A stretch of 37,305 nucleotides of DNA from an archaeon (lineage in GTDB: Archaea > EX4484-52 > B79-G9): the NCBI GenBank assembly GCA_043813875.1, contig JBDRKP010000077.1:1-37305 (forward strand). The letters are read 5' to 3'. The notes below the pieces were generated by a model. It ran no database searches and was not told where the DNA came from. It saw nothing but the letters and a program-made list of their open reading frames with translations. Positions 1 to 37,305 of this stretch are shown piece by piece. Within the stretch, counting starts at the first letter, position 1, and each line of letters begins with the position of its first letter. A program made the translations under genes and the position numbers.

Positions 1-88
1 TCCTGTGCGCAGCCTCATCATTCGCCTCGCTCACCGCCCTGTTAACAACAAACTTCCTTACATTCCCGCACCCGCATTCATCACACAA
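1..88 (-). CDS. hypB: Hydrogenase nickel incorporation GTPase HypB, N-terminal fragment (runs off the left edge)
   Basis: Not in the ORF track. Manual translation from TTG at 88 gives MCDECGCGNVRKFVVNRAVSEANDEAAHR, with the N-terminal CxxCGC Ni-binding motif of HypB. It overlaps the hypA stop and follows hypCDEA. Confidence 0.8.
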   Translation of the reverse strand, partial: MCDECGCGNVRKFVVNRAVSEANDEAAHR

Positions 89-440
89 AAGAACCACCAG
101 CCACAATCTCCTTCACAAAAAACTCCCTACCCTGCACGATATCCACATCATGCGACCCGCACGAAGGACACAGCATCATATGCGCTGACACCGCGCTCTC
201 CTTCCCGCACCCACAGCACCGTATCATCCCGGAAACAGGCACTATCTCAAGCTCAACACCAGAGAACATTCCCCCTATTTCTTTGCAGAGCATATCAAAA
301 TAAAAAAGCACCGGCTCCTTCTTATACGCCGTAAGCTCACCGAGGCACGCCACAACCGTAACCGGCCTCTCTATTCCCCTCTTTTCGCACTCATCGACAA
401 CAAGATCAAAAAGCGCCTTAGCAGCCCCGAACTCATGCAC
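81..440 (-). CDS. hypA: Hydrogenase maturation nickel metallochaperone HypA
   Basis: The GTG start at 440 gives MHEF (HypA MHE motif), with a GGTGA SD just upstream. Two CxxC zinc pairs (CCGC, CPSC) and C-terminal GREF. Confidence 0.93.
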   Translation of the reverse strand: MHEFGAAKALFDLVVDECEKRGIERPVTVVACLGELTAYKKEPVLFYFDMLCKEIGGMFSGVELEIVPVSGMIRCCGCGKESAVSAHMMLCPSCGSHDVDIVQGREFFVKEIVAGGSFV

Positions 441-451
441 ATGATCACCCG

Positions 452-1429
452 TCAGCATATCCTCGGCACAATCCTGCCCGTAGGGCACGGCATCACCCTC
501 TTTCCAAGACACGTCTGCACAGCCACCTTATCGCCGTTTGTGACCTCGCCGATGACGCACGCAGACTTATTGAACTTCTTAAGCCTCCGGACAACAAGAT
601 CAGCATCATCGCTCGCAGCCACGCACACGAACCTCCCCTCAGAAGCAAGCTCATAAAGATTGATCCCGAGCATCTCGACAACCTTCCTCACTTCACCCCT
701 CACAGGCACGTCATCTTCATATACAAGTATCCCGACCCCATTCTTCCGCGATATCTCATTGAGCGCCGCGGCAATCCCGCCCCGAGTGGGATCCTTCGCG
801 ATCTTGAGAAGTCCCTTGACAGCATCCATCTCATCAACAAGCGGCTTAGAATCGCTCACCACATCAGTCTCATAATCGAACCTCTTCGAAAGAAGCGCCA
901 CAGCATGCTCGCCAAGCCCACCAGAGAGAATCACCTTATCCCCCGGAACGATCCTGGAATCAAGCAGCTCGCCGTCCGCTGCAATCCCCACGCCCGCCGT
1001 ATTGATCACGATCTTATCGACCTTCCCCCTCTCCATCACCTTCGTATCCCCTGTCACGACAGGAACACCAGTCATCTTCGAGACCCTCTTTATAGACGAG
1101 ATGACAGAATCAAGATCCTTCCTCAAAAAACCCTCTTCGATCACAAGCCCAAGACTGATGCCAAGCGGCTTTGCCCCCATCACCAGAAGATCATTGATGG
1201 TACCAGAGACACAAAGCTTCCCGATATCCCCTCCCGGGAAAAATATCGGATCGACAATATAGCTGTCAGTAGTGAACACAAGCGTCTTCCCGCCCCCGAT
1301 ATCAAGCGTAGCGGAATCATTTTCATAATTGCGCCACTTCCCCCTGAACTTCAGCCCGAAACTATCAATAAGCGCATCCATCTCGCGCCCCCCGGCGCCG
1401 CATGCAAGCGTGACAAACTCATCATCCAT
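452..1429 (-). CDS. hypE: Hydrogenase expression/formation protein HypE (carbamoyl dehydratase)
   Basis: TTDSY..P.FFPGGDIG, GDTKV and DPTRGG motifs, and the diagnostic C-terminal PRIC. Confidence 0.97.
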   Translation of the reverse strand: MDDEFVTLACGAGGREMDALIDSFGLKFRGKWRNYENDSATLDIGGGKTLVFTTDSYIVDPIFFPGGDIGKLCVSGTINDLLVMGAKPLGISLGLVIEEGFLRKDLDSVISSIKRVSKMTGVPVVTGDTKVMERGKVDKIVINTAGVGIAADGELLDSRIVPGDKVILSGGLGEHAVALLSKRFDYETDVVSDSKPLVDEMDAVKGLLKIAKDPTRGGIAAALNEISRKNGVGILVYEDDVPVRGEVRKVVEMLGINLYELASEGRFVCVAASDDADLVVRRLKKFNKSACVIGEVTNGDKVAVQTCLGKRVMPCPTGRIVPRIC

Positions 1430-2476
1430 TCACACCCCCTCCCCCGGAACCCCGTTCCTGAAATATATCGCGCAGCTCCCCTCATCAGACACCATGCACG
1501 CGCCCTTAGGATTGCCGGGCACGCAGCTTCGGGCATACAGCGCGCAATCCGTAGGCTCGATCACACCCGTAAGCACATCCCCGCACCGGCACCCGGTCTT
1601 CCCTGGAACCGGCACAGAATCGATCACATCCTTATACTTCACCTTCGCATTAAGCGCATCATCCCTCACCTCAAGCCCTGACCTGGGTATGGCGCCAAGC
1701 CCCCTCCACTCGCTATCACAAACATGAAACTGCTCATCAATCATCCTCTGCGCCAGCACATTCCCATCCTCCCGCACAGCCTCCGGGTACCCGTTGACAA
1801 CAACCCGCTTCCCGTCCCTCACAAGCCCGCAAAGTACACTGATACCCCGAAGTATCCTCTCGGGCGTGAACCCTGTAATCACCTGCGCAACCTCAATCTC
1901 CCGGTAAGGCCGGACCCCTGTGATAGTAGAGACATGCCCCGGATCAATAAAACCGTCGAGTTTGACCTCACCTTTAAGCAGCGCCTTCATGGCAGGCGGC
2001 ACAAGCTTATGCACAGAATACACGCATACTCCCTTAGACAGAAGATACGCGCTCATAGGCGCCGTCGTCTCAAACCCGATCCCGAAAAACACCACACGAG
2101 AATACTTCTTTTTTATAGCAAGAACCTCAGCCGCCGAATATACCTCAAACACCCTCCCGCCGGTTGACCGTGCATCCTCAAGACTATACCTGCTCCCGGG
2201 AACCCGGAGCATATCGCCGTATGTCGCGACAGGAACCCCCCGCCGCGCAAGCTCGACCGTGCAATCGATATCATATTGGGAGCTCACGCACACAGGGCAT
2301 CCAGGCCCCGATATCAGCCGGATATTCTTTGGCATGATATCCCGTATCCCGTGCTTCATTATGACATTAGTATGCCCGCCGCATATCTCCATGAGAGTGA
2401 CATCCCTGCCTATCTCAAGAGCAGCATCCTTTATCCGGCCGATATGCCCAGCCATTATCGCCAAATCATCATCCAT
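1430..2476 (-). CDS. hypD: Hydrogenase formation protein HypD
   Basis: MEICGGHT, GPGCPVC, GFETT, PGHVS and GACMVS.EGSC motifs. Start set at ATG 2476 (MDDDL), directly after the hypC stop, rather than the longer ORF-track start. Confidence 0.96.
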   Translation of the reverse strand: MDDDLAIMAGHIGRIKDAALEIGRDVTLMEICGGHTNVIMKHGIRDIMPKNIRLISGPGCPVCVSSQYDIDCTVELARRGVPVATYGDMLRVPGSRYSLEDARSTGGRVFEVYSAAEVLAIKKKYSRVVFFGIGFETTAPMSAYLLSKGVCVYSVHKLVPPAMKALLKGEVKLDGFIDPGHVSTITGVRPYREIEVAQVITGFTPERILRGISVLCGLVRDGKRVVVNGYPEAVREDGNVLAQRMIDEQFHVCDSEWRGLGAIPRSGLEVRDDALNAKVKYKDVIDSVPVPGKTGCRCGDVLTGVIEPTDCALYARSCVPGNPKGACMVSDEGSCAIYFRNGVPGEGV

Positions 2477-2477
2477 C

Positions 2478-2705
2478 TTAAGACCTTCTCTCAACCTCAT
2501 TGACATAACTATTGACAGCATCGATAGCTTCCTTTGCCGACATCTCATCAACCTTCTCGATCGCAAACCCTGCATGGATAAGTACATAATCACCGGTAGC
2601 CACATCAAGAAGGCTGACATTGACCTTCTTCTTCACGCCGCCATAATCAACAACAGCGTCTTCCCCATCGACCTCAAGGACCTTCGCAGGAATAGCATAG
2701 CACAA
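2478..2705 (-). CDS. hypC: Hydrogenase assembly chaperone HypC/HupF
   Basis: The TTG start at 2705 gives MCYAIP (HypC MC.AIP, with N-terminal Cys). Also GDYVLIHAGFA. Confidence 0.95.
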   Translation of the reverse strand: MCYAIPAKVLEVDGEDAVVDYGGVKKKVNVSLLDVATGDYVLIHAGFAIEKVDEMSAKEAIDAVNSYVNEVERRS

Positions 2706-2980
2706 ACAGATCAACCCCGGTCATCAAAGACTTTAACCCTGGAGATAGTTGCACGATTAAATTAATAACCTCTTGCCCCACTTCCTCAAATAAGAAGAAC
2801 GAACAAAAACCGTACCCGAAAATAATTCACTAGCAAGAAACATAAAAATCAAAAAAAAGAATGCAGTGAATGCATAAGCAGATATGATATACTTGACAGG
2901 ATATAGCAAAAAATTACACTATTAGAAACACAAGACAATCCCCCAAACAAATAAAAAGCAGCATAGACCAACTAAAAAAC

Positions 2981-3586
2981 ATGCAGATAGCAATAATCTC
3001 ACTTCAGGGCGCATTCACAGAACACTTTGACGCGCTAAAAAATGCATCACAAGAGCTGAAGATAGACACAGGCATAATTCTCGCAAGAACAGCAAAAGAC
3101 CTGGAAGGCGCATCAGGAATAATCATCCCCGGCGGCGAATCGACGACTATCAACAAACTCCTGAAAGAGACAGGCATGGACAAAAAGATCATCCAGCTTG
3201 CAGAAAAAGACATACCTATTCTTGCCACCTGCGCAGGCATGATCATCATATCAAAAAGCGGCGACTCCCAATGCGAAAAGACCGGGCATCTCCTCGGCCT
3301 GATAGATATGGTTGTCAACCGCAACGCATTCGGCACCCAGAAAGACAGCTTCGAAAAAGAGCTTGAAATCAAAGGCATCGGCAGGATGAACGCGGTCTTC
3401 ATACGCGCGCCCGCGATAACAAAAGTGAACGACCCGAAAGCACAGATACTCGCAAAAGTCGGCAATAAGATAGTCGCAGTTAAAAAAAGAAACATATTGG
3501 CGCTCGCATTCCACCCCGAACTCACAACCGACACGAAAGTCCACAGGTATTTCTTAAAAAAAGCAATATACGTATCTACCCTTTAG
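2981..3586 (+). CDS. pdxT: Pyridoxal 5'-phosphate synthase glutaminase subunit PdxT
   Basis: LQGAF.EH, PGGESTT, TCAG, RNAFG.Q.DSF, FIRAP and FHPE motifs. Confidence 0.96.
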   Translation: MQIAIISLQGAFTEHFDALKNASQELKIDTGIILARTAKDLEGASGIIIPGGESTTINKLLKETGMDKKIIQLAEKDIPILATCAGMIIISKSGDSQCEKTGHLLGLIDMVVNRNAFGTQKDSFEKELEIKGIGRMNAVFIRAPAITKVNDPKAQILAKVGNKIVAVKKRNILALAFHPELTTDTKVHRYFLKKAIYVSTL

Positions 3587-3620
3587 AAACCCTGAAATGA
3601 TAGAGAGATTTCTTGGAAGC

Positions 3621-3666
3621 ATCAACATTTAAATAAATTCATTATCAACATTTAAATAAATTCATT
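3621..3666. repeat. Perfect 23-bp tandem duplication (ATCAACATTTAAATAAATTCATT x2) containing a TATA-like box
   Basis: 3621-3643 is identical to 3644-3666. Each copy carries TTTAAATA, upstream of the protease gene. Confidence 0.85.
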
Positions 3667-3722
3667 ATTATCACTAACATAAGAACATAAGAAAATCTAT
3701 AATCATTTTTGGAGGCTTAAAA

Positions 3723-6536
3723 ATGAAAAAAATAATATTAGGAATCCTATTTGTAATAGGCTTACTGGCAATATCAGGAATAGCAATGGCAGAGAGTCCG
3801 AAAGGAAATGATGGCGTTAGAGTCATAGCGCCTACAACATCTTCTCTAGACAAAGTTGCTTTCAGGATGAAAGGATGTATTATCATGCATGAATTAAACG
3901 ACGCAACAGCCCTGAAATGTCCGGCAGACGTAGTTCCAACACTAAATGTCAGAGAAGATAAAGTATTCCATATAATGGATACGGATGCCAATGCTCAGAT
4001 AAATGCAGATGATGTCTGGACCCTGGGTTACGCGGGTACCGGCATAACAGTAGCGGTTCTGGACACCGGCGTGGATTATACACATCCTGAACTATCAACG
4101 AGTATCACTGGCGGAAAAAGTTTTGTAACCTATACTACTGGTTATTTGGATGACCACGGTCACGGCACTCATGTGGCAGGGATAATAACTGCTGACGGAG
4201 TTGGGGGAACACCGCCTGGATATGCGAAAGGAGTGGCACCTGATGCAGGCGTATGGATGGGAAAGGTATGTGATGCTACCGGTTCCTGCCTTACAACCGA
4301 TATAGCAGCAGGAATTGAGTATGTGGTTCAGGGTCCTGACGGAATCCCAGACACAGGGGATGAGCCTGCAAAAATAATAAGCATAAGTTTAGGCGGCGGC
4401 GGAACAACCGCAGTAAATTGTGATTCAGATTACCTTGCAGGAGTTGTTAACTGGGCCGTGAATAATGGGGTAACCGTAGCTGCCGCAGCAGGGAACACCG
4501 CAGGAATCGTTTCAAGCCCTGGCTGTGCATCAGGAGCTATAGCAGTCGGCGCAGTAGACAAAACTGATGTGAGGGCATATTTCTCAGGGACAGGATCAGC
4601 ATTGGATATAATGGCGCCGGGAGTGAGCATTTATTCGAGCTTGCCTGGGAACACATATGATAGCTGGAGTGGAACATCCATGGCGACACCGCATATTGCC
4701 GCGACAGTGGCTTTATTAAAACAGAAAAATCCGGCATTAACAGACCTTGAAATCAAAAATGCCCTATACAATACCGCAGTAGACTTGGGTCTTCCTTTTC
4801 AAGAGCAGGGGCATGGCAGGGTAGATGCATTAGCTGCGGTTAACTATAATGCGCCCCCAGCAGTAGCTACAGAATTCTACGATGGCTTTGAGGACCTGGC
4901 ACTAACCCCTGAATGGTCAGAGAGCGGAGAAGGGGACTGGAATATTGAAACGCCGATAGAGGCATACAGCGGCTACGCCGCACATTCCGATAACTGCGAT
5001 ACAGAGTGCACAATAGAACTGACAAACGCAATTGACCTGACCGGCAAAACAGGTGCAAAGCTAACATTCTGGAGATGGGTAGACAATGGTTTGGACAGTG
5101 GGGAATACCTTGCAGCTGATATTTGGGACGGAAACAAATGGGTCCAGATAGCGTATTGGACAAACGGTGCCGGAGACACGGACGTTTGGGAGTTTGAATC
5201 TTATGACTTGAACAATTATTTAGTCAATGGCTTCTCGGTAAGATTCAGGACAAAAGAGAGCAGCAACTTGGAACACGTTTATGTCGATGATGTAAAAATC
5301 GTAAGTTACGGGATACCTGTAGAGGATACAGCTCCGCCGGTAGTTATCCTGGAAAACCCGGCAGATGAAACTACAGACACTGATGGAACCGTAACATTCG
5401 AATACACTCCCGACGATGCTGATTCAGGAATATCTGGCTGTGAATTGATAATAAATGACACTGCGGAGCAAACGGATACTTCGATAACAGAAGGAATAAT
5501 AAATCAATTTGAAAAGACTGGAATGACAAATGGGGTTTACGTTTGGAACGTAAAATGTACTGATGGCTCTCCAAATGCCAATGAAGGCTCCGGAACAGCA
5601 AGAACTCTGATTATAGACATTGACTCAGAAATGCCAACAATAACAGATGCTACGGGAAACACGACTGGCACCACAGGTGAACCTGTAACGATATCCGCAA
5701 CCATAACAGACAATATAGGAGTTGTCAGTGCGACAGTGCATTACACACCGATTGATGGCACAGAGACAACTGCTCCAATGACCAAAGACGCTAGCGATGT
5801 CTGGAGTGCAGATGTGCCTGTCGCTTCGGATAAGGTTGGAACCATAACCTACTACATAAACGCAGAGGACGCGGCTGGCAACACTGCAGGATATCCAGAA
5901 ACCGAAACTTACAGTATAACTGTAACAGACAATGATGCTCCGGTAGCAGAAGCTGGCCCGGATCGGGAAGTTCTGCTTGATCAAGAAGTAACATTCGATG
6001 GCTCTGATTCGAGTGATAATATTGGTATAACAGGTTACAGTTGGGACTTTGATGCTAGTGATGATATTCCAGTAGATGCAACCGGTATAATGGCAACTCA
6101 CACGTATACGGCAACCGGTACCTACACCGTGACCCTCACAGTAACTGATGCCGCAGGTAATACCGATTCAGACACGCTTACAGTAAATGTAATAGAAGAA
6201 ACCGACACCATGCACATAACCAGCATCAGTATGAATCTAGGGACACGACGTGTAGGTAGGAATATATTCTATCATGCGACAGCAACAGTGACAATTGACG
6301 ATGCTCTTGGAAATAAAGTTGAAGGCGCAACCGTATCAGGCCACTGGAGCGATGCAACCAGCGACATAGACACAGGCATAACAGGCGCCAGCGGACAGGT
6401 AGCACTAAACTCCAACGAAATAAAAAACGCTGCTACAGGAACAACCTTCATCTTCACAGTAGACAGCGTAACAAAAGACGGATGGACATACAAGCCAAGT
6501 GAAAACGTAGTGGTAAGTGGCAGCACAACAATATAA
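3723..6536 (+). CDS. Secreted S8 (subtilisin-like) serine protease with C-terminal beta-sandwich/Ig-like and PKD domains
   Basis: Signal peptide. Catalytic motifs VAVLDTG, HGHGTHVAG and GTSMATP. PKD-like FDGS.S.D…YSWDF…HTY…GTYTVTLTVTD. Confidence 0.92.
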   Translation: MKKIILGILFVIGLLAISGIAMAESPKGNDGVRVIAPTTSSLDKVAFRMKGCIIMHELNDATALKCPADVVPTLNVREDKVFHIMDTDANAQINADDVWTLGYAGTGITVAVLDTGVDYTHPELSTSITGGKSFVTYTTGYLDDHGHGTHVAGIITADGVGGTPPGYAKGVAPDAGVWMGKVCDATGSCLTTDIAAGIEYVVQGPDGIPDTGDEPAKIISISLGGGGTTAVNCDSDYLAGVVNWAVNNGVTVAAAAGNTAGIVSSPGCASGAIAVGAVDKTDVRAYFSGTGSALDIMAPGVSIYSSLPGNTYDSWSGTSMATPHIAATVALLKQKNPALTDLEIKNALYNTAVDLGLPFQEQGHGRVDALAAVNYNAPPAVATEFYDGFEDLALTPEWSESGEGDWNIETPIEAYSGYAAHSDNCDTECTIELTNAIDLTGKTGAKLTFWRWVDNGLDSGEYLAADIWDGNKWVQIAYWTNGAGDTDVWEFESYDLNNYLVNGFSVRFRTKESSNLEHVYVDDVKIVSYGIPVEDTAPPVVILENPADETTDTDGTVTFEYTPDDADSGISGCELIINDTAEQTDTSITEGIINQFEKTGMTNGVYVWNVKCTDGSPNANEGSGTARTLIIDIDSEMPTITDATGNTTGTTGEPVTISATITDNIGVVSATVHYTPIDGTETTAPMTKDASDVWSADVPVASDKVGTITYYINAEDAAGNTAGYPETETYSITVTDNDAPVAEAGPDREVLLDQEVTFDGSDSSDNIGITGYSWDFDASDDIPVDATGIMATHTYTATGTYTVTLTVTDAAGNTDSDTLTVNVIEETDTMHITSISMNLGTRRVGRNIFYHATATVTIDDALGNKVEGATVSGHWSDATSDIDTGITGASGQVALNSNEIKNAATGTTFIFTVDSVTKDGWTYKPSENVVVSGSTTI

Positions 6537-6582
6537 AGGCAAAAGTGCTGTGTAAGTGCAATAACTCCATGAGTTTGGCGCT

Positions 6583-6614
6583 GGGGGCTCTACCCCCTTT
6601 TTTCTTTTTCTTTC
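6583..6614 (+). terminator. Hairpin plus T-tract terminator after the protease gene
   Basis: GGGGG-ctcta-CCCCC followed by TTTTTTCTTTTTCTTTC. Confidence 0.6.
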
Positions 6615-6663
6615 TTAAATATTCCAAAAAACTATATAACCCCCTCAGCCCAAATAAACACCC

Positions 6664-7266
6664 ATGCGCCGCGAAAAGCTCAACGAATACATGCTAGACA
6701 TCATATTCGGCGCAGTCCTCACCTTCATCGTCTTCCTCGGCATAAAAGAAGACATCCCTTTCATCGCCACCGCCTTCGCGGCAAGCATCTACCTGTCATT
6801 CATAAACCCCTACTCAAAATACTCCACACCATGGAACATCTCCGCATCCTACGTAACAGCAGCCGTATACGGCATAATACTATACAACATCCTCAGGCAC
6901 GAATACGCAACAAACAGTCTCTTCTACATAGCAGCCATATTCCTGACATTCACCCTCTTCGCAGAGACGATAACAATCATAAAAGCAGAACATCCGCCCG
7001 CAGCAGCAGTACTCATATCATTCGCATACACAGAGGCGACACTCTCAAACATCGCCCTTTTCTCAATCCTCATAGCCATGATGGTCATAATCGACTACAT
7101 CTTCGAACAGCTCCTGGAACACAAAAAAGACCTCATGCGCGCGACAGGATGCGAAATAAAGATGCTCCAGGACAAGATACTAAAAAACATCAGCATCGAC
7201 AACAAGGATTATAAACCCCAAAAACAAAATACAAACAATGGAGCGTCTCACAATCAAAGAAGGTGA
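6664..7266 (+). CDS. HPP-family membrane protein
   Basis: Several TM segments, a P.S..S.PWN segment and an HPPAAA motif. Confidence 0.75.
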   Translation: MRREKLNEYMLDIIFGAVLTFIVFLGIKEDIPFIATAFAASIYLSFINPYSKYSTPWNISASYVTAAVYGIILYNILRHEYATNSLFYIAAIFLTFTLFAETITIIKAEHPPAAAVLISFAYTEATLSNIALFSILIAMMVIIDYIFEQLLEHKKDLMRATGCEIKMLQDKILKNISIDNKDYKPQKQNTNNGASHNQRR

Positions 7267-7837
7267 ATTCCTGGTAAGAGAGGCACGGACATACCTCGAA
7301 TCATACCTGAGCAAAACAGCCTGCAAGATAGAAAAAAACGACGCATTTCTCAACAAAAAATGCGGACTCTTCGTCACCCTCCACACCCACCCGGACCACA
7401 GTTTAAGAGGCTGCATAGGCTTCACAGAGCCGGTATACGCATTGAAAAAAGCCCTGGCAGAGGCAGCGAGATCAGCAGCAAACGACCCAAGATTCCCGAA
7501 AGTCACAAGACAGGAACTAGACAACCTCGTGATAGAGATATCCATCCTCACACCACCAAAAATCATCCCCCACCAGACCCATCAGGAGCTCCTCGAAAAG
7601 ATCACCCAAAAAAAAGACGGTCTGATAATAAAAACAGAAGACGGCCACGGCCTCTTCCTCCCCCAGGTATGGGAACAGCTCACAGAAAAGATAGAATTCT
7701 TACAAAACCTATGCTACAAGGCAGGCCTCTTCGACAAAGACGCCTGGCAATACAAAGACACAGAGATCTACAGCTTCCGCGTCCAGATATTTGAAGAAAA
7801 AGAACCCAAAGGAAAAATAATCGAAGTCGAACAATAG
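7238..7837 (+). CDS. AMMECR1-domain protein (AmmeMemoRadiSam system protein A type)
   Basis: GLFVTL, LRGCIG, DPRF, EISILT and GLFLPQVW motifs. Confidence 0.93.
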   Translation: MERLTIKEGEFLVREARTYLESYLSKTACKIEKNDAFLNKKCGLFVTLHTHPDHSLRGCIGFTEPVYALKKALAEAARSAANDPRFPKVTRQELDNLVIEISILTPPKIIPHQTHQELLEKITQKKDGLIIKTEDGHGLFLPQVWEQLTEKIEFLQNLCYKAGLFDKDAWQYKDTEIYSFRVQIFEEKEPKGKIIEVEQ

Positions 7838-7933
7838 CCTCATACACACCTCATCAGGCTTCATCAATCAACAAGCACAATACGTGCCGTTTATCCAAAA
7901 CATAACACCCCGCAGCAGAGTCATACACACTTT

Positions 7934-7964
7934 TGTCCGTATAACTCCAGAAGTTATACTCAAT
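7934..7964 (+). other. Recombination-site-like box A (TGTCCGTATAA-ctccagaag-TTATACTCAAT)
   Basis: Internal inverted repeat GTATAACT/AGTTATAC. Related boxes occur at 13893, 15437 and 23564, each at the edge of an accessory gene. Confidence 0.5.
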
Positions 7965-8020
7965 CGGCGGCGGCTCGCACAGCATAACTATTTATATCAA
8001 ACTATCATAATAAGTATATT

Positions 8021-8467
8021 ATGAAACAAAAAATCTTTGTGGTATTGGCGATACTAGGAATAATTCTTGTCAGCGGGTGCGTGCAAGAAAAGCCAAAGAT
8101 TATCCCAAATAATGCCGACGTTTCAGATATTATAAATAATCCGCAATCGTATGATAAGACCACGGCTACGCTTAGCGGGGTTGTAATAAAAAATGTCGGG
8201 GCTTTCTTCGGTCCGGAATATGAATTGGCGGTATTTGATACTTCAAAAAGTTTCGACATGGCCACTGCGAAGCAGGTTGCATTGGTTTCAAAGGAAGGTT
8301 CGAATACAGATTTGTCAAGAACCGTAAGCTATACTTTCGATGGCCGTAGCTATACTCTGATAGAGCATCGAACCGTAACGCTTAAAGGTACTATTAAATA
8401 TATTGGTGAAGCTACTGATTCACCTCCTTTTTATTTTGAAGTGGAACAGATAATGGAAAACATTTGA
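8021..8467 (+). CDS. Hypothetical lipoprotein (possible OB-fold-like), accessory cargo
   Basis: Lipobox-like LVSGC after a hydrophobic leader. Base composition differs from the neighbours. Flanked by the inverted repeat 7964-7978/8483-8497. Confidence 0.7.
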   Translation: MKQKIFVVLAILGIILVSGCVQEKPKIIPNNADVSDIINNPQSYDKTTATLSGVVIKNVGAFFGPEYELAVFDTSKSFDMATAKQVALVSKEGSNTDLSRTVSYTFDGRSYTLIEHRTVTLKGTIKYIGEATDSPPFYFEVEQIMENI

Positions 8468-8690
8468 TTTTTAGAACCAATGGCGAGCCGTCGCCGAGTT
8501 CTCCGTTCGCTTCGCTCACTACGACCGCATTGGTCCAATTGGTCAACGGGAGTTTAACAAGCAGTTTAAGTTTTATAGCACGGCTTTTAGAACATCATGG
8601 ACCCAAAAAGTTACCTGCAAACCTCAACACTGTAACACACAGCCAAAAAAACCAAAATCTTTATTACACCCCTCGACCCAATAATAAGAC

Positions 8691-9164
8691 ATGCACAAAT
8701 TCAGCGTCTCATTCATACTTTTATTCATAGGCTGGATACTGTTCACAGGCGCCACCTATCCCGCAGAACTCATCATAGGCATCGCCATCTCGATCATAAT
8801 CGCAGACATCTGCGGCAAATTCATGTTCTACGAATCCCCCTGGCAGCTCTTCAACCCGAAATCCATGATCAACCAGATAATCTACCTCTTCATCCTCCTC
8901 TACTCTGAAATCAGATCACACATAGATCTCGCAGCAAGAATAATAACAGGAAACATCAACCCCGCCATAATAAAAATAACAACCATCCAGACCACCGACT
9001 TCACAAAGACCCTGGTCGCAAACGCGATAACAATGACCCCGGGCACACTCACCCTGAAGATAGACAGCAACGAAAAAGACCTCTACATCCACTGCATAAA
9101 CTACACCAAAAAAGAAGACATACACGGCCTCTTCGAAAGATACGCAAAAAAAGTGATACCATGA
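8691..9164 (+). CDS. mbhA: Mrp/Mbh complex subunit A (MnhE-like Na+/H+ antiporter subunit)
   Basis: INPAII…ANAITMTPGTLT…LYIH is an MnhE signature. First gene of a translationally coupled operon. Confidence 0.88.
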   Translation: MHKFSVSFILLFIGWILFTGATYPAELIIGIAISIIIADICGKFMFYESPWQLFNPKSMINQIIYLFILLYSEIRSHIDLAARIITGNINPAIIKITTIQTTDFTKTLVANAITMTPGTLTLKIDSNEKDLYIHCINYTKKEDIHGLFERYAKKVIP

Positions 9165-9394
9165 TAGAATACGCATTCATCGCATCAGCAGTGCTCCTGA
9201 TCTCAAGAGCCATACTCGGCCCCACGTACGCCGACAGGGTGATATCGATAGACACCCTGACAAACATCATAATAGTATTCATGGTAATCCACGCGATCAG
9301 GATAAAAAACCCCATGTACCTCGACACCGCGCTCCTATTCGCCCTCATCTCCTACGTCGGCATAATCGCGATCTCAAAACTGGTGAAAAAATGA
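9161..9394 (+). CDS. mbhB: Mrp/Mbh subunit B (MnhF-like)
   Basis: GPT.ADRVIS.D motif, three TM segments, ATGA overlap. Confidence 0.88.
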   Translation: MIEYAFIASAVLLISRAILGPTYADRVISIDTLTNIIIVFMVIHAIRIKNPMYLDTALLFALISYVGIIAISKLVKK

Positions 9395-9711
9395 TAGCAG
9401 ACATCCTCTTCGCAACATCCGCCTTCTTCGCCCTCCTCGGCGCCATCGGCCTCTTCCGCTTCCCCGACTTCTACACCCGCATCCACGCAGCGACGATGAT
9501 AACGATCGGCGGCGCATGCCTCGCCCTCGCATCACTCGCCATCACCACATACACCACCGAAGGCTACAGCATCATATACACCATAAAGATAATCCTCATA
9601 ATAACATTCATCCTCATAACCAACCCGACAAGCAGCCACGCCCTCGCCCACGCCGCCTACACCACAGGCATCGTGCCGAAAAACCTGATAAAAAACGACC
9701 TGGAGCAATAA
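9391..9711 (+). CDS. mbhC: Mrp/Mbh subunit C (MnhG-like)
   Basis: G..RFPDFYTRIHAAT and NP..SHALA motifs. Confidence 0.9.
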   Translation: MIADILFATSAFFALLGAIGLFRFPDFYTRIHAATMITIGGACLALASLAITTYTTEGYSIIYTIKIILIITFILITNPTSSHALAHAAYTTGIVPKNLIKNDLEQ

Positions 9712-9712
9712 C

Positions 9713-9976
9713 ATGTTAGAGACAATACCCTTCGAAGACGCGCTATTCGAAATACTATTGCTGGCAAGCATAATCGTATCCATAATCGCGATACACATGA
9801 AAGACCTCCTCTACGCCGTCATCATGCTCGCGATAGTCGACCTCTCGCTTGCAGCCCTCTTCTTCATGCTCGCCGCCCCCGACATCGCGATAACCCAGAT
9901 AGCAGTCACAGCAGCCCTTGCGACATTCATATTCATGATAGCCATCCACAAGACAGAAAGGAAAGAACAGCCATGA
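9713..9976 (+). CDS. mbhD: Mrp/Mbh subunit D (DUF4040/MnhB-N-like)
   Basis: KDLL.AVI…APDIAITQ motif and operon position. Confidence 0.82.
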   Translation: MLETIPFEDALFEILLLASIIVSIIAIHMKDLLYAVIMLAIVDLSLAALFFMLAAPDIAITQIAVTAALATFIFMIAIHKTERKEQP

Positions 9977-10275
9977 AACTGCTGCCAGTATACGGAGTCC
10001 TTGTATTCACGATACTCCTGCTCTATGCAGTATCAGACCTCCCGATAAACCACAACCCCGCCGTGAAAAACTACTACCTTCAAAACAGCCTCGAAAAGAC
10101 CGGCTCACCCAACATCGTCAACGCGATAGTCTGGGACTTCCGTGCCTACGACACCCTCGGCGAAGAGACCGTCCTCTTCACAGCAGTCCTCGCAGTATTC
10201 CTCATCGTCCACAGGAAAAGCGAATTCAAGCTCAAGACCCTCAAAAAACACATAAGGAAGATAACGGTGAGATGA
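9973..10275 (+). CDS. mbhE: Mrp/Mbh subunit E
   Basis: NIVNAIVWDFRAYDTLGE motif. Confidence 0.85.
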   Translation: MKLLPVYGVLVFTILLLYAVSDLPINHNPAVKNYYLQNSLEKTGSPNIVNAIVWDFRAYDTLGEETVLFTAVLAVFLIVHRKSEFKLKTLKKHIRKITVR

Positions 10276-10682
10276 TGGACCTCATAATAAAAACAGTCAC
10301 GCGCGTAATGTTTCCCTTCATAATACTCTTCGGCACATACATCGCTTTCCACGGCCACTTAAGCCCCGGCGGCGGCTTCCCTGCAGGCGCCATAATAGCG
10401 ACAGCATTCACCCTCCTCGTCCTCACCTTCACCGAAAAAGAAGTAGAGAACAGGTTCAAAGAATTCAGGCTCATAGACGCGAAAAGCATCGCAAGCATAG
10501 CCCTGCTGGTACTGATCATGCTCGAATTTTCAGTACGCGGAAAACTGCTCTCGCTCCAGGACAGCATGACCGTATGGTACGGCGGCGACACATTTTTCGC
10601 AAACATCTTCGGAAGCATGATAGTGGCGACAGGCCTCATAATCATCGTATACTCACTGGTAAAAGAGGAATGGAAACAATGA
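10272..10682 (+). CDS. mbhF: Mrp/Mbh subunit F (MnhB domain)
   Basis: HGHLSPGGGF.AG motif. Confidence 0.88.
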   Translation: MMDLIIKTVTRVMFPFIILFGTYIAFHGHLSPGGGFPAGAIIATAFTLLVLTFTEKEVENRFKEFRLIDAKSIASIALLVLIMLEFSVRGKLLSLQDSMTVWYGGDTFFANIFGSMIVATGLIIIVYSLVKEEWKQ

Positions 10683-11038
10683 TAGAGACAATAAATAACA
10701 TCGCCCGTGCATTCATCCCGAACGCGAACACACTGAAGATATTTGCGATATTCATAATCCTGTTCTTCGCCACACTGAAAAACAACCCGGTAGAATACGC
10801 AATAACAACACTGACCCCACTACAGCTCCACCAATACCACCACACGATCGCCCCCTTCACGCCCGTCGAACCGGAAGACTTCGGCACGAAACAATACTGC
10901 AAGGAAGCGACAGGCTTCATACAATGCGCAATACTATACCCGAAAGAGAACATGCAAAACATCGCGCTCTGGTACACGATATCAGCGCTGGCAGCCGGAC
11001 TCATAGCAAGATTCAGCAACAGAGGCAATGAACCATGA
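10679..11038 (+). CDS. Uncharacterised 119-aa two-TM membrane protein inside the mbh operon
   Basis: ATGA overlaps at both ends (10679 with the mbhF stop, 11035 with the mbhG start). Two hydrophobic segments flank a loop with two Cys. Same codon style as the operon. Confidence 0.7.
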   Translation: MIETINNIARAFIPNANTLKIFAIFIILFFATLKNNPVEYAITTLTPLQLHQYHHTIAPFTPVEPEDFGTKQYCKEATGFIQCAILYPKENMQNIALWYTISALAAGLIARFSNRGNEP

Positions 11039-11388
11039 TGATCGCATACTCATACATCACAGCCATAATACTCATAGCCCTCGGCACATACACACTCCTC
11101 GCAAAAGAGAACCTCATAAAAAAAGTCATAGGCCTCGGCATATTCACCGACGGCATCCACCTGCTCCTGATATCGATCGGCTACCGCGCCGAAGGCATAG
11201 CCCCGATAATAAGAGACATCAGCTTCAGCCAGTTCGGCACGATGGTAGACCCGCTCCCTCAGGCGCTCGTACTCACATCGATCGTGATTGACTTCTCAGT
11301 CACCGCGCTGGCCCTCGTCCTGATAATCCAGGTCCACAAGAAATTCAAAACGACAGACGCAAGAGAACTAAGGAGTCTGAAAGAATGA
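11035..11388 (+). CDS. mbhG: Mrp/Mbh subunit G (MnhC-like)
   Basis: NLIKKVIGL and DPLPQALVLTSIVI motifs. Confidence 0.9.
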   Translation: MMIAYSYITAIILIALGTYTLLAKENLIKKVIGLGIFTDGIHLLLISIGYRAEGIAPIIRDISFSQFGTMVDPLPQALVLTSIVIDFSVTALALVLIIQVHKKFKTTDARELRSLKE

Positions 11389-12830
11389 TAACAAGCTTCC
11401 TATCGATACCGGCGCTCCTGATAGCAGCATTCCTCATACCAGTCGCAGGCATCCACGAAAAAAAGATGGCCCCATACATCGCATTATCAGCGACAGCATT
11501 CAGCCTCCTCGCATCCATACTGACGATTCCCGAAATCATCGAAAAAAAGATACTCGTATACTACATGGGCGGCTGGGCCGCGCCATACGGCATAGCGATC
11601 GTAGTCGACTCATTCTCACTCATGGTGATAATACTTGTCACCCTCATAGGATTCCTCGCAACCCTCTTCTCACTGAAATACATAAAGGCATCAAGGGCAG
11701 AATACTACTCGCTCCTATGCCTGCTCCTCGTCGGCCTCCTCGGCATAACCCACACAGGCGACCTCTTCAACCTCTTCGTCTTCCTTGAGATAACATCACT
11801 CTCATCATATGCCCTGACATCATTCTATGCAGAAAAAAAATCAATTGAAGCAGCAATAAAATACCTGATAATGGGCGCATTCGCCACCTCGCTCGTCCTC
11901 CTCGCGATCGCCCTTGCATACGGCCTCACCGGCACCCTCAACATGGCAGACCTTGCACGCATACTAAAAAGCAGCACAAGCCCAACCGTCCCAATCATAA
12001 TGGGAATGCTCCTGACAGGCCTCGCATTCAAATCAGCGATAGTCCCGCTCCACGCATGGAAGCCTGACGTAATTGAGGCAACACCCGTCCCCATAGGCGC
12101 CATATTCGCATCAGCATCAACAACCGTATCAATCTACGCCATCATACGGGTGGCATACACGATATTCAGCGCTCCACTCACCTACACGCTCCTCATAGCC
12201 GGCACAATCACCATGCTCCTCGGCGCGATAATGGCCCTCCAGCAGAAGGACATCCTCCGCCTCCTCGCGTACTCGGCAATCTCGCAGGTCGGATACATCC
12301 TCATAGCATTCGCGACTGATGCCACATCAGGCATCTACCACCTCTTCAACGTAGCCATAATCGAGGCGCTCCTGTTTTTCTCAATCGGCGCAGTGATGAT
12401 TTCCACAAAAGAAAGCGACATGACACACCTGGGCAGGCTAACAGGCCACCACCCGGTAATACCAGCCGCATTCATGATAGGCATCCTCTCGAACGCAGGA
12501 ATACCGCTATTAAACGGCTTCTCAAGCAAATGGCTCATATACACGACAACCCTGCAAAGCTACCCGGTAATCATGATAGCCGCAATCCTCACATCAGTCC
12601 TCACCCTCGCATACTCCCTGAAAGCATACCAGCTCATATTCCGGTCCAGAAATATAGAGCAAACAAACCAAAAAAACATAGACCCGAAAATACTGGCCAC
12701 GCTGCTGATCCTTATGATGATCTGCATCTACTTCGGCATATTCGCAGGTTCTGGTGCAGAAATATCAGGAAACATCGCATCCACCCTATCAGATAACACG
12801 CAATACATAAAGGCGGTGCTGAAACTATGA
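11385..12830 (+). CDS. mbhH: Mrp/Mbh subunit H (MnhD/NuoN-like proton-conducting membrane subunit)
   Basis: GGW.APYGI, TGDLFNLFVFLEI, EAAIKY, K.AIVPLHAW.PD, RLLAYS, GIP.LNGF.SKW. Confidence 0.92.
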   Translation: MITSFLSIPALLIAAFLIPVAGIHEKKMAPYIALSATAFSLLASILTIPEIIEKKILVYYMGGWAAPYGIAIVVDSFSLMVIILVTLIGFLATLFSLKYIKASRAEYYSLLCLLLVGLLGITHTGDLFNLFVFLEITSLSSYALTSFYAEKKSIEAAIKYLIMGAFATSLVLLAIALAYGLTGTLNMADLARILKSSTSPTVPIIMGMLLTGLAFKSAIVPLHAWKPDVIEATPVPIGAIFASASTTVSIYAIIRVAYTIFSAPLTYTLLIAGTITMLLGAIMALQQKDILRLLAYSAISQVGYILIAFATDATSGIYHLFNVAIIEALLFFSIGAVMISTKESDMTHLGRLTGHHPVIPAAFMIGILSNAGIPLLNGFSSKWLIYTTTLQSYPVIMIAAILTSVLTLAYSLKAYQLIFRSRNIEQTNQKNIDPKILATLLILMMICIYFGIFAGSGAEISGNIASTLSDNTQYIKAVLKL

Positions 12831-13162
12831 GCACGACCCTGGCCCTGGCCTACCCTGACTTCAAATACATCATCGTAATCGGACTGCTCATAGCAGCCAT
12901 AATCCTGGCCGCAGCAAACATGATGAGATACAAGAAAAAAAAGGCTATCGTAAGCGGCAGTACAAAAACATACACATGCGGCGAGAACATAGACCCTGAC
13001 ACTCTCACCATTTCACCGGACACGTTCTATAAGACATTCATAAAAGCATTCCAGCTCAACAGCCTAAAAAAACTCCACAGCGGATCACTCACAGAATACC
13101 TGCACTGGATGTTTGCGACACTGGTGATAATACTAACGGCAATGGTGCTACTATGGTATTAA
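12827..13162 (+). CDS. mbhI: Mbh subunit I-like membrane protein
   Basis: One TM, then YTCGE, then LHSG.L.EYL.W and a C-terminal TM. Lies between H and J. Confidence 0.65.
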   Translation: MSTTLALAYPDFKYIIVIGLLIAAIILAAANMMRYKKKKAIVSGSTKTYTCGENIDPDTLTISPDTFYKTFIKAFQLNSLKKLHSGSLTEYLHWMFATLVIILTAMVLLWY

Positions 13163-13599
13163 GAAAGATAATAAACCACTCGAGGATAAAATCACCCTAC
13201 ATCCTGCACTTCGACGCCTCAGGATGCAACGGCTGCTCGATCGAGGTCCTCGCATGCCTCACGCCCCGCTACGACATCGAGCGCTTCGGCGCAGTCGAGA
13301 AAGGCAACCCCCGCCACGCAGACATACTCCTGGTCGGCGGCGCGCTATCCCATAAGATGGCCCCGCGACTGAAAAGACTCTACGACCAGATGCCCGAACC
13401 CAAATCAGTCATATCGATCGGCGCATGCGGCATAACATCCGGCATCTTCAAAGAGGCATACAACATCTGCGGTCCCCTCGACAAGATAATACCCGTCGAC
13501 GTATACGTCGCCGGCTGCCCCCCGAAACCCGAAGCCATAATCAACGGCATGATAAAAGCCCTGGCCATATGGAAAGATAAGCTAAACAGAAATCAATAG
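13153..13599 (+). CDS. mbhJ: Group 4 [NiFe]-hydrogenase/complex-I-like small Fe-S subunit (MbhJ/NuoB family)
   Basis: GCNGCSIE, PRHADILLV.G, IGACG and GCPPKPE motifs. Confidence 0.9.
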   Translation: MVLRKIINHSRIKSPYILHFDASGCNGCSIEVLACLTPRYDIERFGAVEKGNPRHADILLVGGALSHKMAPRLKRLYDQMPEPKSVISIGACGITSGIFKEAYNICGPLDKIIPVDVYVAGCPPKPEAIINGMIKALAIWKDKLNRNQ

Positions 13600-13650
13600 A
13601 CACACAATATAAAACGCAGGACAAAAAAATAAAAGACACACGCAGACATC

Positions 13651-13719
13651 TTAGCCTATATAATCGCATATATCTCTTAACTTCTCAACAAATTCCCGCT
13701 CTTCGTCATTGTTAACCAT
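13651..13719 (-). CDS. Candidate 22-aa small protein MVNNDEEREFVEKLRDICDYIG
   Basis: ATG at 13719, TAA at 13651. TTTATATA on the minus strand (13743-13750) lies 24-31 nt upstream, which fits leaderless geometry. Confidence 0.35.
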   Translation of the reverse strand: MVNNDEEREFVEKLRDICDYIG

Positions 13720-13892
13720 ACTAACACAATGGACGCTTTAAGTATATAAACCTAACACATTCCATGAAAATGATTCCAAAAAAAAGCAACCCACCGGATT
13801 TGCAAATAAGACCGATAATTGCGCTTCCAGATAAGGCAGAAACCGGCAAAAAGCGCGCTCTTTGCCCAAAAACAACGCGTAAAGCGCACAAA

Positions 13893-13921
13893 AATTCGTT
13901 TAATCCCGAGTTATATCCAAT
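13893..13921 (+). other. Recombination-site-like box B (AATTCGTTTAA-tcccgag-TTATATCCAAT)
   Basis: Related to boxes A, C and D. Immediately followed by a 13-bp arm that recurs inverted at 15299-15311. Confidence 0.55.
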
Positions 13922-14030
13922 TTTTGGATTACCTCTAAAAAACGAGAGAATGTCCGAAGGACAACGCCTCTCTGACTTTTACTTCGTAAAAGAATTTATG
14001 GGAAGGAGGTGTCAAGATAGATATGTCTTC

Positions 14031-15110
14031 TCATTGTTTAATGTTAAATGAATTTATTGTATCATTAAATGTCTCTTCGTACATACGATATAACTCATCT
14101 TGAGAGCTATATGTGAAAATATAAGCTATCCCATTGGCGAAAAATACTACCTTTCTCAGTTTCCATCCGCTATCTTCCCCAACAAGTATATCATACCCAT
14201 CAATATTATTTACTGAAATTGTAGCCTCATTTAAGATTGGCAACCCTGACATCTCTGCTTCTTTTTTGAATTCATCTGTAACTTCGTGTAAATTTGTGGC
14301 TGATTTTACCATGAATTCGAGGTCAACTGAAACTTCTAATTCGTAATCAAGTCCTTCTAATTTTATTTTGATATCCTTTCCGAATGATACGACTTTTTTA
14401 ATATTCTCATCTGGAAAATCCTCACCAGTATGAATTTCCCAACCGTCTGGATATTCAAAACCATAGTTGAGTTTATCGTCATAAACATACCCTCCGGTTG
14501 ATAGAGGTCCTCCATATGGTTCTGGTTCATTAGGTAGATTTGGCATAATTGGTTGTTCTTCTGTTTGTATAGCATTTAATAATTCATAAGTTCCACATTT
14601 TGTGTCTACATAATTCTTAGTCTTACTATCAAATATAATCTCAACACTTGTTCTCATATTATTGATGATATTTCCGTTGGCATCTACTTGATAAAGAACT
14701 ATTGGTCTGATAAAATCCCCACAATATACATAATCTGGTTCATAGTCACCTGCATTCCCTAATTCAATATGTCTGCTTCCTAAATCACACATGTAATAAC
14801 CCTTGTCTGGTTCTAAATTAGGAAAACCTCTATCTTCAGGGGTTGAAGAAAACCACGCTACTCTTGAATCAAATATTAATCTATCAGTTTCAGTGCTGTA
14901 ATCTATTTTTTCAGCTACCCAAGCATCTGCTTGTTCATCATAACCATAAAGTATAGCGTTTGATAATTCCGGACAAACTATACCTGAACTTTGGTTTGGC
15001 TTAGTCAAGGACATCAAAATTCCAGATATAACTGCAATGGCTATTATACCTAAAATAATCGTCAAAATCAAATGTTTTCTAAACCAAGACTGTTTTAGTT
15101 CCTTTTCCAT
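14031..15110 (-). CDS. Membrane-anchored extracellular protein with C-terminal PsbP-like domain, accessory cargo
   Basis: N-terminal SWFRKH plus a TM anchor. C-terminal Y.FEYPDGW…ISVNNIDGY…AYIFTY…F…INSF pattern of PsbP-like domains. AT-rich. Confidence 0.65.
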   Translation of the reverse strand: MEKELKQSWFRKHLILTIILGIIAIAVISGILMSLTKPNQSSGIVCPELSNAILYGYDEQADAWVAEKIDYSTETDRLIFDSRVAWFSSTPEDRGFPNLEPDKGYYMCDLGSRHIELGNAGDYEPDYVYCGDFIRPIVLYQVDANGNIINNMRTSVEIIFDSKTKNYVDTKCGTYELLNAIQTEEQPIMPNLPNEPEPYGGPLSTGGYVYDDKLNYGFEYPDGWEIHTGEDFPDENIKKVVSFGKDIKIKLEGLDYELEVSVDLEFMVKSATNLHEVTDEFKKEAEMSGLPILNEATISVNNIDGYDILVGEDSGWKLRKVVFFANGIAYIFTYSSQDELYRMYEETFNDTINSFNIKQ

Positions 15111-15436
15111 TTATTCACCACTCTTAATGATATATATGCCTATGTTTATATACCATCCTGTTATTACGTACTCTCGGTCAATTTTTATGGAAAAACAAGA
15201 TCCCCTTCTATCTTCTTTTTTTAGAAAAAATAAACAAAAAATCTGACGCCTCTCTCTCGTCCTTAGGGCAGATACACTCGCCTGTGGCTTGAAAAGACGG
15301 TAATCCAAAAACTCTTCGCCAATTTTTGCCTTAGGCAAAAACCATTGCACTTTGGCTCGGTCTCCGCTATACTCCGACGAATATAGACTACACTCGGTTG
15401 CACCTCGCTTTGTCCAAATTTTTGGCTACGCCAAAA

Positions 15437-15466
15437 ACTTCTTTTAATCGCGAGATTATACGCAAT
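15437..15466 (+). other. Recombination-site-like box C (ACTTCTTTTAA-tcgcgaga-TTATACGCAAT), imperfect direct repeat of box B
   Basis: Closes the 14-15 kb cassette. Preceded by hairpins TTTTTGCC-tta-GGCAAAAA (15323-15341) and TTTTTGGC-tac-GCCAAAAA (15419-15437). Confidence 0.5.
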
Positions 15467-15566
15467 TCCAATTCAAAAATCACGCCAGACAAAAAACACC
15501 TTCTGCAATCCCACCAAAATCCCCCCCGGACACAATAATAAATAATTACAGTAACAAAAATACACC

Positions 15567-16262
15567 ATGAAAATAGTGATCTCACTCGGAGGCTCGCTTA
15601 TAACCGACGGCTTCAGCGCAGAAAAAATCAACGGATACAGAGAAGCCATAAAAGCCATACATAAGACAACAGACAAGCTGGTAATAGTGGTAGGCGGCGG
15701 AAAAATCGCCCGCGAATACATAGACCTCATAAAAGACATCGGCATGGACCGTAACGCCCAGGACAATATCGCAATAACACTCACCCACGCCAACGCAAAA
15801 ATCATATCACTCGCACTCAACCACAAGACCCCCGGCCTCGCAAACGAGACAATCCCGCGCACAGAACAGGACATAACAAATCAATTACAGAACCTAGACA
15901 GGTCAAAAATACTGGTCTGCGGCGGCACGATCCCGGGCCAGTCGACAGACAGCGTCGCAGCAAAGATAGCAAGAGACATCCATGCAGACCTCCTCATCAA
16001 CGCATCAGACATAGACGGCGTCTACGACAGCGACCCAAAAAAGAACATCGCCGCAAAAAAATACAACACCCTCACATACGACAGGCTCAGGGAAATCATA
16101 AGCAACAACGAGCAATCACCAGGCAAATACGCCCTGTTCGACAAATCGGCGGCAGACATAATAAGGCAGCACAAGATCAGGACAATAATCATCAATGCGA
16201 CAGACCCCGAAGAACTCATAAAAGCGACAGGAAAAACCCACACAGGAACAACAATAGAATAA
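15567..16262 (+). CDS. pyrH: Uridylate kinase (archaeal type)
   Basis: ISLGGS, VVGGGKIAREYI, GGTIPGQSTD.VAA, DGVYD.DPK and GT.I motifs. Confidence 0.95.
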   Translation: MKIVISLGGSLITDGFSAEKINGYREAIKAIHKTTDKLVIVVGGGKIAREYIDLIKDIGMDRNAQDNIAITLTHANAKIISLALNHKTPGLANETIPRTEQDITNQLQNLDRSKILVCGGTIPGQSTDSVAAKIARDIHADLLINASDIDGVYDSDPKKNIAAKKYNTLTYDRLREIISNNEQSPGKYALFDKSAADIIRQHKIRTIIINATDPEELIKATGKTHTGTTIE

Positions 16263-16481
16263 AACAGAATAGAGGTATGCCAGATGAGGCAAATCATGCG
16301 CCTTTCAGCGTTCAAAGACTGCACAGATGACATGAAACACCACGCAAAAATACAGGACTTCTTCTATAATTTACTAAAAGACATGGGCTTTGCAAGCCCA
16401 TTATATATTCATATTTCGAAGATGTCCCTTAAAAAAGAAGCATGAAGAACATATTCAAAAAAGAAGAAAATAGGTAAAATC

Positions 16482-16991
16482 ATGGAAAACGAATGCATGA
16501 TATGGCTTAAAGAGTGCATGGACGCATTTTCAAAATTGAAAAACTATAGGATAACCGCAGAATATGCAAAAATGAGCCCTGAAACACTCTACATAACACA
16601 CGGGAGTTCAAGAATAACCCGCGATATTGACCCTGAGACAGTTCTTCTAAAGGGAGATGCAAGCGTAACAATAATAGAGAAGCGCAATAAAAAGTTCAGA
16701 ATAGACTTAAACCAGAATATCAGGAAAATAAGAAATCCGCTCTTGCGAAAACAGGTGGTGACGCACATGCTGATCAGCGCCCTCGTGCGGATAGAAAGCA
16801 AGCGGATGATTACAAAAAGAAAAGAGGGCGAACGCAGAAAAAACAAGCGTATGCCAAAAAAAGAATTTGACGAGATATTTCTGGAGAAGTATAACGGAAT
16901 GCGCGCCAGATCCCGCCTGCCTCCCATTGCAAACATGGCAAATATCGATGCAGCGATAAGAAAGATACTATCGGAAATAAGGTTCGATTAG
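16482..16991 (+). CDS. Hypothetical basic protein, possibly a degenerate zincin/SprT-like fold
   Basis: 169-aa ORF. The FRIDLN…LRKQVVTHML segment resembles the context preceding HExxH, but the motif is not intact. Confidence 0.55.
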   Translation: MENECMIWLKECMDAFSKLKNYRITAEYAKMSPETLYITHGSSRITRDIDPETVLLKGDASVTIIEKRNKKFRIDLNQNIRKIRNPLLRKQVVTHMLISALVRIESKRMITKRKEGERRKNKRMPKKEFDEIFLEKYNGMRARSRLPPIANMANIDAAIRKILSEIRFD

Positions 16992-17005
16992 GATTGGTGA
17001 TAAAA

Positions 17006-17551
17006 ATGGCAATATTGCAGTTGAAAATAAGTTTAAAGGTCATCTCCCCCCCAGTCTGGAGGAGAATACTTGTCGAAGACAACATAACATTTGACAGACT
17101 CAACAACATAATTCAGGCAACAATGGGATGGGGAGGCTATCACCTGTATGTGTTCGACGTTGGCGGCGAAGAAATCGGCATCCCCGACAAAGAATTTGAC
17201 GTAGACATGACCGATTCCAGACGGGCTTATATCTCAAAATACCTTTACGCTGAAAACCAGAAGTTTGAGTATGTCTATGATTTCGGCGACAACTGGCAAC
17301 ACACAATAATTCTTGAAAAAATTCTTAGAAAAGACCCGAATGGAAAATATCCAATATGCATCAAAGGAAAAAATGCATGCCCACCCGATGATTGCGGAGG
17401 TCCATGGGGATATAAAGAATTGCTGGAAGCCATAAAAAATCCAAGCCATGAGGAGCATAAAGAAATGCTCGAGTGGATCGGCGGCGGCAAATTCGACCCA
17501 GAGGAATTCGACATTGACGATGTGAATGAAGAGCTTTCAGAATATCAATAA
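17006..17551 (+). CDS. Plasmid pRiA4b ORF-3 family protein
   Basis: QLKISL..ISPPVWRRI, L…IQ.TMGW…HL..F, Y.YDFGDNW.H and CPPDDCGG..GY. ATG at 17006 follows a GGTGA SD. Confidence 0.9.
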   Translation: MAILQLKISLKVISPPVWRRILVEDNITFDRLNNIIQATMGWGGYHLYVFDVGGEEIGIPDKEFDVDMTDSRRAYISKYLYAENQKFEYVYDFGDNWQHTIILEKILRKDPNGKYPICIKGKNACPPDDCGGPWGYKELLEAIKNPSHEEHKEMLEWIGGGKFDPEEFDIDDVNEELSEYQ

Positions 17552-17695
17552 TCATAATGCAGAAAAGAGCGAGCCTATAGGGAACAGCAGTACATCTAAA
17601 TATGCAGGGCGAAAAAAACACATAGTACAACAATTGCGTGAAAGGAGGAGGAGACGATAGAACCGCCAGTCAAAGATAAAGCAGAGCATCTCATC

Positions 17696-18136
17696 ATGCT
17701 TACCACTGAATTTTCAGACAAACATCTTGATGCAGAATATAAAGAGCTTTGCGAAAAGCTCATAATGAAGATGGCGCGCAAACGCAATGTGCCGTTCAGG
17801 TACGGGAAACCGGAAATATGGGCTGCGGCAGTCATCCATGCTGTAGGAAACATCAACTTCCTCTTTGACAAGAGCTTTAAGCCCTACATAAGCGCAGAGG
17901 ATCTATGCGATTACTTCGGCGCATCAACAAGTGCAGTCACAGGCAAATCCAAAAGCATCCGCGACATGTTCAGGATGGGATACTGGGACAGGGACTTTTC
18001 CACAAGGCGCATGAAAGAAAAAGACCCGTATGCCAACATGGTATCCATAAACGGCCTGATAGTGGATATACGCATGCTTCCGCCAGAATTACAGGAAATG
18101 ATGCAAAAAAAGAGAACAGAAGAAGAAAACAGATAA
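17696..18136 (+). CDS. DUF6398-like protein (true start may be about 13 codons upstream)
   Basis: L..EY..LC.KL..K.ARKR..P…G..EIWAAA…NFLFDKSF.PY pattern. Confidence 0.75.
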   Translation: MLTTEFSDKHLDAEYKELCEKLIMKMARKRNVPFRYGKPEIWAAAVIHAVGNINFLFDKSFKPYISAEDLCDYFGASTSAVTGKSKSIRDMFRMGYWDRDFSTRRMKEKDPYANMVSINGLIVDIRMLPPELQEMMQKKRTEEENR

Positions 18137-18149
18137 CGCTACACTTATA

Positions 18150-18479
18150 ATGGCAGGAATCAACAGGTTACAGGAAAAAGAATTCGAGAAGATGTTAGAG
18201 GAAGCGACAATCGATTGCTACAGTGAATACGAAGAATTTTCAGGCATTGAAACCGCACTTGACGACGAACTGGAATTCCCTTTTGATGCGCTCGTGCTTG
18301 GCAGGCAGGCAAAAATCACAGGTGTTGATTCTGACAAAAGCAGTTTGCGCGCAGGGATAATAATGAAGGCAGAGATTGACGGGAAGAAGCATGCAGTGGC
18401 GCTTACGATGATAGACATTGAAGACAAAGATTCAAAGAACGCAAAATGGCTTGGCGCAGTAAAATGGTGGATGCGATAG
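18150..18479 (+). CDS. CcbP-like (calcium-binding protein family) acidic small protein
   Basis: EATIDCY.E.E…G….L…L.FPF.A…G pattern and C-terminal N…L..(Y/V)KWW. Confidence 0.72.
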   Translation: MAGINRLQEKEFEKMLEEATIDCYSEYEEFSGIETALDDELEFPFDALVLGRQAKITGVDSDKSSLRAGIIMKAEIDGKKHAVALTMIDIEDKDSKNAKWLGAVKWWMR

Positions 18480-18689
18480 CGAAGATTATAAGTGATTATA
18501 TGGCTGATAACAAAATAGACCTGACATCCCATTTGTAGACACATGATTATCAGTCATCGCAACTGAATTATGTAAAAACATCAGCGATTCATAAAAAGAA
18601 GACCCAAAAAAACATAGCAGCCCGAAATGTAGAATAATATAAAAGCACATAAGCCCAAAAGTACATATACAAAAAAAACAGGGTCAAAC

Positions 18690-18929
18690 ATGCCAATCAC
18701 AACAGACTTCGAGATGATAATCAGCTTTTTTCTAATATCGATACTCATATTCAGCGCAATAAACATCATCTACCTCACGCGCATCTCAAGTAGCCTGAAA
18801 CAGCAAAAACAGGACACAAAAGAAGACCACACAACGAACCGCGACATACTGGCAGAAAAAATAGAGACCAACCACAACATACTCTCAGAACTCAACATGA
18901 AAATAGAAAAAATAAATAACAAAAAATGA
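18690..18929 (+). CDS. Small membrane-anchored coiled-coil hypothetical protein
   Basis: N-terminal TM segment and a charged tail. Backbone-like codon style. Confidence 0.55.
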   Translation: MPITTDFEMIISFFLISILIFSAINIIYLTRISSSLKQQKQDTKEDHTTNRDILAEKIETNHNILSELNMKIEKINNKK

Positions 18930-19267
18930 GCAATAAAACAGCAATGCCTAACCATAAACTGATTGACGGATTCATGAAATATCTTGAAGAGACAGACGAC
19001 CCGAACTATAGTCAATCGCATAACTCTTGATCACAACCTTGATCCAAAAATCAAATGCGATTGATCTATATGGGAATTCAACATAGTAATCAAAAGTTGT
19101 TGAATTCACTATACATAAGGTCCATAGCCGAGCACGGAACATACGCCATAACCGAAGCATTCGATGCATGGAAAGAAGAGACACAGCAACAGGATCACGA
19201 ATCAATACCAAAAAGAGACATAATTTTAGAATTCTACAAAATGCACAAAAACATCGCCCCGCCATAA
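18926..19267 (+). pseudogene. Interrupted hypothetical gene (two in-frame TGA or compensating frameshifts)
   Basis: The ATG at 18926 overlaps the previous stop (ATGA) and is in frame with ORF 19055-19267, but TGA codons occur at 19028 and 19040. Confidence 0.4.
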
Positions 19268-19307
19268 CACAAAAGACCGAAGACCCTAAAAGCCAGCTAC
19301 AGCCATA

Positions 19308-19745
19308 TTATCTTCGCCACGGTGTTCCCTCGAACTTCTTCAGCCGGAACGTAAAAACAAGCACAACAGACGCAAAAAAAGCCACAAGATAATACCCGAG
19401 CCCCACGATAGAGCCGATCATCGCATTAGTCCATATGCTCGCCGCAGTCGTAATCCCGGATACCCTCCCGCCCGAATTCATGATCTGTCCCGCGCCAAGA
19501 AAACCGATACCCGTAATGATAGCCGCAATAGTCCTCGCCCCCGAATCAGGCACAGGAAAATGCACGATACTCACAGCGACAATCATCGCAGTCGACATGC
19601 AGACAATGATATGGGTCCTCATCCCTGCCGACTTGCCCATCCTCTGCCTCTCATAACCGATGACACATCCTACAAAAGCAGCAAAAAGCATCCGGAAGAC
19701 GATCACGAAATCCGTCGCACAGCACTCGATGATATAGTCAATCAT
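19308..19745 (-). CDS. mgtC: MgtC/SapB family membrane protein
   Basis: G..IGYERQ..GK.AG.RTH, ITGIGFLGAG.I and V.G.TTAASIW motifs. Start set at ATG 19745. Confidence 0.9.
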   Translation of the reverse strand: MIDYIIECCATDFVIVFRMLFAAFVGCVIGYERQRMGKSAGMRTHIIVCMSTAMIVAVSIVHFPVPDSGARTIAAIITGIGFLGAGQIMNSGGRVSGITTAASIWTNAMIGSIVGLGYYLVAFFASVVLVFTFRLKKFEGTPWRR

Positions 19746-19849
19746 AAGCGAAAGATTGCAGAAGATAGCATTATATACCTTTACATCAAAAAAAGCCAAC
19801 ATTTGGTAACGGCACAGGCTTATATTACTAAAAAAACAAAATATAACCC

Positions 19850-20620
19850 ATGGAAAACAGAAATATGCTCCAGGAATTTTCAATCGAGCTGGCGCTCACA
19901 GCCGGAAAGATCCTGAAAGACAACTTCAGGACACCCTTAAAGACAAGACACAAAGACCCGACCGACATAGTCACCCACATCGACGAGCTGGCAGAAAAAA
20001 GCATCATAGAACGCATCAAAAAAACATACCCCGGCCATGGCATCCTTGCCGAAGAGACAGGCCAGCATAACATGAAAAGCGACTACCAGTGGATAATCGA
20101 CCCGCTAGACGGCACCGCAAACTACGCCATGGAAATCCCCTGCTTCTGCACATCAATCGCCCTCGCGCACAAAAAAGAGATAATACTGGGCACTGTATAC
20201 AACCCGCTCAGCGAAGAGCTGTTCACAGCGACAAAAGACAGCGCACCCACCTTGAACGGCAGGCCAATATCCGTATCAGGCACCATGACCTTAAAAGACG
20301 CCCGCGTAACATTCGCCCGCTCAAAAAGAGAAGACATGGCAACAAAGACTGCACTAGCATCAAAACTCCTCCACGCGCACACATTCAGGCTCTACGGTGC
20401 AACAGCGCTCGACATGGCAAACATAGCGACAGGTCGAACAGACGCCCACGTAGCATTCTGCCAGATGCCCTGGGACTACGCAGCATCACAACTCATCCTA
20501 AAAAACGCAGGCGGCAATACGACCGACTTCAAAGGCAACCCACTTGAGATGAAACCAGCAGACATCCTCGCGACAAACACGAAACTCCACAAAGAACTGC
20601 TCGGCATAACAAAACAATAA
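19850..20620 (+). CDS. suhB: Inositol monophosphatase family protein (SuhB-like)
   Basis: DIVT..D..AE, AEE, WIIDPLDGT.NY and PWD.AA motifs. Confidence 0.92.
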   Translation: MENRNMLQEFSIELALTAGKILKDNFRTPLKTRHKDPTDIVTHIDELAEKSIIERIKKTYPGHGILAEETGQHNMKSDYQWIIDPLDGTANYAMEIPCFCTSIALAHKKEIILGTVYNPLSEELFTATKDSAPTLNGRPISVSGTMTLKDARVTFARSKREDMATKTALASKLLHAHTFRLYGATALDMANIATGRTDAHVAFCQMPWDYAASQLILKNAGGNTTDFKGNPLEMKPADILATNTKLHKELLGITKQ

Positions 20621-20701
20621 GCAAGGAAGACAATCAGATTTATATTGATAGAGCATAATAATGGATACGAAATACAAGGCATGATCTCAAGAGAATAATA
20701 G

Positions 20702-22096
20702 GTGATAAAAATCGAAGACACCCTGAAGAAAGCCATAGAATACTCTAAATCAGCATCTGATTACTGCGACATCCGCTTAAACTCATCCTTCTCAGAAACA
20801 GTCTCAAAGACCCCGAAAGAAGAATCAAGCTCAACCAGCACCTCCGGAGGCATTGGCATCCGCGTATTAAAAGACGGCGCCTACGGCTACACGTCCTGCC
20901 AGAAGACAGACCTCGCATCCATAAAAGAAGCCATAGACAAGGCATCAAAGATCGCAAAAATCCAGTCCGGGAAAACAAAAAACAAGATCACCTACATAGA
21001 ACAGAAATCCATCACAGACACAAAAAGCACCAGAATAAAAATAGACCCCGCTGACATCTCACTCGTTGAGAAATACAGCATCTTGAAAGACGCATTCACC
21101 TACGCAAACCTAAAAGAGATAGTCTTCACGCAGGGAAGGATAAGCTCAGGAAAGACAGACAAGATATTCTTAAACACAGAAGGCAGCATAATAAAGACCC
21201 GCATCGCAAGAACAATCATCGCCCACACATCCGTCGCAAAAAGAGGCGCCCGCCAGACAATGAACTACGACGTCTACGCAAAGCCGCAAGGCTTCGAGAC
21301 AATAAAGGAGCTGGACATCGAAAGATTCATAACCAACATTTCAAGAAAAGCAATCTCATTCCTGGATGCCGTAAAGCCCCCTGAAGGCAAGATGGACGTC
21401 ATAATGTCCCCGCAGGTCGCAGGTACATTAATCCACGAAGTATTCGGCCACGCAGCAGAAGCAGACTGGGTAGCCAACGGCCGCTCGCTCTTAAAAGACA
21501 AGCTCAACAAAAGGATAGGAAGCGAGATGATGTCAATATATGACGACGGCTCCATGCCAGGCGGCTGGGGCACCATATACTATGACGACGAAGGCACCCC
21601 CTCAAAAAACACACTCCTCCTCGACAAAGGCATCCTCGTCCAGTACATGCACTCAAAAGAGACAGCAGCACGTCTCAACATGCCCCTCACAGGCAACGGC
21701 CGCGCCCAGGACCACACCCACACAGTCATTCCGAGGATGACAAACACCTACCTCGCGCCAGGCAGCCACAACATCGACGAGATGATAAAAGACACAAAAA
21801 AAGGCATAATCGTCGACAAATACACAGTCGCCCTCGAAGACCCTGCAGGCGGAAGCTTTGAGCTCAAGACCTTAGGCGGCCACATAATCGAAAACGGCGA
21901 GCTCAAAAAGCCCATCGAGCGCGCCACCATCTCATCATCATCATTCATAGACACATTCATGAACGTCTGCGCAATATCGAAACGCATGAACAAGATGAAC
22001 GTAGGCTCCTGCGGCAAAGGGCACGAAGACTGGGTAGCAGTCGGCAACCCATCCCCCCATGTAAAGATCCGCGACCTGATAGTAGGTGGTAACTGA
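20702..22096 (+). CDS. tldD: TldD metalloprotease
   Basis: HEVFGH..EAD, DDEG, GNGRAQ…PRMTNT and C-terminal CGK motifs. Confidence 0.93.
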   Translation: MIKIEDTLKKAIEYSKSASDYCDIRLNSSFSETVSKTPKEESSSTSTSGGIGIRVLKDGAYGYTSCQKTDLASIKEAIDKASKIAKIQSGKTKNKITYIEQKSITDTKSTRIKIDPADISLVEKYSILKDAFTYANLKEIVFTQGRISSGKTDKIFLNTEGSIIKTRIARTIIAHTSVAKRGARQTMNYDVYAKPQGFETIKELDIERFITNISRKAISFLDAVKPPEGKMDVIMSPQVAGTLIHEVFGHAAEADWVANGRSLLKDKLNKRIGSEMMSIYDDGSMPGGWGTIYYDDEGTPSKNTLLLDKGILVQYMHSKETAARLNMPLTGNGRAQDHTHTVIPRMTNTYLAPGSHNIDEMIKDTKKGIIVDKYTVALEDPAGGSFELKTLGGHIIENGELKKPIERATISSSSFIDTFMNVCAISKRMNKMNVGSCGKGHEDWVAVGNPSPHVKIRDLIVGGN

Positions 22097-23436
22097 TGTT
22101 CGACACTATACTAAAAAAACACAACTGCGAAGTCTTCATCTCAGACATATCGACAACAGAATGCCCGCTCGACATCAACGCATCATACACCAAATCGGTC
22201 CGTGAATCCGGCTACACCATCCGCACACTAAAGAACAACAGACTAGGCAGTTCATCATCAAACATATTCGACACCGAATCCATCAAAAAGACACTGAAAA
22301 ACAGCCTCGACTCAGCAGGACACTCAAACAAGCTGCCAAAAGGCTTCTCCTTCACCGGCACAGAAGGCAGCACCAAAGTCAGAAAGTGCCATGACAAGAA
22401 CATCTCAAAAAACCCGGAAACCATCGCAAGCGACCTTAGAGAGATCTGCGCAAAAAGAGCTTTAGAAGCAAACGTAAATCTCACAAACGGCAAGATAAGG
22501 CTGACAGAATTCGAATACACGATCACAAACAGCCTTGGCATAGAAAAAAAAGAGAAAGGCACATACATCCTTGCGATGATAGACTCAAAAGCCGACACAA
22601 AAAAGCAGGTATCCGAACTGACATCCACATACATAAGGCGCATATACGATAAATCAGACTTCCTCGACTGGTTTGACAAAACACTCAAGACAACCGCGAG
22701 ATTCATAGAGCCATCCAAACTGAAAAGCGGCACATACGACATAATATTGAACCCCGGGGTCATAGGCCCCCTGTTAACCGACACGATCGGCTACTGGTCA
22801 TCCGCCAAATCAAGGATAGACGGCATATCGCTCTTTGAAGGAAAAGAAAACACAACCGTGGCAGCCGAAACATTCAGCGCAACCGACGACCCCGCGTACC
22901 CCGACGCCCCCTCGACATTCGGCATCGACATGGAAGCACAGAAGACAAAAAAGACAGACATAATAAAAGACGGCATCTTCAGCAACTACTTCTACGACAA
23001 CAGGTACTCATCCTACTTCAACACAAAATCGACCGGCAACTCAAAAAAAGCAGCATATACCGGCCCGGAATACATCTACAACAGTTCCGGCTTCTGCGGC
23101 CCAAACAACCTCGTGATAAAAGAAGGAAAAGAACACCTAAGCTCAATGCTGAAAGACTTTACCGGCGTATTCATAGAAGCGGTCGGCATACCCTCCGCAG
23201 ACCGTGAGACAGGCAACTTCGGCTTCGAATTGAGGAACGCATTCCTTGTAGAAAAAGGCGAGATGAGACCGGTAAGATACGGCATCTACTCCGGCCGTGT
23301 CCAGGACATCATAAAAAGCGTATCATGGCTCTCAAAAGAAAGAGAGATCAGCGCAGACAGGATGGCCCCCGAATTCAACAGCGCATGCATCTCACCTTAC
23401 TTCCTCCTGAAAGACCAGAAGATCTCCGGCGAATGA
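22096..23436 (+). CDS. pmbA: TldE/PmbA family protein (non-catalytic partner)
   Basis: Coupled to tldD. TldD/PmbA-type segments (NSLG, DDP, D.E, STGN) and no HExxxH. Confidence 0.85.
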   Translation: MFDTILKKHNCEVFISDISTTECPLDINASYTKSVRESGYTIRTLKNNRLGSSSSNIFDTESIKKTLKNSLDSAGHSNKLPKGFSFTGTEGSTKVRKCHDKNISKNPETIASDLREICAKRALEANVNLTNGKIRLTEFEYTITNSLGIEKKEKGTYILAMIDSKADTKKQVSELTSTYIRRIYDKSDFLDWFDKTLKTTARFIEPSKLKSGTYDIILNPGVIGPLLTDTIGYWSSAKSRIDGISLFEGKENTTVAAETFSATDDPAYPDAPSTFGIDMEAQKTKKTDIIKDGIFSNYFYDNRYSSYFNTKSTGNSKKAAYTGPEYIYNSSGFCGPNNLVIKEGKEHLSSMLKDFTGVFIEAVGIPSADRETGNFGFELRNAFLVEKGEMRPVRYGIYSGRVQDIIKSVSWLSKEREISADRMAPEFNSACISPYFLLKDQKISGE

Positions 23437-23549
23437 GAGAGCGCATAATAGTCAACGCATTGTTTTTGCGCTCAAATGCGCATATCCGCTGCTCAAAAGA
23501 AAAATAGCTTAGGCATACACAAGTGCGCTTTTTGCTCATATTTTGAGAG

Positions 23550-23591
23550 TTAAACGAACTTTTAGTTCGTTTAATCGTTGTTATATTCAAT
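23550..23591 (+). other. Recombination-site-like box D with an 11-bp hairpin (TTAAACGAACT-ttt-AGTTCGTTTAA-tcgttg-TTATATTCAAT)
   Basis: 11-6-11 geometry at 23564-23591. The left arm is also the 3' side of a perfect hairpin. Sits at the edge of an AT-rich island. Confidence 0.55.
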
Positions 23592-23636
23592 AAAATTTCA
23601 ATTTCCGACTACTGTTTCGGGGGAGTTCCATAGTCC

Positions 23637-24332
23637 TTATAGGACTTCCATTGTAATTTCTCCAGGACTATAAAAATACGAACTGATATTCTTCTTGAAT
23701 ATTTCATACCTATTATTTCGATAATATCCGGCATATACTTTAGCATTAAAATGGCAATATGTACAACCTATCGAGGTCTGGTTTTTGCTATCTCTCAACG
23801 ATGGGAAAAAAGATGGAATGCTCTTATTTTCACCTGCAAAGGGATAACAGTTACCCATCTTAAATTTGTTGACAACATCTTTATTTCCCATAGGAATTAT
23901 CCTTTCAGAATGTGCGGGTATTAGTGGCAAGTAATATTGTTCATAATGGCTCTTAGGCATATTACATGAATGGAAAGCCACATAAACTTCATTAAATGTA
24001 TAGTCCCCAATATTTGTAATAATCATCGGAAGGTATTCTCCAAATTCTGCTTTGTAGAGAAAAGGAGATATTTCTATTTCAACATCGGGTTTTAATTTTA
24101 AGTTATCAAGTACTTGATTGTACTGATAGGTGATATGCAATTGAATTAAAAAAATTACGATTGCAAATAAAAATGTCCATAACAGAAATCTTCTTTTGCA
24201 TCCAAAAAAATCTGCTAGAAAATAAGTTATTTTATTCCATAAACCATCGATGTGTTGATGACAAAATTTAGACCCATCTGAAGCATTATTATTACAATGT
24301 CTTCCTTCCTTTGTCTTGCCTTGACAATCCAT
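23637..24332 (-). CDS. Hypothetical membrane protein with N-terminal Cys/His (C-x9-C-x10-C-x2-H) putative zinc motif, accessory cargo
   Basis: MDCQGKTKEGRHC…FCHQH, one TM segment, then an ITNIGD beta-sandwich-like domain. AT-rich. Confidence 0.65.
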   Translation of the reverse strand: MDCQGKTKEGRHCNNNASDGSKFCHQHIDGLWNKITYFLADFFGCKRRFLLWTFLFAIVIFLIQLHITYQYNQVLDNLKLKPDVEIEISPFLYKAEFGEYLPMIITNIGDYTFNEVYVAFHSCNMPKSHYEQYYLPLIPAHSERIIPMGNKDVVNKFKMGNCYPFAGENKSIPSFFPSLRDSKNQTSIGCTYCHFNAKVYAGYYRNNRYEIFKKNISSYFYSPGEITMEVL

Positions 24333-24490
24333 ATATTAGATATCGATTTATTATTTTAAATATGTCTTGCAGAAAACATCAATTCAAGAATTCCTCTCCA
24401 AGTTTCTAGACATCAACATCTATTAGATAAACAATATAACGGTGTTATATGTCGATAAAAATATATAGTTTTATGTGTAATTTTTAAAAC

Positions 24491-25084
24491 ATGAAAATTA
24501 AACGTATAATTCTTTTTTCCATCATATTAATTGCTACTGTTTTTCTAAGCGGTTGCTCAGGTCCGACTTCAACTACAGGCCAATCAATATTTTCAACAAC
24601 AAAATGTGAAGATGTCAAAGTGTCATATGAAGAACAAGAAGAATACTTAAAAACAGAATACTATACGGAGACGGTGCCTTATACGGATACTGAGTGTGAG
24701 AATAAACCCTTAGTTTATAAAAAAGAAAAGGGATCTTGCCAACAACGACAATCAGGTCTATTAGGATTTGGAGATCAACCCGCTGAATATTCATGCACGA
24801 TTACAAATCTTGATAGTGAAGGTGGAACTTTTTCTATGAGAATTGGTTTTAATGTAGGCAGTCAACAACTTGATACAACAGAAAGCAGATACATATATCC
24901 GCAATCGTCAGAGACGTTTAGTTACAGATATGATACAAAAATGAATGGTTGTTTTTGTATCGAGAATGTACCGACAAAACAAGTATGTAGGGATGTCATA
25001 AAATACAAAGAAGTTCAAAAAGAAAGACAAGTAACGGCATATCGACCTGTAACAAAATATAAAACGGAACAAAAATGTAAATAA
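24491..25084 (+). CDS. Hypothetical lipoprotein with Cys-containing extracellular domain, accessory cargo
   Basis: Lipobox FLSGC, ITNLD..GG.F and YTETVPY segments. AT-rich. Confidence 0.7.
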   Translation: MKIKRIILFSIILIATVFLSGCSGPTSTTGQSIFSTTKCEDVKVSYEEQEEYLKTEYYTETVPYTDTECENKPLVYKKEKGSCQQRQSGLLGFGDQPAEYSCTITNLDSEGGTFSMRIGFNVGSQQLDTTESRYIYPQSSETFSYRYDTKMNGCFCIENVPTKQVCRDVIKYKEVQKERQVTAYRPVTKYKTEQKCK

Positions 25085-25199
25085 TTCATCAAGATAATTA
25101 ACGGAACTCCCCCTCAAATCTTTCGAATATTTACAGTCCCCCTCACAGCACTCGAAACAGAACACATTCATAACCCTTAAAAAACAGACCGAATCCAAC

Positions 25200-25664
25200 T
25201 CATTTCAAAGAAAATATCTGTTTCCTCACAGCTTCAACTTCTTTTTGTTCAAGCACAATATTCTTGCACTTGACAAGGAATGCCGACGTTTTCTTCATGA
25301 TAAGTTCATAATTTTTATCCGGCACTCTCCTGTTCACATAATATTGCGAATCTATCCTTGCAGAGAACGCTTTATCGATCAACTCAAAATCCTCAGATGA
25401 GAAATGGTTCTTCAGAAATCTCTTGGTAAATTCAATAGTACATGAGTGAATCTCGCATTTTACTCCTATTTTCATAAGCAAAGAATAGATGCTATGATAG
25501 ATCGTATAATACGCAGTAGTCAATTGCCAGTCTCTGCTCTTTGAAGTTCTTAATGTGTCCAAAGCTTCCTCTGCTTTGATGAGGTAAGCATCTCTAAGAT
25601 TATCGCTTGGTTCAACAAGCTCAATGCCTCTCTTTTGCTGCATGCACCATTTCATTTGATCCAT
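25200..25664 (-). CDS. HEPN-domain protein (MNT-HEPN module)
   Basis: YL.KA…L, W….AYY..Y…..LL.K.G…E.H.C and R…QYY. Coupled to the upstream MNT. No canonical RX4-6H is evident. Confidence 0.8.
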   Translation of the reverse strand: MDQMKWCMQQKRGIELVEPSDNLRDAYLIKAEEALDTLRTSKSRDWQLTTAYYTIYHSIYSLLMKIGVKCEIHSCTIEFTKRFLKNHFSSEDFELIDKAFSARIDSQYYVNRRVPDKNYELIMKKTSAFLVKCKNIVLEQKEVEAVRKQIFSLK

Positions 25665-26239
25665 TTCACAACCATCCTGACAAACGTTTCAGCATCATTT
25701 ATCAAAATATGATTTCCTGCAACCTCTTTTAGCAATATATCTTCATGCATCTCCCTTTCAAAAATCTTCATAGGATAGCTTTTAATATTTATATCAATTC
25801 CATACGTTTTACCGATTTCTTTAATCTTACCCTCATCAAACTTTCCAACAATAAATAAATCAAGATCAGAATCATCTTTTTGTATCCCTTTAGCATAACT
25901 GCCAAAGACCATGACTATTCCCATCATATATTGCTCTGCTTTTTCAAGCACTTCCTTGATTACATGGTTTCTCTCCAGGAACTGTATTTTTTTGTATTGC
26001 TCTGTTAAAAAAAAGAATTCTCTTGAAATAGTTGATTTTTTTATTGAATAAATCTTTATCTTGCCTTTGGTTTTTGATTCCAGAATACCCATCTTTTCAA
26101 GCTTAGCCAGGGTAACAAGGGCAGTTCTTGAGCTTACATCAAGGAGTTTTTCAGCTTCTCTGATATAGTAATCCTTATCATAGCCCTTTGTGAACAAGCT
26201 TAGAGTCTTCAAATCAACATCGTTTACTTTAGTAATCAT
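25652..26239 (-). CDS. wHTH-minimal nucleotidyltransferase (MNT antitoxin)
   Basis: N-terminal HTH (YIRE…L.VS.RT….L..LEK.GIL) and FGSYAKG…DSDLDL (GS-x10-DxD). Confidence 0.88.
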   Translation of the reverse strand: MITKVNDVDLKTLSLFTKGYDKDYYIREAEKLLDVSSRTALVTLAKLEKMGILESKTKGKIKIYSIKKSTISREFFFLTEQYKKIQFLERNHVIKEVLEKAEQYMMGIVMVFGSYAKGIQKDDSDLDLFIVGKFDEGKIKEIGKTYGIDINIKSYPMKIFEREMHEDILLKEVAGNHILINDAETFVRMVVKWIK

Positions 26240-26335
26240 ATGAGTATTAAAGTAAACGCAAATATTTAAATGTTTTGGTTTTTATCGCTGTGTTACCCGC
26301 AAAAAATATAAATAAACGCTCCTCAAAGACAACCG

Positions 26336-27043
26336 ATGATAACCACAATACTGCTCGATTCCGACGGAACCCTCTACGACGAGAAAAGTGCGAAGACAGT
26401 AGCAGAAAAAGATGTATCCACGTATATAGCTCAGGCCTCAGGTATATCTTTCGGAGAAGTGCACAACGCATATCTTTCCTCTAAAAAAACAGTACTGGCA
26501 TCATATCAGGACACGCCGGAACGGAACGACAGGGAATTATGGTATCGTGAACTGCTATCGCATCTTGATCTTCTTGATCTCAAAGACCTGTCACCAAAAG
26601 ATCTCTGCAGCATGTATTGGGACATCGTGCTCGAAAATATAAAACCCTACGAAGACGTCATAAAAATATTGCCGGAACTTTCTGAAAAATATGATCTCTG
26701 GGTTCTGACAGACGAATCGCAGGATATACAGATAAGAAAACTCACAAAACTCGGAATCCATGGATATTTAAAGGGAGTAATATCATCAGACCAAACAGGA
26801 CACCTGAAGCCACGCAAGAGTGTCTTTGAATACGCCCTTAATCAAACCGGATCCAAGAAAGAGAGCACGGCGATGATTGGTGACAATCCGAAAAGAGACA
26901 TCAGGGGCGCAAACAACACCGGATTGGTCTCAATATTCATTCGCAGAGGTAAATATTCAGATGATCATTTGGAAGGAGACAATCGCCCAAACTACATAAT
27001 AGACGACTACTCAGAACTGCTATCAGTCCTTTCAAAAATATGA
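26336..27043 (+). CDS. HAD-superfamily hydrolase (subfamily IA-like)
   Basis: DSDGTL, LT, KP and MIGD….DI.GA…G motifs. Confidence 0.9.
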   Translation: MITTILLDSDGTLYDEKSAKTVAEKDVSTYIAQASGISFGEVHNAYLSSKKTVLASYQDTPERNDRELWYRELLSHLDLLDLKDLSPKDLCSMYWDIVLENIKPYEDVIKILPELSEKYDLWVLTDESQDIQIRKLTKLGIHGYLKGVISSDQTGHLKPRKSVFEYALNQTGSKKESTAMIGDNPKRDIRGANNTGLVSIFIRRGKYSDDHLEGDNRPNYIIDDYSELLSVLSKI

Positions 27044-27050
27044 TATGATC

Positions 27051-27674
27051 TCATCCAGGAAGATCACACGCCGATAATCCAGCATTATGTGGCACATTTA
27101 TCGCAGTTCCCGGTTTGTACAATTTCAGCTGTTCCACAATTCCTTCCAATTCACCGTTAATCTTCAATGAGTAAGGAGTGACAGGATTCGAATGTAAGAC
27201 ATAATTGTTCGTATCAATTTCAAAAACCACCGGCGTCTCGCCCAGATATAAGTCGCCGCACAGATCATCATGGGTTTTGTCAAGCCATTCAGAAACGCAC
27301 GGGCACTCATTCTTGGCCCGCTCTGTGATTCTCCTCCATATCTCCTCCACATCATCACAATAGCAGTGGATGAGAAATATTTCATCTACTCCTGCCCCTT
27401 TTGCCATATCATATATGGCTTGCCTGTAATCTTTTTTGCCGAAAGTTCCATCAAGTATTATTGCATCATGACCTAAAATTGCATCCTCAGCCAACTTAGA
27501 AAACAACCGATAACGCTCATCTTTTGTTGCTTCTGTCGCTATTTCGCCAAGATCTTTAGTCTCATACCGCGGAATACCTAACCTAGGAGCAAGTTGTCTC
27601 GACACAGTACTTTTCAGGCTACAGATATAGCCCATGGTCAAGATAATTTTTTTGCCGGACTGATTCATATACAA
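27051..27674 (-). CDS. P-loop kinase-like protein (AAA_33 type) with atypical Walker A
   Basis: N-terminal GYICSLKST (Gly before Lys replaced), IILDGTF….R and a lid-like RR…R. Confidence 0.65.
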   Translation of the reverse strand: MYMNQSGKKIILTMGYICSLKSTVSRQLAPRLGIPRYETKDLGEIATEATKDERYRLFSKLAEDAILGHDAIILDGTFGKKDYRQAIYDMAKGAGVDEIFLIHCYCDDVEEIWRRITERAKNECPCVSEWLDKTHDDLCGDLYLGETPVVFEIDTNNYVLHSNPVTPYSLKINGELEGIVEQLKLYKPGTAINVPHNAGLSACDLPG

Positions 27675-27705
27675 AACTTTGACAAAAAATAATATAAATA
27701 TATTC

Positions 27706-27919
27706 GTAACTACTCAGCCCAAAAATAAGCAACAATCAACGTGTACAAATTTAAGGAGATCATATTATCAAAATCGCAAAATCATGAAAACAACATCAAC
27801 CGAACTCACCGTATTTTTTGAAATATCTCCTCATCGAATTGTTAATCAGATCAAAATAATATAAAAAACACATTGCATCGGACAATTTACAGCATTCAAC
27901 GGTATGGCTGAGTAGTTAC
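27706..27919. mobile_element. MITE-like element, 214 bp, perfect 14-bp terminal inverted repeats
   Basis: GTAACTACTCAGCC (27706-27719) and GGCTGAGTAGTTAC (27906-27919). AT-rich non-coding interior. No clear target-site duplication. Confidence 0.7.
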
Positions 27920-27959
27920 CTAAAAACAAGCCATTCTGCAAAAAACAATCACATACTGT

Positions 27960-28523
27960 TCAAAAAATCTTCACAGAATAAAAAGCCCTAAGCATATTTA
28001 TGATCCCGTCAAGCCCGGCGCTATAAATCAGCACATAAAGCATCAGCCCCCCGATCGCAAACGGCAGCACAATAGCCGCAATCGCCCTCAGGCGGCTGAC
28101 CTTATGGACGCGCATAAACCCGGAAGACAGCACATAAAGCACATGAAACGGCACGAAAACAACAAGCGGCAATATCCACGCGTATAGAAGAACAGCGGAA
28201 GAATACGAGACAACCCCGAAAGTCGCCTCAAACTCCCTTCTTGCCCCCATCATCTTAAGGAACAGGTGAAAAGAGATAGAAAATATGAACAGCTCCACAA
28301 TCCCCGAAATCACGAGAGCAACAACCAATATGATGCTCACAAAAAAAGTCTTCTTATCCGGCCCCAGCAAAAAAAGAGCAAGCCCAATTAAAAAAGAAAA
28401 GGACAGGACATTCACTATAGCGAACCTGAAACCCCCATCATAAATATTCTTTACATGAATCTTGGAAAAGAACCTGTAAGGATTCACCAAAAGATTGAAC
28501 GACTCACGCAAATGACTCCTCAA
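27960..28523 (-). CDS. Yip1-family membrane protein
   Basis: P..FF start, five TM segments, and the H.FLK..GA…FEATF.V.SY…G…VH..S…A pattern. Confidence 0.8.
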   Translation of the reverse strand: MRSHLRESFNLLVNPYRFFSKIHVKNIYDGGFRFAIVNVLSFSFLIGLALFLLGPDKKTFFVSIILVVALVISGIVELFIFSISFHLFLKMMGARREFEATFGVVSYSSAVLLYAWILPLVVFVPFHVLYVLSSGFMRVHKVSRLRAIAAIVLPFAIGGLMLYVLIYSAGLDGIINMLRAFYSVKIF

Positions 28524-28536
28524 TTGATTTCACCAA

Positions 28537-29010
28537 TTACTTGCGCCGCCCCGGGCCTTCCACAATAATCTCCCTGTCCTTCAGTTCATCAATCTCATTC
28601 TCAATCCTCTTGAAACGGTCAAGCTCAGAATCATTGGCGATAATGACCTCGCGAAACTCCGGCTCAGCTATCTTCTTTAAGATATTCATGATAGTATCGA
28701 TCGCTTCCCGGTTCTCGATAGCAAGCCTCCCAAGAAGCCGAAGATCATTGACAGTCTTCTCAACAGCAATAACCCTCAGCTCAAGCGCCTTCAACTGCCT
28801 GGAAAAAGAATCCTTGGCATCAGTTATATCCCCGTCAAGAACATTCAGCGCCTGGTTGACATCCTTGCCACTCTTATCAAAAACAACCTGCTGCTCAGCA
28901 ACCTTCTTGATCTGGTCCTTGAGATCCATGATCTGGTGCTGCATCAGATCCATCTGATGAGCGATTTTCTCTGCTTCTTCTTTCTTATCCTTATTATCAA
29001 ACAACACCAT
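28537..29010 (-). CDS. Hypothetical coiled-coil protein
   Basis: Heptad-rich, charged 157-aa ORF divergent from polC. GGTGA SD before the downstream Yip1 gene. Confidence 0.7.
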   Translation of the reverse strand: MVLFDNKDKKEEAEKIAHQMDLMQHQIMDLKDQIKKVAEQQVVFDKSGKDVNQALNVLDGDITDAKDSFSRQLKALELRVIAVEKTVNDLRLLGRLAIENREAIDTIMNILKKIAEPEFREVIIANDSELDRFKRIENEIDELKDREIIVEGPGRRK

Positions 29011-29103
29011 ACTACCATTTTAGATTCACGTATATAAATAAATTTATAGTATTGCTAATACTTCTCATACATATCAGGACAATCTTCAGCATAATGTGAT
29101 ATA

Positions 29104-32100
29104 ATGATAGCCGACGACACCGTACAATCCTACTTCGATTCCATCGAAAAAGAGGTCAAAAGAGCCTACGAGCTTGCAGGAGCAGCAAGAGCCAAAGGCT
29201 TCGACCCCGAACCCGAAGTCAACATCCCCATAGCCCGCGACCTCGCCGCAAGAGTAGAAGGCCTCGTCGGCACCATGTGCCCCGAACTCATAGGCTCCGG
29301 CCTGGCAGACAGCATTCGCAAACTCGAACAGGAATACGGCAAAAACGACGAGCGCGTAGCCATAATCGCCGGCCGCGACGTCGCAAAAGGCGAAAACATA
29401 AAATTCGACACAAAAATAAAAGCAATAGAGATCGGCTTAAGAGTAGCGATCGCATACCTCACATTAGGCGTAGTCACCGCGCCGCTGGAAGGCCTCTCGG
29501 ATGTAAGGATGAAAAAAAACGACGACGGCACCGAATATCTTGCGATCTACTTCGCAGGCCCCATAAGATCCGCCGGCGGCACAGCATCCGCAATGGCAGT
29601 CCTTGCAGCCGACTTCATCCGCATCCACAGCAACATCGCACCCTACAAGCCGCGCGAAAACGAGCTGAAAAGATACTCGACAGAAGTCGAAGACTACTAC
29701 AGCCGTGTCACCGCAAAACAATACCATCCGACCAAAGAAGAGATAGAGTTCATAATAAAGAACGTCCCCGTCGAAATCAACGGCGACCCGACCGAAAAGC
29801 TCGAAGTCTCGAACTTCAAGGACCTCGAGAGAGTCGAGACCAACCAGATAAGAGGCGGCATGTGCCTTGTTCTGCTGGACGGCCTCCCCCTGAAAGCAGA
29901 AAAGATGCTAAAAAGGATCAGGAAATACCCAAAAGAGTACAAGCTACAACACTGGATATGGCTCGAGAAATTCATCGCCATGAAAAAGAAGATCCATGCA
30001 GCAAAAGACATCAAAAGCGAGACCAGCACTAAATACACGCCGAACGCGAAATATGTCGACAAGATAATCGCAGGAAGGCCGGTCATATCATACCCTGCAT
30101 TACCCGGCGGATTCCGCTTAAGATACGGCAGGTCAAGAACAGGCGGCCTTGCGACAACCTCCATCCACCCGCTGACCATGCATCTGATACCATTTCTTGC
30201 CGTCGGCACGCAGATAGCGACAGAACTGCCTGGAAAAGCGACAGTATGCACGCCATGCGACACAATCGAAGGCCCGGTCGTGCTCATGAAAAACGGCGAC
30301 GTGATCGAAATAGAAAGCAAGGAACAGATAAAGAAACTGAACAATGATATCAAAGAGATACTTTCAGTAGGCGACCTCCTCATCCCGTTCGGCGAATTCG
30401 TAAGCAACGACCACATGCTGCTTCCGTCCTCCTACGTAGAAGAATGGTGGGCACAGGAAGTAGACGAAGCGCTAAAGAAACAGGGAAAAAAAGACGAGAG
30501 ATTATCAAAATACACAACAAAACCATATCCTGCACCCGCACTTGAACTTGCCCTGAAAATCTCAAACGACCTCAGAGTTCCCCTGCATCCCTGTTACAAC
30601 TTCTTCTGGCACGACATAGAAAAAGAAGACTTAAAAAAACTCATTGAGTGGTTCAGCACAAGAAAAGAAGCGCCAGGCAAAAACACGATAGTACTAGACA
30701 AAAACGGCCCGAAAAGGATACTGGAAATCCTCTGCGCTCCTCACGTTGTGGAAGAGAAAGAAGGCTCGATAATCATAAAAGGCAAATCCTTAAGCCTGGA
30801 CACATGCCTGGGAAAGCCAGAAAAAAACAACATAGCCACCATCCTAAAGACCGTAGACGACGCAAAGACCACCATGGACGCGATACAGGAACTCTCTGGG
30901 ATAATCATACGGGAAAAAGGCATAACAAGAGTAGGCATGAAGATGGGCCGCCCTGAAAAAGCAGAAAAACGCATCTTAAAAGGCCGTCCTCAGATCCTGT
31001 TCCCCTGTGGCGACGCCGGCGGACGCATGCGAAACCTCATGGAATCCTACAAAATAGGCGAATTAGAATCCTCAGTATCCATCTATCGCTGCGACACATG
31101 CAAAACAGAAACATACTTCAGCTACTGCCACAAATGCGGCTCCCACGCGACAAAAGCAAAAGCATGCCGTATATGCAACAGGATTGTAGACGCCCCGACC
31201 CACTGCAACATGCCGACAGCCGGCTACAAGAAAGTGAAACTCAACTTAAAGACAATGATGGACAACGCCCAAAAAAACATCGACATGCTGGTGATGCCCG
31301 AACTCTTCAAAAGCGTAAAAGGCGTATTCGGGGCAAGCAAGAACATCGAGCCCCTTGAAAAAGGCCTCCTGAGAGCAAAATACGACCTCTACGTGAACAA
31401 GGACGGCACCACTCGCTCCGACTCCACCGACGTCTCACTCACGCACTTCAAGCCGCGCGAAATCAGCGTCCCGGTAAAGACACTAAGATCATGGGGCTAC
31501 ACCAAAGACATAGACGGCAAAGAGCTCGAAAACGAAGAACAGATAATGGCACTCTTCCCCCAGGACATAATCGTATCCGACAACATCGAATTCTCGACAG
31601 CAGACTACCTCATAAAAATCAGCAGATTCATAGACGAACTGCTCGTGAAATTCTACAAGCTCGAGCCATTCTACAACATAAGATCAAAAGAAGACCTCAT
31701 CGGCCATCTCGTCATAGGATTGGCGCCCCACACCTCGGCAGGCATAATCGGCCGCATCATCGGCTACACCCCCGCGCGCGTATGCTTCGCCCACCCCTTC
31801 TGGCACGCCGGAAAAAGAAGAAACTGCGATGGCGACGAGGACAGCGTCATGCTCTTGATGGACGCGCTCCTCAACTTCTCAAGGCAGTTCATGCCAGACA
31901 CCCGCGGCGGCCGGACAATGGACGCCCCGCTCGTCCTGACGACATGTCTCGACCCCGAAGAAGTCGACGACGAATCCTGGAACGTCGACGTCGACGACAC
32001 CTACCCGCTCGGATTCTACAGGTCCACCCTCGACTACCCCGCCCTGTGGGACCTCAAATCCAAGCCAAGAATAATCGAAGAACTCATAGGCAAAGAAGAA

Positions 32101-32574
32101 ATATTTCACATCAGGTTCACGCACGACACATACGACATCAGCGAAGGCCCCCACAGGAGCAGATACACGCAGCTCGACACCATGATAGAAAAACTATACG
32201 GCCAGCTGGAACTCTGCAAGAAAATACGCGCAGTAGACGCCAACAAAGTAGCAGAAGCAGTCCTCGCCAAACACTTCCTGCGCGACATCAAAGGCAACTT
32301 AAGAAAATTCTCAAAACAGGGCTTCAGGTGCGCAAACTGCAACGAGAAATTCAGGCGCATACCCCTCATAGGCAGATGCACAGCATGCGACGGAAAGATA
32401 ATGCTGACAATATCAGAAGGCAGCGCAAGAAAATACATCGAGCCATCAAAAAGGATAATGGACGACTTCAGGATAACATCCTACCTAAGACAGCAATTTC
32501 TCCTGCTCGAAAAAGAAGCAGATTCCATATTCGGCAAAAAAGCGCGCCAGCTCAACCTCTCGAAATTCCAGTAA
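29104..32574 (+). CDS. polC: DNA polymerase D (II) large subunit DP2, no intein evident
   Basis: AGPIRSAGGT, GGFRLRYGRSR, MGRPEK, KDGT.R.D, GLAPHTSAG and catalytic RRNCDGDED, plus C-terminal zinc finger. Confidence 0.98.
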   Translation: MIADDTVQSYFDSIEKEVKRAYELAGAARAKGFDPEPEVNIPIARDLAARVEGLVGTMCPELIGSGLADSIRKLEQEYGKNDERVAIIAGRDVAKGENIKFDTKIKAIEIGLRVAIAYLTLGVVTAPLEGLSDVRMKKNDDGTEYLAIYFAGPIRSAGGTASAMAVLAADFIRIHSNIAPYKPRENELKRYSTEVEDYYSRVTAKQYHPTKEEIEFIIKNVPVEINGDPTEKLEVSNFKDLERVETNQIRGGMCLVLLDGLPLKAEKMLKRIRKYPKEYKLQHWIWLEKFIAMKKKIHAAKDIKSETSTKYTPNAKYVDKIIAGRPVISYPALPGGFRLRYGRSRTGGLATTSIHPLTMHLIPFLAVGTQIATELPGKATVCTPCDTIEGPVVLMKNGDVIEIESKEQIKKLNNDIKEILSVGDLLIPFGEFVSNDHMLLPSSYVEEWWAQEVDEALKKQGKKDERLSKYTTKPYPAPALELALKISNDLRVPLHPCYNFFWHDIEKEDLKKLIEWFSTRKEAPGKNTIVLDKNGPKRILEILCAPHVVEEKEGSIIIKGKSLSLDTCLGKPEKNNIATILKTVDDAKTTMDAIQELSGIIIREKGITRVGMKMGRPEKAEKRILKGRPQILFPCGDAGGRMRNLMESYKIGELESSVSIYRCDTCKTETYFSYCHKCGSHATKAKACRICNRIVDAPTHCNMPTAGYKKVKLNLKTMMDNAQKNIDMLVMPELFKSVKGVFGASKNIEPLEKGLLRAKYDLYVNKDGTTRSDSTDVSLTHFKPREISVPVKTLRSWGYTKDIDGKELENEEQIMALFPQDIIVSDNIEFSTADYLIKISRFIDELLVKFYKLEPFYNIRSKEDLIGHLVIGLAPHTSAGIIGRIIGYTPARVCFAHPFWHAGKRRNCDGDEDSVMLLMDALLNFSRQFMPDTRGGRTMDAPLVLTTCLDPEEVDDESWNVDVDDTYPLGFYRSTLDYPALWDLKSKPRIIEELIGKEEIFHIRFTHDTYDISEGPHRSRYTQLDTMIEKLYGQLELCKKIRAVDANKVAEAVLAKHFLRDIKGNLRKFSKQGFRCANCNEKFRRIPLIGRCTACDGKIMLTISEGSARKYIEPSKRIMDDFRITSYLRQQFLLLEKEADSIFGKKARQLNLSKFQ

Positions 32575-32682
32575 AAAAGCAGGATGAACGAAAAAGAGCC
32601 ATCTTACTTCACGCATATCCATGTGAAGGCATATCAACATATCATCCCCCGATGCATCCGTTTCACACTGATTAACAGCATA

Positions 32683-32781
32683 TTTTTCCACAGGAAATGG
32701 TGGGGTTCGGATGATTTTGTGTAAGTGATGTGAACAAAAAAGAGAACGTTTATATAGTTTCTCCACAGGAAATGATGGGGT
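32683..32781 (+). repeat. Pair of ORB-like (origin recognition box) direct repeats, 22/24 identical
   Basis: TTTTTCCACAGGAAATGGTGGGGT (32683-32706) and TTTCTCCACAGGAAATGATGGGGT (32758-32781). TCCA-nn-GGAAA followed by a G-string is the ORB layout. Confidence 0.6.
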
Positions 32782-32840
32782 CGTGAAATTACATACCACG
32801 ATAACAAGACAATCAATCACAACATGAACACCAATCAACC

Positions 32841-34067
32841 CTACAACCCGATAAGCCTCAGCACAACATAATCCATCCCCGTAAGATAAAGAATCGTAGG
32901 CGCAATCAGGCAGTTCAGCAAAAGGCTCTTCTTCGTCCCGAAGATATTCGGCAGGACACCGATAACAGTACCGGCAGCACATATCAAAAGCCCAGGAAAC
33001 CCCGTATACGCAAACGTGACAAAAATAAGCGCCACAATAACAGCAAGAACCATCTTCCGATAATTGACCCGGTGGACATGCTTGGCCGCCAACTTCCCGA
33101 AGCGAATCGTAAGAAGAGCAGAAAGACCCGTCGAAAAAAGCGCGACGCCAAGAAACAGATACACATTATCCAAAGACAGTTCTGGCATAATCTCGCCGAT
33201 AACGACAGCGCTCCCGCTCCGCGCCCTGCCGATCATATAAAGCGACATGACAGACATGATGATAGCGATAGTATTGATAGTCCCGAGCGCCACGACAAAC
33301 ACCTTCATGCCCCTGATGCGCCCAAGCTTCTGGACAAGGATAGCAGACTGCGAACTCCCAAGCCCCGGAAGCACGCCAGCCACAATACCACCAAGAAACC
33401 CTGCAAACGACCCTATCACGGACTCCCTCGCCTTCAGCCTGAAAACCAGCTTCTGTGGCGGCAGGCGGCTCACAGTCTTATAGCTCAGGACAAGCGAGCT
33501 GACAGCAAAAAGACCGGTAAGCATCACAAACAACGTATACTTCCTGTTGATGACATGCGTATCCATAAGGATGATGCCATACGTTGCAGCAAACAACGTG
33601 ACAACAGCTGCAAAGAAAGGATTCTTATCAATCACAATCATATACAACACAGTCACCGCCAAAAGAAGCGGTATGACTGACTTGACAACAGAATACATGA
33701 CCGGAACAGCAAAAAGCAACAATCCAAACAAAAAAACCATAACAACAATACCAAACAGGCCCCCTGCAACAGAAAGCACAACCGCCTCATAGCCCCGGCC
33801 GCGAAGAAGCATCCTGTGCCCCGGCTGGATAGAAAGAACCGTATTGGAATCAGGAACACCCAGAAACACAGAAGGTATGAAATCAACAAAAGAATGAGTG
33901 ATACCCATAGAAACAATAAATACAGACAGATTCATGGGATCAAGCGAATAGGAATAGAACAGGCTCAAGGCAACAAGAGAGACAGTATTGATATGAAGCC
34001 CCGGAGTAAGGCCGGTCACACAGCCGAAAGCGATACCTAAAAGCGCATACAAGACATAATCAATCAT
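32841..34067 (-). CDS. TctA-family (tripartite tricarboxylate transporter permease-like) archaeal membrane protein
   Basis: GLTPGLHIN, F.P..FLG.PD…..PGHR.L..G.G and internal repeat G.LPG.G.SQ…RSG. Confidence 0.88.
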   Translation of the reverse strand: MIDYVLYALLGIAFGCVTGLTPGLHINTVSLVALSLFYSYSLDPMNLSVFIVSMGITHSFVDFIPSVFLGVPDSNTVLSIQPGHRMLLRGRGYEAVVLSVAGGLFGIVVMVFLFGLLLFAVPVMYSVVKSVIPLLLAVTVLYMIVIDKNPFFAAVVTLFAATYGIILMDTHVINRKYTLFVMLTGLFAVSSLVLSYKTVSRLPPQKLVFRLKARESVIGSFAGFLGGIVAGVLPGLGSSQSAILVQKLGRIRGMKVFVVALGTINTIAIIMSVMSLYMIGRARSGSAVVIGEIMPELSLDNVYLFLGVALFSTGLSALLTIRFGKLAAKHVHRVNYRKMVLAVIVALIFVTFAYTGFPGLLICAAGTVIGVLPNIFGTKKSLLLNCLIAPTILYLTGMDYVVLRLIGL

Positions 34068-34171
34068 TAACTGATTTATTTGGAATTATTTTTTTATAAT
34101 TTTATGGTCGATCTCAGATAACAATCCATAGCCATGATTCAACAAAACGCAGATCTGCAAACGATTAAGTG

Positions 34172-34449
34172 TATAGTCAAGGCATGAAATAAATGAGCAA
34201 ACATCACCAAAAACCAAATTGCCTTGATCTATCCGGGCAAACTTTCAGTTTGCTGGATTTTCGAAATGCTCACCCATTTCGAATTTCGAAAATTGAAAAT
34301 TTGATCGAAATTTTCAAAATTTCGCAATTCATCCTGAATTGCTTATTGCGAAATTAGGAATTGGGTCACAATTCCGCAATCCTAAAATTGCAGAGCAATT
34401 TTAAGGATATGGGAAGGCACCTTGCACAATTTGTTGTGCATTCACTATA
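34172..34449. mobile_element. Hairpin-rich MITE-like or structured-RNA element with TATAG-type imperfect termini
   Basis: TATAGTCAAGGCA (34172-34184) vs TGCATTCACTATA (34437-34449), 11/13 inverted. At least six internal stem-loops. Confidence 0.5.
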
Positions 34450-34544
34450 GTTCAAAACAAAAACCAAAAGACCAGTTAATCACAGAAAAGTAAAAAAGAA
34501 TAAATCGATAGTTTTATATACAGGAAATACCCTATAGTTATGTT

Positions 34545-35717
34545 ATGAGACGAGGTTACAGTATATCTTCTATAGCAATTATCGCAGTTATAGGCGTAGC
34601 AGTTCTTGCTGCATGGATGAATTATCAATCAACCGCAGGCGTGAAACCCATGGAAAGAATAGCCGGCGATCAGAGTATTCTGAAAGCGAACATGGAAACC
34701 GTAAAAAGCATATCCGAACCCACGCTAAAACACGCATCAAACGCAGCGGCACTCGACCTTGCCATAAGAGGTGGTGGAGAAGGTACTGAGACCGTATGGT
34801 TCTGTAATGGTATGGACGCAACGATAGACCCCCATATAGCACCATCCTTGCCTGAAATTTTATATCACCTAAGCAACGGGACCCTCACCAATCTAAACAC
34901 TTTCCTCGACGATTCTACAGAGATATTTAAAGAACTGGACGTCCTCGTAGAACCCTATGAATGTGCAGAAATCCAGCCGGAATTCCATCCACCCAACTGC
35001 CCAAGAGATGGCTATCCAATATCATGTGACGGCTGGAACCTGACTGCCACTGGAGGCTCACTATCCAGCAAAGAAAACGAAGGATACCACAAATACGTAG
35101 GCGATATAAACACCTTTACAGATGAGAACAGGTTATTCTGGATGTACTACAGGCTCCTGGAAGCACAGAAAGAGGTCCCCATACTTGAAAAAGTCAAGGA
35201 AAGATATGACGAAGAAGTTAACTGCCCTCCTGACGACCCTGCATGTTGTGTGACTGACGATAATCTAACAGACTTATACAGGATAGTAAAAGCTGGCGCC
35301 CTCGCAGAATTCAATAGTTACTTCGACCAATATGTCACCTGTTCTATCACAGACGAATGTATTGACAGAAACTCAATATCATTGGAAATTACCTGCATCG
35401 ACACAAAATACAAAATACCTACCGACACTGAAGAGAAAGAGACATATCTTACATGGAAAATCAAAGAGATGATAGCAGTCAACTGCAACAAAGAATGCGT
35501 TGTACTAATACCTGTACCCGTAGGAGGAAGCAATAATGCAGGTGGAGGCACAGGCCCAATAAATCCACCTTTGACGGCAGCAGGATATATGGATTATAAA
35601 AATCCAGGCGAATCACTCAATTTTGCAAATGCAGATGACTGCGAGATGAAATGCTTCGACATAGATAAATGTACAAAACATTTCGACAAAAAGTTATGTT
35701 TCAACCCAAGCTCATAA
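34545..35717 (+). CDS. Cys-rich surface protein with putative class III (pilin-like) signal peptide
   Basis: MRRG followed by a hydrophobic stretch. Many Cys in an acidic extracellular region. Confidence 0.65.
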   Translation: MRRGYSISSIAIIAVIGVAVLAAWMNYQSTAGVKPMERIAGDQSILKANMETVKSISEPTLKHASNAAALDLAIRGGGEGTETVWFCNGMDATIDPHIAPSLPEILYHLSNGTLTNLNTFLDDSTEIFKELDVLVEPYECAEIQPEFHPPNCPRDGYPISCDGWNLTATGGSLSSKENEGYHKYVGDINTFTDENRLFWMYYRLLEAQKEVPILEKVKERYDEEVNCPPDDPACCVTDDNLTDLYRIVKAGALAEFNSYFDQYVTCSITDECIDRNSISLEITCIDTKYKIPTDTEEKETYLTWKIKEMIAVNCNKECVVLIPVPVGGSNNAGGGTGPINPPLTAAGYMDYKNPGESLNFANADDCEMKCFDIDKCTKHFDKKLCFNPSS

Positions 35718-35733
35718 TCCGCGGTCTTTCATT

Positions 35734-36984
35734 ATGAAAAAAGGTCAGACAATTGAAATTCTTGGTTTTTTAGCCTTAGTGGTCGTAGTAATCATTTCTA
35801 CATTAGGTCTAAAATTAGTGACAGTCGACCAGAAATCAGACGTGATGCAGCTGGCCCAGGAATCACAGGAACTCGAATCTTTCAACTCCGGCGTCAAGAC
35901 AACAATGGTGATGACCGAACCAACCACAAGCAAATCCTTCGTGGACTTGATGGGACAGATAGCATTCTTCGAGACAGATACACTTCAATTCGGAACCACA
36001 GACCATATAACAGAAGTCAATGTCACCAAAAAACTCACAGAATATCTCGATCTCATATACGGCAAAGGACATTGGCATATGGACATACCATTAGTACCGA
36101 AATACCAGATGTATGTTATAATTCTTCTCGACACATCACTCAGCATGAAAGAAGAAATAAATGACCTTGCAGGAAACATCGACAAAATAAGCAGGGAAGT
36201 TAAACGAACAACAGGCAGGCGAATCGCCTACAGGATATATTTCCTCGACACAAGCAACAACTATAAAAGCATGTTCAATCCAGCTGTTCAGAATAATCAG
36301 GACATCAAAACATTTATCCTTGATTCTACTTGCGATTACATCACCCCCTATCCCAGATATAAAAACGAAGCATGGGCAAGAGGCATGAAATGTCTGATAG
36401 AGGATAAAAATAGCGAATGGAGCAACATAGCCGCACGAGTCGGCATCATAATAACAGACGAGCCGCCAGGAGGCTGTGAAGATTGTGCTTGCAAAAAGCA
36501 CAATGACGAATTATACGAACTATGCTGCCCAAGCGTAACTGCCTGTAAACTGATACCGGACGGCCCATATTGCACATACAAAGAGGCCGACATTGATGAA
36601 TTGATAGCCACAGCAATCAACATAAATATGAACATCTACGCCATGCAAGCAGACCCATGTGAATGGCCATTCAACGAAATCCCAAGAGATCATCAATGCA
36701 GCTTTTCTCCTAAAATCATATACACATGCGGAGGTGAAGAAAAACTGACAGAATTCACACAAAAACTGGCCACAGGCACAGGCGGAAAATGGTTCGAACT
36801 CGGGAACCCAGATGAAGTAACAGAACGTCTCAAAGAAATAGCGCTCTCACAGCCCATACCGGAGACACCATTCGAACTGGGCACCACCATCCCGACAAGC
36901 AAAAGAATACATAGCTATGTAATACCTGCACCGACACCGATTCCAGGCGTATACTCAAACGTCGTGTTAAAACAATGGAACTAA
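35734..36984 (+). CDS. Pilin-like (class III signal peptide) protein with vWA domain and Cys-rich insertions
   Basis: MKKGQ..E plus hydrophobic helix. MIDAS LLDTSLSM, IIITDE and LA.GTGG.W. Confidence 0.8.
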   Translation: MKKGQTIEILGFLALVVVVIISTLGLKLVTVDQKSDVMQLAQESQELESFNSGVKTTMVMTEPTTSKSFVDLMGQIAFFETDTLQFGTTDHITEVNVTKKLTEYLDLIYGKGHWHMDIPLVPKYQMYVIILLDTSLSMKEEINDLAGNIDKISREVKRTTGRRIAYRIYFLDTSNNYKSMFNPAVQNNQDIKTFILDSTCDYITPYPRYKNEAWARGMKCLIEDKNSEWSNIAARVGIIITDEPPGGCEDCACKKHNDELYELCCPSVTACKLIPDGPYCTYKEADIDELIATAININMNIYAMQADPCEWPFNEIPRDHQCSFSPKIIYTCGGEEKLTEFTQKLATGTGGKWFELGNPDEVTERLKEIALSQPIPETPFELGTTIPTSKRIHSYVIPAPTPIPGVYSNVVLKQWN

Positions 36985-37305
36985 AAAGACAGAACAAAAC
37001 ACAGTAAAGACGACACGCCTCATATTTCTCCAATCGAAACCATCCAATTGTAAAAAGAAGGAGGAAACTCAAAAAAGCAATTGATAAGCTGAAGTTTCTT
37101 TTTGAACAAGCAGAATCGAGTCGGTAGCGACAAACCATCGCAATAAAATATCACCCAATAAATCGATTGTGGGACAGAATTCCCTTGATTCTTTGATTGG
37201 TGTAAACTCAATGTTTACAGATACCCAATAATAAAATAAAACATATCTCTTAATAAAACCAATATAGTGCATGGGCGCGGGAGATATTAAAACAAAGGAT
37301 GTTAG

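Follow-up and report, generated by a model that had tools for sequence, protein, structure and literature searches.

Probable remnants of an integron-like gene-cassette system with an apparent Xer-type recombinase in an archaeal contig

Integrons are the textbook system of gene capture, and both their origin and the making of their cassettes remain open questions. A Xer-like ancestry is assumed for the integron integrase, IntI, whose specific insert reads the folded attC sites. In IMEX, above all in CTX-type phages, a folded single-stranded attP mimics dif. In the window considered here, 37,305 nt of DNA from a DPANN archaeon, the housekeeping genes are interrupted by three islands of low GC that encode surface proteins. 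In our preferred reading, to which a probability of about 70% can be given, the boxes at these islands are docking sites of an integron-like cassette system, with a Xer-type tyrosine recombinase as its most likely enzyme, and three loci of that system, with four or five cassettes in all, lie off-platform in the window. This reading explains the islands as old, decaying cassette insertions. The system would be a variant of the integron/IMEX types, of which we found no published description.

Like IMEX and the CTX phages, the present system has a Xer-family enzyme, a site predicted to fold from two inverted dif-like halves about 80–90 nt apart, integration beside a host site and tandem piling of elements; it differs from them in having no phage or replication genes, in its single- or few-gene units of 0.4–5.5 kb, and in its many dispersed sites and private clamp. 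With the Vibrio cholerae repeats of sedentary chromosomal integrons it shares chromosomal arrays and closing elements conserved within a lineage, whereas those use canonical IntI and elements of about 120 nt, and have no outer private stem. The pdif modules of Acinetobacter plasmids also have accessory genes bounded by Xer-type sites; these are inversely oriented 28-bp sites, while the boxes flanking locus 2, those of contig C65 and those of all the arrays described below are directly repeated, vary in spacer and come with a large foldable element. Instead of one 28-bp 11-6-11 site per replicon, as for Xer/dif resolution of chromosome dimers, spacers of 6–9 nt and at least seven box copies were found in the genome of the window (G000), with further copies of the closing element on C1, C16, C40 and C70. 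MITE or TIR transposon traits were not seen either, the outer repeats differing between cassettes and no flanking direct duplication being found.

The closest comparison is with integrons, archaeal integrons and CALINs included, as presented by Ghaly et al. (2022; PMC9668308). The likeness extends to a recombinase gene that diverges from an attI-like site, cassettes joined into arrays at G|TT, a closing element (E) of R''-L''...L'-R' layout with a GTTRRRY-like core, an R'' that pairs with the start of its own cassette, off-platform clusters without an integrase, and cargo rich in genes without known function and in genes for membrane or secreted proteins. On the other hand, the recombinase is here Xer-sized and without the IntI-specific insert; E is longer (150–190 nt), conserved in sequence across an order and provided with a 5' extension; a perfect cassette-specific clamp abuts both cargo ends; and the cargo has its own promoter and lies in either orientation, in place of mostly promoterless, one-orientation ORFs read from a platform promoter. 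The features of the window are given in Table 1; the cargo genes encode two lipoproteins and two membrane proteins.

Table 1. Coordinates of the cassette-related features of the window.
Feature	Position	Strand	Remarks
Probable decayed E of a lost upstream cassette (locus 1)	7838..7933	+	leads into box 1
Box 1	7934-7964	+	11-9-11; R' core GTTATACTC; read directly
Left arm, cassette-specific inverted repeat, locus 1	7964-7978	+	14/15 match to right arm
Cargo 1, 148-aa lipoprotein	8021..8467	+	lipobox LVSGC; no Pfam family
Right arm, inverted repeat, locus 1	8483-8497	+	14/15 match to left arm
Decayed closing element, cassette 1	8498..8645	+	5' part and R''-L'' (GAGTTTAAC, 8550-8558) kept; 3' half gone
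attI-like leader, locus 2	13765..13892	+	70% alike over 66 nt to recombinase-proximal region of C65
Box 2	13893-13921	+	11-7-11; read directly
Left arm, private repeat, locus 2	13921-13933	+	begins on last T of box; 13/13 match
Cargo 2, 359-aa membrane-anchored protein	14031..15110	-	weak PsbP-like C-terminus
Right arm, private repeat, locus 2	15299-15311	+	ends on A of ACTC; 13/13 match
Closing element E, locus 2	15311..15466	+	includes box 4; R''/L'' degenerate
Box 4	15437-15466	+	11-8-11; within E of locus 2
Tail of inserted block	15467..15552	+	in place of pyrH promoter of sister species
attI-like site with 11-bp hairpin, locus 3	23521..23591	+	includes box 3; 90% identical over 71 nt to C65:10000-10070
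Box 3	23564-23591	+	11-6-11; within attI-like site
Shared cassette left end, locus 3	23592..23629	+	AAAATTTCAATTTCC arm and GGGGGAGTTCC motif
Cargo 3a, 231-aa membrane protein	23637..24332	-	
Mini palindrome ATATAAC-GGT-GTTATAT	24434..24450	+	read directly
Cargo 3b, 197-aa lipoprotein	24491..25084	+	lipobox LSGC
GGAACTCCCCC, inverted copy of shared motif	25103..25113	+	no closing element after

The four boxes reported by the sequence-only reading were all found on direct reading, as were the two complements of their core that it had noted beyond the cargo (GAGTTTAAC, and CAATATAAC at 24432-24440). Checked against background frequency, the boxes are rare. The pattern T[AT]TAA-N5-10-TTATANNCAAT has six matches on both strands of the genome, four of which are the boxes of the window. 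When the 1.64-Mb genome was scanned with a two-arm weight matrix, the six top scores (24.3–30.9 bits) belonged to the same four boxes and to C65:10043 and C65:12065, and the score below them was 22.4 bits. Since the matrix was trained on those sites, the top scores are circular, and the evidence of rarity is the gap below them together with the locations, pattern and matrix restricting the boxes to contigs C77 and C65. Matches of at least 16 bits numbered 48 in the real genome and 17–39 in shuffled genomes. Rfam gave no match within the window. It would be very hard to maintain that chance explains the repeats and that the boxes are plain promoter, operator or terminator motifs of an archaeon (TATA-like TTATAT). 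The right arm of the boxes does resemble a TATA box, the intergenic DNA around it is AT-rich, and one repeat, that of locus 3, is matched in some shuffles (see below), but the real promoters of mbhA and pyrH are close to their ATGs and away from the boxes, the boxes are limited to two contigs, and a box stands beside the recombinase gene in 14 of 31 cases. The comparison of R'' with R' and the anchored-repeat shuffles, both given below, speak against chance, and all these results together already contradict such a reading.

Concerning the enzyme, the window encodes no recombinase, as the sequence-only reading had stated, while the search of the genome (91.5% complete) gave one on C65, directly beside a box. 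Among three PF00589 matches this gene, P0001, is the sole intact one, and it is the only intact Xer-family gene of the genome; the box at C65:10043 is 121 nt from its start. P0001 has 276 aa. Aligned to VchIntIA (2a3v), its residues 182–200 span IntI 178–241, about 45 residues being missing, and the IntI-specific additional domain around patch III is absent. TIGR02249 scored 171.7 bits (cut-off 265), in two stretches, and on the question of an XerA equivalog the best family, NF040815, scored 178.5 bits (cut-off 220); among solved structures its best relatives are XerA from P. abyssi and from Thermoplasma (4a8e, 5hxy). A Xer-type recombinase rather than a classical integron integrase appears to run the system. 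A box was found within about 400 nt of the recombinase gene for 14 of the 31 homologues examined, and two to four E, all in one orientation, form arrays within DNA of low GC next to recombinases in G007, G005, G020 and G034 (two loci). Rarity, linkage to the recombinase and these arrays all support the earlier proposal that the boxes are tyrosine-recombinase sites of a gene-cassette system. The system is not, however, intrinsically one of solo dispersed units, as had been thought, because in relatives the recombinase is accompanied by arrays of integron style. Such cassette arrays, attC-like in their logic and adjoining Xer-type enzymes that have no integron-specific domain, offer a natural system for asking whether that extra domain is needed for folded-site recombination.

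In these arrays, each distal box ends a conserved E, built like attC and predicted to be foldable. A cassette starts with TTAnnnnCAAT, followed by a cassette-specific arm, the cargo with a promoter of its own, the complementary arm and E, which comprises, in order, ACTCTTCG, a small hairpin or a pair of them, R'' (TATAAC), L'', two further hairpins, L' and a spacer whose last letter is G. In all nine intact cassettes R'' was complementary at 8–9 of 10 positions to the R' of its own start, 0.4–5.5 kb away, and at 6–7 of 10 to the adjacent R'. The better fit of R'' to its own cassette start than to that of the neighbour places the predicted crossover at G|TT, between the terminal G of E and the TT of the next unit, and the matches of the contigs described below start within 1–2 nt of it. 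A perfect private repeat of 9–17 bp, from the last T of the box to the A of ACTC, abuts both cargo ends in ten cassettes, and inspection by eye added further ones in G034:C82 (four), L086 and G022; a perfect partner was absent for 8 of 18 boxes, namely box 3, box 4, the box of locus 1 (with a single mismatch) and five that come last in their retrieved stretch. The cargo-enclosing stems proposed earlier are real and general, and the cargo does occur in either orientation (Table 1), with TATA-like boxes near the ATGs in the window.

Folded as single-stranded DNA, intact E gave an R stem, an L stem and two hairpins, with z of -4.2 to -6.6; for four of six elements none of 200 shuffles was as stable, and the other two fold no better than shuffles. 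When sites were rejoined in silico the clamp formed in 10 of 10, with z of -2.8 to -11.4. RNAalifold on a MAFFT alignment of E gave no consensus structure. It seems reasonable to propose that, in an excised circle, E would be rejoined to its own TTAnnnnCAAT, and that single-stranded E may fold into two duplexes that bind the recombinase, R''/R' and L''/L', with a small internal loop between them, by analogy with the folded attP of phage CTX or the bottom strand of integron attC. The arms specific to each cassette would act as a clamp that closes the whole fold. The folded E could then recombine, by one strand exchange, with the double-stranded attI-like box beside the recombinase gene, and replication would resolve the product. 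Strand specificity and single-strand folding are predictions from the sequences themselves.

The sites are considered attC-like rather than strict dif, as the sequence-only reading preferred, because of their 6–9-nt spacers and the foldable R''-L''/L'-R' element. A double-strand Xer-type reaction is a less probable alternative, suggested by the lack in P0001 of the insert with which IntI reads folded attC. P0001 would then be the housekeeping XerA, the adjacent box the chromosomal dif, and the cassettes IMEX- or dif-module-like elements piled at dif, the folding of E being irrelevant. This agrees with the XerA proteins as nearest solved relatives, with P0001 as sole intact Xer-family gene, with the 11-6-11 layout of box 3 and C65:10043, and with the perfectly palindromic 11-6-11 site adjoining other paralogues in the order (L024, L026). 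It is nevertheless rather unlikely: the spacers of partner boxes vary in length and sequence, which classical two-step strand exchange is not known to tolerate; a purely double-strand reaction gives no role to the private clamp or to the conserved inverted R''-L'' half, which covaries with L'-R' and with the own R'; and the many box copies of G000 are not a single dif.

As to the window itself, under the preferred cassette reading its copies are decayed fossils, in that E of locus 2 has no R''/L'' pairing, E of locus 1 no 3' half and locus 3 no closing element. The flanking repeats claimed for the three loci are all present. In 1000 dinucleotide shuffles of the downstream 3 kb, an anchored repeat partner was met in none for locus 1 and in one for locus 2, but an unanchored repeat of at least 11 bp, as in locus 3 (23619-23629/25103-25113, 11/11 match), was met in 48, and the repeat of locus 3 is therefore weak on its own. 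Nor is it private, as had been claimed, GGGGGAGTTCC being a shared motif that follows the first box in C65, G007, G020 and G034.

In locus 1, the spacer and left arm of box 1 are similar to E-variant boxes at C16 and C40, and the stretch that precedes it is missing from G002. In G022, of another family, a full E precedes the homologous cassette, which lies in an array; its R' and left repeat arm are identical to those of locus 1 at 28 of 29 positions (G022:C39) and the gene at only 70%. Six of seven sister species gave no match to cargo 1, and G006 a weak N-terminal one (E 9e-6). The closing element of cassette 1 is colinear with the G022 E, and its R'' is complementary to the own R' at 8 of 10 positions. 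In locus 2, relatives of the cargo are patchy, in three other families, with one weak match within the genus (G006), and the arm is found with other cargo in G007. Its E matched the E profile with nhmmer at E 2e-29, a partly circular score since this copy was one of the ten profile sequences; an independent BLAST match with the G020 E had 71% identity (E 4e-14). On folding, the R/L stems of this E were not formed (z -1.35).

The empty sites of loci 1 and 2 in sister species had been expected to have their junction at G/TT. Instead, the junctions are 94 nt (locus 1) and 128 nt (locus 2) to the left of the boxes, with no box there, and the block of locus 1 ends at 8645 in all sister genomes; the leader of locus 2 is missing from G005, G006 and G007. 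What is missing whole is a landing-site-like leader, the cassette and the closing element, and this absence from sister species marks both blocks as accessory. Delivery of single genes into these two sites by box recombination, as proposed before, is consequently left without support. In locus 3, the identity to C65:10000-10070 stops exactly at CAAT, and the attI-like site is 94% identical to G001:C9; the left-end module recurs in G020, G034, G022 and G000:C1. The mini palindrome is possibly a collapsed R''/R' site that divides the locus into two cassettes.

Some observations bear on how cassettes acquire genes. The recombinase might move an empty E with a short palindrome, the genes entering the palindrome centre by a second mechanism and the private repeat being the split palindrome; we consider this improbable. 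Public contigs join 10070 to 11904, and 10086-10106 to 11849-11887, without the 1.8-kb interior, giving box-to-E or box-short-hairpin-E forms; G020 has an ORF-less cassette of about 200 nt; and the cargo next to the arm AAAATTTCCATTTCC differs among G020, G034, G022 and the window, the arm of locus 2 likewise having other cargo in G007. However, these joints rest on single short contigs, whose shorter side has 24–58 letters and whose letters between the sides are not known; the retrieved genomes showed no empty unit; and neither an enzyme nor a target rule is at hand. Such loading is compatible with the main explanation and not exclusive of it. Taken jointly, the two would make a two-tier gene-capture machine of DPANN and CPR, in which a folded single-stranded site lets an insert-less Xer-type recombinase move cassettes at G|TT, and genes are loaded into empty, hairpin-only cassettes at the palindrome. 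Doubtful as this combination is, it would, if true, show a pre-IntI stage of integron evolution and a route to de novo cassettes, the making of which is an open question of integron biology.

In data S1 of Ghaly et al. (PMC9668308), all 15 DPANN rows among those listed are attC clusters without IntI; the present system may explain this pattern if those clusters are of its type. Concerning mobility, public metagenome contigs from two studies, not tied to an organism, carry the C65 cassette at 90–96% likeness (about 95%), the sequence on its left side being unlike. The match begins at 10061, 1–2 nt off the predicted crossover 10059|10060, and many of the matching contigs break at 11904, the start of E. 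One E is 93% identical across families f1 and f6, half the genomes of one DPANN order have the system, and a CPR bacterium has at least one copy of it.

The boxes of the arm-spacer-TTATAnnCAAT type, the flanking inverted repeats and the complements of the GTTATA core noticed by the sequence-only reading were all present at their positions (see table), the boxes having been read directly in the sequence. The box pattern of that reading has 6 matches genome-wide, 4 of which are boxes 1–4. When the genome was scanned with a two-arm matrix, the six top sites were boxes 1–4 and two sites on contig C65, with at least 24.3 bits versus at most 22.4 bits for all the others; since the matrix was trained on the same sites, the evidence lies in their placement and not in the score. 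Concerning the inverted repeats, shuffle controls gave anchored arm partners in 0/1000 cases for locus 1 and 1/1000 for locus 2. At locus 3 a comparable unanchored 11-mer repeat appeared in 48 of 1000 shuffles, and the claim is weaker there. An interpretation of the boxes as promoter or terminator motifs was rejected.

The window is an entire contig (C77) of a 90-contig, 1.64-Mb archaeal MAG (G000, completeness 91.5%), and contains PolD, Mbh/Mrp and HypD genes. The native genes of G000 have a coding strand strongly rich in A and C; loci 1–3 are of low GC (0.28–0.39) with skew near zero. The strand composition is unusually strong throughout G000 and the window (A>T and C>G in native coding strands), with contig-wide GC skews down to −0.26 and AT skews up to +0.37. 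A scan of the window for tRNA and Rfam families gave nothing relevant.

Positions of the features discussed (window coordinates unless a contig, C, is named; contigs belong to G000 unless another genome, G, is named)
Feature	Position	Description
Box 1	7934	
Box 2	13893	
Box 3	23564	
Box 4	15437	closes locus 2
Inverted repeat, locus 1	7964/8483	14/15 bp
Inverted repeat, locus 2	13921/15299	13/13 bp
Inverted repeat, locus 3	23619/25103	11/11 bp
Complements of GTTATA core	8550; 24432	
Boxes outside the window	C65:10043; C65:12065	
Locus 1	7840-8645	in order: probable decayed E (7838-7933), box 1, arm, lipoprotein gene, arm, E remnant
Locus 2	13765-15552	in order: attI-like leader, box 2, arm, membrane-protein gene (-), arm, E with box 4
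Locus 3		in order: attI-like site, left-end module, two divergent genes with mini palindrome between
P0001	C65	intact gene, 276 aa; PF00589 match
Integrase	C55	451 aa; PF00589 match
Recombinase fragment	C40	with stop codons; PF00589 match
Further E copies	C70; C16; C40; C1	C40 copy beside recombinase fragment
Loci with several boxes or E	C65; G007:C16; G005:C78; G020:C1; G034:C50; G034:C82	
Repeats in attI-like region (L017)	6665-6830 of L017 (G007:C16)	three direct copies of TTAAGCAGAC, ~38 nt apart
Small ORF	13650-13719 (-)	~22 codons, own TATA-like box, beside mbhJ
Gene island	16262-18716	169-aa unknown, PRiA4_ORF3, DUF6398, CcbP-like; GC skew positive
Intergenic stretches	34172-34232; 34352-34416	
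~74-nt repeats	C10:10759/10833; C11:2486/2560; C49:9478/9560	also on C5, C23, C28, C34, C50, C53, C85 and others

The cassettes are linked to a recombinase. A Pfam search of the genome for PF00589 gave three places, and the start of the gene on C65, encoding the Xer-family recombinase P0001, lies 121 nt from box C65:10043, with the gene directed away from the box. The attI-like site of locus 3 (23521–23591) is 90% identical to its counterpart C65:10000–10070, the identity ending exactly at CAAT. P0001 is closest to XerA (NF040815, 178.5 bits, under the cut-off of 220), its best solved relatives being 4a8e and 5hxy. Its alignment with the integron integrase 2a3v falls in two pieces, with ~45 residues skipped at the position of the IntI-specific domain. 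In this it differs from the published archaeal integrons, which have a canonical IntI with the specific domain (PMC9668308). Archaeal integrons found there number only six, the majority of loci being CALINs, and data S1 gives zero IntIs in all 15 DPANN rows listed (PMC9668308); neither of two motifs of the closing element described below occurs in supplement file 1, a file that may not list attC sequences. The accessible text of a tyrosine-recombinase survey distinguishes an Xer-related 'Cand' subgroup from candidate phyla with no cassette role assigned (PMC8138268), and in that of a review integrons appear only as one item among the general roles of tyrosine recombinases and as a family for comparison, with neither an archaeal cassette system nor IMEX named (PMC8371274). 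Among open PMC papers and bioRxiv, no description was found of cassette arrays of the Xer type in which the cassettes have palindromic ends.

The cassette units have definite boundaries and follow rules of complementarity. Every distal box forms the 3′ terminus of E, a conserved closing element of 150–190 nt. From 5′ to 3′, E comprises ACTCTTCG with small hairpins (one or two); GTTGCACT; R″ (TATAAC) and L″, separated by a short spacer; a pair of hairpins; and L′, a spacer mostly ending in ATG, and TTAnnnnCAAT. On reading, the L″/L′ arms were seen to vary among E copies in a compensating manner. A perfect, cassette-specific inverted repeat of 9–17 bp runs from the last T of the box to the A of ACTC; it was found for 10 of the 18 boxes tested, and the rule holds across genera. 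The boxes without a perfect repeat were that of locus 1 (one mismatch), boxes 3 and 4, and five that were the last in the fetched stretch; further cases were read by eye. E was also considered as a MITE inserted into palindromes, which was rejected because both arms flank the cargo and not E. An IS200/IS605-type end, suggested by the hairpin and the TCAA-like end, was dropped after the recombinase and the arrays were found.

In each E, R″ is complementary at 8–9 of 10 positions to the R′ (right end of the box) that starts its own cassette, at a distance of 0.4–5.5 kb, versus only 6–7 of 10 for the adjacent R′. This preference was seen in 9/9 intact cassettes, across genera; the decayed locus-2 copy, which could not be scored properly, is outside this count. 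An exchange of units at G|TT would be expected to leave this signature.

Folded as ssDNA, intact E gives R and L stems with an internal loop between them, and two hairpins at the tip. Four of six copies reached z values of −4.2 to −6.6, with 0/200 shuffles as stable; the other two gave −1.9 and −1.3. In the locus-2 E of the window the stems were not formed (z −1.35). When cassette ends were rejoined in silico to their own starts, the clamp made by the arms appeared in 10/10 minimum-energy folds (z −2.8 to −11.4). RNAalifold on a MAFFT alignment of E returned zero pairs because the MAFFT register was poor. We infer that the site would act as a folded single strand, with the clamp as its closing stem, undergoing one strand exchange with the attI-like duplex, and that replication would resolve the product. 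The main rival explanation is a double-strand Xer/dif reaction, in which the site would not be a folded single strand.

The loci of the window are accessory and their copies are decayed. The closing E remnant of locus 1 keeps R″-L″ and has lost the 3′ half; the sister genome G002 lacks the entire block, and homology to the window resumes at 8645 in every sister genome. Decayed remnants such as 7838–7933 look ameliorated toward the strand bias of G000. In the E of locus 2, R″/L″ are degenerate; in place of the locus-2 block, G005, G006 and G007 have 37–138 nt, and G002 has 364 nt of other repeats. Where sister genomes have empty sites for loci 1 and 2, these have no recognisable box and lie 94–128 nt outside the boxes. 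The expectation of empty-site junctions at the boxes was thus not borne out. Locus 3 has a left-end module, AAAATTTCAATTTCC ... GGGGGAGTTCC, common to G020, G034, G022 (other genomes of the order) and G000:C1, and its mini palindrome is ATATAAC-GGT-GTTATAT; neither a closing element nor a partner arm was found there, and no empty site can be defined because gene order is not retained downstream of pmbA. Sister genome G007 has an arm in common with locus 2; a left partner for this G007 arm was not found. G007 also carries its recombinase and array ~5 kb upstream of mbhA, and the genes in between are in G000 on C40 (9009–13674 and 16427–16904), by the recombinase fragment and E. Given this arrangement and the resumption at 8645, rearrangement breakpoints seem to coincide with cassette loci.

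A P0001 relative is present in 33/41 genomes of the order, and a box lies within ~400 nt of the recombinase gene in 14 of the 31 cases in which genes were fetched with flanks. At six loci, several boxes or closing elements lie in DNA of low GC and share a single orientation, directed away from the recombinase. In the attI-like region of G007, TTAAGCAGAC is the inverted left arm of the G007 box, and its copies may be accessory binding sites.

BLAST found E-like DNA in 21/42 genomes and 8/13 genera of the order, with one E copy 93% identical between families. In G022, of another family, the locus-1 cassette is inside an array and colinear, with R′ plus arm identical at 28/29 positions and the gene only 70% identical. 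A MAG labelled Saccharibacteria, with bacterial RelA/SpoT, ParB and MiaA genes, has a 37%-identical recombinase, a box, an E (nhmmer E 1.9e-21) and an LD-carboxypeptidase cassette flanked by arms; among 80 bacterial loci around P0001 relatives, the search for E gave only 1 strong and 2 weak matches. Among public runs with the label groundwater metagenome, two studies each had a single contig with the C65 cassette at ~95% identity, the match beginning in both at 10061 with DNA leftward unlike C65; many contigs break at 11904. These contigs come from organisms not assigned, and 17/17 runs held at most 0.20 of the query words, uncovered parts of C65 (e.g. the recombinase gene) being uninformative. 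Single short contigs of the same runs, likewise from organisms not assigned, have E joined straight to the box or to a short hairpin. The loading of cargo into hairpin-only cassettes, as a second tier, would be compatible with the folded single-strand site.

Other repeats and islands were also observed. G002 and G007 lack the four-gene island and have 40–84 nt in its place; neither box nor E was found at the edges of the island. Where G000 has locus 2, the mbhJ-pyrH intergenic region of G001:C4 and G002:C181 holds a different small repeat (CCAGTGACCTAAACCGAAGG...), and the small ORF beside mbhJ is conserved next to it in five sister genomes. The two intergenic stretches near 34 kb are 86–95% identical to unrelated places in G006:C67 and G003:C128, which suggests, from sequence identity, another small dispersed repeat. 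Outside the window, G000 has a family of ~74-nt repeats, often in tandem, ending in TTATACACAAT plus an A-run, with internal hairpins ACAATAAAAAA/TTTTTTATTGT and TGAAAT/ATTTCA; it makes up most of the excess of TTATANNCAAT in the genome (46 matches).
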